The translations under genes and the position numbers were made by a program. The notes beneath the pieces are model-generated. The model saw only the letters and a list, made by a program, of their open reading frames with translations. It had not been told where the DNA came from and did no database searches. Below, piece after piece: positions 1 through 64,000 of a DNA stretch of 64,000 bases. The stretch comes from an uncultured Thermoleophilaceae bacterium. GTDB lineage: Bacteria; Actinomycetota; Thermoleophilia; Solirubrobacterales; Thermoleophilaceae. Each line of letters begins with the position of its first letter. Positions within the stretch are counted from its first letter, which is position 1. The stretch is taken from NCBI GenBank assembly GCA_963846865.1, contig CAWJXU010000002.1, positions 33,527 to 97,526 on the forward strand, given 5' to 3'.

Positions 1-1
1 C

Positions 2-517
2 CAGCTGCTGAACAGGATGGACAAGAACGCCATGCAACATTCGGTCGAGACGCGCGTGCCTTTCCTCGACCCCGAAGTGGTGTCGCTTGCCGTGAACCTG
101 CCGCTGGAGGAGCGAATCGGTCCCCAGGTCAAGGGAATCCTCCGCGACGCAGCTCTAGCGCGACTGCCGAAAGCGATCGCACGACGTCCCAAGCAGGGCG
201 GTCCGGTGCTCGACGGCCCCCGCTTCCTAGATTCCGCGACGCGGGCGGATTTCCTCGAACACGGGCTAATGCGCGAGATCCTCGGCGTGCCGGCGCCGGC
301 GTGGGAAGGCACGGTTGCGGCGCTGACGCGAAAGCGCAAAGTGGTCTGGTGGACGGCGGAAATCTGGTGTCGGCTCTTCCTCGACGACAGACCCGCCGAC
401 AACGTGGCGGATGAGCTCTGGCTACGACCCCCCGAGCGTCCGTCGGGCCTGCGTCAGCGCCCCTTGAAGAGCGGCCTCGGCACGGCGGATATCCCGGCGG
501 GCCGCATAAAAGCCTGA
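2..517 (+). CDS. Asparagine synthase-like amidotransferase, C-terminal part (5' end outside the window)
   Basis: ORF 17..517 stays open back to base 2. 'ETRVPFLDPEVV...LPKAIARRPKQG' is the conserved C-terminal synthetase-domain pattern of AsnB-type enzymes. Confidence 0.7.
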   Translation, partial: QLLNRMDKNAMQHSVETRVPFLDPEVVSLAVNLPLEERIGPQVKGILRDAALARLPKAIARRPKQGGPVLDGPRFLDSATRADFLEHGLMREILGVPAPAWEGTVAALTRKRKVVWWTAEIWCRLFLDDRPADNVADELWLRPPERPSGLRQRPLKSGLGTADIPAGRIKA

Positions 518-1620
518 GCGCTGGTTGCGCTGGGCGGCCGATCCGAGTGCCGCGTAGGCGGCTTCCGCCTCGCGGAGGCCCGCGATGACCTCCGGGTAGA
601 GATGCTCGGAGGCGGGTGCGGCCGGGGGAGCGAGAAGCCCCGTCGCGGCGGTGCCGTACGAGCCGGCCAGCCGCCGCGATGCGCTCGCCTGGTCACGTGG
701 CGTATCCGCCCTGCTCAGCCTGACCCGGCCTCGCGCGCGCGTCGACCGAAGCTCGGCCATCGTGCGCGTCAAGCTCGAGGCGGACTCCGGACGGAGCCCG
801 GGGAGATGCCCTCCCGGTCCCGGAGCACCAGGCTCGACGCCACGCCCTCGCACTGATCCGCGAAGCACGCGACTCCGATGTCGCCCGGTCGTCGGAACGA
901 CGTAGAGCGTGAAGCGACTGCCGGATCCTCCGGGCCTCAGACCTCGGTACTCGAGGGCCACCGCGTTGCGAGTACGACGAGACGTTCTGACGGCTGGCCA
1001 TCGATCAGACGCTCGACCGAACGTACCTCGCCGGCCACGAGCCCGGGCTGCGCCTGATCGCGGGGGGCCAGCTCGAGCGATGGCGACAGCCCGGGGATCT
1101 GCGCCCCGACGGGGCGCCGCTCCCAGTCCCCGGGCGCGGTGACCCGGATGGGGCCCGAGGAGGCACTGGTCACCTTCACATCCGACTCGCCGCCTGACGA
1201 TCCCGCGAGCAATCCGGCCGCTCCGACAGCCAGCAGAGCCGCCAAGCCCGCCGCGGCCATTCGCGGCGAGATCCTCGAGGCCACCTTCGGCGCTTCGTAC
1301 GGCGGTGGCCACGTGCCGGCGAGCCGGCCGGATCGTTCTCCGGCGCGAGGCTCCCCGCACCGCCGGCTCGGGGTCGATGCGGGATCGACGCCGGGGAGAG
1401 CTCCCACCCGTCGCTCTTGCAGCTCAGACAGACGACGCCGTCGCCCTGAACGATCCAGCCGCTGACCGAGAGCTCCTCCGGGCTGCCCACCAGCAGCTCG
1501 GTGCTGCACACCGAGCACCTTCCGGGCCGGTCGAGGAATGGACGCCGCCGCAGCCGAAACCGACTCCTGGCCCGGTGGGGGGCAAACTCGGGGGCGAGCT
1601 CCACCCCTCGGTCTTGCAGC
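422..1620 (-). pseudogene. Zinc-ribbon / single-TM / extracytoplasmic-domain protein (copy B), interrupted by several frameshifts
   Basis: Reading three minus frames in series gives a zinc ribbon (RPFLDRPGRCSVCSTELL..VCLSCKSDGW), a linker, a TM helix (MAAAGLAALLAVGAAGLLAG) and about 200 aa more (..LYPEVIAGLREAEAAYAALG..). No single frame is open across it. The 3' end runs antisense into the asparagine synthase gene, so the true stop is uncertain. Confidence 0.35.
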
Positions 1621-1749
1621 TCAGGCAGAGCGCGGCGTCGCGCTGAACGATCCAGCCGCTGGCCGAGAGCTCCTCCGGGCTGCCCACCAGTAGCTCGGTG
1701 CTGCACACCGAGCACCTTCCGGGCCGGTCGAGGAATGGACGCTGCCGCA
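1404..1749. repeat. Tandem duplication of an about 150-bp segment (1404-1552 and 1600-1749, offset 196-197 bp) encoding the zinc-ribbon module
   Basis: Direct comparison: gaacgatccagccgct[ga/gg]ccgagagctcctccgggctgcccaccag[c/t]agctcggtgctgcacaccgagcaccttccgggccggtcgaggaatggacgc occurs at 1448 and 1645 with only a few mismatches. Confidence 0.85.
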
Positions 1750-1762
1750 CGAGAGTCCGCAT
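1424..1762 (-). CDS. Small zinc-ribbon protein (copy A)
   Basis: ATG at 1762 lies 11 nt after the upstream stop. MRTLVRQRPFLDRPGRCSVCSTELLVGSPEELSASGWIVQRDAALCLSCKTEGW has a CxxC..CxxC pattern. The frame then reads out of phase through copy B, so the real C-terminus is unclear. Confidence 0.35.
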   Translation of the reverse strand: MRTLVRQRPFLDRPGRCSVCSTELLVGSPEELSASGWIVQRDAALCLSCKTEGWSSPPSLPPTGPGVGFGCGGVHSSTGPEGARCAAPSCWWAARRSSRSAAGSFRATASSV

Positions 1763-1773
1763 CGCTCCCAAGC

Positions 1774-2150
1774 TCACCCGCTGTCGTCGAAGGTGATGGG
1801 TGGTGCGTCGCCCTCGGAGTCTCCCCGCCCTCCGGACGCGGGGGTGTCGGCGTTGGGGGCGGTGGCGGTGGCGGAGTCGGCGCCTCGACGGGCTCTTCAA
1901 TGGGTTCAGGCTCCGGCGGGAGCGAGGTCGAAACGGGAGCGACTGGCCGTCTGTTCTTCGCTACGACGAAGCGGGGAAGGGGAGCCCCCCTTTCGAGGTG
2001 CGGCAGCCCTACGCTGGCGGGCGCGAGCGGCGTGGCCCGCGGGTTGGCGGGCGCGGCTTGATCGTCGCTCACCGCCTGCCCGCCGGCATAGGCGGCCGCG
2101 AATGCCGCGGCGCCGAGCGAAGAGACGATAAGAACCTGCCTTCGGCTCAT
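1774..2150 (-). pseudogene. Pro-rich exported or membrane-anchored hypothetical protein (one frameshift in a poly-Pro / G-run tract)
   Basis: The ATG at 2148-2150 overlaps the TGA of the PKD gene (ATGA). MSRRQVLIVSSLGAAAFAAAYAGG is signal- or anchor-like. The frame must shift near 1850 (PPPPPP tract) to reach ..APNADTPASGGRGDSEGDAPPITFDDSG and the stop at 1774. Confidence 0.45.
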
Positions 2151-3683
2151 CTCTCCGTGCACCGCACTGGCCGCCGGACGCCGGGCAGGAGGCAGCGATC
2201 GACGCGCGCCGGCGCCTTTCGCGCACGCATCCTGAATCGGGTGTACTTGCCGATCTGGCCGGGTCGCGTGACTCTCACCACGATGCGCGTGCCCGGGCGC
2301 ATCGACCGCTCTAGGCGCTGGAAGCGCACCTCCCGCCTCCTCACTCTCCGCGTCATTGCCCTGACCGGGCAGCTTCGTCCGAAGCAGCGCACCGTGACCT
2401 TCGATCCCCGCGCCGCCTTGACGGAGAGTCGGACGATCTGCGTGGCCCGACGGACGCGCCCGGCGATCCGGACCACGGGGAAGGGGACGATGAAGCGCAC
2501 CGTGGGCTTGACCACGACGACGGTCTGGACGGTCACGTCGGAGTCGCCATGCGAATCGGTCGCCCTCAGGCCGACCGTGTGCTCTCCGGGCTTCGAGAAC
2601 GAGCGGACGGCGGTCGCCCCGCGTGCGTCCTGGAAGCTCCCGTCGCCGTCGAGATCCCAGCGCACGGCGCGCAGCGTTCCGTCCGGGTCGCCCGAGAGGG
2701 ACGTGAACTTGACCCTCTCGCGGATCTCGGGCGACCTCGGCGAGTAACCGAAGACCGCGATCGGCGGGCGGTTCTGGACGGTGAGGGACCGGGTCTCGAC
2801 ATCGGCATCCCCCTCTCCGTCCGTAACGCGCAGCGAGATTTCGATGATCGCCGGATCGGCGTAGCTCTCCGAGGTCAGCGGGTCGTTGTCCTCGGTCTCG
2901 AACACCCCGTCGCCGTCCAGGTCCCACTCGTACTTCGTGATCGGGGTGCCCACCAGGTCGGTCGCGGACGCCGAGGCATTCAAGGCGACCGTCTCACCGG
3001 TCAGCGCCGGGTTCGGCGAAGCGGTGAATGCGGCGATCGGGAGCTGGTTGTCCTGGACCGTGAGGGACCGGGTCTCGACATCGGTACTCCCCGTCTTCGT
3101 CCCTCACGCGCAGCGAGATTTCGATGATCGCCGGATCGGCGTAGCTCTTCGAACGTCATCGCGTCGGTCTCCTCGATCTCGAACATCCCCGTCGCCGTCC
3201 AGGTCCCACTCATAGCTGACGATCGTGCCGTCCTGGTCTGTCGAGCCGGTGGCGTCGAAGTTGACGGTCTGTCCGGTCAGCGCCGGGTTCGGCGAGACGG
3301 TGAATGCGGCTGTCGGGGGCCGGTTCTCGACGGTGAGGGAGTGGGTCTCGACGTCCGAGACGATCCCCCTCTTCATCCGTAACGCGCAGCGAGATTTCGA
3401 TGATCGCCGGATCGGCGTAGCTCTCCGAGGTCACGGGGTCGTTGTCCTCGGTCTCGAACACCCCGTCGCCGTCCAGGTCCCACTCGTACTTGGTGATCGG
3501 GGTGCCCACCAGGTCGGTCGCGGACGCCGAGGCGTCGAAGGTGACAGTCTCGTCGGTCACCGCCGGGTTCGGCGAGGTCGTGAAGGATGCCGCGGGAGCG
3601 ACGCCCGGCGTGGCAGTCGCCAGTGTCGGTGCCATCGTGAGCGCCGCCGCGAAGAGGCACGCCGCAATCCCCCTGCTATTCAC
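2147..3683 (-). pseudogene. Secreted multi-PKD-domain protein, at least 5 frameshifts between 2980 and 3400
   Basis: Signal peptide VNSRGIAACLFAAALTMAPTLATA from GTG 3683. The unit FTxSPNP..V.FDAS.S.D..G.I..YEWDLDGDG...ISLRVTD recurs, split over ORFs 3210..3707, 3104..3376, 3001..3213 and 2147..2983. Confidence 0.7.
2831..3426. repeat. About 278-bp tandem repeat units (PKD-domain units) with near-identical 40-mers at 2831, 3110 and 3387
   Basis: cagcgagatttcgatgatcgccggatcggcgtagctct is seen three times at 279- and 277-bp spacing. Confidence 0.85.
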
Positions 3684-4614
3684 CGTTCCCCCAAAGCACG
3701 TGCCCATCCTTGTCGCGGGCGAGCGTACTACGGAATCCGGTATCGAGCGCCTCCAGCGCGGTGTCGAACGCCTGAGTGAACAGCTCGTTTTGATGCTGCA
3801 TGTAGGCGGGTTGCGGGTGGGCGGGCGACATTGGCGTCGGATCCGTGTTGATCTCCCAGATCGCCGGCGAGCCCTCCCGCATGCCGTAGTCGATGCGGCC
3901 GTAGTCGATACGAGCTACCGAGAAGATCTCCCGTATCCAGGACTCGTGGGGGTTTGTTTCTAGATATTCCCGCCCGCGCGCGACGTGTTCCGGGACAGGC
4001 GTTGCCGGATACGGAACCTCCTTGACCATCCACCCGGGCCGAAAGATCAAGTTGCGAGGCACCACTCGGCCGTCGACGAAGAACGCGCTGTACTTGTGGT
4101 AGTTGCGATCGGCGTCGGCCGTGTCGCAGAACTCCACCACCAGCAGATCGTTCATCGGGACGCCCCGTCGATATGCCCATACGACGGCGCGCATGAGCTC
4201 AGGACGCGACCAGATCAGCCTGGTCAGCGTTCCCGTGTGCTTCCGTTCACGCCGCAGGAAGACGGGGAAGCGAGGGCGATGCGCCTCACGGAGCCGATAC
4301 GCCTGGTGTGTGTTGACGCCCATGTCGCGAAGCTTTCGCAGTAACTCGTAGCGGCCGAGGACAGCGCTCGGATCGTTGAGCAGTCGCACCTGCTTGCCCG
4401 CTGACGCCAAGTGCTTCCACAGCTCGATGGCCCAGGCCCGCCGGGCACCGGTAAGGCCCGCGACACCAGTGAAGATGTACGTCGCCGAGGGGAACTCCCG
4501 CCAAGGTCTCAGCTGGTCGTAGTTGAAGACGCGAATGCGCGGCGCAACCGATGTGCCCCAGTCCCTCAGGTATGGGCCGAGCGAGTTGCCCTTTCTATTG
4601 AGATAGACGATCAC
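3676..4614 (-). CDS. ATP-grasp-fold hypothetical protein
   Basis: Intact ORF, with GTG 4614 just after the cupin stop. The C-terminal 'RIDYGMREGSPAIWEINTDP' resembles the ATP-grasp Mg/ATP loop (E-x-N). Its 3' end overlaps the PKD gene start by 8 nt. Confidence 0.5.
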   Translation of the reverse strand: MIVYLNRKGNSLGPYLRDWGTSVAPRIRVFNYDQLRPWREFPSATYIFTGVAGLTGARRAWAIELWKHLASAGKQVRLLNDPSAVLGRYELLRKLRDMGVNTHQAYRLREAHRPRFPVFLRRERKHTGTLTRLIWSRPELMRAVVWAYRRGVPMNDLLVVEFCDTADADRNYHKYSAFFVDGRVVPRNLIFRPGWMVKEVPYPATPVPEHVARGREYLETNPHESWIREIFSVARIDYGRIDYGMREGSPAIWEINTDPTPMSPAHPQPAYMQHQNELFTQAFDTALEALDTGFRSTLARDKDGHVLWGNGE

Positions 4615-4621
4615 CCGAGAC

Positions 4622-5024
4622 CTAGTCGGCCCACCAGTCGCGCTCACCCTCGACGTCTCCGCGCGGATCCTCGCCGAGATTGGGCGCACCGAAGACGATG
4701 AGCTCGAGGCCCTCCGGCCCAGCCTCGTAGCCTCGCCACGTCCCGGGCGAGACGCGCACCACGTCCCACTCCTTGAGCTCGACGATCTCGTCGTCGAGCT
4801 TCATCCGCCCGCTCCCGCGCACGACCACGTACACCTCCTCCTGCTTCTGCGTGCGTGTGGCCGTACGGGAAGCGATAGCCGGGCGGGACGCGCTGATAGC
4901 TCAGGCCGGACTGCTCGAGCTCGAGCGCCTTGGTCGCCAAGCGGAACTCAAGATCCGGCGCGCCGTCGAAATTGGACCCGACGTCCTCCAGGTCCTCTTT
5001 GAGGTTCCTGAGCGTGAACGACAC
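4622..5024 (-). pseudogene. Cupin-domain protein (one frameshift near 4845)
   Basis: VSFTLRNLKEDLEDVGSNFD..YGHTH in one frame joins QKQEEVYVVVRGSGRMKLDDE..FGAP in another. This is the typical cupin G-x5-HxH..E / G..H motif. Confidence 0.65.
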
Positions 5025-5053
5025 GGCGGCAACTCTAAGTGAGGCGACTGCCG

Positions 5054-5923
5054 CTATCTGAGCGTCACTCGGCGTCTCACCGACCTGACCAGCAACCGCA
5101 GCCGGTGGGCCAGCGCCCGCTTCAGCAGCCGCGGATCGCGAGCCACGGCCCGGAGGCGGCGTGAGAGGCGACGGTCCGGCGGCGCATAGCGGGTCGAGTG
5201 GCGCCCGTGAAACTCGAACACGAGATAGACCGCCGGGCCGTCTCCCACGTTTTTCATGCCGTGCGGCTCGCCGGCGGCATAGAAGATGACGCCGTTGGGC
5301 CCAACTTGCTCGCCCAGGGTCTCCACGATGCCCTCCAGCACGACGATCCCCACGTCGTATGCGTCGACATGTGCGCATAGCCGGCGCCCGGCTGCAGAGT
5401 GGTGAGGTGAGAGTGAAGGTGCCGCAGGTATCTCGTTTGGCCATCGAGCACTCGCTTGGCCGAGAAGTCCTTCACGGCGTCGGCTCGTGTCCCCGCCCGC
5501 GTTGCCTGCAACGGCACAAGGGACTGCTCCAGGTCGTCGCCTCGCTCACGCCGATCGGTTCTCCACTTGAACATCAGGTAGGTGACCGGCTCGCCGGTGG
5601 GGTTGTGGATCGTGTGAGGAAAGTCCGCCGGGTAATAGGCAAAGGTGCCGCGCTCTGCACGGTGCTTGACCCTCCGCGCCGGGTCACCGGCGTCACCCCA
5701 GACGAGATCGGCCTCGCCGTCGAGGATTACGAGGACCTCCTCGTCGTCGTGGCGGTGGGGAGGATCGCGGCTGGCGGTCCGGATCCAGAACCGACGCGTG
5801 GCACCGCATCTCCTTGACGTCAGGCGTCGCGCCGCGGAAGAGCGAATGCGCCTTCCAGCCCGCCTCGGGGTCCTGCGCCAGCGGCAGCTCCAGCGGATGG
5901 ATCCGAGTGCTCACCGCGGCCAT
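5054..5923 (-). pseudogene. Bicupin protein (frameshifts near 5790 and 5375), possibly fused to the upstream PhyH-like ORF
   Basis: Cupin 1 is ..DPPHRHDDEEVLVILDGEADLVWGD..FPHTIHNPTGEPVTYLMFKW. Cupin 2 is ..LHSHLTTLQPGAGY|AHVDAYDVGIVVLEG..AGEPHGMKNVGDGPAVYLVFEFHG. No stop separates it from the PhyH frame. Confidence 0.55.
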
Positions 5924-6647
5924 CCTGGGGCCGTGTCTCGGAGTCGGACCCGGGACCAGCCGGTTCAGCGCGCCCACGTCGCTTCCGCTGACGACGATGC
6001 ACGGAGGCCGGGGTGTCCGGTGCCAGTCGAAAGGCCACACGGCCCGCCTCGGAATGCGAATGGCCGTCCGCGGGGTCGCATACTGAAGCAGGACAGCGTA
6101 ACGCTGTCCCCGCCGGCCCCGGTTGCGCGAGCCGTGCCAGAGACGGCCATCGAATAACAACGCCTCGCCGTCAACGGCGCCGACCAGCTCAACTCCGCTT
6201 CGACTGTCCCGTTCCCTGGCCCAGTTCGCCACATCGTCATCGCTCACCCGCCCCGGATCCGCCCCCTTTTCCATCATCACCTCCTGGACCGTCAGCCCGA
6301 AGCGGTGGGAGAGGGGCGCGACGGTGAGCGAAGACCGGGCTGTGGTATTGGCCAGCCCGATCCACACCGTGACGGTCTCCGCTTCGGGGGAGGACGACTC
6401 GATATCGGTGTGCCAGGCGTGGACCTGCCCGATCTCCCGCTTCACGAGATAGGTCCCCCAGAGAAGAACGTCCTCTCCGATCAGGGCGGTGACGAGATCC
6501 AGGATGCGATCGTCGGTGGCGAGGCCAAGTGCTCGAGCGAGGTCGCTGCCAGCCCTTGTGCCAATCCAGCGGGGGGCGCTCCTGGTCCCGTCGAAGTCGG
6601 GCCAGGGTCCCGCATTCCCGCTGGCTGAACAGCGGCACCGGGCCCAC
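5924..6647 (-). pseudogene. Phytanoyl-CoA dioxygenase (PhyH)-type Fe(II)/2OG oxygenase (frameshift near 6545)
   Basis: ..VHAWHTDIE..VWIGLANTT..LTVAPLSHRF..DGRLWHGSRN..RYAVLLQY shows the H-x-D ... H facial-triad pattern. The N-terminus MGPVPLFSQRECGTLARL lies in another frame. Confidence 0.6.
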
Positions 6648-6780
6648 TAGTCGCGCTCTGCGAACGATTGGCGCAGGTCGCCGTCTCTCACGGCATTCGC
6701 GACTTCCACCGCTTCGATCAGAGCCGGCATTCTACGCGCGGCGCCGCCGACGGCCACCGCGACCGGGTATCAATCGCAGC

Positions 6781-7928
6781 CTGAGGGTCCTCTTCGTCAT
6801 CAACAGCCTGGGCGGAGGCGGCGCCGAGCGATCACTGGCCGAGATGCTGCCGCTGCTGGCGCGCCGCGGTATCGAGCCGACAGTCGTATGCCTGGAGCGC
6901 TCAAGCGACGGGGTCGAGGCGGACGTGGTCGCGGCGGGCTTGGACCTGCGCTTCCTTCGGGGCGGTGCCCTGCTGCGCCGGCCGCTCGAGCTGCGACGCA
7001 TCATCAGCGCGGAGCGCCCCGATGTCGTGCACACGGTCATCTTCGAGTCGGACCTGACGGGGCGAATCGCAGCCCTCGGCACGCCGGCGAAGGTGGTCAC
7101 CAGCCTCGTCAACACCTCGTATGACCGGGCGCGCCGGGCCGACCCACGCGTCCCGCGGGCCAAGCTCGCCGCCGTCAGGCGAATCGACTCCTGGACCGCC
7201 CGCCTACTCACCGACCGCTTCCACGCGGTGAGCGAATCGGTGAAGCGCTCCTGCGCCGCCGAGCTGCGCATCCCCGCCGGGCGGATCACGGTAATCGAGC
7301 GGGGAAGGGACGGCACTCGGCTCGGCGCGCCGAGCGCCGAGCGCCGCCGCGCCGCACGGGCCTCGCTCGGCGTCGCCGGGCCGGACGAGGTGGTCGTCAA
7401 CGTCGCCAGACACGAGTTCCAGAAGGGGCTATCCCACCTGGTCGACGCGATCGGGCTGCTGCGCGACCGCCCCCGGTTGGTCCTGCTTCAGGCGGGCCGG
7501 CGCGGGCACACCTCCGCCGAGCTTGCCGACCGGGCACGCCGCCCAGGGACCGGCGATCGCATCCGCTTCCTCGGCTACCGCGACGACATCCCCGAGCTGC
7601 TGGCGGCAGCCGACCTGTTTGTCTTTCCGTCGATCTACGAGGGGCTCGGCGGAGCGCTGATCGAGGCGATGGCGCTGGGGCTGCCGATCGTCGCCTCCGA
7701 CATCGCCGCGATGCGCGAGGTGTTGGAGCCCAACCGGAACGCGGTGCTGGTCGAGCCGGGGGACGCGGCCGGGCTTGCGGCGGCAATCTCCGCTCTGCTC
7801 GACGACCCCGCCCGCAGGTTAGCCTTCGGGGCGCGGAGCCGCGCGATATTCGAGGAGCGGTTCGGCTTGGAGCGCAGCGTGGCCGGCTGGTGGAGCTATA
7901 CGAGGAGCTCTCGTTGCCCGAGCGCTAG
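6781..7928 (+). pseudogene. GT4-family glycosyltransferase (start uncertain; frameshift near 7885)
   Basis: RVLFVINSLGGGGAERS..., ..RFLGYRDDIPELLAAADLFVFPSIYEGLGGALIEAMALGLPIVASD (E-x7-E). The natural C-terminus RLVELYEELSLPER* lies in the +1 frame. Confidence 0.7.
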
Positions 7929-8762
7929 AGCTCCTCGGCGATCGTCGGGCTCTGGCGAACGAAGGCCCACAGGCCCAGGGCGAACGTGCCGGCGATCACC
8001 GCCAGGGTGATCAACAGGAAGGCGGGACCGCCCGCCACGTCGGCCGCGGTCGGGGCGTTGGGGTCGATCAGCGCGTGGCGCATCTCGGTGAAGATCATCG
8101 CCAGCGGGTTGACACCATCCACCGCTGCACCTCCTCGGGGAAGCGGGTGATCACATACAGCACCGACGAGCCGAAGAACAGGAGCTGCAGGACCACCGCC
8201 CAGATCGCGCCCACGTCCCTGTAGCGCACGTAGATCACTGACAACAGCATCGCCAGCCCGGCGGCAAGCAGCGCTAGCAGCGCCACGAGCAGCGGCATCT
8301 CGAGCCAGCTGAGCCGTGCCGCGACCCCCATCGCCGCGACCAGCACCAGCACGGGGATCGAGTTGACGGCGAGGTTCAGCAGCGCCTTCAGCGTCGCCGA
8401 CAGCGGCAGCACCAGGCGCGGGAAGCGCAGCTTTCGCAGCAGCGACTCGGACCCCGAAAGCGAGGTGAGGCCGCCGTTGGTGGCCTCGGTGAAGAAGGTC
8501 CAGAGCATGATCGTGGTGAGCAGGTACACCGCGGTAGTCGGGCACGCCGCTGCCGAACTTGCCCACGCGGTTGAAGACGAGCGAAGGTGATCGCGAAGAG
8601 CAGCAGCGGGCGCAGCACCGAGACCAGGTAGCCGAACACCGAGCCCTCGTTGTGGCGCTTGAAGTTCATCGCCGCGATGGCGACGGTGAGGGTGGCGAAG
8701 TGGCGCGGGTCGCCGCCGAATGCCGACGGCGCGTAGCGGCGGGCCTTCGCCTGGCGCGGCAC
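7925..8762 (-). pseudogene. ABC-2 type polysaccharide/teichoic-acid exporter permease (at least 3 frameshifts)
   Basis: The pieces ..AMNFKRHNEGSVFGYLVSVLRPLLLF.., ..AVYLLTTIMLWTFFTEATNGGLTSLSGSESLLRKLRFPRLVLPLS..VIYVRYRDVG.. and ..VNPLAMIFTEMRHALID.. lie in three frames. Confidence 0.6.
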
Positions 8763-9639
8763 CGGAGGAGCGGTTCGGGGCCGGGCGCGGCCGACTCGCC
8801 CCAGGCGGCGGACCCGCTCGCGGTTGGCGGCCACGTACTGGCGCGCGATCGAGTCCGGCTCGCCGACGTCGACGACCTCGCCCCGCTCGAGCAGCAGGGC
8901 GCGGTCGCAGAACCGCTCGATCGCGTCCATGTCGTGGCTGACGAAAAGGATCGTGCGGCCCTCCCGCCTGCATCCGCTCGAACTCCACGAAGCATTTGTC
9001 CTGGAACGCGGTGTCGCCGACCGCGAGCACCTCGTCGATCAGCAGGATCTCGGCGTCAACCTGAAGCGCCACCGAGAAGGCCAGGCGCACCCGCATCCCC
9101 GACGAGTAGTTCTTCAACTTCAGCTCGGGGAACTGCTCCAGCTCCGCGTAGGCCAGCACCTCGTCGATCCGCGCGCGCGCCTCCGCGGGGGCCACGCCGA
9201 GCATCACCATGCTGAGCAGCGCGTTCTCGCGGCTGGTCATGTCGCCGTTGAAGCCAATCCCGAACTCGACGCAGGGCGACAACCGGCCGTCGACGTCGAT
9301 CGAGCCGGCATCGATGTCGTAGATCCCGGCGATGCAGCGCAGCAGCGTGCTCTTGCCGCTGCCGTTGCGCCCGACGATCCCGAAGAACTCCCCGGCACCT
9401 ACCTCGAAGCCGACGTCGTCGAGGGCGTGCAGCACCTCGGTCGGCCTGGAGCGAAACCGCTGGGCGGCGCGCTCCTTCAGCCTCGTCCGCTTCTGGTGCG
9501 GCAGGTGGAAGGTCTTGCTCACGCCCTGAAGCGTGATCGCCGCCGACGCGGGGACGAGCAGCCCTGAGCGTTCCTGTACGCCCGGTCCGGTCGTTGTGGT
9601 CGGGCCCCGGGGAACGATGAGGCGCGAGGATATCGTCAC
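8763..9639 (-). pseudogene. ABC transporter ATP-binding protein (TagH/Wzt-like); frameshift near 8960; both ends uncertain
   Basis: Walker A GRNGSGKST, signature YSSGMRVRLAF and Walker B ILLIDEVLAVGD. The H-loop part ..FVSHDMDAIERFCDRALLLERGEVV is in another frame. No stop separates it from the permease frame. Confidence 0.7.
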
Positions 9640-9642
9640 CCG

Positions 9643-11259
9643 ATGGGCATCATCCAGCGCTTCATCCTGCGGACCTCGCGCGGCCCTCTGGGACCGCTCT
9701 GGGCGGCGGGGCACGAGCTGCTGATGCGCTGCGCCGGGGTCTACCTGAGTTGGGGAAACCGCGACGCGGCGACCTACCCGCGGGGCAGCTTCGGCTTTGG
9801 CGAGCCCCTCTATGGGATCTCTGACCTTGACATGGCGGTCGTCGTGGCAGGCGAGCCGGGCCGGCCCGGGCGTGCCCGCGAGCGCGCGCAACGCCGTTGG
9901 GATCGGCTGTGCCGCGTGCTGCCGGCGATGAAGAAGGTCATGGACATGGCGGTCTACGAGGCGCCCGACCTCGAGGTTGCGGCGGCGGCGCCGACACTGA
10001 CCGCGCGGCGCGCGGTGCACTACGGCCTGCGCAGGGTGCCCGACAAGGCGAGCCTGCTGGTGCGGCCGGGGCTCTACGGGCCGCTGTGGGACTGGCGGCC
10101 GCTCTCCGGCCGGCCGGTGGCGAGCGCGGGACGGACCTGGGACGAACAGGAGCGCCGGCTGGCGGCCTGGCTGGAGCTGCAGTTCTGGTGGCGCTACGTC
10201 TTCGGGGTGTGCATCGACTCCGGCCGGCCCCGAGCGGCCTACCTCTGCGTGAAGATGGTCAGCGAGCCGCTGCGGATCTGGCTTTGGCTGGTAAGGGGCG
10301 AGAAGCTGGTTGAGCGCCGAGCGGCGCTGGAGCGCGGGCTGGAGTGCATCCCCGAGGAGGGCGAGTCGATCCGCTTCGCGCTCGACCTTCACCACCGCCT
10401 GGGGCGCTCTCCGCAGGCCTCGCCGGCCGAGACGCTGCCCGCCCTGGTGCGGCTCTCCCAGCGCCTCGCCCGGCGCATGGCCGCCGAGCTCGAAGGCGAG
10501 GGCACCACCGAGGTTCGACTCGCCTGGGGCGGCGAGGACGAGCTGACCCTCCCCGCCAGGGCGCGCGAGCCGCTGCGGGCGCTGTGCGACGAGGAGCCGC
10601 CACTGCTGCCGTTGGTCGACTGGCGGGCGCTGGCCTGGCCGCTTCCCCCCGACGAGACGTTCGCCCCTCTGCCGCTTGACCCGTCACAGCCGGGCGCCGT
10701 GGCGGCAGCCGCCACGGCGCGCTCGATCCCCTACCCGGCGCTGCGCGCCGGCGAGCTGATGGTCCTGCCGACCACCCGCGGCGGGCACCTGCGTCGGTGC
10801 AGTGCGCAGTCACCGACCCGGTCTCCTTCGCGCTGGCGCGACGGCCGCGCCACGCCGCCTTTCCCAACGTCGGCGGGTGGTCGGCCCAGGACTCCGCGCG
10901 GCGGGCCGTGGCCGAGCACAGGGCCTGGCTGGGGCTGGGGACGCACCGGCGGCCGGACCTGCGCGACTGAGGCTAGGGCCAGGCCCGGAGCACGTCGCGG
11001 CCAGCTCAGCATGGGGAGGCTGCTCACCGCGGCGCGGGCGGCGCTGTTCGCCGAGAGCCTGGAGTCCGGCGAGCCCGAGCTGCCCCTCACCGCGGCTGCG
11101 GTGGCCGGGCGGCTCGGGGCGCGGGCAGCGCTGCGACTGCTACCGCGACTGCGCTGCTGGAGGGGCGCGACCCCCCGCCCCGCGGTGGCCGCGCTTCGCG
11201 AGCTGGTGCTCGGCCTCCCCGCCTACGCGGCCCGGGCCGGCCGGCCGCCCCACCGCGGG
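9643..11259 (+). pseudogene. Nucleotidyltransferase-domain protein (frameshifted around 10790-10970)
   Basis: 'GISDLDMAVVV' resembles the G-S-x-D-x-D NTase motif. The C-terminal third is only readable by switching frames (..VQCAVTDPVSFALA..AEHRAWLG.. then MGRLLTAARAALFAES..). Confidence 0.45.
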
Positions 11260-12372
11260 GTGAAAGGATGTCGGCGTGAGCACGCCGTCGTCTCCGACCT
11301 GCACCTCGGAGCGACCGGATGAGCCTGCTGGCCGTGCCCCCCGCTCGCCGGGTCCTGATCGGCGAGCTCGAGGGCGCGGATCAGGTGATGCTGCTCGGCG
11401 ACCTGCTGGCGCTGCGCGAGGCACCGGTGCCGGAGGTGCTGGAGCGCGCCCGGCCGTTTCTGCAGGAGCTGGGCGAGGCGCTGAGGGGCCGCAGGGTCGT
11501 GATCGTGCCCGGCAACCACGACCACCAGCTGGCGGGGCCGCTGCTGGAGCGCCGGCGGCTCGACGGCGGGCGGGGCTCGCTGCAGCTGGAGCGGTCCGTC
11601 GAGCCGGGGGAGCCCGGGCCGGCCGGCTGCCGTGGCCGGCTACCTGGATGGTGCCGAGGTCGCGGTCGCCTATCCCGGGCTGTGGCTGCGCCCCGACGTC
11701 TACGCGACCCACGGCCATTACCTCGACTGCCACATGACCGTCCCTCGGCCGGAGTGCCTGCTGGCGGCGCTGATGCAGGCCGCAGTCGGGCGGCCTGCCC
11801 GAGCAGGGGGCGGCGCCCGGCGACTACGAGGCGGTGCTGGCGCCGATCTATGCGTTCGCCTACAGCCACGCCCAGGCCGCGTTCGCCCAATGGCGGCGGG
11901 CGCTCGGCCGCGGCGCGGCGGCGGCTGACCCGCGAAACCTGGCGCTGGCTGAAGGGCCGCCGCGGCGGCCCGCAGCGGGCGGCGGCCGGCGCGATCGCCT
12001 ACGGCGCCCTGGCGACCGCCAACCGCGTCGGGCTGCGCCGCTTCCGGGCCGACCTCTCGATCGCCGAGCTGGGGCGGGCCGGCGTGCGGGCGATGGCCGA
12101 GGTGGTCAGGAGGCTCGGGGTCGAGTCCGACTACGTGATCTTCGGCCATACCCACCGCGCCGGGCCGCTCGGCGACGAGCCGGGCTGGACGCTCGCCGAC
12201 GGCAGCGCGCCTGGTCAACACCGGCAGCTGGGTCTACTCGTCGGGGCTGATCGGCGACGCCGCCCGCCCCAGCCCCTACTGGCCCGGCAGCTGCGCGGTG
12301 GTGGGTGACGCCGGCCCGCCCGAGCTGCGGGGGCTGCTCGACGAGCTTCGGCCCTCCCCCGCCCGCGCATGA
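11260..12372 (+). pseudogene. Calcineurin-like metallophosphoesterase (at least 5 frameshifts)
   Basis: The motifs VVSDLHLG, LLGDLL, VPGNHDH, ATHGHYLD and IFGHTHRAG are spread over all three plus frames. The TGA at 12370 overlaps the next ATG. Confidence 0.6.
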
Positions 12373-13468
12373 AGCGGGTCCTGTTCCTGATCAAGGGACT
12401 TGGACGGGGCGGCGCCGAGCGGCTGCTGGCCGGCACGACCCGCCACCTCGACCGCTCCCGGCTGGACTGCGAGGTGGCCTACCTGCGACCCGACAAGCGC
12501 GACCTGGTCGACGAGCTGCGCGGTCAGGGCGCTGCCCGTCCACTGCCTGCACGGGGGGCGGGGGCTGGGCTGGCTGCGCCGCCTGCGCAGGCTTGCGGCG
12601 GAGCGCGAGGTGGACCTGGTCCACGCCCACTCGCCGCTATCCGGCGATCGGAGCGCGGCTGGTGCTGCCGCGGCGCCTTCCCCTCGTCTACACCGAGCAC
12701 AACGTCTGGGACAGCTACCGGCGGGCCACCTACTGGGGCAACCTGCTCACCTACCGGCGCAACGACCACGTCTTCGCGGTCTCGCAGCGGGTCGAGCGCC
12801 TCGCTGCGCTACCCGGCGCCGCTGCGCTTGCTGGCAATGCCGGCCGATCGAGACCCTCTACCACGGCTACGACCCGACCCGCGTCGAGCCAGCGCCCGGA
12901 CGGGGTTCGCGAGGAGCTCGGAATCCCGCCGACGCCCCGGTGGTCGGCACCGTCGCCAGCTTCAAGCGCCACAAGGGCCACCGGCACCTGCTCGAGGCCG
13001 CCGACCGGGTGCGCAGGGAGGTCCCCGAGGTTCGCTTCGTGCTGGTCGGCCACGGGCCGCTGGAGGGGGCGATCCGGCGCCAGGCCCGCGAGCTTGCGCT
13101 GGACGAGACCCTGGTGCTGGCCGGCTACCGCGAGGACGCCGCAGCGGTGGCCGCCACCTTCGATGTCTTCGCGCTGTCGTCGGTCTACGAGGGCCTGTCG
13201 ATCGCCCTGATGGAGGCGATGGCGCTGGGAAAGCCGGTGGTGGTGACCGAGGTGGGGGGACTGCCGGAGGTCGTCGAGCACGGAAAGCAGGGCCTCGTGG
13301 TCCGCAGCGCTGACGCGCCCGCACTAGCCGACGGGATCCTCGAGCTGCTTGGCGACGCCGGGCTGCGCCGGCGCCTGGGCGAGGGCGGCCGGCGAGCGGG
13401 CCGCCAACTTCGACATCCGGCGCGCGGCCCGCCGCATCGAAGCGGTCTACGGAGAGCTGTTGGGGTGA
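12369..13468 (+). pseudogene. GT4-family glycosyltransferase (at least 5 frameshifts)
   Basis: MKRVLFLIKGLGRGGAERLL.., ..LVYTEHNVWDSY.., ..VGTVASFKRHKGHRHLL..FALSSVYEGLSIALMEAMALGKPVVVTEVGGLPEVV.. and the C-terminus ..ANFDIRRAARRIEAVYGELLG* lie in different frames. Confidence 0.65.
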
Positions 13469-14459
13469 GGGCGACGGCGGTCTCCGGCGCGCCTGGGGTG
13501 CGGCACTTCCGCGACGAGGACGAGCCGCAGGTGCTCGAGCTGCTGCGCGCGGCGCTCGGGACGGGTCCGATCGGCGGGCGGACGCCGGAGCTTTTCGCCT
13601 GGAAGCATCGCGACGGCCCCTTCGGTCCCTCGCTGATGCTGGTGGCGGAGCAAGGCGAGCGGATCGTCGGCTTCCGCGCCTTCATGCGCTGGCGGTTCCG
13701 GGCCGGCGACCGCACCCTGGCCGCGGTGCGGGCGGTCGACACCGCGACCCACCCGGACCATCAGCGGACAGGGTGTTTTCTCGCGGCTCACCAGCGCCGC
13801 GGTCGACTCGCTGCGGGACGACGTCGGACCTCGTCTTCAACACCCCCAACAGCCGCAGCCTGCCCGGCTACCTGAAGCTTGGCTGGCAGGTGGCCGGGAC
13901 GATGCCGGTCCGGGTGCGGCCGGGACGGCCCTGGCGGCGGGCCGCGGCGCCGCGGCGGTCGAGGCGGAGAGCGCAGCTGACGGCGCTTGCCGACGCGGAC
14001 GCCGTCTCCTCGCTGCTCGACGAGGCAGGCGAGCTCGACGGGCGGCTGGCGACACCCCGCGACCCCGCGTACCTGCGCTGGCGCTATACCGGCCTGCCAC
14101 AGCTCGACTACCGGGCCCTGCGCGAGTCGGAGGGGGGCCGCCTGCGCGGGCTGGCCCTGTTTCGGGTGCGCCGCAGGGGCCGGCTGCGGGAGGCGGCGCT
14201 GGCCGAGCTGATCGTCGCCCCGGACGGCGGCGCCACCGCCCGGCGACTGCTGCGCCGGCTTGGCCGCGCCGCCGCCGTCGACCACTTCACCTGCTGCCCG
14301 CCGCCCGGCGGGACCGCCGACCGAGCGGCGCGCCGGCGCGGCTTTCTGCGGGTGCCCCGCGGCCCGACGCTTGCCGTGCGCCCACTTGCCGACCTCTCCC
14401 CCGACCCCACCGAGCGGCGCTCCTGGGCGCTCTCGCTCGGCGACCTGGAGGTCCTCTAG
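13465..14459 (+). pseudogene. GNAT-family acetyltransferase with C-terminal extension (2 frameshifts near 13770-13830)
   Basis: The GTG overlaps the preceding TGA. ..LMLVAEQGERIVGFRAFM..VDTATHPDHQRTG|VFSRLT..|DLVFNTPNSRSLPGYLKLGW shows the Q/R-x-x-G-x-G/A acetyl-CoA motif. Confidence 0.55.
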
Positions 14460-14460
14460 G

Positions 14461-15652
14461 TTGCGGGCGGCGAAGATCGCAGCGACGCTGGTCGGCCTGT
14501 CGCTGCCCGTCTTCCTGCGCGAGGCGACGCGCGAGCGCGACCGGCGAGCCTTCTGGACGCTGGCCGGCGCCCTGCAGCTGAAGCTGCTGGGGGCGCTGGC
14601 CCGCTACCACGTCGCCTACCGCACCTACGGTGGCGTCGCCGACGCCGAGGATTACCACGGCCGCGGCAGCCGCATCGCCCAGGGCCAGCTCGAGGGCACC
14701 ATGAACCCGCGCTTCTCGTCGTTCGTCGGCTCGAACTTCGTCCGCCGCCTGACCGGGGAGGTCTACAAGGGGACCGGCCCCTCCAGGCTGGGCGGCTTTC
14801 TGGTCTTCTCTTGGCTGGCCTTCTGGGGCCTCTTCCTGTTTCACCGCGCTTTTGCGATCGCCGTGCCCGAGGGGCGCTCGCGCGACTACTCGCACCTGGT
14901 GCTGTTCTGGCCGTCGCTCTTGTTCTGGCCCTCCAGCATCGGCAAGGACGCGTGGATGGTGCTCAGCCTCGGCACCGGCGCCTACGGGGCGGCCCGCGGC
15001 CTGGCCGAGCGGCCGCTGCCGGTGCGCGGCCTCGACGCGGCGGGGATGCTGTCCGCGGCGCGGGTGCGCCCCCATGTCGCCGGGCTGTTCGGGGCCGCGT
15101 TGGCCCCCGCCTACCTGGTCCGCGGCCGCCGGGCGCGCGCTCTCGGCATCGGGGTGCTGGCCGCCGCCCAGGCGTTGCGAGGCGAACCGCTACCTGCGGA
15201 CGTCGGGCATCGAGACGCGGGAGGGAGCGCGAGGGGCGCTCGAGCAGACCGCGCGGCGGACATCGAAGAGCGGCGGCTCGAAGTTCACGCCGCCGATCGT
15301 TCACTCGCCGGCCCAGGTGCCGCTGATCCCGCTGACCGTCCTCTTCCGCCCCCACCCGCTGGAGGCACACAACCCCCAGTCGCTGGCCACCGCGGCCGAG
15401 GGGATGCTGCTGTTCGCCCTGACGCTCTCCCGGGCGCCCTCGTCGCTGGCGACGCTGCGCAGCGCGCGGCGCCAGCCCTACATCGCGTTTTGCCTCGTTT
15501 ACTCGGCCCTGTTCTGCGCCGCCTATTCGGGGATAGCGAACTTCGGCGTCCTGGCCCGCCAGCGCGTGCAGCTTCTGCCCTTCTATCTGGTCCTGCTCTC
15601 GGTCCCGCCCAAGCGAAAGCGCCGCCGTGCGTCCCGGTTCCGCCGTCCGTAA
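14461..15652 (+). pseudogene. Polytopic membrane protein, possible glycan polymerase/ligase (frameshift near 15180)
   Basis: TTG start 1 nt after the GNAT stop. There are multiple hydrophobic helices (..GGFLVFSWLAFWGLFLFHRAF.., ..LLFALTLS.., ..YIAFCLVYSALFCAAYSG..LLPFYLVLLSV). The assignment rests on context only. Confidence 0.4.
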
Positions 15653-15687
15653 GGCCGCCAAGGCCGCCGTGCTGCCGGCCGGGCGCC

Positions 15688-16400
15688 GTGTCGCGGCGCC
15701 GCACGGGCGACCTGGTGATCCTGCTCTATCACCGCGTCGGCGCGGGCGAGGGAGAGATCACGCTTTCGCCGCAGGCCTTCGCCCGCCAGCTCGCCCACCT
15801 CGCCGAGCACGAGCGCGTCCTCTCGCTGGATGTCGCACTGCGCGGCGACCCCGGCGGAGGGGTGGTGGTCAGCTTCGACGACGGCTACCGCGACTTCGCC
15901 GAGCAGGTGGTGCCGCTGCTCGACCGCTACCGGATCCCGGCCGTCCTCTATCTGACCACCGGGCTGGTGGCGGGCGAGGAGGGGCACGGCGGCAGCGAGG
16001 CGCTCACCTGGCCGCAGCTGCGCGAGGCGGTCGCCAGCGGGCTGGTCACGGTCGGGGCCCACACCCACGCTCACGCCGACCTCTCACGAGCCTCCGAGCA
16101 CGACGCGGAGCGGGAGCTGCGGCGTTCCAAGGAGCTGATCGAGGACCGCCTCGGGGTTCCCTGCCGTCACTTCGCCTACCCCTGGGCGGATCGGCTCCGC
16201 CCAGGCCGACTCGGTGGTCCGCCGCCTCTTCGACTCGGCGGCGTGGGACGCCTGGAGGACCAACCGCCGGGACCGCATCGACCGCTACCGGCTCGGGCCG
16301 CACCCCGGTGCTTCGCAGTGACGGCGAGCTTTTCTTCCGCGCCAAGCTGAACGGGCTACTCGACGCCGAGGGCCTCGTCTATCGCGCCTTCGGGCATTAG
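15688..16400 (+). pseudogene. Polysaccharide deacetylase (NodB-type), frameshifted near 16190-16270
   Basis: ..VILLYHRV.., VVVSFDDGYRDF.., ..VGAHTHAHADL.., ..FAYPW... The natural tail ..RTPVLRSDGELFFRAKLNGLL..AFGH* is in another frame. Confidence 0.6.
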
Positions 16401-16403
16401 CTC

Positions 16404-18176
16404 TTGGACCGGCCGATCCGTATCGCTCACGTCGCAACCGTCGACCTGACCGTGCGCTACCTGCTGCTGGGACAGCTACGGGCGCTGCGCGCAGCGGGTT
16501 TCGAGGTGGCGGCGGTCAGCGCCCCCGGGCCATGGACCGCCGGGCTGGAGGCCGAGGGCATCCGGCACCTCGCCTGGCACAACGCGACCAGGGCGTGGAG
16601 CCCGCGCGCCGATGCACGGGCATTCGTCGAGCTGCTGCGGATGCTGAGGCGCGAGCGCTTCGATCTGCTGCACACCCACAACCCCAAGCCCGGGATCCTG
16701 GGGCGGCCCGCGGCCCGGCTCGCCGGGGTGCCGTGCGTCGTGAACACGGTCCACGGCCTCTACGCCACCAGCGACGACCCGGCCCGGCGCAAGCTGCCCG
16801 TGCTGGCGCTGGAGAAGCTCTCCAGCCGTCATTCCGACCTCGAGCTCTACCAGAGCGGCGAGGACCTGGCCTGGGCGCGCCGGATCGGCGTGGTGCCACC
16901 GTCGCGCAGCCGGCGGCTCGGAAACGGCGTTGACCTGGCGCACTTCGACCCCGCTCGGGTAACGGAGCGACGGCGCGCTCGACTGCGCCGCGAGCTGGGC
17001 ATCCCCGAGGGGGCGCTGGTCGTCGGGGCGGTCGGGCGCCTGGTCGCCGAGAAGGGCTACCGCGAGCTGTTCTCCGCGGCGGACGAGATCCGCTCAACCC
17101 GCGGCGACGTCCGCTTCCTGGTTGCCGGAGAGATCGACCGCGACAAAGCGGATGCGATCGGCGAGGCCGAGGTCGAAGCCGCCCGCGAGAACGTGATCTT
17201 CGCCGGCTGGCGTCAGGACGTGCGGGACCTGCTGGCGCTGGTGGACGTCTTCGTGCTGGCCTCCTGGCGCGAGGGCATGCCCCGCTCCGCGATCGAGGCG
17301 GCCGCGATGGGCAGGGCGCTGGTGCTCACGGACATCCGCGGCTGCCGGGAGGTCGCTCGCGACGGCATCGAAGCCTTGCTGGTCCCGCCCCGGCAGCCGA
17401 CGCGGCTGGCCGGCGCGATCACCGCGCTGCTCGACGACCGGGCGCTTCGTCAGCAGCTCGGCGACGCTGCCCGCAGCCGGGCGAGGGAGCTGTTCGACGA
17501 GCGCCGGGTGACGCGGCTTCTATTGGCCGAGTACCAGGGGCTGCTCGAGCGCAAGGGGCTCCTGGGCGAGGTCCAGGCCCCATTGCGCGTCCGGCGCGCG
17601 CGCGCCGAGGACGCCGCGACCCTCGCCGGCATCCATCGCGAGGCCCTGCCGGAGGCGTTTCTGCCCAGCCTCGGGGATCGCTTCTTGACCCGGCTTTACC
17701 GGGCGCTCGCCGACGATCGCGGCGCCGTGGCGCTGGTCGCCGAGGAGGACGGCACCGTGCTCGGGTTCGCGGCCGGCGTCGTCAACGGGCGCACCTTCCT
17801 GCTGCGATTCGGTGCCCGCCACGGGATTCCCGTCCTGGCCGGGGCGTTGCCGCGACTGCTGCGCGCCGGGTCGTTGCGCCGGGCCGGCGAGTCCGCCCGA
17901 CACGCCGCGGCCGCCCCCTCCGGGCGGCCGGACTCCGAGCTGCTGGCGATTGCCGTCACCGCGAAGGCGCGGGGGCGAGGAATCGGCAGGATGCTGGCCG
18001 CGGGTGTGCTCTCCGGGCTCGGCGAGCTGGGGGCGGGGCAGATCAAGGTCGTGGTGGCAGCCGACAACGCCCCGGGCAACGGCCTTTACGCCGACATGGG
18101 CTTTCGCCGTCGCGGCCGGCTCACCCTGCACGAGGGGATCCAGAGCAATGTCTGGGTGGCTCGATGTCCTTCCTGA
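16404..18176 (+). CDS. Bifunctional GT4 glycosyltransferase - GNAT acetyltransferase fusion (590 aa, intact)
   Basis: GT4 part: IAHVATVDLTVRYLL.., ..VLASWREGMPRSAIEAAAMGRALVLTD. GNAT part: ..VALVAEEDGTVLGFAAGV.. and ..LLAIAVTAKARGRGIGRMLA..LYADMGFR. Confidence 0.8.
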   Translation: MDRPIRIAHVATVDLTVRYLLLGQLRALRAAGFEVAAVSAPGPWTAGLEAEGIRHLAWHNATRAWSPRADARAFVELLRMLRRERFDLLHTHNPKPGILGRPAARLAGVPCVVNTVHGLYATSDDPARRKLPVLALEKLSSRHSDLELYQSGEDLAWARRIGVVPPSRSRRLGNGVDLAHFDPARVTERRRARLRRELGIPEGALVVGAVGRLVAEKGYRELFSAADEIRSTRGDVRFLVAGEIDRDKADAIGEAEVEAARENVIFAGWRQDVRDLLALVDVFVLASWREGMPRSAIEAAAMGRALVLTDIRGCREVARDGIEALLVPPRQPTRLAGAITALLDDRALRQQLGDAARSRARELFDERRVTRLLLAEYQGLLERKGLLGEVQAPLRVRRARAEDAATLAGIHREALPEAFLPSLGDRFLTRLYRALADDRGAVALVAEEDGTVLGFAAGVVNGRTFLLRFGARHGIPVLAGALPRLLRAGSLRRAGESARHAAAAPSGRPDSELLAIAVTAKARGRGIGRMLAAGVLSGLGELGAGQIKVVVAADNAPGNGLYADMGFRRRGRLTLHEGIQSNVWVARCPS

Positions 18177-19201
18177 TCGCGCTTGCCCTCACCCTGCTGC
18201 TGACGCCCGTCGCCCGCCGGGTCGGGATCGCGGCCGGCCTGGTGGACCGTCCGGGCGACCCGTTGAAGATCCACGCTGAACCGGTGCCGGTGCTCGGCGG
18301 GGTCGCCGTAATGGGCGCCGCTTTCGCTGCGCTCGCACTCGCCGGGCACTGGCCGGCGACCGCGGTCGCGGTCGCCGCGGCCCTGCTGGTGGCGGGCGGC
18401 CTGCTCGACGACGCCCGGACACTCCCGCCCCCGGCACAGCTTCTCTTGCAGGTCGCCGCCGCGGCGATCCTTCTGAGCGCCTTCGAGGTCGGCGCGGCAG
18501 GTGCGCTGGGGCTGTTCGTCCTGGTGTTCGCCTGCACCAACGCCGTCAACCTGATCGACGGCCAGGACGGGCTGGCGGGCGGGGTCGGCGCGATCGGGGC
18601 GCTGGGACTGGCCGCCTTGGTGGCCGACGCCTCATCGCCGGATGCGGCGCTCGGCCTTGCCCTGGCCGGCGCCTTGGCCGGCTTTCTGGCCTGGAACCTG
18701 CCGCCGGCGCGAATCTTCCTGGGCAACGGCGGGGCCTACGCCGTCGGCGCGATACTCGCCGTGCTCGCGGCCATGGTGGTCGATGCCGACGGCCCGCGCG
18801 GGATCGTCCCGGCGCTGCTCTGCCTAGGCGTCTTCCTGTTCGACCTCGGCTTCACCGTGGCGCGAAGAATCGGAAGCGGCGCCCTGGCCTCCGGCGATCG
18901 CCTCCACTCCTACGACCTGCTCTCGGTCGAGCTCGGAAGCCGCAGCAAGGCCACGCTGGCCTTCTGCGGCGCGGAGGCCCTCGCCGTCGGCCTTGCCCTG
19001 ATCGCCGACGCGATGCCGCCCGCCGCGGCGCCGGTGGCCGCCGTCGCCGCCGCGTCGGCAGCCGCACTTTGGGGCCGCCGTCTGTGGTCGCGCAGCGGCA
19101 ATGCCCGCCCCGCCGATCCAAGGCCTGCCGCAAAGCGCAGCCCAGCGGCCGATCTCAGGCCACCGGCCGAGCGCAAGATCACAGAGCGCCTACTCCCGTA
19201 G
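18164..19201 (+). CDS. Polyprenyl-phosphate N-acetylhexosamine-1-phosphate transferase (WecA/TagO/MraY-family initiating transferase)
   Basis: LVDRPGD.LKIH..PVP.LGG, LLDD and NAVNLIDGQDGLAGG motifs, with about 10 TM helices. It overlaps the upstream gene by 13 nt. Confidence 0.8.
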   Translation: MSFLIALALTLLLTPVARRVGIAAGLVDRPGDPLKIHAEPVPVLGGVAVMGAAFAALALAGHWPATAVAVAAALLVAGGLLDDARTLPPPAQLLLQVAAAAILLSAFEVGAAGALGLFVLVFACTNAVNLIDGQDGLAGGVGAIGALGLAALVADASSPDAALGLALAGALAGFLAWNLPPARIFLGNGGAYAVGAILAVLAAMVVDADGPRGIVPALLCLGVFLFDLGFTVARRIGSGALASGDRLHSYDLLSVELGSRSKATLAFCGAEALAVGLALIADAMPPAAAPVAAVAAASAAALWGRRLWSRSGNARPADPRPAAKRSPAADLRPPAERKITERLLP

Positions 19202-19597
19202 CCCCACGGCTTCGAGGGCTTTCTCAGGGTCGAGATACTCGCGGACCCGAATCACCTTGCCACTCTTGAACTCCACGATCCAAGCGATTGCCGATTCGGT
19301 TATTGCGCCGCTCTCACTGCCGCGTCCCCGGAGGTGACCGATGGCGACGACTCGCTCGCCAAGGTCCCGGATGTCTGTTTGCTCTGCCTGGATCTCAGAG
19401 AAGGCTTCTTCAAGTTCTCGGATTCCCTTGCGGATGCCTTGGTGCCCCCGGTACACGGTGGCTGCCCCGCCGAACTGAATCTGCAACCAGGGGTACCACT
19501 CGATCTCCGGGTGGAGGTCCTCGAGCATCGCTCCGACGTCGCGGCGGTTGTAGGCGTCCGACACGCGCCGAACGATCTCGACGTTTTCCTGCGACAT
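19190..19597 (-). CDS. SnoaL/NTF2-like small protein (paralog A)
   Basis: MSQENVEIVRRVSDAYNRRD...EKALEAVGLRE, about 135 aa, with the same N- and C-terminal signatures as 4 other ORFs in the window. Confidence 0.7.
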   Translation of the reverse strand: MSQENVEIVRRVSDAYNRRDVGAMLEDLHPEIEWYPWLQIQFGGAATVYRGHQGIRKGIRELEEAFSEIQAEQTDIRDLGERVVAIGHLRGRGSESGAITESAIAWIVEFKSGKVIRVREYLDPEKALEAVGLRE

Positions 19598-19621
19598 CGA
19601 CTGTCGGCTACGCCGAACGGG

Positions 19622-20017
19622 CTATGACCAGAACTCGTCCCAGGCGTAGAGATTCTCAAAGTGCTCCCGACCGTCAGTCACACGGCCGTCCTTGAGCTCG
19701 AAGACGATGCAGTCGGCAACATCCAGGCGCTTGCCGCCTCGGTCAGCGGTGCTGCGCTGAATGCCAACGACGCGCGAGTCTCCATCTGCCGCCAGGTGCT
19801 GCAACTCAGCCCGGAACGTCCCGCCGGTCTCCTGCGCCAGCTTGCCGAAATACTTCAACGTAGCGTCGCGGCCCTCGTAGTCGTCGGCCATCGAGCTCCG
19901 GCCCGGCAAGTGCCACACAACGCTCTCATCGAAGGTCTCGGCGACGGTGTCCAGGTCGCCCGTGTTGAAGGCTTCGTAAGCGCGTCGCATGATGGCGACG
20001 TTTTCATCTGCGGTCAT
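19622..20017 (-). CDS. SnoaL/NTF2-like small protein (divergent paralog B)
   Basis: From the internal ATG: MTADENVAIMRRAYEAFNTGDLDTV..VVWHLPG..FELKDGRV. The upstream part of ORF 19622..20083 is Arg/Trp-rich and unlikely to be coding. Confidence 0.6.
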   Translation of the reverse strand: MTADENVAIMRRAYEAFNTGDLDTVAETFDESVVWHLPGRSSMADDYEGRDATLKYFGKLAQETGGTFRAELQHLAADGDSRVVGIQRSTADRGGKRLDVADCIVFELKDGRVTDGREHFENLYAWDEFWS

Positions 20018-20112
20018 CGGGATGACTCCTCGCTGCCAAGCGCGTCCAAACCCTCGGCGGTTGAATTGGTACGCCCACCGCACGACCGCAAGACCACACT
20101 ACACCCGCGAAA

Positions 20113-20156
20113 GCGCGCCCGTCAGGATCGAACCTGAGACCTTCGGTTCCGTGGAC
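20113..20156 (-). repeat. tRNA-Arg 3'-half copy no. 1 (diverged; anticodon loop to discriminator)
   Basis: gcgcgcccgtcaggatcgaacctgagaccttcggttccgtggac versus the tRNA segment 28355-28400 shows 3 substitutions and 1 deletion. Two of the substitutions are compensatory in the T stem. Confidence 0.75.
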
Positions 20157-20196
20157 CTGGCTTGAAGTTCGTCTGGGTTCGTCTGTTCGACATCGC

Positions 20197-20601
20197 CTAC
20201 TCCCGCAGCCCGGCGGCTTCGAGGGCTTCGGCGCGGTCGTTGTACTCCATCATCCGCAGCATCCTGTCGCCACGCACAGTGCTGACGTGGAACATCCGTT
20301 CTGTCACCTCGAGGGCGGACTCCCGGCCACGAGCACGCACGCTGATGGCGGAAAAGACCGCCCCGCCCGCATCGATGACCTCCTCCACTTCGGCATGGAA
20401 CGTCTCCCAGGGTTCGAACCACCGCTCGTTCCACCGAATCAGCGCATCGTGTCCGCGAATCGGCTCGTACTCCTCTACCGGGTGGTACTCGCAGTCGGGG
20501 TCCCACACCTTTCGGACATACGAAGCGAAGTCGTTGCTCACACCGGCCTGGTTGAACGCGACGTAGGCCTCTCGCACCACCCTCACGTTCTCCTGCGACA
20601 T
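20197..20601 (-). CDS. SnoaL/NTF2-like small protein (paralog C)
   Basis: MSQENVRVVREAYVAFN...AEALEAAGLRE. Confidence 0.7.
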   Translation of the reverse strand: MSQENVRVVREAYVAFNQAGVSNDFASYVRKVWDPDCEYHPVEEYEPIRGHDALIRWNERWFEPWETFHAEVEEVIDAGGAVFSAISVRARGRESALEVTERMFHVSTVRGDRMLRMMEYNDRAEALEAAGLRE

Positions 20602-20604
20602 CGC

Positions 20605-21003
20605 CTACTCCCGTAGCCCGGCGGCTTCGAGAGCCTCCTCTTTGGTTCGACACTCGCGCACTTCGGCGATCTTGCCGTTGCGGCACTTGTTCACGTAGAT
20701 CTCATCGACCGTAACTTCGGCGTCACTGTCGCGAATGCGACCAAGCATGCGTGCAGGCATCAGAACGTACTCACCAGCGTCGATGAATTCCCTGGCCTCC
20801 ATCCGGAAATCGGAAAGGACATCCATCCACCGTGCGGCCATCGCTCGAACTGCGTCGCGGCCACGAAAGGGGCCTGGGTCTGGCTCGTCGTGAAACGCGT
20901 ACCAGACGATGTCGGGGTCGAAGTGTGCGAGCCAGGCATCCACGTCACGGCGATTGAAGGCGACGGCCGCACCCCGGACGATCTCGACGTTCTCCTGCGA
21001 CAT
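20605..21003 (-). CDS. SnoaL/NTF2-like small protein (paralog D)
   Basis: MSQENVEIVRGAAVAFNRRD...EEALEAAGLRE. It stops 3 nt before the start of paralog C. Confidence 0.7.
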   Translation of the reverse strand: MSQENVEIVRGAAVAFNRRDVDAWLAHFDPDIVWYAFHDEPDPGPFRGRDAVRAMAARWMDVLSDFRMEAREFIDAGEYVLMPARMLGRIRDSDAEVTVDEIYVNKCRNGKIAEVRECRTKEEALEAAGLRE

Positions 21004-21020
21004 CGCCGCCCAGTATCCCC

Positions 21021-22607
21021 TTAGATCTCGAGTCGCGTCTCTTCTAGGTCGAGTTCGCGCTCGACCCGGCGCATGACCTCTCCCGAGATCAGGCCCTCGT
21101 TTCGCATGCGTACGATCGCCGCCCGCTGGGCTTCGATCACGTCATGCATCAGACGCTGGTAGGCGAGCGAGCGGTCGACGATTGCGTCGTCGTCTTCGAG
21201 GTCGCCACGCAGGGTCGCGAACCGGCGGCGACGGAAGCCGTAGAGCCTCCGCAGTCGCTCGACGCTGTCCTCGCGCGTCCACTCCTCCTCGGCAAGCCAG
21301 TCAAGCGCCTCGAGAGCGGCCTCGGCGGCGGCGATCCGCGCGGCGTGCTCCTCGGCTTCCTCCTCCGCGCCATCGTCAACCACTCCCAGTCGGCGGATCA
21401 GCACCGGCAGCGTCAGCCCTTGGACGACGACCGTGAACAGGACGACGCAGTAGGCGAGGAAGATCACTAGGTCGCGCTCTGGAAAGGGTGCGCCGGCGTC
21501 GGTTTCCAGCGGCAACGCGAGCGCTGCCGCGAGAGAAACGGCGCCGCGCATCCCCGCCCAACCGGTCACCACTCGCTCGGCTGCTCCGCTGCGGCGCGCG
21601 ACCTGGCTTGGACGACGGTCGAGCGCACGGATCATGTACGGGACCGTGAATAGCCATAAGAACCGCGTTCCGACGACAACGCCGATCGTCGCGAGGGCGT
21701 AGCCGGCGAGGGTGATCTCATCTATCCCGGCGACCGCGTCGAGGATGCTCGGGAGCTGAAGCCCGATGAGCACGAACAGCACCGCGTTGAGCAGGAAGAC
21801 GATGAACTCCCAGACCGCCCTGCCCTGCATCCGCATCTGCGCTGTCGAGACCTGGGGTGCCATCCAACCGAGGTAAAGCCCGGCTGTGACCGCGGCCAGC
21901 ACGCCCGAGACCCCGAGCGCCTCTGCCGGCAGGTAGGCGGCGAAGCCAGTGGCCAGCGAGATCGCGATCTCGACCGGCACGTCGTCGAGCCGTCGCCGCA
22001 GCTCGGCGATCGCGGCGCCGACCACTAGCCCCACGGCGATCCCGCCAAGCACGGCGACAACGAAGTCGACGCTGGCGTCAAGGAGCGAGAAGCTGCCGCC
22101 GATCGCAGCCACGACCGCAACCCGATATGCGATCAGGGCCGAGGCGTCGTTGACCAGGCTCTCGCCCTCGATCAGATTGACCAGCCGGCGGGGAGCGCCG
22201 AGTTGGCGGGCGATCGCCGTCGCCGCGATCGGGTCAGTCGGCGAGACGATGGCGCCGAGCGCGAACGCGACCGCCCAGGGCAGGTCGATCAGCTCATGGC
22301 CGACGACAGCAACCGCACAGGTCGTGACCAGCACCAGTCCGATCGATGTGAGCGACAGCGCGCGCGCATCGGCCCGCAGCGCCCGCAAATCCGCGAAGAA
22401 CGCTGCCACGTAAAGCAGCGGCGGCAGGAAGATCACCAGCACCAGGTCGGGGTCGAGCTCGACGTCGGGGACGCCGGGCAGATAGCCCAGCGGGATCGCC
22501 CCGAGCACGAACACGATCGGATACGGGACGTCGAGCAGGCGCGCGATCACGCCCAGCATCGGGATCGCGACGCACAGGCCAAGGATCAGGAGCTCGGTCT
22601 CGTGCAC
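21021..22607 (-). CDS. Na+/H+ antiporter, CPA1 (NhaP-type), 528 aa
   Basis: Intact ORF with about 12 TM helices, followed by a cytoplasmic C-terminal tail (..LYGFRRRRFATLRGDLEDDD..) typical of NhaP2-like antiporters. Confidence 0.8.
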   Translation of the reverse strand: MHETELLILGLCVAIPMLGVIARLLDVPYPIVFVLGAIPLGYLPGVPDVELDPDLVLVIFLPPLLYVAAFFADLRALRADARALSLTSIGLVLVTTCAVAVVGHELIDLPWAVAFALGAIVSPTDPIAATAIARQLGAPRRLVNLIEGESLVNDASALIAYRVAVVAAIGGSFSLLDASVDFVVAVLGGIAVGLVVGAAIAELRRRLDDVPVEIAISLATGFAAYLPAEALGVSGVLAAVTAGLYLGWMAPQVSTAQMRMQGRAVWEFIVFLLNAVLFVLIGLQLPSILDAVAGIDEITLAGYALATIGVVVGTRFLWLFTVPYMIRALDRRPSQVARRSGAAERVVTGWAGMRGAVSLAAALALPLETDAGAPFPERDLVIFLAYCVVLFTVVVQGLTLPVLIRRLGVVDDGAEEEAEEHAARIAAAEAALEALDWLAEEEWTREDSVERLRRLYGFRRRRFATLRGDLEDDDAIVDRSLAYQRLMHDVIEAQRAAIVRMRNEGLISGEVMRRVERELDLEETRLEI

Positions 22608-22712
22608 GGTCAGCTCCCGGGATTAAGGCGCTCGGTGCGGATCCACGTCAGCGTAGTGCGAGGCCGGTTGGCCGCTGGGAACACACCTGACCGGCGACGC
22701 TTTACTTCGAAA

Positions 22713-22757
22713 GCGCGCCCGACAGGATTCGAACCTGTGACCTTCGGTTCCGTAGAC
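22713..22757 (-). repeat. tRNA-Arg 3'-half copy no. 2
   Basis: 45/45 identical to 28355-28399 (gcgcgcccgacaggattcgaacctgtgaccttcggttccgtagac). Confidence 0.9.
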
Positions 22758-22945
22758 CTCGGCTGAGTATGGGCTGACCGCTCTACGTAGCGATTCCTAT
22801 CGAAAAGCCCGCAAACGCGGAGTTTTTCCCGTTACGGGAGGTTCCCTACGCCACCGCGTCGAGCGAGTTCTCGAGGACGCCTTCGCTACGAGCGAATCTC
22901 GCTACGCGGGGCAACCACGCGCGCGCAAGAGGTCTCCAACGAAAG

Positions 22946-25900
22946 CTACTGTCGTCGTGAGTCCCGACCGGGGCCGCCATTCAGCCTGTCTCTGGCCCGC
23001 CCTCCGACCAACCGGTCCCTGCCGCGCCCGCCGAACAGCCGGTCCCTGGCGCCCCCGCCGAACAGCTTGTCGCGGCCGGCATTGCCGCGCAGCACGTCGG
23101 CGCGGCCGCCCCCGCGCAGCGTGTCCTTGCCGCCGTTGCCGCGCAACGCGTCCTTACCCGCGCCGCCGAACAGCCGGTCCCTGGCCCGCCCGCCGAACAG
23201 CCTGTCGCGGCCGGCATTGCCGCGGAGTAGGTCGGCGCCGCCGCCGCCGCGCAGTGTGTCCTTGCGGCCGTTGCCGCGCAGGGCGTCCTTACCCGCGCCG
23301 CCGACGAGCCTGTCCCTGCCCGCTCCGCCACAGACCAGGTCGTTGCCGCCCAACCCCCTGATCACGTCGTCGCCGGCAAGGCCGACGATCACGTCGCGCC
23401 CGCGCGTTCCCCTGAGCCTGTCGACAGCGGCAGTGCCAACAACCGTCGCCGTCTTACCGACACAGCGCAGCGAAGGTGTCTCACGCGCTGTGCGCGCGCA
23501 GGCGCGCAGGTCGAGCTGCTTGGTCTCGCCACGGTCGATCTGGACCTGCTGGGTGTCGAGCACTCGCCCGCCGACCTCGCAGGTGAGCGTGTACCTCTCC
23601 ACTTGGGCTGGCTTGAGCGGCAGCGGCGCCGAGTAGGTGATCTCGACCTCGTACGGCTCGCCCGCAGCGAAGTTGTTCACCCGCAGCACGTACTTCTTGC
23701 CCGCAGGCAGCCGCGGTTGCCCGGAGGCCGAGACTTCCTCGATGTTGCTCGGCCCAGTCTGGCTCGTGCTCACCACCGGCTCGTCGTCCTGGGACTTGCC
23801 GTCGCCGTTGGTGTCCTCGTAGAGCCTGATGTCCCAGTCGCTCGCCAGGCTGGGCCACGAGACGCGAACGTCCATGGTGGCGTTGTCGCCGTCGCTCGGG
23901 ATCGTGATCGGGTGGTCGTTGTAGTGCGCCGGGTCGTTGGAGTTGGCCCCATCGACGGGGTCCCCGGCGGGCGCCGCGCCGTCGCTGCCCGGGTCGTCGT
24001 CGTTACCTGCCGGACTGCCGGAACGCGTCTCCGGCGGGCTCGGCTCGCCCGCGTCGGGCACGCCGGTCTCCTTGGCCACGATCGGGCGCGTCGAGGGATT
24101 GACATGCCAGCGGACGCGGCCGTCCGGCCCGATGTCGTAGACGGTCTCCAGCTTGTCGTCGAACAGGATCGGCTGCTCGTCGGGCGGCTGGGGGAACGTC
24201 TCGGTCCTGAACGTCTTGGTCAGGCGCAGCCTGGCCCCTGCGGGACCGCGACCCTCGAGCACGCTGTGCCGCTCCTCGTTGAGCGTGCTCTCGGCGGCTA
24301 TGTAGTACGCCTCGCGGTTCCCCTGGCCGTCGAAGCCGGCGTCCGGGCCGGGATCGTCCTCGTGGTCGGCCTGCGGGTTCTCACCCGTCCACTCCTTGAC
24401 CATCGTCTCGTGGAGCGGATGAAATGCCGGGTCGTCGCAGTCGCCAGTGTCGTAGTTGGGCGCGCCGCAGTAGATCTCGAAAGTGAACCCGAAGCCGCCG
24501 ACGCTGTTGTAGCTCCAGTCCTCGGTCGTCCCGGTCGTGTCGTACAGCTCGAAGCTCTTCTGGCTGAAGTAGCCATTGTGCTTGGCCATCGCGTCGCCCA
24601 GCGCCTTGTAGCCGCGCTTCTCGTCGACCGGATCGCCCAGCGCCGCCAGGCCTGGCGCGCGCAGCACCAGGCCGGCGGTCGTGTGGTTGGTGATCAGCGT
24701 GACCACCTGGTTACGGGAGACGAGCGACTGGATGTTGCGGGTCTCCGGCTCGGAGAACGGGGCAGGCCCGCGATAGGTCTGGACCGCTGGGTTGCTCGGG
24801 TCGGCACCCGGGCCGCCCCAGAGGCCGCCGTAGTTGCGGTTCGGGTCCACGCCGTTTTCGGCCAGTCCCGCGGACGTCGTGCAGTTGCCGGCTTCGGAAT
24901 CGTCCGGAAGGCGACAGTTCTTGCGCCGGTACTCGCCCCCGGTCGCTGCTCCGCCCACCAGGTAGGCCGTGTCGTCGACGGACTCGTCGCGGCCCTCGTC
25001 GGGCGCGCCGGCGGAGCCGCGCGAGGCCTCGAAGCCGTCCGGGTTGACGATCGGCACGATGATGTTGCGGCTGTTGCGCACGATCTTGGTGGCGCGCGGG
25101 TCATCGGCCTTGAAGCCGGTGATCAGCTCGTAGGCCCACTCCATCGCGTGCTCGCCCGAGGGCCACTCGCGCGCATGGTGGACGCCCATGTTCAGGAACG
25201 CCGGCTTACCGTCGTTTGCGTTGACGTTGGTCGTGATCTCGATGCCCATCACTTCCTTGCCGAGCCACGTCTTATGCGGCAGCGTGAACAGGCGAACGAG
25301 GCCCGGGTTCGCGTCGGCCAGTTCCTTCAGTTCGCTGTTGTAGTCGGCCAGCGTGCGGTACGTGGTGCGGCCGCTGGGGAGACCGGACGCGGCCTGGGCC
25401 GCACGGCTCTCGGCGATCCGCTGCCGGTGGCTCTGCGCGACCAGGTCCTCGACCAGCACCCGCCAGTGCAGGCCGGCCTTGAGGAGCGCGGCCTCGTCGT
25501 CGGGCCCGTGCAGCACGACGCCCAGGCTCTCCGAGCCACCGTGCTCGGTCATGTCGAGCCCGAGCGCCAACAGCTGGTCCTTGTGCGCGGGCGTGGGCGT
25601 GAGCACGCTCACGAGCTTCGGCGCGTTGCGCTTCGCCAGCTTCAGCGCGCCGTCGCCCAGCCCGGCGTGCTCGAGCGTGGCGGGGACGGACGCCGCGCCA
25701 CCCGAGCGGCGGCAGGCCTGCACGCGGAGCGTCCCGGCTGCGGAGGCGTAACCGACCGCGACCTCTTGGGCGTCGGGAGACGCGTCGGCCGCGATCGCGC
25801 GACCGGCCACGTCGAACACAGCGACGTCCCAGTCGCCTCTATGACCCGCGAGCTCGACCGTCACCTGGCCCGGGCCGGCGACGTCCACGCTGCGGCTGGC

Positions 25901-26092
25901 TACGCCCGCACGGCCAGGACGGTACGCGAGATGGCAGCCGGCCTCGTAGGTGCCGGGCGCGGCGTTGAGGGTGCCGTCGAGCACCGTGGTGGGCCCGTGC
26001 AGGAGCTCGGTTCCCCGTGCCATTCCACTGCCGGCAACGCCGGCGGCGAACACGACGGAGAAGAGGAGTGAGAGGCGATGGATGCGTGACAC
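22946..26092 (-). CDS. Secreted M14-family zinc carboxypeptidase-like protein with PPC-like domains and a C-terminal RTX-type Ca-binding repeat tail
   Basis: GTG 26092 is preceded by AAGGGAG. Signal peptide VSRIHRLSLLFSVVFAAGVAGSGMA. 'GVHHAREWPSGEH' (HxxE) and 'GVDPNRNYG'. The tail is ..GGAGKDALRGNGGKDTLRGGG.. nonapeptides. Confidence 0.75.
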   Translation of the reverse strand: MSRIHRLSLLFSVVFAAGVAGSGMARGTELLHGPTTVLDGTLNAAPGTYEAGCHLAYRPGRAGVASRSVDVAGPGQVTVELAGHRGDWDVAVFDVAGRAIAADASPDAQEVAVGYASAAGTLRVQACRRSGGAASVPATLEHAGLGDGALKLAKRNAPKLVSVLTPTPAHKDQLLALGLDMTEHGGSESLGVVLHGPDDEAALLKAGLHWRVLVEDLVAQSHRQRIAESRAAQAASGLPSGRTTYRTLADYNSELKELADANPGLVRLFTLPHKTWLGKEVMGIEITTNVNANDGKPAFLNMGVHHAREWPSGEHAMEWAYELITGFKADDPRATKIVRNSRNIIVPIVNPDGFEASRGSAGAPDEGRDESVDDTAYLVGGAATGGEYRRKNCRLPDDSEAGNCTTSAGLAENGVDPNRNYGGLWGGPGADPSNPAVQTYRGPAPFSEPETRNIQSLVSRNQVVTLITNHTTAGLVLRAPGLAALGDPVDEKRGYKALGDAMAKHNGYFSQKSFELYDTTGTTEDWSYNSVGGFGFTFEIYCGAPNYDTGDCDDPAFHPLHETMVKEWTGENPQADHEDDPGPDAGFDGQGNREAYYIAAESTLNEERHSVLEGRGPAGARLRLTKTFRTETFPQPPDEQPILFDDKLETVYDIGPDGRVRWHVNPSTRPIVAKETGVPDAGEPSPPETRSGSPAGNDDDPGSDGAAPAGDPVDGANSNDPAHYNDHPITIPSDGDNATMDVRVSWPSLASDWDIRLYEDTNGDGKSQDDEPVVSTSQTGPSNIEEVSASGQPRLPAGKKYVLRVNNFAAGEPYEVEITYSAPLPLKPAQVERYTLTCEVGGRVLDTQQVQIDRGETKQLDLRACARTARETPSLRCVGKTATVVGTAAVDRLRGTRGRDVIVGLAGDDVIRGLGGNDLVCGGAGRDRLVGGAGKDALRGNGRKDTLRGGGGADLLRGNAGRDRLFGGRARDRLFGGAGKDALRGNGGKDTLRGGGRADVLRGNAGRDKLFGGGARDRLFGGRGRDRLVGGRARDRLNGGPGRDSRRQ
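23036..23305. repeat. Two near-identical 135-bp tandem units inside the RTX-like tail
   Basis: cagccggtccctggc..ccgccgaacag..tgtcgcggccggcattgccgcg recurs at 23036 and 23171, a 135-nt offset equal to 5 nonapeptides. Confidence 0.85.
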
Positions 26093-26400
26093 GGCGACTC
26101 CCTTTCGCTGATGCGCGCACCTCCCGGGAACGACCGCCTCCCGCGGACCTCGCGGTTCAGGTGGCCGACGGTGCACGACTCGTACCCTTACGGCCCGCAC
26201 CATAGTCGCCAGCACGACGCCGTGAGCCGGGTTGAATCGCCGCAGTAACGCGGTTCCGTCAAACCGGGGGATCTGCAGGTCTGAAGTACCTGAGGGCTGT
26301 TGGCGGGAAGGATGTCCAGATGGCTCCCACAGGCGGTGTGTTGCCCCATTAGTTGCCCCACCGCCCTTTCAGCCCCTCGGAGCGAAGCCCTAGAACGACG

Positions 26401-26423
26401 AAACCCGCTCTGGAAGCGGGTTT
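26401..26423. terminator. Hairpin AAACCCGC-tctggaa-GCGGGTTT immediately 3' of tRNA-Arg fragment no. 3
   Basis: Perfect 8-bp stem flanked by T/A on both sides. This is a weak, bidirectional-looking terminator candidate. Confidence 0.3.
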
Positions 26424-26429
26424 CTAAAA

Positions 26430-26473
26430 GCGCGCCCGACAGGATTCGAACCTGTGACCTTCGGTTCCGTAGA
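26430..26473 (-). repeat. tRNA-Arg 3'-half copy no. 3
   Basis: 44/44 identical to 28355-28398, diverging at the last base (gtagaG). Confidence 0.9.
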
Positions 26474-26830
26474 GCTCGCTTGGCGTTCGGCTGAGTTCGT
26501 CTGCGTACGGCGAAGCTGCTCTAGCAGGCCGATTCAGGGCGGTCCTCCGACTGGCGAGTTCGTCTGGGATCCGTGGCGTGCGTTGCCCCAATGTTGCCCC
26601 GCGACCGTGCGATGAGCACGAGATGGCCGACCCGCGGTTGGCGCGTGCGCCCAAGCGGGTGTAGGGTCGCAAGCGGTGCTTTGACTCGCACCGCACCACT
26701 CCCAACCCAAGCCATGAAGCAGCACCCCCTGGTCTCGGATTGTCGTCGTTTTGCGCGCTCGACGAGGCATGGGGATCGTGCGAGGTGTGTAACCCCGACG
26801 GCGAAAACTTCACGCTCTGACGGAGGAACA

Positions 26831-27277
26831 ATGCCGCTGACCAAGCCAACTACCGCCTTCGCGATCTTGTTGCTCATCGCCGTGCCGCTCGGGGCATGTG
26901 ACGGCGACGACGAGAGCGAGGAGACGGCCGCCCCAAAACCCGCCCCGACCGTGCTCACGGTCAAAGCGCTGAGGTCGGGCCCCGACGGGGTGTACCGATT
27001 CGACGTCAAGGAGCTCGAGGCAAAGGCCGGGCCGATCACGTTCGAGTTCCATAACGGCGATACGACGGCGGTTCACAACCTACGCATCCAGACGGGTTCC
27101 AAGTGCTGCTTTGGCCCGCAGAACAAAGACGTCGGCGGGACGGACACGATCGACTCAGGCACCGACCAACAGGTGACTCTGACGCTCGAGCCCGGCCCCT
27201 ATGTGTTCCTGTGCTCCCTCGGTGGCCATTGGAATAGCGACATCGGCAAGATGCGCGGAACACTCGTCGTCAACTGA
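26831..27277 (+). CDS. Cupredoxin-fold lipoprotein
   Basis: GGAGGA lies 4 nt before the ATG at 26831. Lipobox LGAC. ..FHNGDTTAVHNLRI..YVFLCSLGGHWNSDIGKMRGTLVV shows a His..Cys..His..Met pattern with unusual spacing. Confidence 0.6.
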   Translation: MPLTKPTTAFAILLLIAVPLGACDGDDESEETAAPKPAPTVLTVKALRSGPDGVYRFDVKELEAKAGPITFEFHNGDTTAVHNLRIQTGSKCCFGPQNKDVGGTDTIDSGTDQQVTLTLEPGPYVFLCSLGGHWNSDIGKMRGTLVVN

Positions 27278-27305
27278 CCGTCTCTCGACGAGCGGGCTTC
27301 CGTGA

Positions 27306-27350
27306 GCGCGCCCGACAGGATTCGAACCTGTGACCTTCGGTTCCGTAGAC
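27306..27350 (-). repeat. tRNA-Arg 3'-half copy no. 4
   Basis: 45/45 identical to 28355-28399. Confidence 0.9.
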
Positions 27351-27502
27351 CTCGGACGCTGTTCGTTGGGGTGCGTTGGCATCCACCGGTCACGGTGTTC
27401 ACGGCGGATCGGACTCAGTGAGCAATGTTCGCGTTCGTCCGAGATCGGTCGGATGCGTTGCCCCGATGTTGCCCCACTTGAAGTCCTGGCGGGAGGGCGG
27501 TT

Positions 27503-27919
27503 TTACTCCCCAGCCCCAGCGGCTTCGAGGGCTTCGGCAGGCGTCGGGAAGTAGCGCACGCGCATGAACCGTTGTGGGCCGGTGCCGTCGTGGAAGTCGA
27601 GCAGCCAAGCCAGCTCTCGCGCGACCTCGAGTCCACTCCTCTCACCCTTGGCTCGCAGCCGCCCGACCATCAGGACGCTGTCGCCAAGGTCGCGGTAATC
27701 GTCCACCTCGACCTTGAACCACTCCCATGCGTCGGCGAGGTCGCGGAGAAACTGCCTGATCCCATCGTGGCCGCGATATGTCCCGACTCCGCCGGAGAGG
27801 CTGGCGAGGTAGGACACGTACTCGACGCTCGGATCGGCAATCTCCAGCAACGCGGCGAGATCCTCTCGGTTGAGCGCAGCGACCCATCCCTGTACAGCCT
27901 CGACGTTCTCCCGCGACAT
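27503..27919 (-). CDS. SnoaL/NTF2-like small protein (paralog E)
   Basis: MSRENVEAVQGWVAALNRED...AEALEAAGAGE. Confidence 0.7.
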   Translation of the reverse strand: MSRENVEAVQGWVAALNREDLAALLEIADPSVEYVSYLASLSGGVGTYRGHDGIRQFLRDLADAWEWFKVEVDDYRDLGDSVLMVGRLRAKGERSGLEVARELAWLLDFHDGTGPQRFMRVRYFPTPAEALEAAGAGE

Positions 27920-27922
27920 CGC

Positions 27923-28327
27923 CTACTCCCGCCGCCCCACGGCCTTGAGGGCGTCTACAGGGTCGCGAAACGCCCGCCACCGAAGGATGCGCCCGTCACG
28001 GAACTCGACGACCCAGCCCGCAGGCATCTTGTTCTCGACGCCGCTGGTCTTGCTGCGGTAGCGGAGGGAGCCGACGAGGACCGCTACGTCACGGACGGCG
28101 AGCGTGTCGTCAACGTCAGCGCGTGCCTCGTCCCACGCGTCACTGAGATCGCTCACCCACTGCCGGGCACCGTCGTGGCCGTGGTAGACGCCCCCCTCCT
28201 CGGCCAACTCCGCAAAGAACGAGTGCCACTCGACCTCGGGGTGGCTCAGCTCGATCAGGCCGGACGCGTCCCGTCGGGTCAGCGCATCCATGGCCTGTCG
28301 AGCCAGGTCCAAATTCTCCAGCGACAT
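27923..28327 (-). CDS. SnoaL/NTF2-like small protein (paralog F)
   Basis: From the internal ATG at 28327: MSLENLDLARQAMDALTRRD...VDALKAVGRRE. The longer ORF to 28441 is the antisense of the tRNA. Confidence 0.65.
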   Translation of the reverse strand: MSLENLDLARQAMDALTRRDASGLIELSHPEVEWHSFFAELAEEGGVYHGHDGARQWVSDLSDAWDEARADVDDTLAVRDVAVLVGSLRYRSKTSGVENKMPAGWVVEFRDGRILRWRAFRDPVDALKAVGRRE

Positions 28328-28355
28328 CGTCCGCGCAGTATCTCTGAACAGGAAG

Positions 28356-28429
<74 letters not shown>

Positions 28430-28456
28430 GTGAAGCGCCAAGCGTAGCGAGGGCGC

Positions 28457-29281
28457 TTAGACCTGTTTGGAGTCGGACGCGTCAGGCATCTCGACCCCGG
28501 CTTCGGCCGAGCCGATCTGCGCGAAGAGGGGCGCGTGGTCCGAGGGCTTCTTGCCCTTTCGGTAGTCGCGCGCGATGCCGGACCGCTCGACCTGATCCGC
28601 GAGCTCGGGCGTCGCCAGCAGGTAATCGATTCGCAAGCCGAGGCCCTTGTGGAAGTTCCCGGCGCGGTAGTCCCACCAGGTGTAGGCGGTCGCGTCGGGA
28701 TGCAGGCGGCGGAAGATGTCGGCGAGGCCGGCGTCGAGAATCGCCTCGAAGCGCGCGCGCTCGTCGTCCGTCACGTGCGTGTCGCCCACGAACGCCGCCG
28801 GGTCGTACACGTCGAGGTCGGTCCGGCAGACGTTGAAGTCGCCGCCGATCAGCACTGGGCGCTCGTCGGCGACCAGCTCGGGCACGCGCTCGGCGATCGC
28901 CTCGAGGAAGCGCAGCTTGTCGGCGAAGGCGGGGGCATCGATCGCCTGGCCGTTCGGGACATACACGCTCACCGCGCGCACGCCGTCGACATCAGCCTCG
29001 ATCCAGCGGGCCTCGTCGCGAGCCGGCTCGCCCTCTAGCCCCGCGCACTCGTTCTCGATCGTCGTGTCCGTCGGCGCAAGCAGCGCGACGCCGGCCCAGC
29101 GACCGGCGCTGTGGTGGACCGCCTGGTAGCCGGCCGCCTCGAGCTCCATGTGGGGGAACGCATCCGGCTCGCTCTTCGTCTCCTGGAGGAAGACGAGGTC
29201 GGGCCGGTACTGCTCCAGCAGCTCGAGGACGCGCGGCATGCGCATCTTGAGCGAGTTGACGTTCCAGGTGGCTACGCGCAG
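28457..29281 (-). CDS. xthA: Exodeoxyribonuclease III
   Basis: ..VATWNVNSLKMRMP..DLVFLQETK..YVPNG..IGGDFNV..WWDYR..RIDY..SDHAPL. The listed ORF starts at 29245, but the conserved N-terminus extends to about 29281 with only CTG/GTT as possible starts. Confidence 0.8.
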   Translation of the reverse strand: MRVATWNVNSLKMRMPRVLELLEQYRPDLVFLQETKSEPDAFPHMELEAAGYQAVHHSAGRWAGVALLAPTDTTIENECAGLEGEPARDEARWIEADVDGVRAVSVYVPNGQAIDAPAFADKLRFLEAIAERVPELVADERPVLIGGDFNVCRTDLDVYDPAAFVGDTHVTDDERARFEAILDAGLADIFRRLHPDATAYTWWDYRAGNFHKGLGLRIDYLLATPELADQVERSGIARDYRKGKKPSDHAPLFAQIGSAEAGVEMPDASDSKQV

Positions 29282-29303
29282 AGCGCGCCCAACCTAGCGC
29301 GGG

Positions 29304-31468
29304 TTAGCTCCCGGGCTCCCCTGCCGTGTTGAAGAACGTCAGCGCGATCGCGACCTCGTTGCCGGGCGGGCCGAGGAAGTCCTGCACCTCGAGCCGATAG
29401 CGACCCGGCAGGAGCCTGCTCCCCGACCCGGCCGTTGAGATCTCCTCTCCGGTGGTGTCGCCGTCGTTCGTCCCGCTGGCGACATCGACCCAGGTCCCGT
29501 CCGACTCCTGCCGGGCGAGGTAGATGTCGAGGTCTGCCGGCTCGGCAGGAATCGCGGTGCCGTCGAGCCAGGCGTTGTCGTGCTCAGCCGTGACGTCGAA
29601 CTCGAAATAGTGCGTACTGACACCGTCGACCGGCACGGGGCCTGTGGGCACGACCGTGGTGATCGTCCCCTCGACCGGCGGCTGCGCGGGCCCGGTCTGC
29701 GCCGGATCCTGGAGCGGCACGTCGTCGGGGACGAGCGTCGGCGCGCCTACGACGGGGATGGTCACGTTCGTGCCCTCCGGGCCGGTGAACACCGACACGT
29801 TCGGATCGACCGTGAAGAACGGCGCCTTGTCGGGATCCGACGTCGTCACCTGGAGCACGAGCCGATGTCCGGCGCGCAGGTGGTGCGCCATGGCGAAGCC
29901 CGGCGGCTTCAGCGTGTAGCGCTCACCCGGCACGACCGGCGTCTCGGTCGCGATCCCGTTGCGCAGCTCGGGGTTGATCGTGAACTGGCTGATCCGGCGC
30001 CGCTTGCCGTCGGCGTCCTCGTCGAGCAGGTTCGCGATCAGGTGCACGCGCGGCACGGTGACGGACGCGACCAGCTCCATCGTGGGAACGCCGGCCATTA
30101 CGACGTCCTGCTCGAACGGCTCGGTGGCGAAGCTGACGCCGGTCTTCCACGTCGGGTCTGCCTGGATGAATTCCGAGAAGCCCTCGGGCGTGCCGACGAA
30201 CGATTGCGACCCTTCCTCGGCCGGGGCGGTGCTTCCCATCCCGCCGTCCGCAGTCGGGAAGAAGCTCAGCTCGCCGTCGGCGACGGGCCAGCGAGGCGCC
30301 GTGAGGACCTCGGTCCGCGCTCCGGTGCGGACAGCGCTGAATGACTGGTCGTCCGCCAGGAAGAGCTCCATCGGCGGCCCCGTGTTGACGTCGCGTTTCG
30401 CGAGGTGCTTGTCGAACCACGCGTGCAGCGCGTTGGTCCACTGGATCCCGCGATGGGTCGGGCAGCACGGCGAGCCGTGGTCCCACTGGCCCAGCCACAG
30501 CTTGTCCTTGGGGTTGCGCCGCTCGAAGAACCATTCCAGCGCGCCCACACGAGCGGCGTTGTCGTTGATGCCGTGCACCCCGAAGATCGGGATGTTGGCC
30601 TGCGTCGCGCCGCGGTTCCAGTCGCGCTCGAGATGCCAGTCGGCGTAGCGGCCGGAGAACTGGTCCTCGCCGGCCGTGAGCGCCGAGTCCGGAGCGCCGC
30701 AGCCCGTCTCCTCCATGTTGTTGCCGAAGTCGTCGCCGGTGTCGGCGTTCTGAACCGGATCGCGGCCGACCGGCGGCAGGCTTGCGCGGCGACCGTCAGG
30801 TAGTTGTACGACCACTGGACGCCGGTCCACTGGAGCATGTACGGGACACCCGCCTGGAACTGGTGGTGGTACATCGAGGCCAGGCCCGCGCTCGGAACGA
30901 TCGTCTTGAGCCCGGTCGGGTTCTGCGCGGCGGCGACTGAGGGCGTCGAGCCGACATACGAGTGCCCGGTCATCCCGACGCGGCCATTCGACCAACGCTG
31001 GCTCGCGGCCCATTCGACGACCTGCTCGAGGTCGCGCGCGTCCTTGTCGCCCAGGTGGTTGAGGCAGCCCTGGCTGCGGCCGGTGCCGCGCAGGTCCATC
31101 ATCACGACCGCGTAGCCGCGCGGCGCGAAGTAGCCGGTCAGCCCGACCGGGTCGCCGTCGGAGTTCTTCGGACCCGGGAGGATCCGCGTGCCGTCACGGT
31201 CCGCGATCGTGCCGTGGTAAGGGCTCGCCTCGAGGATCACGGGCGAGCGGCGCTTCGCCTTCGGCCTCACGACCTCGATGTAGAGCAGCTCGCCGTCGTA
31301 GGTGGGCAGCTGGATCACCTCGCGCTCCGTCTCGAAGCGCGGCTGGGTGAGCTTGCCCTGCTGGGCCGAGTAGTCGAACGCCTCCTCGGCCGCGTCGGCG
31401 TGGGCGGGGAGGAGCGCCAGCGTGAGCAGCGCGACGAGCGGGATGAAGAGGCGGCGAATGGTCTGCAT
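29304..31468 (-). pseudogene. CocE/NonD (S15 X-Pro dipeptidyl-peptidase) family hydrolase, one frameshift near 30790
   Basis: Signal peptide. ..SPYHG.., nucleophile elbow GHSYVG (ORF 30266..31468). The C-terminal beta-sandwich and a PPC-like tail lie in ORF 29304..31013. Confidence 0.7.
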
Positions 31469-31508
31469 GTAGGACCAAACGAAGCTCTTGGCGCTTTCTT
31501 GCGGTTTT

Positions 31509-32330
31509 TCAGCCGGGCGGCGCGAGCACCTCTCGCACGCCTCGCAGCGGCACCCTCACGCGCGCACGCGCGCGCGAGGAGTCGAGGCGGCAGTCGAGCG
31601 GCCGCGGGCTGGGGTGCTCCGCCGCCAGGGCGCTTTCGAGCGCATCGGGATCGCCCCCGCGGGCGCTCACGGCGAGGCGGGCGAACTCGTGCCGGTCCAT
31701 GGCGTCCGCGCCGGCCATGTGCAGGATCCCGGCTGCGTCGGACTCCGCCAGCTCGAGCAGCGCCTGAGCGAGGTCGCCCACCTGCACCGGGTTGCGCAGC
31801 TCGTCGGTGAAGAACTTCATATCGGCTCTTCCTGCCGCGGCGTCCAGGGCGATCTGCTCGTGCCGGCTCGGCTCGTCGCCGCCGTAGATCAGCGACGTGC
31901 GGACGATCAGCGCGTCCGCGAGGATCTCCTGGACCGCCTGCTCGCCAGCGAGCTTCTGGCGCCCGTATTCGGTAATCGGGCGCGGTTCGTCGTCCTCGGT
32001 GTAAGGGCGGCCGAGCTCTCCATCGAAGACGAGGTCGGTCGAGACGTGCACGAGGCGCGCTTTCGCGGCGGCCGCCGCCCGCGCGACGTTGCGCGAGCCG
32101 TCGACGTTCACCGCCTCGGACCCGTCGCCGGCCTCTCGGTAGACCGTGTGGATCACGGCCTCCGGGCGCAGCTCACTGACAAGGCGCCCGACCGCGTCCG
32201 AGTCGCGGACGTCCAGCCGCACGGCCCCGGGGCGCTCGGCAGTGAGGTATGTGCCGGTCGCCTCCGGAGCCCGCCGGGCGAGCTCGCTGCCCAGATAGCC
32301 CGAGGAACCGGTGATGAGAAGTCCAGCCAC
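31509..32330 (-). CDS. RmlD-like NAD(P)-dependent sugar-nucleotide reductase/epimerase
   Basis: LLITGSSGYLGSEL Rossmann motif, ..HVSTDLVFDG.. and ..YGRQKLAGE (YxxxK). Confidence 0.65.
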   Translation of the reverse strand: MAGLLITGSSGYLGSELARRAPEATGTYLTAERPGAVRLDVRDSDAVGRLVSELRPEAVIHTVYREAGDGSEAVNVDGSRNVARAAAAAKARLVHVSTDLVFDGELGRPYTEDDEPRPITEYGRQKLAGEQAVQEILADALIVRTSLIYGGDEPSRHEQIALDAAAGRADMKFFTDELRNPVQVGDLAQALLELAESDAAGILHMAGADAMDRHEFARLAVSARGGDPDALESALAAEHPSPRPLDCRLDSSRARARVRVPLRGVREVLAPPG

Positions 32331-32346
32331 CTGATCTAATCGTCAC

Positions 32347-33757
32347 ATGGGGGAGCAGGTGGCGATGCTGCGCGCGCTCGACGAGGCGCCGATCAACCGG
32401 CGCTACGTGATCCTGATGCTCGCCTGCATGGTCGGCGCGGTGCTCGACCTGTTCGACTTCTTCCTGATCGCGTTCGTCGTCCCGATCCTGAACGACGAGT
32501 GGTCGCTCACCTTCGGCGAGGCCACCGCGATGCTGCTGAGCGCCGGGTTCGGGGCGATTCTCGGCAGCATCATCTGGGGTCGCCTCGGCGAGAGCCACGG
32601 CCGCCGCCGCCCGCTGATCGCCGGGCTCTTGATCTTCTCGCTGGGCACCGGCGCGATGGCGCTCGCCCCCGACGAGGGCTGGTGGTTCATCACGATCTTC
32701 CGCTTCATCGTGGGCATGGGAGTGGCCGGCGTCGCGGTGATCGCCGTGCCGATGGTGCTCGAGTTCACCCCCACCCGCCTGCGCACGCGGATCGTCGGCT
32801 TCGTGACCACCGCGATGGTGCCGATCGGCATCCTGATGGCCGCCGGCTCGGCAGCCGCGCTCGATCCGAACTGGCGCGCGCTGTTCCTGCTCGGCCTGCT
32901 GCCGCTGATCTCCGTCGTGTTCACGGTCGTCTACGTGCGCGAGTCTCCGCGCTGGTTGCTCGAGCAGGGGCGCAACGAAGAGGCCCGCAGCGTGATCGCG
33001 TGGCTCACGATGCGCGACGAGAGCGAGCTGGCGCTCGACGCCGAGATCGAGCCGGAGCGGAAGGCCGGCTACCGCGAGCTGTTGCGCTATCGCCAGAGCG
33101 CTCTGATCACGGTGCTCGCGTGGATCGGGGCGTCGGCGGCGGTGGCGGGCGTGTTCCTGTGGGGGCCTACGTTCCTCGAGGAGATCCTCGAGGTCGACTC
33201 CGACGAGGCCGCCGGGCTGTTCGTGATCGTGATCATGGGTGCGTTCGCGGGACGGCTGTTCTTCTCGTTCTTCCCCCACCGCGTCGGCAGGCGGACCTGC
33301 GGCCTCCTGATGGGGGTCGGAGCGCCGGTCTTCCTGGCGGTCGGCGGCCTTCAGCGGCGAGACGGAGATCGCCGGCGCGTCGCTGTTCCTGATCGCGCTC
33401 GCGTGTGCCGCGTTCTTCGTCGACGGCGGCTTCGCGAACCTGGCTCCGTACACATCGGAGATCTACCCGACCGCGATGCGAACCCACGGGATGGGCCTCG
33501 CGTGGATGATGAGCGGCCTCGGCCGGATCATCGGCCCCCTGGGGGTGGGAATGATCGCGGGCAGTGACGACCCGATCGAGCCCGAGGCGACGCTGTCCGC
33601 GCTCGAGCCCGGCTTCATGTTCCTGGCCGGCTTCTCGCTGCTCGTGCTGATCGGGTTCGTGATCGTGAAGCTCGAGCCGCACGGCTCGGACCTGGAGAGC
33701 TTCCACACGCAGCTTGCGGCCGAGCGCTCCTCAGAGACCGCCGAGCTTCGCGCGTAG
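32347..33757 (+). pseudogene. MFS transporter, one frameshift near 33350
   Basis: ..GRLGESHGRRRPL.. (MFS motif A) in ORF 32347..33567. The last TM helices ..YTSEIYPTAMRTHGMGLAWMMSGLGRIIGP.. lie in ORF 33476..33757. Confidence 0.7.
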
Positions 33758-34663
33758 CAGCGCCACGACGCGCTCGGGCTCGTCGCGGAGCTGGCGCCAT
33801 GTAATGCGGATGACAATCCACTCCGCGAGGCTGAGGTCGAAATCGCGCTGGTGATCGCGTTCCCATGCGAAAGGGTTGTCGTGAGTTGTGCGGCCGTCCG
33901 TCTCCACGATGAGCTTTGCGTCCGGCCAGTGGAAGTCGACCTCGTAGCCGAGCACGAGCCCATTTGTGATCGGGCTGGGTAGGGACGCGTCCCTCAGGAG
34001 CTGTAGGAAGCGCCGCTCGAGCTCGCTGCGCGTCGGGGGCACGTCGTCGTCGAGCTCCTGGAGCACATGGCGCAACGTGCCCGTGCCTCGCTTGCCACGC
34101 GCACGATCGAGCGCGTCAGTGAGTGCGTCGGCGTCGAAAAGTCTCAGGATCTGCGTGCGCTCGAGCAATCTGCGCATGTCGTCTGTCTGTACGGAGCTGG
34201 CCACATCGATGAGTGTGCGGGGCCAGCTGGTACAAGGAATCCCGTCGATCACAGCGAGATCGGGGTCTTCCAGGTTGCGCACTACGTGCGTCCGGATCCC
34301 AGCGCGCGCCACGCTTCGGCCTCGTGGGATGGTCACGTGGACAGGGCCACTGCTCTGCGCTCGCAGGTCCCACAGCGCGAGCGCCGACCGATGACTCACC
34401 CGTCCGCTCTGACTCGCGAGGACCGCCGCCATGAAGAGGCCGCACTGGCCGGGATGTCGTGTCAGCGAGAAGACACCGTCGTGCATGCGGAACAGCCGCC
34501 GCGTCGCCACGCGCGTGCGGATCATCTCGTCGCTCACACCCGCGGCCAGCAGCTGCTTCCGACTCACCACCCCGTGTTGACTGTCCGCCAGCTCCGCGAT
34601 CACCAGGTCCGGACGACGCGGTGGTCGTGATATTGCGTCGTGGAGACGTAATTTCTCTGCCAC
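33731..34663 (-). CDS. DUF559 endonuclease-domain protein with N-terminal AbiEi-like HTH region
   Basis: ..SQHGVVSRKQLLAAGVS..RLFRMHDGVF.. at the N-terminus. The C-terminal ..SELERRFLQLL..YEVDFHWPDAKLIVETDG..H.....ERDHQRD.. is the Vsr-like DUF559 pattern. Confidence 0.6.
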   Translation of the reverse strand: MAEKLRLHDAISRPPRRPDLVIAELADSQHGVVSRKQLLAAGVSDEMIRTRVATRRLFRMHDGVFSLTRHPGQCGLFMAAVLASQSGRVSHRSALALWDLRAQSSGPVHVTIPRGRSVARAGIRTHVVRNLEDPDLAVIDGIPCTSWPRTLIDVASSVQTDDMRRLLERTQILRLFDADALTDALDRARGKRGTGTLRHVLQELDDDVPPTRSELERRFLQLLRDASLPSPITNGLVLGYEVDFHWPDAKLIVETDGRTTHDNPFAWERDHQRDFDLSLAEWIVIRITWRQLRDEPERVVALLRAKLGGL

Positions 34664-34717
34664 CGGGCGAGAATCGCGCTGTGCGGGTGCCCAGTGTGTT
34701 GCGAGCGTTACGAAGAG

Positions 34718-34807
34718 CGGAGAGGGAGGGATTCGAACCCTCGAAGGAGCTATTAGCCCCTTACTCGCTTAGCAGGCGAGTGCCTTCAGCCACTCGGCCA
34801 CCTCTCC
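34718..34807 (-). tRNA. tRNA-Ser (anticodon GCU)
   Basis: The reverse complement GGAGAGGTGGCCGAGTGGCTGAAGGCACTCGCCTGCTAAGCGAG..GAGGGTTCGAATCCCTCCCTCTCCG has a long variable arm and anticodon loop CT-GCT-AA. Confidence 0.9.
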
Positions 34808-34829
34808 AGGTCAAACTGATGTCGATTGT

Positions 34830-35459
34830 ATGACCCGACACCGGATTCGACTCTTGGCCGCCGGCGTGGCGGGGTTCGTGGTCCTGGTGGCCTTCGGGAC
34901 CCATTTCCTGCTGCCCCCCTACCTGGAAAACCGCGTCGAGGAACGGCTCGAGGAGAACGGCGGCCGGGCCGAGGTCGAGCTGAGCGCCGTCCCGGCGATC
35001 AGGCTGCTCGCGGGGCACGGCGACCGGATCGAGGTCACCGGCAGCGGGCTCGAGGTGGACTTCGAGGACCCCGACGAAGACGTGTTCGACCAGCTCAACA
35101 AGTTCGACGAGGTCGAGATCGAGCTGACGGACGTCGAGGCCGACCCGCTCGACGTGTCGAGCTTCCGGCTCGAGGGCCTCGGCGACGGGCGCTACCGGAT
35201 CGAGAGCGACGCGACCGCCAGCGTCCAGGAGCTCGGGCGCGTCGCCGGTGAGCAGTTCGGGCCACTCGGCGGGTTGATCGGCTCGATCGTCGGCGGCAGC
35301 GCACCGCTCTCGGCAGCGCCGGTTCCCATCCGGCTCGACGGCGAGCTCGACACCGGGGACGGCGATGTCCAGATGGTCACCGGCGACGCAACCGTGGCGG
35401 GGCTGCCGGCGGGACCGGTCGCTCGACTCGTCACAACTGCGATCCTTTCGGCCCTGTGA
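34830..35459 (+). CDS. Membrane-anchored hypothetical protein (DUF2993/LmeA-like by pattern)
   Basis: N-terminal TM helix LLAAGVAGFVVLVAFG, then ..YLENRVEERLEENGG..VELSAVPAIRLLAGHGDRIEV.. Confidence 0.4.
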   Translation: MTRHRIRLLAAGVAGFVVLVAFGTHFLLPPYLENRVEERLEENGGRAEVELSAVPAIRLLAGHGDRIEVTGSGLEVDFEDPDEDVFDQLNKFDEVEIELTDVEADPLDVSSFRLEGLGDGRYRIESDATASVQELGRVAGEQFGPLGGLIGSIVGGSAPLSAAPVPIRLDGELDTGDGDVQMVTGDATVAGLPAGPVARLVTTAILSAL

Positions 35460-38119
35460 CGTCGAGGTACGCGGCCGCCGCGCTCGTAATCGCCCTGTTC
35501 GCAGCGGTGCCCGCCGCCGCAGCCCCTGCGCCGCAGCCCTACGGAACGAACGACGCAGGCGGCATCCGCAACCTGCTTCCGCCAGGGTCGCGCGGGCTGT
35601 CGAACGCCGTCGAGCTTGGCGCGTTCCTCACCACAGGCGTGCGCCCCGCCCACTCGAGCGACCAGCTCCCGCTCTACCGCGACCTGATCACGGCGCCTCG
35701 CCCGTTCGACGACAGCACGCTCGACTCGCTCTTCAAGGACGCCGGGTTCGGCGTACAGGGCGAGGTCGAGCGCACGTACAGCCCGCGCGACGACGTGACG
35801 ATCCAACGCGACGCGGATTTCGGCGTGCCGCACATCTACTCGGACTCGCGCGAGGGCGCGATGTTCGGGATCGGCTACGCGACCGCGGAGGACCGGCTCT
35901 TCTTCATGGACATCTTCCGTCACCTCGGCCGCGCCCAGCTCTCGTCGTTCGCCGGCGGCGCGCCGGCGAACCGCGCGTTCGATGCGCTGATGTGGTCGGT
36001 CGCGCCCTATACGGAGGAGGAGCTCACGCGCCAGACGCAGGTGCGCCCGCGCGGCTTCGAGGAGCAGGCCGACCGGCTCCGTGCCGAGCTGACCGCGTAC
36101 CTGGCGGGAGTGAACGCCTACATCGCCGAGGCGCGCATGGACCCCACGAAGATGCCGGGCGAGTACGCGGCGATCAACGACCTCGACGGCCCCGACGACT
36201 TCGTGCCCGCCGACGTCGTCGCCACCGCCGCCGTGGCCGGCGCGATCTTCGGCGTGGGCGGCGGCGAGGAGCTGAACTCCGCGCTCGCGCTGCAGGCGGC
36301 GCGGAAGCGCTTCGGGCGCGGCAAGGGCGAGCGCGTGTGGCGCGACTTCCGCTCGGTGGACGATCCCGAGGGCCCGACCACAGTCCATCGCAAGCGCTTC
36401 CCCTACGCCCGCCATCCGCGCAACCGGCGCGGGACGGCGATCCCGGATCGCGGCAGCGTGAAGCTGGCCGAGATCCTCGAGAAGGCGGAGGCGCCGGGAT
36501 CGACGACGTCGCGCAAGCTGCTCTCGTTCCCGAACGCGCAGTCGAACGCGCTGATCGTGTCCGCGCGGGAGTCGCAGTCGGGCCGCCCGCTCGCCGTCTT
36601 CGGCCCGCAAACGGCCTACTTCTCGCCCCAGGTGCTGGTGGAGCAGGACGTACACGCCCCGGGCTACGACGCACGCGGCGTCGCGTTCCCGGGTGTCAAC
36701 CTCTTCGTGCAGCTCGGCCGCGGGCGCGACTACGCGTGGAGCGCGACCACCTCGGCGCAGGACATCGTCGACACCTTCGCGGTCGAGCTCTGCGACGACA
36801 CGCACTACCGCTTCCGCGGCCGCTGTCGCGAGATCGAGGTGCTCGAGCGCACCAACGAGTGGAGCCCGAACGCGGCCGACCCGACGCCGGCCGGGACCGA
36901 AAAACTGACGATCGAGCGGACGGCGCTCGGAATCGTGATCGCACGCGGCGAGATCCGCGGCAAGCCGGTCGCGTTCACGCGGCTGCGGACCACGTACGGG
37001 CACGAGACCGACTCGGGCCTCGCGTTCTCCAACTTCAACAACCCCGATCGGATCCGCGGGCCGCGCAGCTTCCAGCGCGCGGCGGCGCTCATTCCCTTCA
37101 CCTTCAACTGGTTCTACATCGACTCGGAGCACATCGCGTACCAGAACGCCGGCGCCAATCCGCTCCGCGCGCGCGGCGTCGACGCGAGCCTCCCGGTCGT
37201 GGGCCGCAAGCGGTTCGAGTGGCGCCGCTGGGCTCCGGGCGAGACCCGGCGCTCGCTGCGTGAGTACTCCACGCCACCTCGCGCCCACCCGCGCGTGGTG
37301 GACCAGTCCTACATCGCGGACTGGAACGGCAAGCAGGCGCGCGGCTACGGCGCCGCCGACGGCAACTGGGGCTACGGCCCCGTCTACCGCTCGAAGCTGC
37401 TCGACGACCGCGTCCGCGCGCTCGTCGCCGGGAGCGGGAAGGCGACGCTGCCGCAACTCGCCGAAGCGATGGCGGACGCCGCGACGGTCGACCTTCGTGG
37501 CGACGCCGTGCTGCCGTGGGCGCTTCGCGTGCTCCGCGGCGAGCCCGCCGAAGAGGTAGCCAAGCTACGGGCGTGGGTACGTGACGGCGCCCACCGAATC
37601 GACGCAAACGGCGACGGTGTCTACGAGCACTCCGAGGCGATCCAGATCATGGATGCCTGGTGGCCGCGCTGGGTGGAGGCGCAGTTCGCGCCGGTGCTAG
37701 GCAAGCGCCTGTTCGAAGCGATGACGACGGTCCATCCGCTCGACAACCACCCGAACAACCACGGCGACCACGTCGGCAGTGCCTGGCAGGACGGCTGGTA
37801 CTCGTTCGTGCAGAAGGACCTTCGCTCGCTGCTCGGTCGCCGCGTACGGGGCCGCTGGTCGCGCACCTACTGCGGAAAGGGGTCGATCGCACGGTGCCGA
37901 CGGGTGTTGGCGCGGTCGCTCAACGAGGCGGCGGAGGCCAACCCCGCGGAGCTGTACGCCGACGGAGTCTGTGCCGACGAGGGCCGCGAAGGTGAACAGG
38001 CCTGCTTCGACGCGATCTGGCACCGCCCGCTCGGCGGGATCACGCAGCCGCTGATCCCGTGGCAGAACCGGCCTACCTTCCAGCAGGTCGTCGAGATCCC
38101 GTCCGGAGTGCCGCGCTAG
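35456..38119 (+). CDS. Penicillin acylase-family Ntn hydrolase (S45), 887 aa
   Basis: Signal peptide. ..RDADFGVPHIYSDSREGAMFGIGYATAEDRLFFMD... A putative autoproteolytic nucleophile lies at ..FPNAQ|SNALIVS... Confidence 0.8.
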   Translation: MTSRYAAAALVIALFAAVPAAAAPAPQPYGTNDAGGIRNLLPPGSRGLSNAVELGAFLTTGVRPAHSSDQLPLYRDLITAPRPFDDSTLDSLFKDAGFGVQGEVERTYSPRDDVTIQRDADFGVPHIYSDSREGAMFGIGYATAEDRLFFMDIFRHLGRAQLSSFAGGAPANRAFDALMWSVAPYTEEELTRQTQVRPRGFEEQADRLRAELTAYLAGVNAYIAEARMDPTKMPGEYAAINDLDGPDDFVPADVVATAAVAGAIFGVGGGEELNSALALQAARKRFGRGKGERVWRDFRSVDDPEGPTTVHRKRFPYARHPRNRRGTAIPDRGSVKLAEILEKAEAPGSTTSRKLLSFPNAQSNALIVSARESQSGRPLAVFGPQTAYFSPQVLVEQDVHAPGYDARGVAFPGVNLFVQLGRGRDYAWSATTSAQDIVDTFAVELCDDTHYRFRGRCREIEVLERTNEWSPNAADPTPAGTEKLTIERTALGIVIARGEIRGKPVAFTRLRTTYGHETDSGLAFSNFNNPDRIRGPRSFQRAAALIPFTFNWFYIDSEHIAYQNAGANPLRARGVDASLPVVGRKRFEWRRWAPGETRRSLREYSTPPRAHPRVVDQSYIADWNGKQARGYGAADGNWGYGPVYRSKLLDDRVRALVAGSGKATLPQLAEAMADAATVDLRGDAVLPWALRVLRGEPAEEVAKLRAWVRDGAHRIDANGDGVYEHSEAIQIMDAWWPRWVEAQFAPVLGKRLFEAMTTVHPLDNHPNNHGDHVGSAWQDGWYSFVQKDLRSLLGRRVRGRWSRTYCGKGSIARCRRVLARSLNEAAEANPAELYADGVCADEGREGEQACFDAIWHRPLGGITQPLIPWQNRPTFQQVVEIPSGVPR

Positions 38120-39141
38120 CGGCGGAGCGGCCGGGCGAGCGCCGGCGCCGCGGGCTTCGCCTGACCGTCCTCGTCGAACGGGAGCGCCCGCGCCTCCGGG
38201 TCGAGCCACGACCAGCGGTCCGTCACGCCCCAGATCGTCAGGCCGGTGCAGTTCGGCGCGCCTGCGCAGACCCGCGCCGCGTTGGAGTACACCTGCGCCT
38301 GTCGCCGCGGCTCGGTGCCGCCCACGTCCATCTCGGTGATCGCCGCCGCCAGGCCGATCCGGGCGGTCGCGCGGAACAGCGCGCGCAGACGCGCGCGGCT
38401 CGGCGCGTCCTTCCCGGTCGTGTGGTGCTGGAAGCCGACCCCGTCGATCGGCACGTCCACGCGCTTCAGGTTCCGCGCCAACGTGATCAGCGCGCGCGAT
38501 TTCGGCCCCGGCCCCTCGGCATCGATCTCGTTGACGAAGAGCTTCGCCTTCGGGTCGACCCGATGCGCGACACGGAACGCGTAGGCGATCCAGCCGGGGC
38601 CGAGCGCGCGAGACCAGACGTTCGGCGCGAAGGTGCCGTCGTCGGCGAGCGGCTCGTTGACGACGTCCCACTCGTCGACCCGCCCGCGATAGCGACCGAC
38701 GACAGCGCGGATGTGGTCGCGCAGGATCTTCTTGAGCTCCGAAGCGCTCCAGTCGCCATCCTCGACCCACTCCGGCAGCTGCTCGTCCCAGACGAGCGGG
38801 TGCCCGCGCACCCGTTTGTCCGTCTTGCGCGCGAACTCGACCAGCGTGTCGGCCTCCTCGAAGTCGAACTCGCCCTGCTCTGGCTGGATGATCGCCCACT
38901 TCATCGCGTTCTCGGGCGTGATCGAGGTGAAGCGCGTGATGAGGAGCTCGCGGTATGCGTCGTCCTCGAGCGCGTGCGCGGCGTCGACGGCCGCTCCGAG
39001 CGGCTTGACGTAGGCGTTGCGGGCGACGGGCTTGCTGTCGACCGGGGTCGGGGCCGCTTCGTCCTGGCCGCAACCCGCCGCCAGCGCGACGAGCGCCATC
39101 ACCAGATAGCGTGCGAGTGAGATGGACGAGCGCTTCTGCAA
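38116..39141 (-). CDS. GH10 endo-1,4-beta-xylanase lipoprotein
   Basis: Lipobox LAAGC. ITPENAMKW, WDVVNEP (acid/base Glu) and ITEMDV (nucleophile Glu). Confidence 0.8.
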   Translation of the reverse strand: MQKRSSISLARYLVMALVALAAGCGQDEAAPTPVDSKPVARNAYVKPLGAAVDAAHALEDDAYRELLITRFTSITPENAMKWAIIQPEQGEFDFEEADTLVEFARKTDKRVRGHPLVWDEQLPEWVEDGDWSASELKKILRDHIRAVVGRYRGRVDEWDVVNEPLADDGTFAPNVWSRALGPGWIAYAFRVAHRVDPKAKLFVNEIDAEGPGPKSRALITLARNLKRVDVPIDGVGFQHHTTGKDAPSRARLRALFRATARIGLAAAITEMDVGGTEPRRQAQVYSNAARVCAGAPNCTGLTIWGVTDRWSWLDPEARALPFDEDGQAKPAAPALARPLRR

Positions 39142-40024
39142 GGTCGGGGACGTGGAGCTCTGCTACGAGCCGTTCGGCGATCCGGGTCATCCCGCCGTGC
39201 TGCTCGTCATGGGGCTTGGTACCCAGATGATCGGCTGGCACGCGGATTTCTGCACCCAGCTAGCCGAACGCGGGTTCTACGTCATCCGCTACGACAACCG
39301 CGACGTCGGCCGCTCGACCCACTTGAGCGATCGCCCTGCGCCCACTCCGCGCGAGATTCTGACGCGCCGCATCCGGCGCCCGGCGTACCTGCTCGCCGAC
39401 ATGGCTGACGACGGCATGGCCCTCCTGACCGAGCTCGGGATCGAGCGCGCCCACATCGTCGGCGCGTCGATGGGCGGCATGATCGCCCAGACGATGGCGG
39501 CGAACCACCCGGACCGGGTGCTCTCGCTCGTCTCGATCATGTCGAGCACGGGCAGCCGCTGGTCGGGACAGCCCGCCCCGCGCATCCTGCCCGTGTTCCT
39601 GCAGAAGCCCGCGGCGAGCAAGGAGGACTACCAGGAGCGGATCGTGAAGCTCTTCGGCCTCGTCGGCTCACCGGCCTACGAGCGCGACGATGACGAGCTG
39701 CGCGAGCTGGCCGGGGTCAGCTGGGACCGCGGTATCGACCCGGCGGGCTTCGCGCGCCAGCTCGGCGCGATCATCGCAAGCGGCCACCGGGCGAAGGACC
39801 TGAAGCGGATAAAGGCCCCGACGCTCGTGATCCATGGCAAGGCCGACAAGCTGGTGCGCCCATCAGGCGGGCGTGCGACCGCGCGCGCGATACCGGGGGC
39901 CCGCCTCGACCTGATCGACGGCATGGGCCACGACCTGCCGCGCCAAGTCTGGTCGCGCATCCTCGACGGGATCGAGCAGACGGCCGAGAGGGCCGATCAG
40001 CCCGTCGCGCAGCCGGCCGGCTAA
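39122..40024 (+). CDS. Alpha/beta-fold hydrolase
   Basis: ..AVLLVMGLG.., nucleophile elbow GASMGG and ..GMGHDLP near the C-terminus. Confidence 0.7.
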   Translation: MDERFCKVGDVELCYEPFGDPGHPAVLLVMGLGTQMIGWHADFCTQLAERGFYVIRYDNRDVGRSTHLSDRPAPTPREILTRRIRRPAYLLADMADDGMALLTELGIERAHIVGASMGGMIAQTMAANHPDRVLSLVSIMSSTGSRWSGQPAPRILPVFLQKPAASKEDYQERIVKLFGLVGSPAYERDDDELRELAGVSWDRGIDPAGFARQLGAIIASGHRAKDLKRIKAPTLVIHGKADKLVRPSGGRATARAIPGARLDLIDGMGHDLPRQVWSRILDGIEQTAERADQPVAQPAG

Positions 40025-40729
40025 CCGACGCCGACGACCTGCTCGCAGCGGCGGACGCGGTCCTTCGAGTCGATAAACGCGCTGTCCTGGCCTTTGCCGC
40101 AGTCGATCCGGTCGCGCTTCCCGTCACGTGCCTCGATCGTGTCCTTGCCGCCGTTCCCGTTGACCCGGTCGCGACCGCCGCCACCGTCGAGCGTGTCATC
40201 GCCCGGGCCGCCCTTCAGCCTGTCGCGGCCGAGGAAGCCCTGGCCCGGTGTCGTTGTCTTTCCCGCCGCGTAGGGCATCGCGCTTCTCCGCGCCGAGCAT
40301 CTTGTCGTTGCCGGGACCACCGGTCTGGGTGGTGCCCAGGCTGATGTTCGTGGCCTCCTGGCAGTCCGGCTTCTCCATGCACTCGTTCGCGCGCAGGTCA
40401 TCGTCCCCGGCGCGGCCGTGAAGTCTGTCGCGGCCGACGTTGTCACAGATCCGGCCGAGCTCGCCGACGTCACAGTCGGCCCCGAACACCTTGTCGTTGC
40501 CGTCACCGCCCTTGATGACGTCGTTGTCGCCATTGCCGTTGAGCGTGTCGTCGCCGCTGAGGCCATTAATCTTGTCCTCGCCGCGGCCGCCTTCGATCTG
40601 GTCCGCCTGCGCGGTGCCGTTGATCGTGTTGGACTCATCGTCGCCCTCGATCTCCTCCGCGATCGCGAAGGCGCCCAGTCCGAGGACGAGGATGCCTGCC
40701 AGCGTCGCGATGCGGGAGCGCGACACCAT
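40021..40729 (-). pseudogene. RTX-type (hemolysin-type) Ca-binding repeat protein, one frameshift near 40255; last gene of copper operon 1
   Basis: The ATG at 40729 shares one base with the TGA of the propeller gene (TGATG). Signal/anchor, then ..GGRGEDKINGLSGDDTLNGNGDNDVIKGGDGNDKVFG.. and ..GGPGDDTLDGGGGRDRVNGNGGKD.. in a second frame. Confidence 0.6.
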
Positions 40730-42600
40730 CACCGGACCTGCAGCTCGCCCTTCATGTTCGGATGCGGGTCGCACAAGAACGCGTACGTACCGGGCTTGAG
40801 CTTCTCCACGCCTTCCACCGGCACCGTCTGTCCACCGTCGGTGAGCTCGCTACGGAACAAGCCGTCCGGGGATGAGACGTTGTGCTTCACGGCGTCGTAG
40901 TTCGTGTAGGAGACCTTCCCGCCCTGGCTGACCGTCACGGTCGGCGTCAAGTACCCGTAGCTCTGGGCGCCGGGGCCGGAGGCGATGGTGGCGTCGCTCG
41001 AGCCGGAGCCGCCGTCGTCCGGTGGCTCCTCGCCGCCTCCGCCGCCGCCTCCGCCTCCGTCGTCTCCGCCCGGGTCTCCAGTGGCCCCGCGCTTGAGCGC
41101 GAACAGCGTGCTCGCGCCCCCCGCTTGCGCCGTCGCGAACACCATGTGACGCGCGACCGAGACCCCGCTCGAGTTCCCCATGTCGTGCATCGTCTCCCCG
41201 GTGTCCCCCTGGAACGAATGCGAGAGCAGCTGCGAGCCGTCTGAGGCGTCGAACGCCTGGAGCGCGCCGACGGCGTCATTCAGGCTGTAGACGATCCCGT
41301 TCGCCACGGCCACGCCGTTGTAACGCATGCCGCCTGTCAGCGGCGTGGCCCACTGGACCGCGCCGGTGTCCTTGTTCAGCGAGTACAGGTTGCCGCCGGT
41401 GACGGCGACGTAGATCCCGTTCTTGTCCATAGCGCTCGAGCTGAGGTTGCAGCCGAAGCACGGAATCCCGATCGTGGCCTGCCAAGCCTCTTCCATGGTG
41501 TCTGTGTAGACCGCGGTGAACACCCCGGACTTCTGCAGGGCGCCCAACATCTGGCGCCCTTCGGAGTTGGTCCACAGATTCGGTGACGCAAGGAAGTTGA
41601 AGTCGAACTGCGCGCACGAGAAACGCCCGGCCGGCCACTGCACGTCGCTCTGACACGTGGGTGAGTCGATGTCCTGGGGAGCCGGATAGCTGTCCGAGGT
41701 GCCGCGATGGTGGGCCAAGATCTTTCCGAACTTCTTCGACTTGGGATTCGCGTTGATCTTGAGCAGCGAGTTGGTGATCGGATGCTGCTTCTCGCTGGCC
41801 GGGTTTCCGGTGCCCGCGAAGACCAGCATCTTCTTTACGTCGATCGCCGGCGTGTTGATGGTCGAGCCGCCGCGGTAGCCGGCCTTGTAGTCCTTCTTCG
41901 GGATGTTGTGGGTCTTGACCAGGATCTTGCCGCGCCCCTTGCGTGAGCCGTCCAAGATCACGAATCCGGGCCACGAGTGATCGCTCGACTCATCGCCCTT
42001 GAAGGCCTGGAAGATCATTCCCTTGAACGGCACGGGGCTCGAGTCGAGGCCGCCGCCCTCATCCTTGTCGACCACGCGCCTCCAGACGACCTTTCCGGTG
42101 CGCCGGTCGAGCGCCGAGAGCACAGAACCCTTGGGCGTGGTAGCGCCGACGTAGACGAGCTTGCCGACCACCGCGGGCGCGCCGACGACTCCGGCGCCCT
42201 CTGCAATGTTGCTGCCTTCGCTCTTGCCCACCGACCGCTTCCACACCACCTTGCCGGTGTTGACGTTCAGCGCATAGACGTTGCCGAGCTCGGTCCCAAT
42301 GAACACGCAGCCCTTGGCCACGGTCGGTGTCGAGTGGATCAGGCTTCCGTCCGGTGTGGTCGTCTGCCAGGCGACGCCGAGCTCGGAGACGTTGCCGGTG
42401 TCGATCGACTTCTCCTTGAGCTGCTCGCGGTGGTTGTTGAGAGTGCCGCCGTAGAACGGCCACTCGCCCGCGCGCGGCTTGGGCTTTGCGCACTTCGCGC
42501 GCTTCTCAGGCTTTGCCGGGGCCGCCGGCCCTGGCGCAGCAAGCGCGAGGGCCGCAATCGCCATCGTCGCGAGCACGACGAACCGCTTCACGGCGACCAC
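40729..42600 (-). CDS. Secreted PQQ-like beta-propeller repeat protein fused to a C-terminal amicyanin-like cupredoxin (copy 1)
   Basis: Signal peptide. Repeated ..G.VYALN..TGKVVW.. blade motifs. A poly-Gly linker (GGGGGGGGG). Then ..VKHNV..YAFLCDPHPNMKGELQVR (His, Cys-x2-His-x2-Met). Confidence 0.7.
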   Translation of the reverse strand: MVAVKRFVVLATMAIAALALAAPGPAAPAKPEKRAKCAKPKPRAGEWPFYGGTLNNHREQLKEKSIDTGNVSELGVAWQTTTPDGSLIHSTPTVAKGCVFIGTELGNVYALNVNTGKVVWKRSVGKSEGSNIAEGAGVVGAPAVVGKLVYVGATTPKGSVLSALDRRTGKVVWRRVVDKDEGGGLDSSPVPFKGMIFQAFKGDESSDHSWPGFVILDGSRKGRGKILVKTHNIPKKDYKAGYRGGSTINTPAIDVKKMLVFAGTGNPASEKQHPITNSLLKINANPKSKKFGKILAHHRGTSDSYPAPQDIDSPTCQSDVQWPAGRFSCAQFDFNFLASPNLWTNSEGRQMLGALQKSGVFTAVYTDTMEEAWQATIGIPCFGCNLSSSAMDKNGIYVAVTGGNLYSLNKDTGAVQWATPLTGGMRYNGVAVANGIVYSLNDAVGALQAFDASDGSQLLSHSFQGDTGETMHDMGNSSGVSVARHMVFATAQAGGASTLFALKRGATGDPGGDDGGGGGGGGGEEPPDDGGSGSSDATIASGPGAQSYGYLTPTVTVSQGGKVSYTNYDAVKHNVSSPDGLFRSELTDGGQTVPVEGVEKLKPGTYAFLCDPHPNMKGELQVR

Positions 42601-44330
42601 GGCCCCTCGGTGATCGACTTCCAGACCTCGCGCCGCGTACGCGCGCCCGGCGAGAGGTTCGACGCGAATGGCCGCGTCTCCATCAGGTGGTTGTCGGCGC
42701 GCGTGAGCGTGTACTCGTCGTCACGCAGCGCGTTCACCTGGTCGCAGCTGATCGCGTGCCGCTTCTTGTCCGCGTCCACGTTGTACGGCTTCGCGACGTT
42801 GCGACCGAGGATCCCGTTGCGGATCGTGCGCGCCGGGTTGGGCGCGGGCCGTGTGGGATCCTCGACGTCGCCGTCGAGCCCGTACGGCAGCCCGTAGAGC
42901 TCCTTGCCCTTCTCGGTGAACTCGAACCGGCGCAGCGAGACGATCTCCGGCTGCGGCGAGCCGTACCAGAGGCTGTCGGTTCCCCAAACGACGCGCTTCG
43001 GCCCTACGTGGTTGATCAGCTTGCCGAGCAGGTGCGCGGCCTGGTCAGGGTCGCTCATCGTGTCGCGCCAGACCGAGCCGAGCTCGGCGTACACGTTCGG
43101 CACGTTGCCGAACTTCTCGCCCCTCTTGCGGAACCGCGATGCGTCGTAGTTGTTCTCGCGAAGCGACTTGATGAAGCCGTCGACCGTCGTGGTCCCCGAA
43201 TCGGCCTCGGCGTCGCCGCGGTAGGCCTTCTGCTCGTCGCCCGTGTCGTAGCCCGAGTGGTAGACGATGATGTTCACGCCGGGGTGGGCCTTCGCCGCCG
43301 GGCCGACGTCGCGCGGCGCCGCGGCGCGCTGGTCGAAACCGGGCAGGGCGAAGCCCTTGTGCGTCGCGACCGTCGGGTTGATCTCCGGGTACTTCTCGGA
43401 GACGGCCTGGACCTGCTCGAGGAAGCGCGCGCCGGTATTGGAGTCGAGGAACCACCCGCTCGCGTTCGGCACGTCGCCCCAGGCGCAGTAGGTCTTCCAT
43501 CCGCGCAGCCGGTCGCGGTACTTCTCGGCGCGCTCCATCATCAGCTGCATCTCTTCCTCGAGGTAGAGCGGGGGATCGACCGTCTGCTGGGAGTCGCCGC
43601 TCCCACCGCGGTTCGGCATGACGAACGCGTGCATCACCGAGCGCTGCGAGCGCGCGAGCTCGTTGACCACGTCGATCGTCTGCGACGCCTCCTCGATCGG
43701 CAGCGGGTTGCGCGTGTCGGGCGAGGTCGGGACGACCGAAAGCACCGTGCACGTGGTCGCCGAGTCGAGGTAGATCTCCTTCAGGTAGTGGTAGCGGGAG
43801 AGGTTCTCGATCGGGTCCGCCTCGCCACCCTCTCGGGTTTGCGGCCATACCGCCGAGAAGAACGCGTGGATCGCCGGGTTCGTCGTACGCCACATCCCGT
43901 CCGGGTCGACATGGTGCGACTGCACGTCGAAGACGAACTCGCCGGGCAGGTTGCGGACGGTCTCGAGCCCCTTGCGGCCGGCCCACTCGAGATCGCATGC
44001 GTCAGGACGACCGGTCGAAACGCCCCGTGCGACTCCGCCGTAGTTCCCGTAGACGCCGGGTCGCACGGCGTCGATCGCCCAGAACCCGATCGCCAACGCC
44101 GCCGACGTGCGGACGAACTCACGGCGGCTCATGTTGAACTTGCGCCGCCAGCGCTCGACCTCTGCGTCCTGGAGAGCCATGATCGCCTTCTGCTCGCGCG
44201 ACGGCGGCAACGGGAAGTACTCGTCGTTGGAGCACGGCAGAACGTCGACCGCTACGTCCTCCGCCATCGTCTCCCACGCATCACGCGCGCTGGGCGAGCG
44301 AAGCGGCTGCCAGTTGCCCCAGTCCGCCAT
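42588..44330 (-). CDS. Tat-exported amidohydrolase-fold metallohydrolase with a 66-aa conserved pre-RR leader (copy 1)
   Basis: ..FNMSRREFVRTSAALAIG (twin-Arg motif at aa 68-73), ..FVFDVQSHHVD.., ..VATHKGFALPGFD.., ..VVWGTDSLWYG. The ATG immediately follows the TAA of the upstream gene. Confidence 0.65.
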   Translation of the reverse strand: MADWGNWQPLRSPSARDAWETMAEDVAVDVLPCSNDEYFPLPPSREQKAIMALQDAEVERWRRKFNMSRREFVRTSAALAIGFWAIDAVRPGVYGNYGGVARGVSTGRPDACDLEWAGRKGLETVRNLPGEFVFDVQSHHVDPDGMWRTTNPAIHAFFSAVWPQTREGGEADPIENLSRYHYLKEIYLDSATTCTVLSVVPTSPDTRNPLPIEEASQTIDVVNELARSQRSVMHAFVMPNRGGSGDSQQTVDPPLYLEEEMQLMMERAEKYRDRLRGWKTYCAWGDVPNASGWFLDSNTGARFLEQVQAVSEKYPEINPTVATHKGFALPGFDQRAAAPRDVGPAAKAHPGVNIIVYHSGYDTGDEQKAYRGDAEADSGTTTVDGFIKSLRENNYDASRFRKRGEKFGNVPNVYAELGSVWRDTMSDPDQAAHLLGKLINHVGPKRVVWGTDSLWYGSPQPEIVSLRRFEFTEKGKELYGLPYGLDGDVEDPTRPAPNPARTIRNGILGRNVAKPYNVDADKKRHAISCDQVNALRDDEYTLTRADNHLMETRPFASNLSPGARTRREVWKSITEGPWSP

Positions 44331-46115
44331 TTATTCAGCGACCTCGAAGGCGCCGCGCATGAACGGATGGATGCGGCAGAAGTACGTGACGACCTCGCCG
44401 GGCTTGTACCCCTCCTCCTTCGTCACGTCGAGCGACCAGTTCAGCTTGTTCGTGGCCGGCCCGATCGCCGGTGTGCCGAATCCGACCTCCGAGGAGTCGA
44501 AGTCGAGCTTGCGCTTCTTACTCGTGCGCCCGTCGGCAATCGGGAACGCCGCCCCCGTCGGGCCGAGGCACGGGAACTTGCACGAGGTGATCGTGTGCCA
44601 GATCGCGCCGCCCTCGAAGTTCGAGAAGTTGAGCGACTCGCCCAGCTTGACCGTGGGGATGCCCATCGACGTCCGGGTCGACAGGTCGCCCGGCACGTAC
44701 AGGAAGTCGGCGATGGCGACCTCGTTGCCCTCGCCGGAGCTCGTGGCCTCCCACTTCCCTTCCGCGTGGCCGCGGTTGGTGTTCTCGACCAGCTGCCCGT
44801 GCGTTACGGGGCCCTGCTCGCAGAGCACCGGGCGCTTCGCCTGGATGCCCGCCTTCTTCAGCCCGCCCTTCCGGTAGCAGTACCGGGATCGGTCGTGCTT
44901 GACCTTGAACGGGTTGACGCCCGGCGCTTGCCGCTTCCCGTTCTCGTCGTCGGGAACGAGCAGGCTGACCGCGATGCCCATGTTCTCGTAGGTCGACTGC
45001 AACTTGGTGTCGTAGGTCACGTTCGAGCGCAGCTTGTCGCCGGGCTTCACACGGACGCCCCAGAACGGATTCCCGACGACCGGCATCGAGAAGTCCCAGG
45101 AGTCCTTCGGACCGCCGCCCTTCTTCTTGTTCTTCCAGTAGACGGCCTTGCCCGTGTAGATCCGGCTCTTCTTCTTGCCGCGGACCAGGTCGATCTCGTT
45201 CTGGATCCCGCCCGGGTGCATGTGGCCGCCCATCCCGAGGATCGTCCCGCCGGTGAAGGGTCCCGCCCTGCCGAACGGCTCGCCCTTGGCGGGGAACTCC
45301 CAGTCTTCGCCCTTCCCGTTGCCGGGCTCGCCCTGGCCGACCTCCTTCTCACCCCAGGAGTTGAACGACGCGCACTGCTCCTTCGGCCACGTGCACATGC
45401 CGTCGCGGCCGCCGAAGCTTCGCTGGGTGTTGAAGACGGGGTAGCCCGACGGGCGCACGTCGAGCCACAGCGGGTACGCCGGCTTGATGCCGAGGTCGTC
45501 GCCCTTCGCCTTCGGGATGAAGTCGATGTCGTAGATGATGTAGGCCTCCATCGGCTGCGACACGGCCGAGTGGACCATGTACAGCAGCAGCCACGTATCC
45601 GTGCCCTGCACCGGCATTCCGTAGCCGCGCGGGAACGGCGCCACGGTCTTCTCCTCGCCAGAGGCGAAGAACGGGCCGCTGCCGTAATCGTCGGGTGCCG
45701 AGAGCCAGGTGCCGTGGTGGAGATGCACCTGCTCGACCGGCGGGACCGTGCCGTCGACGCGGACGAGGTTCGGGCGGAAGCGCGTGATGTAGCCGTCGAC
45801 CATCGGCTTCTCGATCGTCACCGGGTTGATCAGCACGTCGTTCTGCCCCGGCTTGACCGCGATCGGCCCGTAGGAGAAGCGCATGCGCTGGCACGCGCCG
45901 GGGTAGCGGACGTAGTCCGGCCCCTTCCAGCCCTCGGCCTTGTAGAACTGGCGCTCGAAGCGGTCTTTGCCCTCATACGCGCAGGGGCGCGGGAGCGCGT
46001 CGATCGCGAGCGGGTTCAACTCAGGCGTGGGCGCGCGATCGATCCTTTGCGCGGAAGCGCTCGACGGGACGATCAGCAGCACGACCAGAGCCAGCACTCC
46101 GACGAACTTCGACAT
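44331..46115 (-). CDS. Secreted PHM/DBH-like copper monooxygenase fused to a C-terminal amicyanin-like cupredoxin (copy 1)
   Basis: ATG 46115 follows GGAGG. Signal peptide MSKFVGVLALVVLLIVPSSASA. VHLHH (45714-45728), LLYMVHS, GGHMHPGG (45216-45224), VKPGDKL..YDT..STYENMG. C-terminus HTITSCKF..YFCRIHPFMRGAFEVAE. Confidence 0.6.
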   Translation of the reverse strand: MSKFVGVLALVVLLIVPSSASAQRIDRAPTPELNPLAIDALPRPCAYEGKDRFERQFYKAEGWKGPDYVRYPGACQRMRFSYGPIAVKPGQNDVLINPVTIEKPMVDGYITRFRPNLVRVDGTVPPVEQVHLHHGTWLSAPDDYGSGPFFASGEEKTVAPFPRGYGMPVQGTDTWLLLYMVHSAVSQPMEAYIIYDIDFIPKAKGDDLGIKPAYPLWLDVRPSGYPVFNTQRSFGGRDGMCTWPKEQCASFNSWGEKEVGQGEPGNGKGEDWEFPAKGEPFGRAGPFTGGTILGMGGHMHPGGIQNEIDLVRGKKKSRIYTGKAVYWKNKKKGGGPKDSWDFSMPVVGNPFWGVRVKPGDKLRSNVTYDTKLQSTYENMGIAVSLLVPDDENGKRQAPGVNPFKVKHDRSRYCYRKGGLKKAGIQAKRPVLCEQGPVTHGQLVENTNRGHAEGKWEATSSGEGNEVAIADFLYVPGDLSTRTSMGIPTVKLGESLNFSNFEGGAIWHTITSCKFPCLGPTGAAFPIADGRTSKKRKLDFDSSEVGFGTPAIGPATNKLNWSLDVTKEEGYKPGEVVTYFCRIHPFMRGAFEVAE

Positions 46116-46150
46116 CAGTCCTCCCCTACTAGGAAACAACCCCTTGCTTT

Positions 46151-46168
46151 TGGTACTGGTGCGTACCA
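46151..46168. promoter_or_regulatory. Palindrome TGGTAC-N6-GTACCA upstream of copper operon 1 (candidate TetR operator)
   Basis: tggtactggtgcgtacca lies 36 nt upstream of the 46115 start and is related to the palindromes at 46932 and 52923. Confidence 0.4.
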
Positions 46169-46232
46169 CCTGGTTACCCGGAGTAAACCACATCCGAGAC
46201 AACTAACGGTGCAGGTTGCGCCTACTTTCGCG

Positions 46233-46913
46233 CTAGCGCGAAACCGGCACTGGGGCGGCCGCGCCCTGGATCACGGCTGTGACGAGCTGGACCAGCACCG
46301 GGGCCAGCTCGGGAAGGGACTTCGCGTCCTTGGTGAGCAGGTGCTGCTGCACCAGCTCACCGATCCCACCTACCAGCGCGCGCAGGTAGACCACCGGCAC
46401 CTCGCCGATCTCCGGCTGCTGTTTCGCCGCGCGACGAGCGAGGACCACGTATTGCTGGACGAACTGCTCGTACACCTGCCGCCTCAGCTCGACGGCGGCC
46501 GGGCCGGCCCCCAGGACGTCCAGGAGGAACGTGCGCGCAAACGCGGGGTCGGAGGCGAGGCCTCCCACGTAGGTGTCGATCGCCACCTCGAGGACCTCGC
46601 GCCAGTGGGCGTCCTGGCCGACAGCAACCGACTCCTCGACCATGTTCTGGATCAGCGCTTCGGTGCCCGTCGCGTAGGCGGCGAGGAAGCATTCCTCCTT
46701 GTCCTTGAACTGCTCGTAGAAGGTGCGCCGCGAAACGCCGGCGATGCCGACCACGTCGCCGACGGTCACGCGCGAGTACCCCTTGTCCGCGACCGCGCGC
46801 GTGACCGCGTCGAGCATGCGCGCGCGCTGTGAGGCGGTGGTGGCTTGTTTTTGCCCGCGCCAGCCCTCGTCGGGCTCGAGTGCGCGGAAGAAGAGCGAGT
46901 CGGGAGGAGGCAT
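46233..46913 (-). CDS. TetR-family transcriptional regulator
   Basis: HTH ..YSRVTVGDVVGIAGVSRRTFYEQFKDKEECF... The internal ATG at 46913 is preferred. The longer ORF to 47009 would place the palindrome inside the coding sequence. Confidence 0.8.
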   Translation of the reverse strand: MPPPDSLFFRALEPDEGWRGQKQATTASQRARMLDAVTRAVADKGYSRVTVGDVVGIAGVSRRTFYEQFKDKEECFLAAYATGTEALIQNMVEESVAVGQDAHWREVLEVAIDTYVGGLASDPAFARTFLLDVLGAGPAAVELRRQVYEQFVQQYVVLARRAAKQQPEIGEVPVVYLRALVGGIGELVQQHLLTKDAKSLPELAPVLVQLVTAVIQGAAAPVPVSR

Positions 46914-46931
46914 GCGAGTACCTGCCGGTAG

Positions 46932-46951
46932 ATGGTACGTCCCCGTACCAT
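46932..46951. promoter_or_regulatory. Perfect 8+4+8 palindrome ATGGTACG-tccc-CGTACCAT upstream of tetR (candidate autoregulatory operator)
   Basis: Seen directly in the sequence, 19 nt upstream of the 46913 ATG. Confidence 0.45.
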
Positions 46952-47012
46952 AGCTACGTACCTCGACGACGCCCTCGCGCCGCGAGGACGCCGACCGGTC
47001 CGCCGCCATGAG

Positions 47013-47396
47013 CTAGGGCGTAACGCCCGAGTTCGCTTCGAAGCTGGCCACGCGCAGACCGTCGGCCAGGACATCGGCCTCGACGCGAACCTTCTCCCCA
47101 TCGGAGCGGACCACGATCGCCTCGGCACGCAGCGTCGCCACGTCTGTAGGAACGCGTGAATGGAAGTGCGCGCACAGGTCGAGCGTGGTCATGTCGGCGC
47201 TCCTGCCCTGATCGGGGACCGCCGTCGTCGCCGCGGCGTTCATCGCGGTCTCGGCGAACGCGACGAGCACGCCGTTTTCCACGAACCGCGCAGGCATCTC
47301 GTAGACGGCAACGCCCGCGGCGAACCGCACGAGTTCCATCTCCAGGTGCTCGGCCGCAGAGCTGACCGTGTTCTCGGACGTGTTGACGAATGACAT
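47013..47396 (-). CDS. Hotdog-fold (PaaI/4HBT-like) thioesterase-like protein
   Basis: ATG 47396 lies 8 nt after the propeller-2 stop, with GGAGG in between. The size (127 aa) and the ..NGVLVAFAETAMNAAATTA.. / ..LRAEAIVVRSDGEKVRVEADV.. pattern fit the fold. Confidence 0.45.
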   Translation of the reverse strand: MSFVNTSENTVSSAAEHLEMELVRFAAGVAVYEMPARFVENGVLVAFAETAMNAAATTAVPDQGRSADMTTLDLCAHFHSRVPTDVATLRAEAIVVRSDGEKVRVEADVLADGLRVASFEANSGVTP

Positions 47397-47404
47397 GTGC
47401 CCTC

Positions 47405-49267
47405 CTAGCGGACGACCAGCTGGCCCTTCATCCCAGGATGAAGGCTGCAATAGAACCCGTACGTCTTTCCGGACTCGACGTTCTCCAGGCCATTCACCGG
47501 CACCGTCTCCCCGGTCCCGGCGAGCACGCTGCTGAAGGTGCCGTCGTTCGCCACGACGTCGTGCCGGACGATGTCGCCGTTCGTGTAGTTCACCGGCCCG
47601 CCGACCTGGGTCACCATCACCGGCGTCAGGTATCCGTACGACGCGCCGCCGGGACCGGTGGCGATCGTCGTCCCGACTCCCGGCAGGCCGCCGCCGTCGG
47701 GCAGCTCGGGCAGCGCAGGCAGGGCCGGCCCGCCGCCGCCGCCACCGCCACCGCCACCGTCCTCACCGAGCTTGAACGCGAACAGCGTGCTCGTGTTGTC
47801 CCACTGCGACGTCGCGAACACCATGTTCCGCGCGACCGAGACGCCGCTCGAGTTCCCCTGGTCGTGCATCGGCGTCTCCGTGTCCTGGATGAACGGGTGG
47901 GTGAGCAGCGGAGTGCCGCTCGCGGCGTCGAACGCCTGCAGCGCGCCGAGCGCGTCGTTCAGGCTGTAGACGACGCCGTTCGCGACCGCGACGCCGTTGT
48001 AGCGGAACGTGCCCGTCAGCGGTGTCGCCCATTGGACCGCGCCAGTGTCGCGGTTCAGCGAGTACAGGTTGCCTCCCGTCGTAGCCACGTAGATGCCGTT
48101 CGCATCAACCGCGCTCGAGCTTAGGTTGCAGCCGAAGCAGGGCGGGCTCAGAGTGGCCTGCCACTCGACCTCCATCGTCTCGGTGTCCACCGCGGTGTAC
48201 ACGCCCGACTTCTGGAGTCCGCCGAACAGCTTCCGCCCGTCGGTATGGCTCCACAGGTTCGGCGACGCCAGGAAGTTGAAGTCGAACTGGGCACACGTAA
48301 AGCGCCCGACCGGCCACTGCAGCTCCGTGTTGCAGACCGGCGACTCGACGTCGTTCGGCGCCGGATAGCTGTCCGACGTCCCGCGCTGCGACGCGAGGAT
48401 CTGCCCGAACGTCGAGCTGGCCGGGTCGGCGTCGATCTTCAGCAGCGCGTTCGTGCGCTCGTTCTGCCTCGGGCTGGCCGGGTTCCCCGTGCCGGCGAAG
48501 ATGAGCTTGCGCTCGAGGTCTACCGTCGGCGTGTTCACGATCGAGCCGCCGCGGTCGCCCGCCTCGAAGTCCTCTTCCGAGATCACGTAGTTCTTGGCGA
48601 GGATCTGACCGCCGCCCTCGCGTGAGCCGTCCACGATCACGAACCCCGGCTTCGAGTGGTTGCTCGACTCGTCGCCCTTGAAGGACTGGAAGATCATGCC
48701 GTTGAACGGCACCGGACTGGAATCGAGCCCGCCGCCGTCGTCCTCGTCGACGACCTGCTGCCACACGATCGCGCCGGTTGCCTGGTCGAGCGCGGACAGG
48801 ACGGACGCCTCCGGCGTCGTCGCGCCTACGTAGACGAGGCCATCGACGACCGCCGGCGAGCCGACGATGCCGGCGCCGTTCGTGATCGAGCTGCCGTCGC
48901 TGTCGCTCAGAGCCTGGGTCCACACGACCTCGCCGGTGTCCGCGTTGACCGAGAAGACGTTGCCGAGGTCAGTGCCGAAGAAGACGCAGCCGTCCACGAC
49001 CGTGGGCGTGGAGTGGATGGTGCCGCCATCGGGTGCGGCGAGCTGCCACGCAACCCCGAGCTGGGAGGCGTTGTCGGTGCCGATCGTGGTCTCGCTGAGC
49101 TGCTCGCGATGCCCGTCGAGCGTGCCGCTGTAGAACGGCCACTCGCCGCCCTCGGCCTCGGGCGCGCCGCAGGTGGCGGCGCTCTGCGCGCTCGCGCCGG
49201 CCGGCGCAAGGAGCGCTGCCCCCGCGACCAGCGTGAAGACGAGTGTCCGGATCCTCATGGCGTCCAC
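47405..49267 (-). CDS. Secreted PQQ-like beta-propeller repeat protein fused to a C-terminal amicyanin-like cupredoxin (copy 2)
   Basis: Full-length paralog of 40729..42600, with shared blocks GEWPFY.GTL..HREQL, CAQFDFNFLASPNLW and PCFGCNLSSSA. C-terminus ..VRHDV..YGFYCSLHPGMKGQLVVR. Confidence 0.7.
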   Translation of the reverse strand: MDAMRIRTLVFTLVAGAALLAPAGASAQSAATCGAPEAEGGEWPFYSGTLDGHREQLSETTIGTDNASQLGVAWQLAAPDGGTIHSTPTVVDGCVFFGTDLGNVFSVNADTGEVVWTQALSDSDGSSITNGAGIVGSPAVVDGLVYVGATTPEASVLSALDQATGAIVWQQVVDEDDGGGLDSSPVPFNGMIFQSFKGDESSNHSKPGFVIVDGSREGGGQILAKNYVISEEDFEAGDRGGSIVNTPTVDLERKLIFAGTGNPASPRQNERTNALLKIDADPASSTFGQILASQRGTSDSYPAPNDVESPVCNTELQWPVGRFTCAQFDFNFLASPNLWSHTDGRKLFGGLQKSGVYTAVDTETMEVEWQATLSPPCFGCNLSSSAVDANGIYVATTGGNLYSLNRDTGAVQWATPLTGTFRYNGVAVANGVVYSLNDALGALQAFDAASGTPLLTHPFIQDTETPMHDQGNSSGVSVARNMVFATSQWDNTSTLFAFKLGEDGGGGGGGGGGPALPALPELPDGGGLPGVGTTIATGPGGASYGYLTPVMVTQVGGPVNYTNGDIVRHDVVANDGTFSSVLAGTGETVPVNGLENVESGKTYGFYCSLHPGMKGQLVVR

Positions 49268-51030
49268 GGCCCCTCCCTCAGTCCCTGCAGTACCTCGCGG
49301 CGCGTGCGCGCCCCGTTCACCTGGTTCGACGCCAACGGCGCTTGCTCCGTCGGCTTTCCGGCGTCCTTTACGTAGTCGGACTTCTGGAGGCCGTTGACGG
49401 CCTCGCAGTCGAGCGCGTTGCGCTTCGCGTCCGGATCGATGTTGTAGGCCAGCGCCGCGTTGCGGCCGAGGATGCCGTTGCGGATGGTCCGCTCCGGGCT
49501 GGGCGCCGGCTGCGTCGGGTCCTCGACGTCTCCGTCGAGGCCGTAGGGCAGGTTGTAGAGCGCCTTGGCCTCATCGGAGAACTCGAGCGTTCGCATGGCG
49601 ACGATCTCCGACTGCGGCGAGCCGTACCACAGGCTGTCGGTGCCCCAGGCGATCCGCTTGGGGCCGACGTGCGTGATCAGCTTGCCGAGCAGGTGCGCGG
49701 CCGCGCTCGGGTTTCCGACGTGGTCGCGCCACACCGACCCGAGCTCTGCCCAGACGTTCGGCACGTTGCCGAATGTCTTGCCGGGCTCGATGAACTGCGA
49801 CGCGTCGTAGTCGTTCTCGCGCAGCGACTTGATGAACGAGTCGACTGAGCGGTCCGACGAGTTGACGTTCTCGTCGCCGGCGTACTCGGTCTCGCCTCCC
49901 TGGAAGAGGTCGTAGCCCGAGTGGTAGATCATGAAGCGCACGCCCGGGTTCGCCTTGGCCGCCGGGCCCACGTCGCGCGGCGCGGCGCCGCGCTGGTCGA
50001 AGCCCGGCAGGGCGAAGCCCTTGTGCGTGGCCACGACCGGCGGGATGTCGGGGTAGGCGTCGCTGACCTTCTTGACGTTCTCGAGGAACCCCATGCCCGC
50101 GTCCGAGTCGAGCTGCCAGCCCGACGCGTGCGGCACGTCACCCCAGGCGCAGTAGGTCTTCCAGCCGCCCAGGATCTCGTGGTACTGCTCGGCCCGGGTC
50201 CACATCTGCTCCATCTCCTGGTCGAAGAAGAGCGGCTTCGGCGGCTCTTGGCCGGTCGGCTCCATTAGTTGGTCCTGGGTCATGCCCGTCCCGCCGCGGT
50301 TCGGCATGACGAAGGCGTGCATGATCGCGCGCTGCGAGTTCGTCATCTCGTTCGCCGCGTTCACCGTCAGCGCGGCCTCCGCGAGCGGCAGCGGGTTGTT
50401 CGTGTCCGGGGAGGTCGGCGTGCACGAGAGCACCGTCATCGTGGTCGCCGAGTCCAGGTACAGCTCCTTCATGTAATGGAACCGCGACATGTTCTCGACG
50501 GGGTCGATCTCGCCGGCGCCGCCGCCGCGGATCGAACCGTCCTCGCGGAGCCCGGGCTGGTCGCCGAGCGCCGGCGACGCCTGCGGCCAGACCGCCACGA
50601 AGAAGGCCATCATCGCCGGGTTCGTGACCCGCCAGTCGCCCTCCGGGTCGACGTGGTGTGACTGGATATCGAAGACGAACTCGCCCGGCAGGTTCATCAA
50701 CGTGCTCTTGTCGGTCGCCTCGTCCCACTCGAGGTCACAGGCGTTCGTCGTAGCCGTGTTGTGGCCGAGCGCGTAGCTGCCCCACCGCGTGTTCATCACC
50801 GCGTTGATCGACCACATGCCGATCGACATCGCGGCCGACGTGCGGACGAACTGGCGGCGGCTCATGTTGAAGTGCCGCCGCCACCGCTCGACCTCGCGGT
50901 TCTGCAGCCGCATGATCGCGATCTGCTCCGGAGTGACCGGGAGGGGCGCGTACTCGTCGTTCGAGCAGGGGAGGATGTCCACCGGGAGGCCCTCCCACTG
51001 GTCGGGCCAGGACTTCTTCCAGGTGATCAT
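49255..51030 (-). CDS. Tat-exported amidohydrolase-fold metallohydrolase with a long conserved leader (copy 2)
   Basis: Full-length paralog of 42588..44330: LPCSNDEYAPLP, EVERWRRHFNMSRRQFVRTSAA, FVFDIQSHHVD, ATHKGFALPGFDQRGAAPRDVGPAAKA. The ATG overlaps the upstream TAA by 1 nt. Confidence 0.65.
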   Translation of the reverse strand: MITWKKSWPDQWEGLPVDILPCSNDEYAPLPVTPEQIAIMRLQNREVERWRRHFNMSRRQFVRTSAAMSIGMWSINAVMNTRWGSYALGHNTATTNACDLEWDEATDKSTLMNLPGEFVFDIQSHHVDPEGDWRVTNPAMMAFFVAVWPQASPALGDQPGLREDGSIRGGGAGEIDPVENMSRFHYMKELYLDSATTMTVLSCTPTSPDTNNPLPLAEAALTVNAANEMTNSQRAIMHAFVMPNRGGTGMTQDQLMEPTGQEPPKPLFFDQEMEQMWTRAEQYHEILGGWKTYCAWGDVPHASGWQLDSDAGMGFLENVKKVSDAYPDIPPVVATHKGFALPGFDQRGAAPRDVGPAAKANPGVRFMIYHSGYDLFQGGETEYAGDENVNSSDRSVDSFIKSLRENDYDASQFIEPGKTFGNVPNVWAELGSVWRDHVGNPSAAAHLLGKLITHVGPKRIAWGTDSLWYGSPQSEIVAMRTLEFSDEAKALYNLPYGLDGDVEDPTQPAPSPERTIRNGILGRNAALAYNIDPDAKRNALDCEAVNGLQKSDYVKDAGKPTEQAPLASNQVNGARTRREVLQGLREGPWTP

Positions 51031-52859
51031 TACTCCGCTACCTCGAACGCCCCGCGCATCGACGGGTGGATGCGGCAGAAGTACGTGACGATCTCGCCCT
51101 TCTGGTAGCCCTCGTCCTCCGTCACGGGCACCGTCCAGTCGAGCACGTTCTTCGCACCGCTGATCTCGGGCACCGAGAAGCCGAGCTGGCCCGAGTCCAT
51201 CTCGACAGGACGGCCGGCGCTGGACTCGCCGTCACCCAGCGGGAACGCTGCGCCTGTCGGCCCGAGGCACGGGAACTTGCACGACGTGATCGTGTGCAGG
51301 ATCCCTCCGCCGTCGAGGTTCGTGAAGCGCAGGTTCGAGCCGAGCGGCACCTTCGGCACGCCCAGGCTGTTCGCCTGGCTCAGATCCCCGGGGACGTAGA
51401 GGAAGTCGGCGATCCCGACCTCGTTCGTCGCCCCGCTCAACGGCGCATCCGACGGGACGGTCCACTCGCCCTGCGGGCCGCCGCGGAAGGCGTTCTCCTT
51501 GTAGTGCCCATGCGTCTCGAAGAGCCCGTTCGGGCACAGCGTCGGAGTCGCCGCCGCCAGCCCGCCGGAGTCGCACCTGTCGGAGTTGTCGACAGGCGCT
51601 GTGAACGCGTCGACGCCTGGCGCCTGCTTGTTCCCTTCAGCGTCCTCGGGAACGAGCAGCGAAACGACGATGCCCATGTTCTCGTAGGTCGACTGGAGCT
51701 TCGTGTCGTACGCCGCGTTCGAGCGGAGCACGTCACCCGGCTCGACGTGAACGCCCCAGTTCGGCAAGCCGCTCACGCGCATCGAGAAGTCCCACGTGTC
51801 GGGCGGGCCGCCGCCCTTCGTCTTGTCGTCGGGGTCCCAGTAGGTCGGGATGCCCGTGTAGATCCGCTGCTCCTGGTCTCCCCTGACCAGGTCGACCTCG
51901 TTCCGGATGCCGCCAGGGTGGAGGTGTCCGCCGAGGCCGATGATCGTCCCGCCGGTGAAGTTGTCGACTTGGCCGAACGACTCTCCCTCTGCAGGGAGCG
52001 CCTCGTCCTGGCCGATGCCGTTTCCGGGCTCGCCCTGGCCGACCTCGGTCTCCCCCCACGAGTTGAACGCGGCGCACTCCTCCTTCGGCCACGTGCACTC
52101 GCCGTCCTCGCCGCCGAACGGGCGCTGGACGTTGAAGACGGGATAGCTCGACGGGCGAACGTCAAGCCAAAGCGGATACGCCGGCTTCATCTCGGCTGCG
52201 GCCGGCGAGCTCGCCGGCACGAAGTCGATCTCGTACGTGATGTACACCTCCATCGGGTTCTGCACGGCCGAATGGACCATGTAGAGGAGCTGCCACTGGT
52301 CGGTCGCCTTGATCGGCATGCCGTAGCCGCGCGGGAACGGCGCGATCGTCTTCTCCTCGCCCGACGCGAAGAAAGGCCCGTCGCCGTAGCTGTCCGTGGC
52401 GTTCAGCCAGGTGCCGTGATGCAGATGCACCTCATGCACCGGCGGCACGGTGCCGTCGACGCGCGTCAGGTTCGGCTTGAAGCGCGTGATGTAACCGTCC
52501 TGCAGCGGCTTCTCGATCGTTACCGGGCCGAGGAGGACGTCGTTCTGGCCGGGCTTGACCGCGAGGGGGCCGTAGGCGAAACGCATGCGGACGCAGGAGC
52601 CGGGATAGCGCTCGTACTGCGTGGCCGGATCCCATCCCTCGACCTCGTACGCCTTGCTCTCGACCGGGTCGCCGGCGTCGTCGACGCACTTCTTCTTGAG
52701 CATGGGCTCCCCGTCGAACTCGCCGCCGTTGAAGGTGCCCGCGAAGTTTGGATCCGGTGTGGCCGGAGGCTGTGGCGGCCGCTCGTCCTGTCCAGATGCC
52801 GCCCCTGGCACTGCAAGCGCCAGAAGCGAGATGACCATTACGAGCGCGTAGACGCGCAC
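51030..52859 (-). CDS. Secreted PHM/DBH-like copper monooxygenase fused to a C-terminal amicyanin-like cupredoxin (copy 2)
   Basis: GTG 52859 follows AGGGGGA. Signal peptide VRVYALVMVISLLALAVPGAASG. VHLHHGTWL, LLYMVHSAV, GGHLHPGG, VEPGDVL..YDTKLQSTYENMG, HTITSCKFPCLGPTGAAFP, YFCRIHPSMRGAFEVAE. Confidence 0.6.
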   Translation of the reverse strand: MRVYALVMVISLLALAVPGAASGQDERPPQPPATPDPNFAGTFNGGEFDGEPMLKKKCVDDAGDPVESKAYEVEGWDPATQYERYPGSCVRMRFAYGPLAVKPGQNDVLLGPVTIEKPLQDGYITRFKPNLTRVDGTVPPVHEVHLHHGTWLNATDSYGDGPFFASGEEKTIAPFPRGYGMPIKATDQWQLLYMVHSAVQNPMEVYITYEIDFVPASSPAAAEMKPAYPLWLDVRPSSYPVFNVQRPFGGEDGECTWPKEECAAFNSWGETEVGQGEPGNGIGQDEALPAEGESFGQVDNFTGGTIIGLGGHLHPGGIRNEVDLVRGDQEQRIYTGIPTYWDPDDKTKGGGPPDTWDFSMRVSGLPNWGVHVEPGDVLRSNAAYDTKLQSTYENMGIVVSLLVPEDAEGNKQAPGVDAFTAPVDNSDRCDSGGLAAATPTLCPNGLFETHGHYKENAFRGGPQGEWTVPSDAPLSGATNEVGIADFLYVPGDLSQANSLGVPKVPLGSNLRFTNLDGGGILHTITSCKFPCLGPTGAAFPLGDGESSAGRPVEMDSGQLGFSVPEISGAKNVLDWTVPVTEDEGYQKGEIVTYFCRIHPSMRGAFEVAE

Positions 52860-52922
52860 CTGCAAAATCCCCCTGCCTTGCACGTATTCCCCCCTGCTGT
52901 TAGATGTGCGTTCCGCTAGTGC

Positions 52923-52938
52923 GGTACGCCTCCGTACA
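52923..52938. promoter_or_regulatory. Imperfect palindrome GGTACG-cctc-CGTACA upstream of copper operon 2 (candidate TetR operator)
   Basis: Lies 64 nt upstream of the 52859 start and has the same half-site as 46932-46951, with one mismatch. Confidence 0.3.
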
Positions 52939-53043
52939 CACCGGTACGCGGATGTATATGGGTGCGCTAGGGGGCTGTCAAGGGGCGCGGCGGATTTTTT
53001 TCCTGCCGCCCCGCGAAAGCGGCAGCTGTCAAAGCGGAGGGGG

Positions 53044-53110
53044 TGGGATTCGAACCCACGGTCCGCCTAACGACGGACACCGGTTTGAAGGCCGAGTCCC
53101 CTGGGGTGTT
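53044..53110 (-). pseudogene. tRNA-Ser/Sec-like 3' remnant (T arm, long variable arm, part of the anticodon arm; no 5' half)
   Basis: The reverse complement ..GGCCTTCAAACCGGTGTCCGTCGTTAGGCGGACCGTGGGTTCGAATCCCACCCCCTCCG has its last 27 nt identical to tRNA-Ser(UGA). The anticodon stem does not pair and no GGAGGGG 5' acceptor strand is found. Confidence 0.4.
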
Positions 53111-53174
53111 CCGCCTACGAGCGGCGACGGTGAGGGGAGCTGCTGGTTTTCGCGCAAAGCGGAAGCGGGTGCGC

Positions 53175-55096
53175 TCAGAATCGGATCTGGGCGCCGAGGG
53201 TGACAACGCGCTCTGGCGGAAGGTTGAAGTAGTTGGCCGGGCTAGCTGCGTTGCGTGCCATCGCCATGAAAAGGGCCTTGCGCCAGCGTGCCATCCCGTT
53301 TTCCTCGGTCGGGACGAGGCTCATCTGCGAGAGGAAGTAGGTGGCGTGGTAGGGGTTGAAGTCGACCTCCATCTGGTCAGCGCGCCGCGCGGCGCCCAGT
53401 GCGCGCGGTACGTCCGGGTCGTCCTGGTAGCCGAACCGCAGTGTCATGTGGCTGTAGCCGTCGTGGGCGTAGCCGAGGTCGTCCCACACGACCCGGTCCT
53501 CAGGGCGAACATACGGCTCGTTCGTGGTCTCGACGGTCACGATCACGACCTCTTCGGGGATCGCGTGGAGCCGGGTTTGGCTGACGCGGAGCGCGAGCGG
53601 GGTCGTGTCGGGCGACGGGTTCAGGTAGATCGCAGGCCCCGGCAGCTGCGTGGCGGGGCGCGTTGCCGCTGTGCATCTCTTCGATGAAGTCGCTCAGTGG
53701 CCCCTCCGCGGCGGTGCGCCGCTCGGTGACGCGCCGCCTGCCTTGGTCCCAGGTCGTGAGCAGCAGCAGCACGACGGCTCCGACCACGAGCGGGAACCAG
53801 CCGCCCTGCGCGATCTTCGGGAGGTTGGCGGCGAGGAACAGGAGGTCGACGACGACGAACCCGATGATCCCGGCGGCGATCATCCAGACGCGGCTTTCGC
53901 CACAGCGACACGCGCGACGACGAGGAACAGGATCGAGTCGATCAGGAGGGTGCCCGTGACCGCGATGCCGTAGGCGGTCGCGAGCTCCGATGAGGAGCCG
54001 AAGCTGAGTACGACCCCGACGACGAGCACGAACAGCGTCCAGTTCACGGCCGGGAGGTAGACCTGCCCGATCGTCTCCGCGGAGGTGTGCTTGATGTCGA
54101 CGCGTGGCAGGAAGCCGAGCTGGGCGACCTGCCGAGTCACCGAGAACGCGCCCGAGATGACGGCCTGGGAGGCGATCAGAGTCGCGCAGGTGGCCAGGAC
54201 GATCATCGGCACCCGCGACCACTCCGGGATCAGGAGGTAGAACGGGCTCTCGACGGCTTCGGGCGAGTGGAGGATCAGCGACGCCTGGCCGACGTAGTTG
54301 AGCGTCAGCGCCGGGAACGCGACGAAGAACCATGCCCGGCTGATCGCGCGTCGGCCGAAGTGGCCCATGTCCGCATACAGCGCCTCCGAGCCGGTGAAGA
54401 CGAGGACGACCGCGCCGAGCGCCAGGAACGCCTCGAGCGGGTGGGCGGCGAAGAACTCGACGGCATAGGTGGGCGACAGACCGAGCAGGGCGTCCGGGTG
54501 CTTGACGATCTCCGCGATGCCCGCGGCTGCGAGCGCCGCGAACCAGAGGCCGATGATCGGCGCGAACAGGCGCCCGACCGATTGCCGTGCCGTGGCGTTG
54601 GATCGCGAACAGGCCCGAATACCACCGCGATCGTGCAGGGCAGGATGATCGACGACAAGCTCGGCGCGGCGACTTCGATGCCCTCCACCGCCGACAGCAC
54701 CGAGATCGCCGGCGTGAGCATCCCGTCCGCGTAGAAGAGCGCGACGCCGACAAGGCCCGCGGTCAAGAGCGACAGCTTGACCCTGCGGCTCCCGATGTCG
54801 GCGCGGCGCAGGAGCGCGAAGAGCGCCATCACGCCGCCCTCGCCCTCGTTGTCGGCGCGCATGATGAAGGTGACGAACTTGATCGAGACCATCAGCGTCA
54901 GCGACCAGGCGACGAGCGAGATCACTCCGTAGACGTCCCCCTTGGTCACCTCCACCGCGCCGCCGTCCGGCGAGAAGGTGGCCTGGATCGCGTAGAGCGG
55001 GCTCGTGCCGATGTCGCCGAAGACCACGCCGAGCGCGGCGAGCGCGAGCACGTTCACCGACGTCGGGCGCGCCGGTTTCTCCGCAGTCGTGGTCAT
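53175..55096 (-). pseudogene. kup: KUP-family K+ uptake transporter, at least 4 frameshifts
   Basis: ..LGVVFGDIGTSPLYA.. (ORF 54305..55096), ..FTGSEALYADMGHFG..ASQAVISGAFS.. (53880..55127), ..GGWFPL.. (53500..54753) and the C-terminal ..TNEPYV..LRFGYQDDPDVP..VVTLGAQIRF* (53175..53546). Confidence 0.75.
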
Positions 55097-55166
55097 CCAC
55101 GTCGAAGTACAGCCGCCGCGCCGTCAAGCCCGGATCAAGTTTTCGGGCGCGCGCGTAGAGATTTCG

Positions 55167-55857
55167 TCAAGCAGGCTCGCGCAGCCGGTAGCCGACGCCA
55201 GGGTCGGTGACCAGGTAGCGAGGGCTCGATGCGTCCGGCTCGAGCTTCGCGCGGATGTGCGCGATGTGCACCCGCAGGTAGTGCGTCTCGTCGACGTATT
55301 CCGGCCCCCACACCTCGCTGAGGAGCTGCCGGTGGGTGACGAGCTTGCCGGCGTGGAGCGCGAGTACGCGCAGGATGTCGAACTCGAGCGGCGTGAGGTG
55401 GATCTCCTCGCCGGCACGCGTGACGGCGTGGCCGGCGACGTCGATCGACAGATCGCCGAGCGAGATCACGGGCTGGCCGCCGTCGCCGGAGCGGCGCATG
55501 AGCGCCCGCAGTCGTGCGAGTAGCTCGTCGGCGCCGAACGGCTTCGTCAGGTAATCGTCCGCGCCCGCGTCGAGCGCTCGCACCTTCTCGCGCTCGTCGC
55601 CCACTGCCGACAGGACGATGATCGGGAGCTTGCTCCAGCCGCGCACTTCCTTGCACACCTCGACGCCGCTGCCGTCGGGGAGGATCAGGTCCAGCACGAG
55701 CAATCTCGGGCGGACGCACGGCGACCCGGTCGAGCGCCTCGCTCTTGGTGGCCGCCGTATCGACCTCGAACCCGGCCTGGCGGAGCACGACCTTCAGGCC
55801 GCGAACGATTTGCGGCTCGTCGTCGACGACGAGCACGCGCGGGCCGTCAGCGCCCAT
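55167..55857 (-). pseudogene. kdpE: OmpR-family response regulator KdpE, one frameshift near 55705
   Basis: Receiver start MGADGPRVLVVDDEPQIVRGL.. is in one frame. ..LVLDLILPDGSG..DYLTKPFG..THRQLLSEVWGPEYVDETHYLRVHIAHIRAKLE..GVGYRL is in another. Confidence 0.7.
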
Positions 55858-57256
55858 GCGACATGCTGGGCTGGCGTGGTCAGCGGGAAGCTGACCGCGA
55901 AGGTGGTCGCGCCCTCTCGCGCGGATTGCAACGCGATCTGACCCCCGTTCGCCTCCACGAACCCGCGGCAGATCGCCAGCCCGAGCCCCGCGCCGACCGC
56001 GCCCTCGCGGCCGCGGAAGAACGGCTCGAACACATAGCGGCGCTGGCTCTGAGGGATCGACCGGCCGCGGTTGGCGACGCGCACGAACACCTTCGAGCCG
56101 CCGGTGCCGGCGCTGATCTCTACCGGCGCGCCATCCGCCGAGAACTTGAACGCGTTCTCGATCAGAGTTCGCGAACACCCGCTCGACCTGCGCCGCGTCC
56201 GCACGAACAAGCGGGAGGTCGTCCGGCAGGCGAAGCTCGACCGGATGATCGCCCCGCCGCGAACGCGCGTCGGCCAGAGCGCTCGTCACGACGTCACGCA
56301 GGTCGCACCAGTCGGTCTGCGGATGAAGAGCGCCGGCCTCGATCCGCGACAGGTCGAGCAGGTCCGTGACCATCCGGTTCAGCCGCTCCGTCTCCTCGTC
56401 GAGCACCGACAGAAGCTCGTCGCGGTCGCGCTCGTGCTCGGAATCGCGCAGGCCGGTGAGAGCTGTCGTGATCGCGGTCAACGGCGAGCGCAGGTCGTGC
56501 GAGATCGCATGCAGCACCGCCGTCTTCGCGACATCCGCGCGGGTTGCCGCCTCCGCCTCCGCCGACCGCTCGGCCACCCGCTCGCGCTCCAGAGCGAGAT
56601 CGAACAGCTGCCGCAGCGGCTCGCAAAGCCGCTCGAGGGCCGTCCCTGTCCCAGCCGTACGCGGAGTCCCCATACAGCCAGCCGCTCCTCGTCGAGGTCT
56701 TCAGGCTCGTCGAAAGCTCGCCGCCCCGAGGCGCCGGGACCGGCGAGAGCGACACGCGCAGCCCCGCTCTCGCGAACGCTGCGCTCAGCCGGCTCCCATC
56801 GCTGGCAAGCTCCTGCTCCACCGGACCGCCAGCGAGCAGCGACGACGCCGCGTCGGCAAGCAACTGCGCGACGCGCTCATGGCGCTCCGCCTCCTGCGCC
56901 CGCGCGTGCGCCTCCTCGGCACGCGCGCGCGCCGTCGCCGCAAGCCGGCTCACCACCGCGGCGACGACGAGGAACACCGCGAGCGCCACCAGGTCACCGG
57001 AGTTCGAGATCGCGAGCTGGTAGCGCGGCTCGATGAACAGGAAGTTGAAAACCAGCACCGACAGCACCGCGGTCGCAAGCGCCGGCACCTCCCCGCGCCG
57101 CAACGCCACGAACGCGACCGCAAGCAGGTACACGACCCCGAGCCCGACCGCCGGAGCGACGGCGTCGAGCAGGGCGACGCCGAGCGACGCGACCGCCGTC
57201 GCGGACACCACCTCGACCGCGGTCACGCCATACGTGCGAAGACCGGCGCGAGCCAT
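55794..57256 (-). pseudogene. KdpD-like sensor histidine kinase lacking the N-terminal KdpD/Usp module (at least 2 frameshifts)
   Basis: TM (DUF4118-like) region ..GVVYLLAVAFVALRRG..LVFNFLFIEP... H-box ..HAISHDLRSPLTAI... ATPase part ..LIENAFKFS..GLGLAICRGFVEANGG.. in a third frame. The 3' end is uncertain and overlaps kdpE by 64 nt as read. Confidence 0.6.
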
Positions 57257-57513
57257 GCGATGAGTGTAAGTACGCACTTGCTTCCGCGTGAAAGCAGCAG
57301 CACCAAGAACGCGCGCGCCACCGGGAACTCCTACGCGGATGGGTCCCATCCGACTCGCGAGGGGGTGCCGGGGCTGTGATGCGCCACGTGATGCGCCAGC
57401 GCGCGCCAGCCACCAGCGGTCCCAAGCGGCTTCCGGCGGTCCGACGGCGGCCTTGGCCAAGGACGAGGTATGCCTGCGGGTACCGTCAGGATGGGCAATC
57501 GCGGCTTCTGAAG

Positions 57514-57602
57514 CGGAGGGGGTGGGATTCGAACCCACGAAGGACGGAACCGCCCTTACCGGTTTTCAAGACCGGCGCATTCAACCGCTCTGCCACCCCT
57601 CC
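57514..57602 (-). tRNA. tRNA-Ser (anticodon UGA)
   Basis: The reverse complement GGAGGGGTGGCAGAGCGGTTGAATGCGCCGGTCTTGAAAACCGGTAAGGGCGGTTCCGTCCTTCGTGGGTTCGAATCCCACCCCCTCCG folds with a long variable arm and loop CT-TGA-AA. Confidence 0.9.
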
Positions 57603-57618
57603 GGAGGCTGAGTTGAGG

Positions 57619-57879
57619 CTAGCGCCGCTCGGGACGCCGCTGGCGGGACCGCTCGCGCCGTGCCGCGCCGTACCACGCGGCCGCCATCGACAACGCGGTC
57701 GCCACGACGATCCACAGGAAGGCGAGCCCCTCGCTCGTGTCGAGCTGGGCCTGGCGGATCAGGACCGTGAGGCCGAGCGCTCCCCAGGCCGCAGCCGCGA
57801 ACACCGGGTTGCCGATCCACCACCCGATCAGGAACGGGCCAATGAGCGTCGCGATGATGATCGCTGCGGCGATCTCCAT
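57619..57879 (-). CDS. Small 3-TM hypothetical membrane protein
   Basis: From the internal ATG: MEIAAAIIIATLIGPFLIGWWIGNPVFAAAAWGALGLTVLI..LAFLWIVVATALSMAAAWYG, with a basic tail. Confidence 0.4.
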   Translation of the reverse strand: MEIAAAIIIATLIGPFLIGWWIGNPVFAAAAWGALGLTVLIRQAQLDTSEGLAFLWIVVATALSMAAAWYGAARRERSRQRRPERR

Positions 57880-58006
57880 GGACGTATGTTCGACGAAGTC
57901 GGCTAACGAACGTCCAGTTCCACCCCGCGGAGTGCGACACAACGGCTACCCCAGGCGATGCAACTCGTCCATGTGAAGTCGTTGCAATCAACCGAGGAGG
58001 GCAAGG

Positions 58007-58714
58007 ATGCCTAATTCACGGAGAGGTCGTGCCTGGTTCCCGATGCTTGTTGCGCTGCTGGCGCTGCTCGCATTCGCTCCCCAGGCGGGCGCGACTGATG
58101 ACGAGTACGAGTCGGACGATCCGGTCGTGGGCTGTGTCGCACACGATTCGGAGTACGACTGTGACGAGTACGCGGACGAAGACGAGTCGGAGGAGGAGGA
58201 CAAGTCCGAGTCCGATGACGACGAGTCCGAGTCGGATGAGGACGAGCCCAAGCTGGACGACGGCGATTCCGAGCTCGACGACGACAAGGACGTCCGTTCG
58301 TGCGAGGACGGCCCGGTCGGCGGTGCCGCACGTGGCGGCAAGCACGTCGAACAGTTCGAGGACGGATGCCTGCCGCAGTTCGTGCGGCGGTTCATCAGCC
58401 GCGTATGGAAGTTCGTCGGCGAGGTCGACTACTACGAGGAGGGCGTGCTGAGCATGACCATGCACAAGATCCTCAACCTGCCTCGCAAGTGGCGTACGCA
58501 GGACGACGAGCTGATCGACGGGGACACGAGCGTGCTCGTGAGCGAGCGTGTGCGCGTGTTCCACGACGGCGAGCGCGTCGGGCGCGCCGCCCTGGAGGCC
58601 GCGAACGACGTCCGCGTCCACGGCAAGCTCCTCCGCCCGTTCAACTGGCAGGAGGACGAGGACGGCGAGACCGTCCCGACGATCAGGGCCAAGAAGGTCT
58701 ACATCACGGGCTAG
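58007..58714 (+). CDS. Secreted protein with about 90-aa Asp/Glu/Ser-rich acidic tract and a C-terminal globular domain (hypothetical)
   Basis: Signal peptide ..MLVALLALLAFAPQAGA, then DDEYESDDP..DEDESEEEDKSESDDDESESDEDEPKLDDGDSELDDDKD, then ..FVRRFISRVWKFVGEVDYYEEG.. Confidence 0.5.
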   Translation: MPNSRRGRAWFPMLVALLALLAFAPQAGATDDEYESDDPVVGCVAHDSEYDCDEYADEDESEEEDKSESDDDESESDEDEPKLDDGDSELDDDKDVRSCEDGPVGGAARGGKHVEQFEDGCLPQFVRRFISRVWKFVGEVDYYEEGVLSMTMHKILNLPRKWRTQDDELIDGDTSVLVSERVRVFHDGERVGRAALEAANDVRVHGKLLRPFNWQEDEDGETVPTIRAKKVYITG

Positions 58715-59955
58715 CCCGTAACCGCGGTAATCGTCTCCGGTGCTCCGAAGTCGCGGAGCACCGGAGGCACCGCGATCGTGCCGTCGCCCTGCTGGTGGTT
58801 CTCGACGATCGCGATGATCGTCCGGCCCACCGCGACGGCCGTGCCGTTCAGCGTGTGCACGTGGCGGACGTCGCCGTCACCGGGCCGGTAGCGGATGTCG
58901 AGCCGGCGCGCCTGGAAGTCCGTCGTGTTCGAGCACGACGTCAGCTCGCGGAAGCGTTCCTGGCCCGGCAGCCAGGCCTCGAGGTCGTACTTCTTCGCGG
59001 CCGAGGAACCGAGGTCGCCGACGGCGATGTTCACGACCCGATAGGGGATCTCGAGCGCTTGGAGGACCTCCTCCTCGATCGCGAGCAGGCGCTCGTGCTC
59101 GTCGGACGACTCCTCCGGCTTCACGAACGTGAACATCTCGACCTTGTCGAACTGATGGACGCGGAAGATCCCGCGCGTGTCCTTGCCCGCCGCGCCCGCC
59201 TCGCGCCGGAAGCACGAGGAGAAGCCGGCGTAGCGGATGGCCAGCCGGTCCTCGGGAATGATCTCTCCGGCATGGAGTGAGGCGAGTGGCACCTCCGCCG
59301 TGCCGGCGAGGTAGAGCTCGTCCTCCGGCAGCGCGTAGATCTGCTGCTCGGTGTCGGGGAGGAACCCAGTGCCGTAAAGAGCTTCCTCGCGGACTAGCAC
59401 CGGCGGGATGACCGGCTCGAAGCCCTTGCCGCCGAGCACGTCGAGCGCCCAGCGCACTAGCGCGAGCTCGAGCAGGACGAGCGGCCCTCTCAGATAGGCG
59501 AAGCGGGAGCCGGCCACGCGCGCACCCGCCTCCATGTCGACGAGCCCGCCGAGCAGGTCGAGATGGTCGCGGCCGGTCGCGCCGGACTCGCCCACCTCGC
59601 GCAGCACCTCGTCCTCCTCGGGCGCGGAGGGATCGGGCGGGTTCGGCACGCCCGCGAGAGCGGCCTGGAGCCGCTGCTCGACCTCGCCCACCTCCGCTTG
59701 GAGCTTCTTCACTTCCCCCGCTACGCCGCGCATCTCCTCGATGGCGGCGCTGGCGTCGCCACCAGAGCGTTTCGCCTCGGCGATCTTGTCGTTCGCTGCG
59801 TTCTGGGTGGCGCGCAGCTCCTCGAGCCGCGGTAGTAGCTCACGCCGGCGAGCGTCGAGCGACAGCAGGTCGTCCACGACCTCCGCGGCTCCGCGGCGCG
59901 CAAGCGCCGCGCGAACCGACTCCGGGTCGCGTCGTATCTCCTTTAGGTCGAGCAC
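58711..59955 (-). CDS. serS: Seryl-tRNA synthetase
   Basis: MLDLKEIRRDPE.. coiled-coil arm. Class II motifs ..FRVHQFDKVE.., ..GDLGSSAAKKYDLEAW.. and ..LNGTAVAVGRTIIAIVEN.. Confidence 0.9.
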   Translation of the reverse strand: MLDLKEIRRDPESVRAALARRGAAEVVDDLLSLDARRRELLPRLEELRATQNAANDKIAEAKRSGGDASAAIEEMRGVAGEVKKLQAEVGEVEQRLQAALAGVPNPPDPSAPEEDEVLREVGESGATGRDHLDLLGGLVDMEAGARVAGSRFAYLRGPLVLLELALVRWALDVLGGKGFEPVIPPVLVREEALYGTGFLPDTEQQIYALPEDELYLAGTAEVPLASLHAGEIIPEDRLAIRYAGFSSCFRREAGAAGKDTRGIFRVHQFDKVEMFTFVKPEESSDEHERLLAIEEEVLQALEIPYRVVNIAVGDLGSSAAKKYDLEAWLPGQERFRELTSCSNTTDFQARRLDIRYRPGDGDVRHVHTLNGTAVAVGRTIIAIVENHQQGDGTIAVPPVLRDFGAPETITAVTG

Positions 59956-59970
59956 ACCGGCCGACCGGGC

Positions 59971-60387
59971 CTAGTTGCCGACCGAGCCCTGGCCGAAGTC
60001 GTTCGACGAGTCGCCGGTCTCCTGCTCGTCGCCCGAGTACTTCTCGAGGAACTCGGCGACCGCGTCGGCCTCCTCGCCGACCACGATGTTCGCCGGCATG
60101 ATCGCGCCCGAGAACCCGCCGTTGCGGATCGCGAACAGCACATCGTCCTTCTCCACCTTGCGCGTGTCGAAGTTCGGGCCGTTCGTGCGCTCGCCGCCCG
60201 AGACCTGGCCCTCAGGCTTCGATCCCTCCGCGGAGGCGGCACCGAGAGTGTGACAGCCGCTGCAGCGCTCGGCGAAGAGCACAGCGCCCTGCTCGTCGGC
60301 GGCCGACTCGACGTCGATCTCCTCCGTCTGGCAACCGGTGAGGATCGCGCCCGCGGCGAGGGCTGCGGCAAGGAGTCGGCTGCTCAT
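59971..60387 (-). CDS. Lipoprotein c-type cytochrome (monohaem)
   Basis: Lipobox LTGC, haem motif CSGCH, and distal ..GAIMPAN.. Met. Confidence 0.75.
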   Translation of the reverse strand: MSSRLLAAALAAGAILTGCQTEEIDVESAADEQGAVLFAERCSGCHTLGAASAEGSKPEGQVSGGERTNGPNFDTRKVEKDDVLFAIRNGGFSGAIMPANIVVGEEADAVAEFLEKYSGDEQETGDSSNDFGQGSVGN

Positions 60388-60413
60388 TGGGCGGGCATAC
60401 TAACCGCCGCCCC

Positions 60414-60797
60414 ATGCGCCGCCTTCTGCCCCTGACCGCTCTTCTTCTCGTCCTGGCCGCGGGTTGTGGCGATGATGACGACGACTCTGGCCGGACGGTC
60501 ACGGCCGATCCCGGGGGGACGGTCGAGGTCGTCGCGGACGAGTACTCGTTCGATCCACAGAACATCGTGCTCACAGGTCCCGGCCAGGTCCGAGTGCGGC
60601 TCGACAACCAGGGGAGCCTCGCGCACAACCTCCGCGTGCTCGAGGGGGCCATCCCGCACGGCGGCACGCCCACGTTCATCGGCGGCGACGCGCGCACCGG
60701 CATCGTGCGCGTCCCCGAACCCGGCGAGTACGAGCTCGTGTGCACCGTAGGCGACCACGAAGAGCTCGGGATGACCGGCAAGCTGACTGTTAAGTAA
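60414..60797 (+). CDS. Cupredoxin (blue-copper) lipoprotein
   Basis: MRRLLPLTALLLVLAAGC lipobox. ..SLAHNLRV..YELVCTVGDHEELGMTGKLTVK (His, Cys-x4-His-x4-Met). Confidence 0.7.
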   Translation: MRRLLPLTALLLVLAAGCGDDDDDSGRTVTADPGGTVEVVADEYSFDPQNIVLTGPGQVRVRLDNQGSLAHNLRVLEGAIPHGGTPTFIGGDARTGIVRVPEPGEYELVCTVGDHEELGMTGKLTVK

Positions 60798-61005
60798 AGG
60801 AACGGCGCCACGAGCGGCGAAATCCTCGACCGCCCCGGTGGCGGTGGTGGCGGCCCTGACTCTGCTTAACGCGGACGGTCGTCTCATTCGGCGGCAATCG
60901 ATACTGCCGCCGGGGCGATTACTTCTGCGGACTTCGTCTGTCTTACCTGCAAATCCCGCTGCACGCGGAGGACGTACACCCCCCATCTGGGAAACTGACT
61001 AGTCC

Positions 61006-61897
61006 ATGCGCTCTATCTGGAAAGGCACGATTTCGTTCGGGTTGGTGAACATCCCGATCGCCCTCGGGGTGGCCACCCAGCGGTCCGATCCCAAGTTCCG
61101 CACGCTGGACGCCGAGACCAACCAGCCGATCCGCCAGCAGATGGTGTCCTCGGCGCGTGACGACGCCGTCGTCGACCGTACCGAGACCGTCAAGGGCTAC
61201 GAGGTCGGCAAGGGCCAGTTCGTGGTCGTCACGCGACGAGGAGCTCGAGAGCGTCGCGGTCGAGCGCCGGCGGACGATCGACATCATCTCGTTCATCGAC
61301 ATCGAAGAGGTCGACCCGGTCTACTACGACCGCACCTACTACGTGGCTCCGCAGGAGACGGCGAACAAGCCGTACACCCTCCTGCTCGAGGCCCTCAAGC
61401 AGACCGGGAAGGCCGCCGTCGGAAAGATCGTCCTGTCGAGCAAGGAGCACCTCGTGCTGCTGCGACCGTCCGGCGACGCGCTCGCGATCGAGCTTCTCTT
61501 CTACCCGGAGGATGTGCGCACCTCGACGCACGAGGAGATCGAGGAGGTCGTCCACGACACGAAGGTTGCGAAGGCGGAGCTCGACATGGCCAAGCAGCTC
61601 GTCGAGAGCCTGTCGCGGCCGTTCGAGCCGGGTGAGTTCGAGAACGAGCACAAGCGCGACCTGATGGCGCTGATCGAGAAGAAGCTGGCCGGCGAGGAGA
61701 TCGAGGTGGCGCCGGAGCCGGAGGAGCGCCAGCCCGTGCCGGACCTCATGGCCGCCCTGCAGGCTTCGCTCGACCAGGCCAAGGACGACAAGCGCAAGGG
61801 TGGCGCGAAGCCCCCGGCCGCCAAGAAGAAGAAAGCCGCCGGCGGCACCAAGGCGAAGAAGACGAAGTCTCGCGCGCGCGCGAAGGCGAAGGCCTAG
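61006..61897 (+). pseudogene. ku: Ku (NHEJ DNA-end-binding protein), one frameshift near 61235
   Basis: MRSIWKGTISFGLVNIPIAL..KGYEVGKGQFVVVT|DEELESV..IDIISFIDIEEVDPVYYDRTYYVAP.., with a Lys/Ala-rich basic tail. Confidence 0.8.
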
Positions 61898-61927
61898 CGC
61901 CTGGACCCAGACGCCTTCCGAGCCGCG

Positions 61928-62350
61928 ATGGGCCAGTTCGCGACGGGGGTCGCGGTGGTCACGACCCGCGGCCCGGCTGGGCTCACGACGAACGCGTTCA
62001 GCTCACTGTCGCTGGACCCAATGCTCGTGCTGGTCTGCCTCGACCTGGAATCGCGAACGCTTGCCGCCGTGCGCGAGCACCGGCGCCTCGCCGTGAACGT
62101 GCTGTCGGCGTCGCAGCAGGACGTCGCGGTGAAGTTCGCCGGCAAGGCCGCTCACGCGGAGAAGTTCGAGGACGTCGGCTGGCGCGAGGAGGCCGGCGTC
62201 CCGGTGCTCGACGGCACGGTCGCGTGGGTGGCGGGCAAGGTGCTCGAGCTCATCCCGGGTGGCGATCACGTGATCGCGATCACCTCTGCGGAGGCCTTCG
62301 GCGCGCCCGGCGGCGAGCCGCTCCTCTTCCACGCGGGTGAGTACCGCTAG
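61928..62350 (+). CDS. Flavin reductase-like FMN-binding domain protein
   Basis: ..FATGVAVVTT..GLTTNAFSSLSLDPMLVLVCL...H.V..A......GEPLLFHAGEY. Confidence 0.65.
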   Translation: MGQFATGVAVVTTRGPAGLTTNAFSSLSLDPMLVLVCLDLESRTLAAVREHRRLAVNVLSASQQDVAVKFAGKAAHAEKFEDVGWREEAGVPVLDGTVAWVAGKVLELIPGGDHVIAITSAEAFGAPGGEPLLFHAGEYR

Positions 62351-62817
62351 ATCCCGAATCCTCCGGCTGACGCGCCGGCGCGGAGCGCGAGCGTGACGAT
62401 CAGAAGCGCGCCGATCGTCATCACCCCCATCTCGCGCAGCACGACGCGGCGCGCGAGCGCGGCCTGCTCGGCCTGGTCGAGCGCGTCGAGGTCGTCGACC
62501 TGGTCGAGCTCGCGCTGCGCTGCGCCGATCCGCATTCCCTCGCTCACCATCGTCACCGCCAGGATCGCCACGCCGTAGAGGTAGTGAAGCTCGTCCTCGG
62601 GCTGGTTCCCCGAGATCAAGAGCCACATCCCGACCGCGACCTGAACGACCACCACGACCTGCGCGACCCGCAGCAGGTACCAGAACCAGACCGAGGGCTC
62701 GGACTTCAGCCAGGCGATCGCCCCCCAGGCAGCGACCACGGCGTTGGCGCCCAGGACCACAATCCCCAAGGTCGCATGAAACCCGATCAATACGCGCCTT
62801 TCGGCACTATGTAGCAA
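62347..62817 (-). CDS. Hypothetical 4-TM membrane protein
   Basis: An intact ORF with four hydrophobic helices. It lies divergent from nuoA. Confidence 0.45.
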
Positions 62818-62851
62818 GTTGTCACAAACGCGGGTATAACACGGCCGCCCG

Positions 62852-63208
62852 ATGCTGAAGAGCTACCTGCCAGCGCTCATCTTCATCCTCCTGGGCCTGG
62901 TTACGGGCGGGGCGTTCGTCTACCTCAACCGCGTGCTCGGTCCGCGGCGCCCCAGCAAGGTGAAGTCGGACCCCTACGAATGCGGGCTGCCGTCGGACGT
63001 TCAGCAGAACTTCCGCTTCGGGATCTCCTTCTACCTCGTCGCGATGCTCTTCATCCTGTTCGACATCGAGGTCATCTTCCTGTACCCGGTCGCGGTGCAG
63101 CTCGAGGCCTTCGGCGTCTTCGCGCTCGTGGAGACGATCGTCTTCATCGCCCTCTTGTTCGTCGCGTTCATCTACGTCTGGCGAAGGGGTGCGCTCGAAT
63201 GGAAGTGA
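62852..63208 (+). CDS. nuoA: NADH-quinone oxidoreductase subunit A
   Basis: ..[28 protein letters not shown].. Confidence 0.85.
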
Positions 63209-63837
63209 TCCGCCAGCCCGTGGGCGAGCCGAGTGACGATCTGCGCGTGCGCCAACTCAAGGCGCGCCAGCTCCTGAAGGGGGAGCTGGAGGGCAAGGAC
63301 CTCGAGGAGTACGTCGAGTCGCGCGTGCTCACGACGACGCTGGAGAAGGCGCAGAACTGGGGCCGCGGCAACTCGATGTTCCCGCTCGGCTTCGGGCTCG
63401 CCTGCTGCGCGATCGAGATGATCACGATCATCGGGTCGCCGCGGAACGACATCGCGCGCTTCGGCCACGAGGCCGTCCGCGCGTCCCCGCGCCAGGCGGA
63501 CATGATGATCCTGTCCGGCCGCGTGTCGGTGAAGATGGCCCCGATCGTCCGGCGCATCTACGACCAGATGCTCGAGCCGAAGTGGGTCATCGCGATGGGC
63601 GCGTGCTCGTCGAGCGCCGGCATGTTCAACAACTACGCGCTCGTCCAGGGCGCCGACAAGTTCATGCCGGTGGACGTCTACGTGCCCGGGTGCCCGCCAC
63701 GGCCCGAGGCGCTCATCTATGGCATCAACAAGCTCCAAAAGATGATCTGGGAACGGCCGGACCTCGGGTGGCGCGAGCGCTACAAGGCCGAGGGGACGGA
63801 GGAGCCCGCTCGCTTCCCAGAGGGCTCCGTTGCCTGA
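63199..63837 (+). CDS. nuoB: NADH-quinone oxidoreductase subunit B
   Basis: [22 protein letters not shown] and VPGCPPRPE (cluster N2 cysteines). It overlaps nuoA by 10 nt. Confidence 0.9.
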
Positions 63838-64000
63838 CGCCACCGGGCTCGAGCTCGTCGCTCAGCGAGTGCGCGACAAGCTGGGCGAGGACGCGGTCAC
63901 CGGCACCGCCTACCACCGCGAGCTCGCCACGCTCGAGGTGGCGCCGGCGTCCGTGCGCGATGTCGTCGGCTACCTGAAGCAGGAGGACGAGGAGCCGTAC
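63830..64000 (+). CDS. nuoC: NADH-quinone oxidoreductase subunit C, N-terminal part (3' end outside the window)
   Basis: The TTG at 63830 overlaps the nuoB end. [23 protein letters not shown]...[18 protein letters not shown] matches the NuoC N-terminal style. Gene order is nuoA-B-C. Confidence 0.65.

Follow-up and report, generated by a model that had tools for sequence, protein, structure and literature searches.

The question raised by this locus is what a soil actinobacterium does with two copies of a gene trio that probably encodes an extracellular copper oxygenase together with its own electron-feeding partner. The window, a 64 kb (64 000-nucleotide) stretch of DNA, carries two co-directional cassettes on the minus strand, A1-B1-C1 (52883-47405) and A2-B2-C2 (46115-40729), with the same gene order in the ORF list (Table 1). 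ORF calling recovered on this strand all six ORFs of the initial annotation and the repeated three-gene order that it described. In pairwise protein comparisons the paired products are 63% (A1 and A2), 61% (B1 and B2) and 64% (C1 and C2) identical over nearly their full length, so the cassette pair stems from an ancient duplication of three genes as a block, with chance excluded. The TAATG junction between A1 and B1 at 51030 and the TAA-ATG junction between B2 and A2 at 44330/44331 are borne out. The 13-nucleotide overlaps noted between B and C (49255-49267 and 42588-42600) do reflect coupling, but their length is a product of the longest-ORF rule only: an ATG at 49258 for C1 and a GTG at 42591 for C2 give classical 4-nucleotide overlaps with B1 (ATGA) and B2 (GTGA), and the spacing of a GGAGG box favours the ATG. 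Translational coupling inside each cassette holds under either choice of start.

The intactness of these ORFs among frameshifted genes had been read as a sign of selection. Selection is supported by a direct test, with dN/dS values of 0.08-0.28 against orthologues in two related loci (L011 and L017), but the split genes in the window and in related bins may be assembly errors, in which case the argument from intactness would weaken; kup (53175-55096) is split across at least four frames. Split genes are also common in related bins. Nor is the cassette wholly intact: a fourth coupled gene, which closes the second operon and encodes an RTX calcium-binding repeat protein, has one frameshift near 40240. 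Its homologue abuts C or A in nine related loci.

Table 1. Positions in the window of the cassette genes, their candidate functional sites and the regulatory and accessory elements.
Feature	Position	Strand	Remarks
A1	51030-52883	-	Longest ORF, 617 aa; the initially annotated start at 52859 is also plausible
A1 candidate CuH ligands	H155/H156 within 52416-52427; H204 52272-52274		
A1 candidate CuM ligands	H320/H322 51918-51926; M403 51675-51677		
A1 predicted type 1 copper site	H530 51294-51296; C603/H606/M609 51057-51077		
A1 cupredoxin domain	51033-51431	-	C-terminal, amicyanin-type
B1	49255-51030	-	591 aa; Amidohydro_2-type TIM barrel
B1 twin-arginine motif MSRRQFVR	50842-50865	-	Residues 56-63; by eye
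B1 candidate metal/catalytic residues	Q123/H125/H126 50653-50664; H336/K337 50020-50025; H370 49921-49923; D465 49636-49638		
C1	47405-49267	-	Longest ORF, 620 aa; probable start ATG 49258
C1 Gly-rich linker	47666-47767	-	
C1 amicyanin-type cupredoxin	47408-47665	-	CSLHPGM at 47429-47449
Hotdog-fold (4HBT) thioesterase gene	47013-47450	-	Between the cassettes; accessory, in only four related loci
tetR (TetR-family regulator)	46233-47009	-	Probable start M33 at 46913
A2	44331-46202	-	Longest ORF; 594 aa from the start at 46115 in the public annotation
A2 motifs (set as in A1)	HLHHG 45711-45725; MVHS 45567-45578; GHMHPGG 45207-45227; ENMG 44976-44987; CRIHPFMRG 44352-44378		
B2	42588-44330	-	580 aa; paralogue of B1
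C2	40729-42600	-	Longest ORF, 623 aa; probable start GTG 42591
Secreted RTX (HemolysinCabind) calcium-binding repeat gene	40021-40729	-	1-nt overlap of its start with the C2 stop
Palindrome GGTACG-N4-CGTACC, one mismatch	52923-52938		40-79 nt upstream of the A1 start; candidate TetR operator
Perfect palindrome GGTACGTCCCCGTACC	46934-46949		5' end of tetR, 21-36 nt upstream of the probable start 46913; candidate autoregulatory operator of tetR
Palindrome, one mismatch	46152-46167		37-52 nt upstream of the A2 start 46115; candidate TetR operator

Protein A had been described as PHM/DBH-like, a description upheld by its predicted fold and ligand pattern but not by any HMM match. A gave zero matches among Pfam, NCBIfam and PDB sequences; the Cu2_monooxygen families of Pfam were not matched even at E 10, and PHM and DBH were absent from the PDB profile-search results. 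The AlphaFold model of A is of moderate confidence (pLDDT 74, pTM 0.76). Its best Foldseek matches are human DBH and rat PHM, with ranks 1-24 all being DBH 4zel or PHM structures (E 1e-7 to 2e-5, probability 1.0, ~360 aligned columns), and TM-scores normalized to PHM are ~0.45-0.55. Across 72 family members (to 37% identity) the candidate ligands H155, H156, H204, H320, H322 and M403 do not vary, and they are near-invariant in 140 superfamily members (to ~25% identity); they run in the order of the PHM ligands (HH, H, HxH, M; PHM numbering verified on chain 4e4z). A colinear, nonsignificant hhalign alignment with PHM matches PRGYGM of A to PKGVGF and H204 to H172 and places the HH pair of A at most one residue from H107/H108, while a second, also nonsignificant, sets H320/H322 opposite H242/H244.

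The initial assignment of amicyanin-type cupredoxins to A and C is corroborated: the only PDB matches of the A superfamily profile are amicyanins (E 0.011, through GtYtYfCRihPfmrG), and the cupredoxin domain of C2 passes Pfam Copper-bind. The Gly-rich linker said to precede this domain is present in C, but the linker of A is not Gly-rich. Export by Sec, Tat and Sec is in keeping with hydrophobic signal-like segments at the N-termini of A and C and with the twin-arginine motif of B, all of them recognized by eye. On its modelled fold, A is a putative secreted dicopper monooxygenase of the PHM/DBH type, and we infer that it binds copper.

The reading that we favour, and place slightly on the probable side, is that each cassette is an extracytoplasmic copper oxidation module with A as the oxygenase, C as the donor, B supplying a non-redox step and TetR in control. 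A would be a non-coupled dicopper monooxygenase of PHM/DBH fold, in which H155, H156 and H204 form the electron-accepting site and H320, H322 and M403 the site that binds oxygen and substrate, and its fused amicyanin-type domain would be the electron entry port, replacing ascorbate. C, a PQQ-dehydrogenase-like propeller, would oxidize a donor substrate, and single electrons would pass from its blue-copper domain to that of A and on to CuH and then CuM. B would fold and take up metal in the cytoplasm, be exported by Tat, probably remain membrane-anchored and contribute a hydrolysis, hydration or decarboxylation that precedes or follows hydroxylation. A TetR repressor binding GGTACG-N4-CGTACC would control both cassettes and its own gene. 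No clue to the substrate was found. If this reading is true, A is a bacterial, vitamin C-independent relative of the enzymes behind the synthesis of noradrenaline and amidated hormones.

Co-occurrence of the trio in other genomes, named as a test by the initial annotation, is clear: of 56 informative loci, from genome bins of Thermoleophilia, Acidimicrobiia, Actinomycetes and Chloroflexota, 41 have A, B and C in this order. The copies are everywhere annotated as hypothetical, and no function was found assigned to the trio in the annotations and literature searched; it is a widely conserved set without prior study. In two bins (loci L034 and L039) A and C are fused into one protein, a Pro-rich linker standing in for the signal peptide of C, and B is missing from these loci. 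A free cupredoxin gene adjoins C in 11 loci, wherever C lacks the fused domain, and a second type 1 copper motif lies downstream of A in 46 of the 56 loci (no second cupredoxin was found in ten). These observations strengthen, as a hypothesis, the path first proposed, from C through two cupredoxins to A; there are good grounds for electron flow between the two, with its inferred direction being from C to A. They also weigh against a catabolic pathway in which C does not pass electrons directly to A. There C would be an ordinary dehydrogenase of periplasmic type with a cupredoxin that delivers electrons to the respiratory chain, A would receive electrons from another donor by way of its own cupredoxin and gene linkage would reflect only action on successive intermediates. 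The cupredoxin of C is amicyanin-like, and the proteins to which quinoprotein dehydrogenases naturally pass their electrons are amicyanin and azurin, electrons from methylamine dehydrogenase passing through amicyanin to the respiratory chain. Some loci, too, have A without C (tblastn scored seven of the 56 as A alone, and five still lacked B, C and a partner cupredoxin after ORF inspection). Given the fusion proteins, the near-universal pairing of two cupredoxins and neighbourhoods without a recurring cytochrome or other acceptor gene, we regard this pathway as unlikely but still credible.

For the favoured copper oxidation module, the nature of the propeller of C matters next. The beta-propeller first annotated in C is eight-bladed and PQQ-dehydrogenase-like, with single long matches to quinohemoprotein alcohol dehydrogenase (E 1e-26) and matches to methanol dehydrogenase (E 1e-8) that span the motifs of Glu177 and Asn261. 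The score of C falls well short of the NCBIfam PQQ-dehydrogenase cutoff, and no PQQ synthesis gene was found among the window genes examined. The sub-clade of C1 and C2 lacks the SGGSAEL segment, which carries the calcium-ligand glutamate of PQQ dehydrogenases, so that the redox competence of their propeller is only putative. This lack would suit a cofactor-less 'empty quinoprotein' or BamB-like propeller with the task of binding or presenting a polymeric substrate or of scaffolding the complex, its cupredoxin being a plain relay or copper store and A being fed by small environmental reductants. Consistent with such a role, no vicinal Cys-Cys is conserved in C, BamB is among its top PDB matches, the NCBIfam 'acido-empty-quinoprotein' family gives an equal sub-threshold match and, of the three parts, conservation is lowest in the propeller (~35% identity between lineages). 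A non-redox C is nevertheless distinctly improbable in our judgement: the majority clade keeps AELG and GTGNP, the motifs aligned with the calcium ligands in methanol dehydrogenase, D329, N337 and K353 are invariant and N262 nearly so, and a redox domain is always fused to C or encoded beside it.

The module as we propose it also includes regulation by TetR. The palindrome GGTACG-N4-CGTACC occurs three times in the 64 kb, where 0.12 occurrences are expected, in every case at a 5' region, and is kept only in related loci with a co-directional tetR; tetR lies directly upstream of A in ten related loci. TetR and the three palindromes point to joint regulation of the cassettes, which TetR would control. 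Control by TetR instead of a metal sensor suggests an organic inducer, and on this and other grounds a module for handling copper or another metal in place of carbon-substrate oxidation (for example one that oxidizes cuprous copper outside the cell, acts as a copper sink or counters oxidative stress) appears very improbable. At least four copper sites are predicted per cassette, the genes after A in Dormibacterota and Chloroflexia bins encode Nramp and NicO metal transporters, and a distant plant relative, Nod19, is co-regulated with copper supply via miR398 (PMC3882225). However, the HH/H and HxH/M pattern, methionine included, typifies monooxygenases that activate oxygen, the neighbourhood holds no copper-resistance gene (CopA, CopZ, CsoR or other) and B would have no obvious part.

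The initial annotation of B as a long-leader Tat amidohydrolase is upheld: B scores above the Pfam PF04909 cutoff as a remote Amidohydro_2 member and carries its twin-arginine motif behind a conserved 55-residue N-terminal region. With the motif and a conserved hydrophobic segment, the N-terminus is probably a Tat signal-anchor. The model of B is poor (pLDDT 60), with Foldseek matches to IDCase, gamma-resorcylate decarboxylase, FhcA and uronate isomerase, and the family profile found no sequence relative in the PDB. The first metal position is Gln where His or Glu is expected; predicted strands 5 and 6 are followed by histidines and strand 8 by an aspartate. The suggested analogy to PHM plus PAL, in which A would hydroxylate a C-terminal glycine or N-acylglycine and B (or C) would free the amide, has the PHM fold of A, the C-N bond cleavage of the B superfamily and a penicillin-amidase gene close to the trio, both in the window and at locus L002, to recommend it, but is barely plausible, with the peptide-anchoring R240, N316 and Y318 of PHM replaced by G318, I405 and V407 in A (motif-aligned, in nonsignificant alignments), the nearest folds of B being decarboxylases, hydratases and isomerases and not lyases, no conserved PAL-type histidine triad in C, no B beside the A-C fusions and penicillin amidase in only five closely related loci.

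Among known systems, B is closest in its model to IDCase (4lak) and gamma-resorcylate decarboxylase (2dvt) of the ACMSD/gamma-resorcylate decarboxylase/LigW/IDCase branch (PF04909). Those enzymes are cytoplasmic and ~300-350 residues long and are expected to have H-x-H or E-x-H, whereas B has ~590 residues, a Tat motif with a 55-residue preceding region, large inserts and Q-x-H. A has in common with PHM, DBH and tyramine beta-monooxygenase (PF01082 and PF03712) the two-domain beta-sandwich catalytic fold (from Foldseek), a predicted extracytoplasmic location and the ordered candidate ligands HH...H then HxH...M; the PHM/DBH copper sites are CuH(His)3 and CuM(His)2Met (PMC2988203). A is bacterial, however, and has no detectable sequence similarity to these enzymes. 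Unlike them, it has a fused type 1 copper domain and a proposed dedicated dehydrogenase partner instead of ascorbate, a 116-residue spacing between the sites with a low-confidence Cys-containing insert, and neither the PHM peptide-anchoring residues nor a DOMON domain.

Profile matches indicate that the wider family of A reaches the plant Nod19 family. Five of 56 distant A superfamily members match SURNod19 (PF07712, the plant and fungal Nod19/MtN19 proteins of ~400 residues; best E 6.3e-6), in the HxH-bearing domain for P0291 and P0305, where coordinates were returned; A1 and A2 themselves have no match. Nod19 is a secreted-type protein with a transcript that follows copper supply (PMC3882225), and published accounts describe the function of these proteins as unknown (PMC3882225, PMC9632046).

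There is a precedent in which extracellular copper monooxygenases are activated by a PQQ dehydrogenase that carries its own one-electron mediator domain (PMC6881789). The fungal CDH or PQQ-dependent pyranose dehydrogenase and LPMO pairs resemble the proposed module in that an extracellular dehydrogenase with a built-in mediator feeds a copper monooxygenase. They differ in that their mediator is a cytochrome b and that of C a cupredoxin, in that LPMO, unlike A, is a mononuclear histidine-brace enzyme, and in that their genes are not in an operon; we know of no donor-acceptor fusion in these systems. In the methylamine dehydrogenase-amicyanin and quinohemoprotein alcohol dehydrogenase-azurin chains a quinoprotein propeller passes single electrons to a small blue-copper protein, and A and C have an amicyanin-type loop, C-x2-H-x2-M. 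In contrast to both chains, the cupredoxin of C is fused to the propeller. PQQ dependence is putative in C; while those chains end at a cytochrome and an oxidase, the acceptor proposed here is a monooxygenase.

The cassette region comprises eleven co-directional genes on the minus strand, as judged by ORF inspection of the window, and contains two blocks of the same three genes: A, encoding a protein with a predicted PHM/DBH fold and a C-terminal cupredoxin domain; B, encoding an Amidohydro_2 protein; and C, encoding a PQQ-like propeller with a cupredoxin domain. The A-B-C blocks are paralogous, with identities of 63% (A), 61% (B) and 64% (C) in paired protein alignments. The stop/start junction between A1 and B1 is TAATG and that between A2 and B2 is TAA/ATG, the B/C junctions are most likely ATGA (B1/C1) and GTGA (B2/C2), and the start of the RTX gene shares one base with the C2 stop. 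The start of A2 at 46115 chosen in the initial annotation is also the one used in the public annotation, in which these exact proteins are described just as 'hypothetical protein' or 'predicted TIM-barrel fold metal-dependent hydrolase'.

Features of the cassette region and its flanks, in window coordinates
Feature	Coordinates	Strand	Remark
A1	51030-52883	-	ORF
B1	49255-51030	-	ORF
C1	47405-49267	-	ORF
Hotdog thioesterase	47013-47450	-	between the cassettes
TetR regulator	46233-47009	-	between the cassettes
A2	44331-46115	-	ORF, public start
B2	42588-44330	-	ORF
C2	40729-42600	-	ORF
RTX calcium-binding repeat protein	40021-40729	-	ORF after C2
Palindrome	52923-52938		upstream of A1
Palindrome, perfect	46934-46949		5' end of tetR
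Palindrome	46152-46167		upstream of A2
kup, potassium transporter	53175-55096	-	
tRNA-like sequence	53036-53118	-	just upstream of the A1 promoter region
Penicillin-amidase family gene	35456-38119	+	flank
GH10 xylanase	38116-39141	-	flank
Alpha/beta hydrolase	39122-40024	+	flank
ORF with AbiEi antitoxin-like and DUF559/REase_MTES_1575 domains	33731-34663	-	adjoins tRNA-Ser
tRNA-Ser	34717-34807		

In the degenerate tRNA-like sequence the variable arm is long and the anticodon loop reads CUUCAAA. Rfam matches it best to tRNA-Sec (31.6 bits against a gathering score of 47), and ARAGORN makes no call; the sequence may be what is left of an integration site, or a selC gene that is damaged or wrongly assembled. 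A penicillin-amidase gene also lies near the trio in the related locus L002, the association being found in only about five close relatives. The penicillin amidase, the xylanase and the alpha/beta hydrolase were dropped as clues to the pathway because they recur just in a few close relatives.

The six intact cassette ORFs had initially been read as evidence of selection, given the frameshifted genes around them. The kup gene is broken over at least four reading frames, which could be due to pseudogene formation or to assembly indel errors, and the RTX repeat gene (taken as 40021-40774) contains a single frame change near 40240; its homologues in three related loci (L017, L022 and L023) are uninterrupted and overlap the C stop by 4 nt. 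Split genes are also common in the related genome bins, several of which have a split B or C. Intactness is weak evidence for selection because the frame breaks may be assembly errors; selection itself is supported by dN/dS values of 0.08-0.28 for B1, C1, A2 and C2 against their orthologues in L011 and L017. Two tandem cassettes separated by tetR are likewise present in L011, the nearest relative, and two cassettes in L005; the cassette-2 type stands alone in L017 and L023 and the cassette-1 type alone in L004 and L029. This distribution makes the duplication an old one, of which both copies have survived.

The initial description of A as PHM/DBH-like is not supported by family HMMs and is supported by the predicted fold and the pattern of conserved residues. 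Neither A1 nor A2 has a match in Pfam at E ≤ 0.01 or any in NCBIfam, and a search with 29 members of the A family against Pfam at E ≤ 10 returned no relevant family and neither of the Cu2_monooxygen families (PF01082 and PF03712). Searches of the PDB by phmmer and with family and superfamily profiles returned no PHM or DBH, the phmmer and family-profile results being noise. The homologues of A form more than 1200 clusters at 90% identity, all annotated as 'hypothetical' or loosely as 'plastocyanin', and a profile of the catalytic core collects 1031 representatives (50% identity) at E ≤ 1e-3 and 176 at E ≤ 1e-30. A model of A was generated with AlphaFold2 from the 29-sequence alignment (pLDDT of 74, pTM of 0.76) and compared with the PDB using Foldseek. 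Ranks 1-24 are occupied by DBH and PHM (including human DBH, 4zel, and 22 rat PHM structures), with E values of 1e-7 to 2e-5, a probability of 1.0, about 360 aligned columns and target-normalised TM scores of 0.41-0.55; cupredoxin-containing nitrite reductases and multicopper oxidases come next. The modelled structure thus contains a predicted two-domain β-sandwich catalytic core of the PHM/DBH kind.

Enzymes of the PHM/DBH class carry two copper ions about 11 Å apart and catalyse reductant-dependent hydroxylation. In A, residues H153, H155, H156, H204, H320, H322 and M403 (A1 numbering) are 100% conserved among the 72 family members taken from genome bins, at 37-100% identity, and the same residues are nearly invariant across a set of 140 superfamily members with identities down to about 25%, except for H153, which is Met in some of them (for example 'MFHHGVW' in the distant homologue P0291). 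The PHM ligands are H107, H108 and H172 at the CuH site and H242, H244 and M314 at the CuM site (PMC2988203), a numbering that was verified on PDB chain 4e4z. The conserved residues of A match this pattern and define candidate CuH (H155/H156/H204) and CuM (H320/H322/M403) sites. Comparisons of the family and superfamily profiles of A with a single PHM sequence by hhalign are not significant, yet colinear, and were used only as hints of colinearity. In one of them PRGYGM pairs with PKGVGF, H204 pairs with H172 and the HH pair falls at most one residue off H107/H108. A separate hhalign comparison, likewise non-significant, places H320/H322 opposite H242/H244. The residues that anchor peptidyl-glycine in PHM (R240, N316 and Y318) correspond in a weak motif alignment to G318, I405 and V407 and so have no counterparts in A, which makes a glycine-extended peptide an unlikely substrate.

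Four homologues of A (P0058, P0068, P0078 and P0291) carry a Lys/Arg-rich insert of 60-110 residues directly after the HxH motif, and a similar insert lies within the propeller of two C homologues (L002, 13317-15800, and L022, 6340-8397). These inserts could bind an anionic cell-wall polymer or the substrate.

Both A and C have the apparent type-1 copper ligand set His...Cys-x2-His-x2-Met near the C-terminus. In A, the ligands H530, C603, H606 and M609 fall within the C-terminal 130 residues and are 96-100% conserved, and the C-x2-H-x2-M loop and the sequence YFCRIHPSMRGAFEV resemble those of amicyanin (YHCTPHPFMRGKVVV). A1 alone has no match to a cupredoxin family; a diverse superfamily profile of A run against the PDB has amicyanins as its only matches (E of 0.011-0.016). 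In C, the corresponding residues H569, C607, H610 and M613 are conserved in an amicyanin-like C-terminal domain that stands behind a Gly-rich linker. The coordinates of these ligands were verified. C2 passes the Pfam Copper-bind threshold (27.7 against a cut-off of 21.2), and the amicyanin matches of C1 are sub-threshold only.

The superfamily of A extends towards a eukaryotic family. A1 and A2 have no match to SURNod19 (PF07712), and five distant superfamily members of the 56 examined (P0291 and P0305 among them) match it below the cut-off (best E 6.3e-6). In P0291 and P0305, for which match coordinates were obtained, the matched stretch is the HxH-bearing region, and the matching proteins keep the architecture of A, including the terminal FFCRIHPLMRG. 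By these profile matches, A is related to the SURNod19 family, yet is not a member. No function is known for Nod19/MtN19, a family of plants and fungi (PMC9632046), the transcript of which is a target of miR398 and rises and falls with copper supply (PMC3882225). A literature search found no paper linking Nod19 to PHM-type enzymes. The matches tie plant and fungal Nod19/MtN19 to a PHM-like, probably copper-binding superfamily and provide a concrete hypothesis for this copper-regulated miR398 target.

Protein C belongs, by its family matches, to the PQQ-type propellers. It passes the Pfam PQQ model PF01011 (48.9 and 52.6 bits against a cut-off of 26.7) and also matches PF13360 (PQQ_2); against the NCBIfam PQQ-dehydrogenase models (TIGR03075) it scores 71-84 bits for a cut-off of 480. 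The family profile matches BamB and designed propellers through their repeats and gives single long matches, in the N-terminal half only, to the quinohemoprotein alcohol dehydrogenases 1yiq and 1kv9 (E of 1e-26), and a sub-profile matches methanol dehydrogenases with an E of 1e-8. In the alignment with methanol dehydrogenase, 'vsGgsaelg' corresponds to SG-AELGVRG (the Glu177 motif) and 'GtGnPf' to GSGNPAPWN (the Asn261 motif). Residues D329, N337 and K353 are invariant and N262 (in GTGNP) is nearly so. The calcium-ligand Glu motif (AELG) is present in the majority clade of C and deleted in the clade of C1 and C2, where the SGGSAEL segment is replaced by FKGDESSNHS, the motif DxDLDFGASPNLF reads QFDFNFLASPNLW and a CFGC motif has been gained (PPCFGCNLSSSA). 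These changes suggest that the active site has been remodelled in the C1/C2 sub-clade, and binding of PQQ and calcium by C1 and C2 is putative. A vicinal Cys-Cys pair, as would form the disulfide over PQQ, is absent from C (the conserved C33, C94, C312 and C325 include no adjacent residues), and no pqq genes were seen among the genes examined in the 64-kb window. PAL is a six-bladed propeller with a zinc-binding histidine triad; a PAL-like propeller was considered for C and dropped, as the matched families are PQQ-type and no propeller histidine is conserved.

Protein B passes Pfam PF04909 (Amidohydro_2) narrowly, with 27.9 bits for B1 and 34.5 bits for B2 against a cut-off of 26.4, and most of its homologues carry a precomputed PF04909 assignment. 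Searches of the PDB by sequence or with a 27-sequence profile gave noise alone and no relative. The AlphaFold model is weak (pLDDT of 60) and shows an alternating strand/helix barrel, for which the best Foldseek matches are isoorotate decarboxylase (4lak), γ-resorcylate decarboxylase (2dvt/2dvu), FhcA and uronate isomerase (E of 1e-5 to 1e-3). H336-K337, H370 and D465 are invariant and follow strands predicted in this weak model, at the metal/catalytic positions of the superfamily, whose (β/α)8 barrel has a His after each of strands 5 and 6 and an Asp after strand 8; after strand 1, Q123-S-H125-H126 stands in place of H-x-H (or E-x-H).

The N-terminus of B carries a putative Tat-type motif (MSRRQFVR, residues 56-63, in the stretch MSRRQFVRTSAAMSIGMW; consensus S/T-R-R-x-F-L-K) followed by a mildly hydrophobic segment. 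In the 27 sequences compared, R58 and F61 never vary and R59 is kept in at least 90%; in the hydrophobic segment G71 is invariant and W73 and I75 nearly so, and no clear AxA cleavage site follows the twin-arginine motif. The 55 residues before the motif (50866-51030 in B1; the same in B2) are strongly conserved across lineages, with D18, P21, S23, N24, E26 and P29 invariant in the pattern VDxLPxSNxExxP...EQ..IM. This region has no family match and is better conserved than expected of the n-region of a signal peptide. We infer that a Tat signal at the N-terminus of B also anchors the protein and that the N-region has a function in the cytoplasm, perhaps in binding a chaperone. Metals are sorted by the compartment in which a protein folds, a principle that Sec-type signals on the copper proteins and a Tat motif on the non-copper metalloenzyme fit. 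A literature search found no characterised counterpart of a Tat-anchored Amidohydro_2 protein.

To assess the conservation of the set, relatives of A were collected by a pattern scan of one genome per species (301 relatives). The best 80 of the 301 were examined, all from metagenome bins; these 80 are from Thermoleophilia, Acidimicrobiia, Frankiaceae, Mycobacteriales, Chloroflexota, Dormibacterota and one Burkholderiales-labelled bin. Fifty-six non-redundant loci extend for 4.2 kb or more beyond A on its downstream side. Among these 56, the trio predicted to recur elsewhere is present as A-B-C in order in 41, with A-B in seven, A-C in one and A alone in seven; two of the seven 'A alone' loci (L044 and L063) have a short C-like or cupredoxin gene on ORF inspection. 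A free cupredoxin gene of about 150 residues lies just downstream of A or C in 11 loci, in which, where checked (for example L014), C has no fused domain, and a second type-1 copper motif occurs downstream of A in 46 of the 56 loci. In L034 (a Chloroflexi bin) and L039 (an Acidimicrobiia bin), A and C form one open reading frame: ...HPFMRGAFAV passes through a Pro-rich linker into the mature start of C (GGEWRSYGHD), the C signal peptide is lost and B is absent downstream. Of all the observations, the two fusions speak most strongly for what would be physical cooperation between A and C. Two further candidate fusions were rejected: B-C in L001 and L003 is a frameshift artefact, with an out-of-frame junction followed by C's own signal peptide, and A-B in L029 was rejected by analogy, the ORF lacking the A C-terminus and the type-1 copper motif.

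Three loci from Dormibacterota/Chloroflexia bins (L072, 9893-11896; L076, 10315-13360; L077, 9831-12812) have the gene of an Nramp divalent-metal transporter after A and no B or C, with a NicO nickel/cobalt transporter gene in addition in L076 and L077. No copper chaperone, cytochrome or PQQ-synthesis gene recurs in the neighbourhoods of the related loci, and most other recurrent neighbours are housekeeping genes (polA, rpsA, aspartokinase and recR). An RTX calcium-binding protein gene is coupled to C or stands ahead of A in nine loci. A tetR gene lies directly upstream of A in ten loci, co-directional or divergent. The 64-kb window contains three copies of the palindrome GGTACG-N4-CGTACC (at most one mismatch), where 0.12 would be expected. 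Among the related loci, perfect copies are found only in the four that have a co-directional tetR; L011, L017 and L023 have a copy upstream of A, and L011 and L017 have a second one, located at the tetR 5' end or upstream of it. A promoter and terminator scan gave nothing above shuffle expectation.

Taken together, the data are consistent with a mechanism in which A would be a secreted dicopper monooxygenase with electrons entering through its own blue-copper domain, C would oxidise a substrate and hand electrons on to A through the second blue-copper domain, B would carry out a non-redox conversion in the same compartment and TetR would sense an organic inducer. The identities of the parts are assigned with high confidence, and the mechanism as a whole is somewhat favoured. 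A precedent for the supply of electrons from C to A exists in fungi, where PQQ pyranose dehydrogenase and cellobiose dehydrogenase use a built-in mediator domain to reduce LPMO (PMC6881789).

Of the main alternatives, a pathway in which C passes no electrons directly to A has to be set against the A-C fusions, and a non-redox propeller has the PQQ-type matches of C against it and the altered motifs of C1 and C2 in its favour. A role in metal handling would accord with the transporter genes (Nramp, NicO) that follow A in L072, L076 and L077 and with the copper regulation of Nod19. The analogy to PHM plus PAL drawn in the initial annotation, and with it a peptide-amidation pathway, is disfavoured by the missing peptidyl-glycine anchors of A (in the weak alignment) and by C, which without a conserved propeller histidine has no zinc-binding triad.

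The cassette might also be a self-sufficient extracellular machine for converting C-H to C=O, a reading that we consider unlikely together with its corollary for Nod19. A would hydroxylate a C-H bond, C would dehydrogenate the resulting alcohol (or released aldehyde) and exactly the two electrons that A needs would return via the two blue-copper domains, so that no ascorbate or other outside reductant would be consumed; B would then cleave, hydrate or decarboxylate the carbonyl product. If this were true, copper monooxygenase activity would extend, within the same superfamily, to the Nod19 proteins of plants and fungi.

A large bacterial branch of about 1000 clusters at 50% identity, recognised by no family library, would join the PHM/DBH class, and copper oxygenation driven outside the cell without ascorbate would come to light in Actinomycetota and Chloroflexota, which are abundant in soil. 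The entry of electrons at CuH and their transfer to CuM have long been debated; a fused type-1 copper that is visible by spectroscopy, together with a natural protein donor, would allow both steps to be probed directly. To our knowledge, work on the PHM/DBH class has been confined almost entirely to animals; our literature search found no paper on bacterial members and nothing relevant for PDB entries 9m2c, 9m2j and 9m2k. We know of no fusion of a PHM/DBH-fold protein to a cupredoxin and of no pairing of such a protein with a cupredoxin-bearing propeller. The parts of the cassette belong to known superfamilies, and A represents a bacterial branch of the PHM/DBH fold that had gone unrecognised: it has the predicted fold and the order of its candidate ligands in common with PHM and DBH, and differs from them in having no match to the family HMMs, in being bacterial and in being fused to a cupredoxin.
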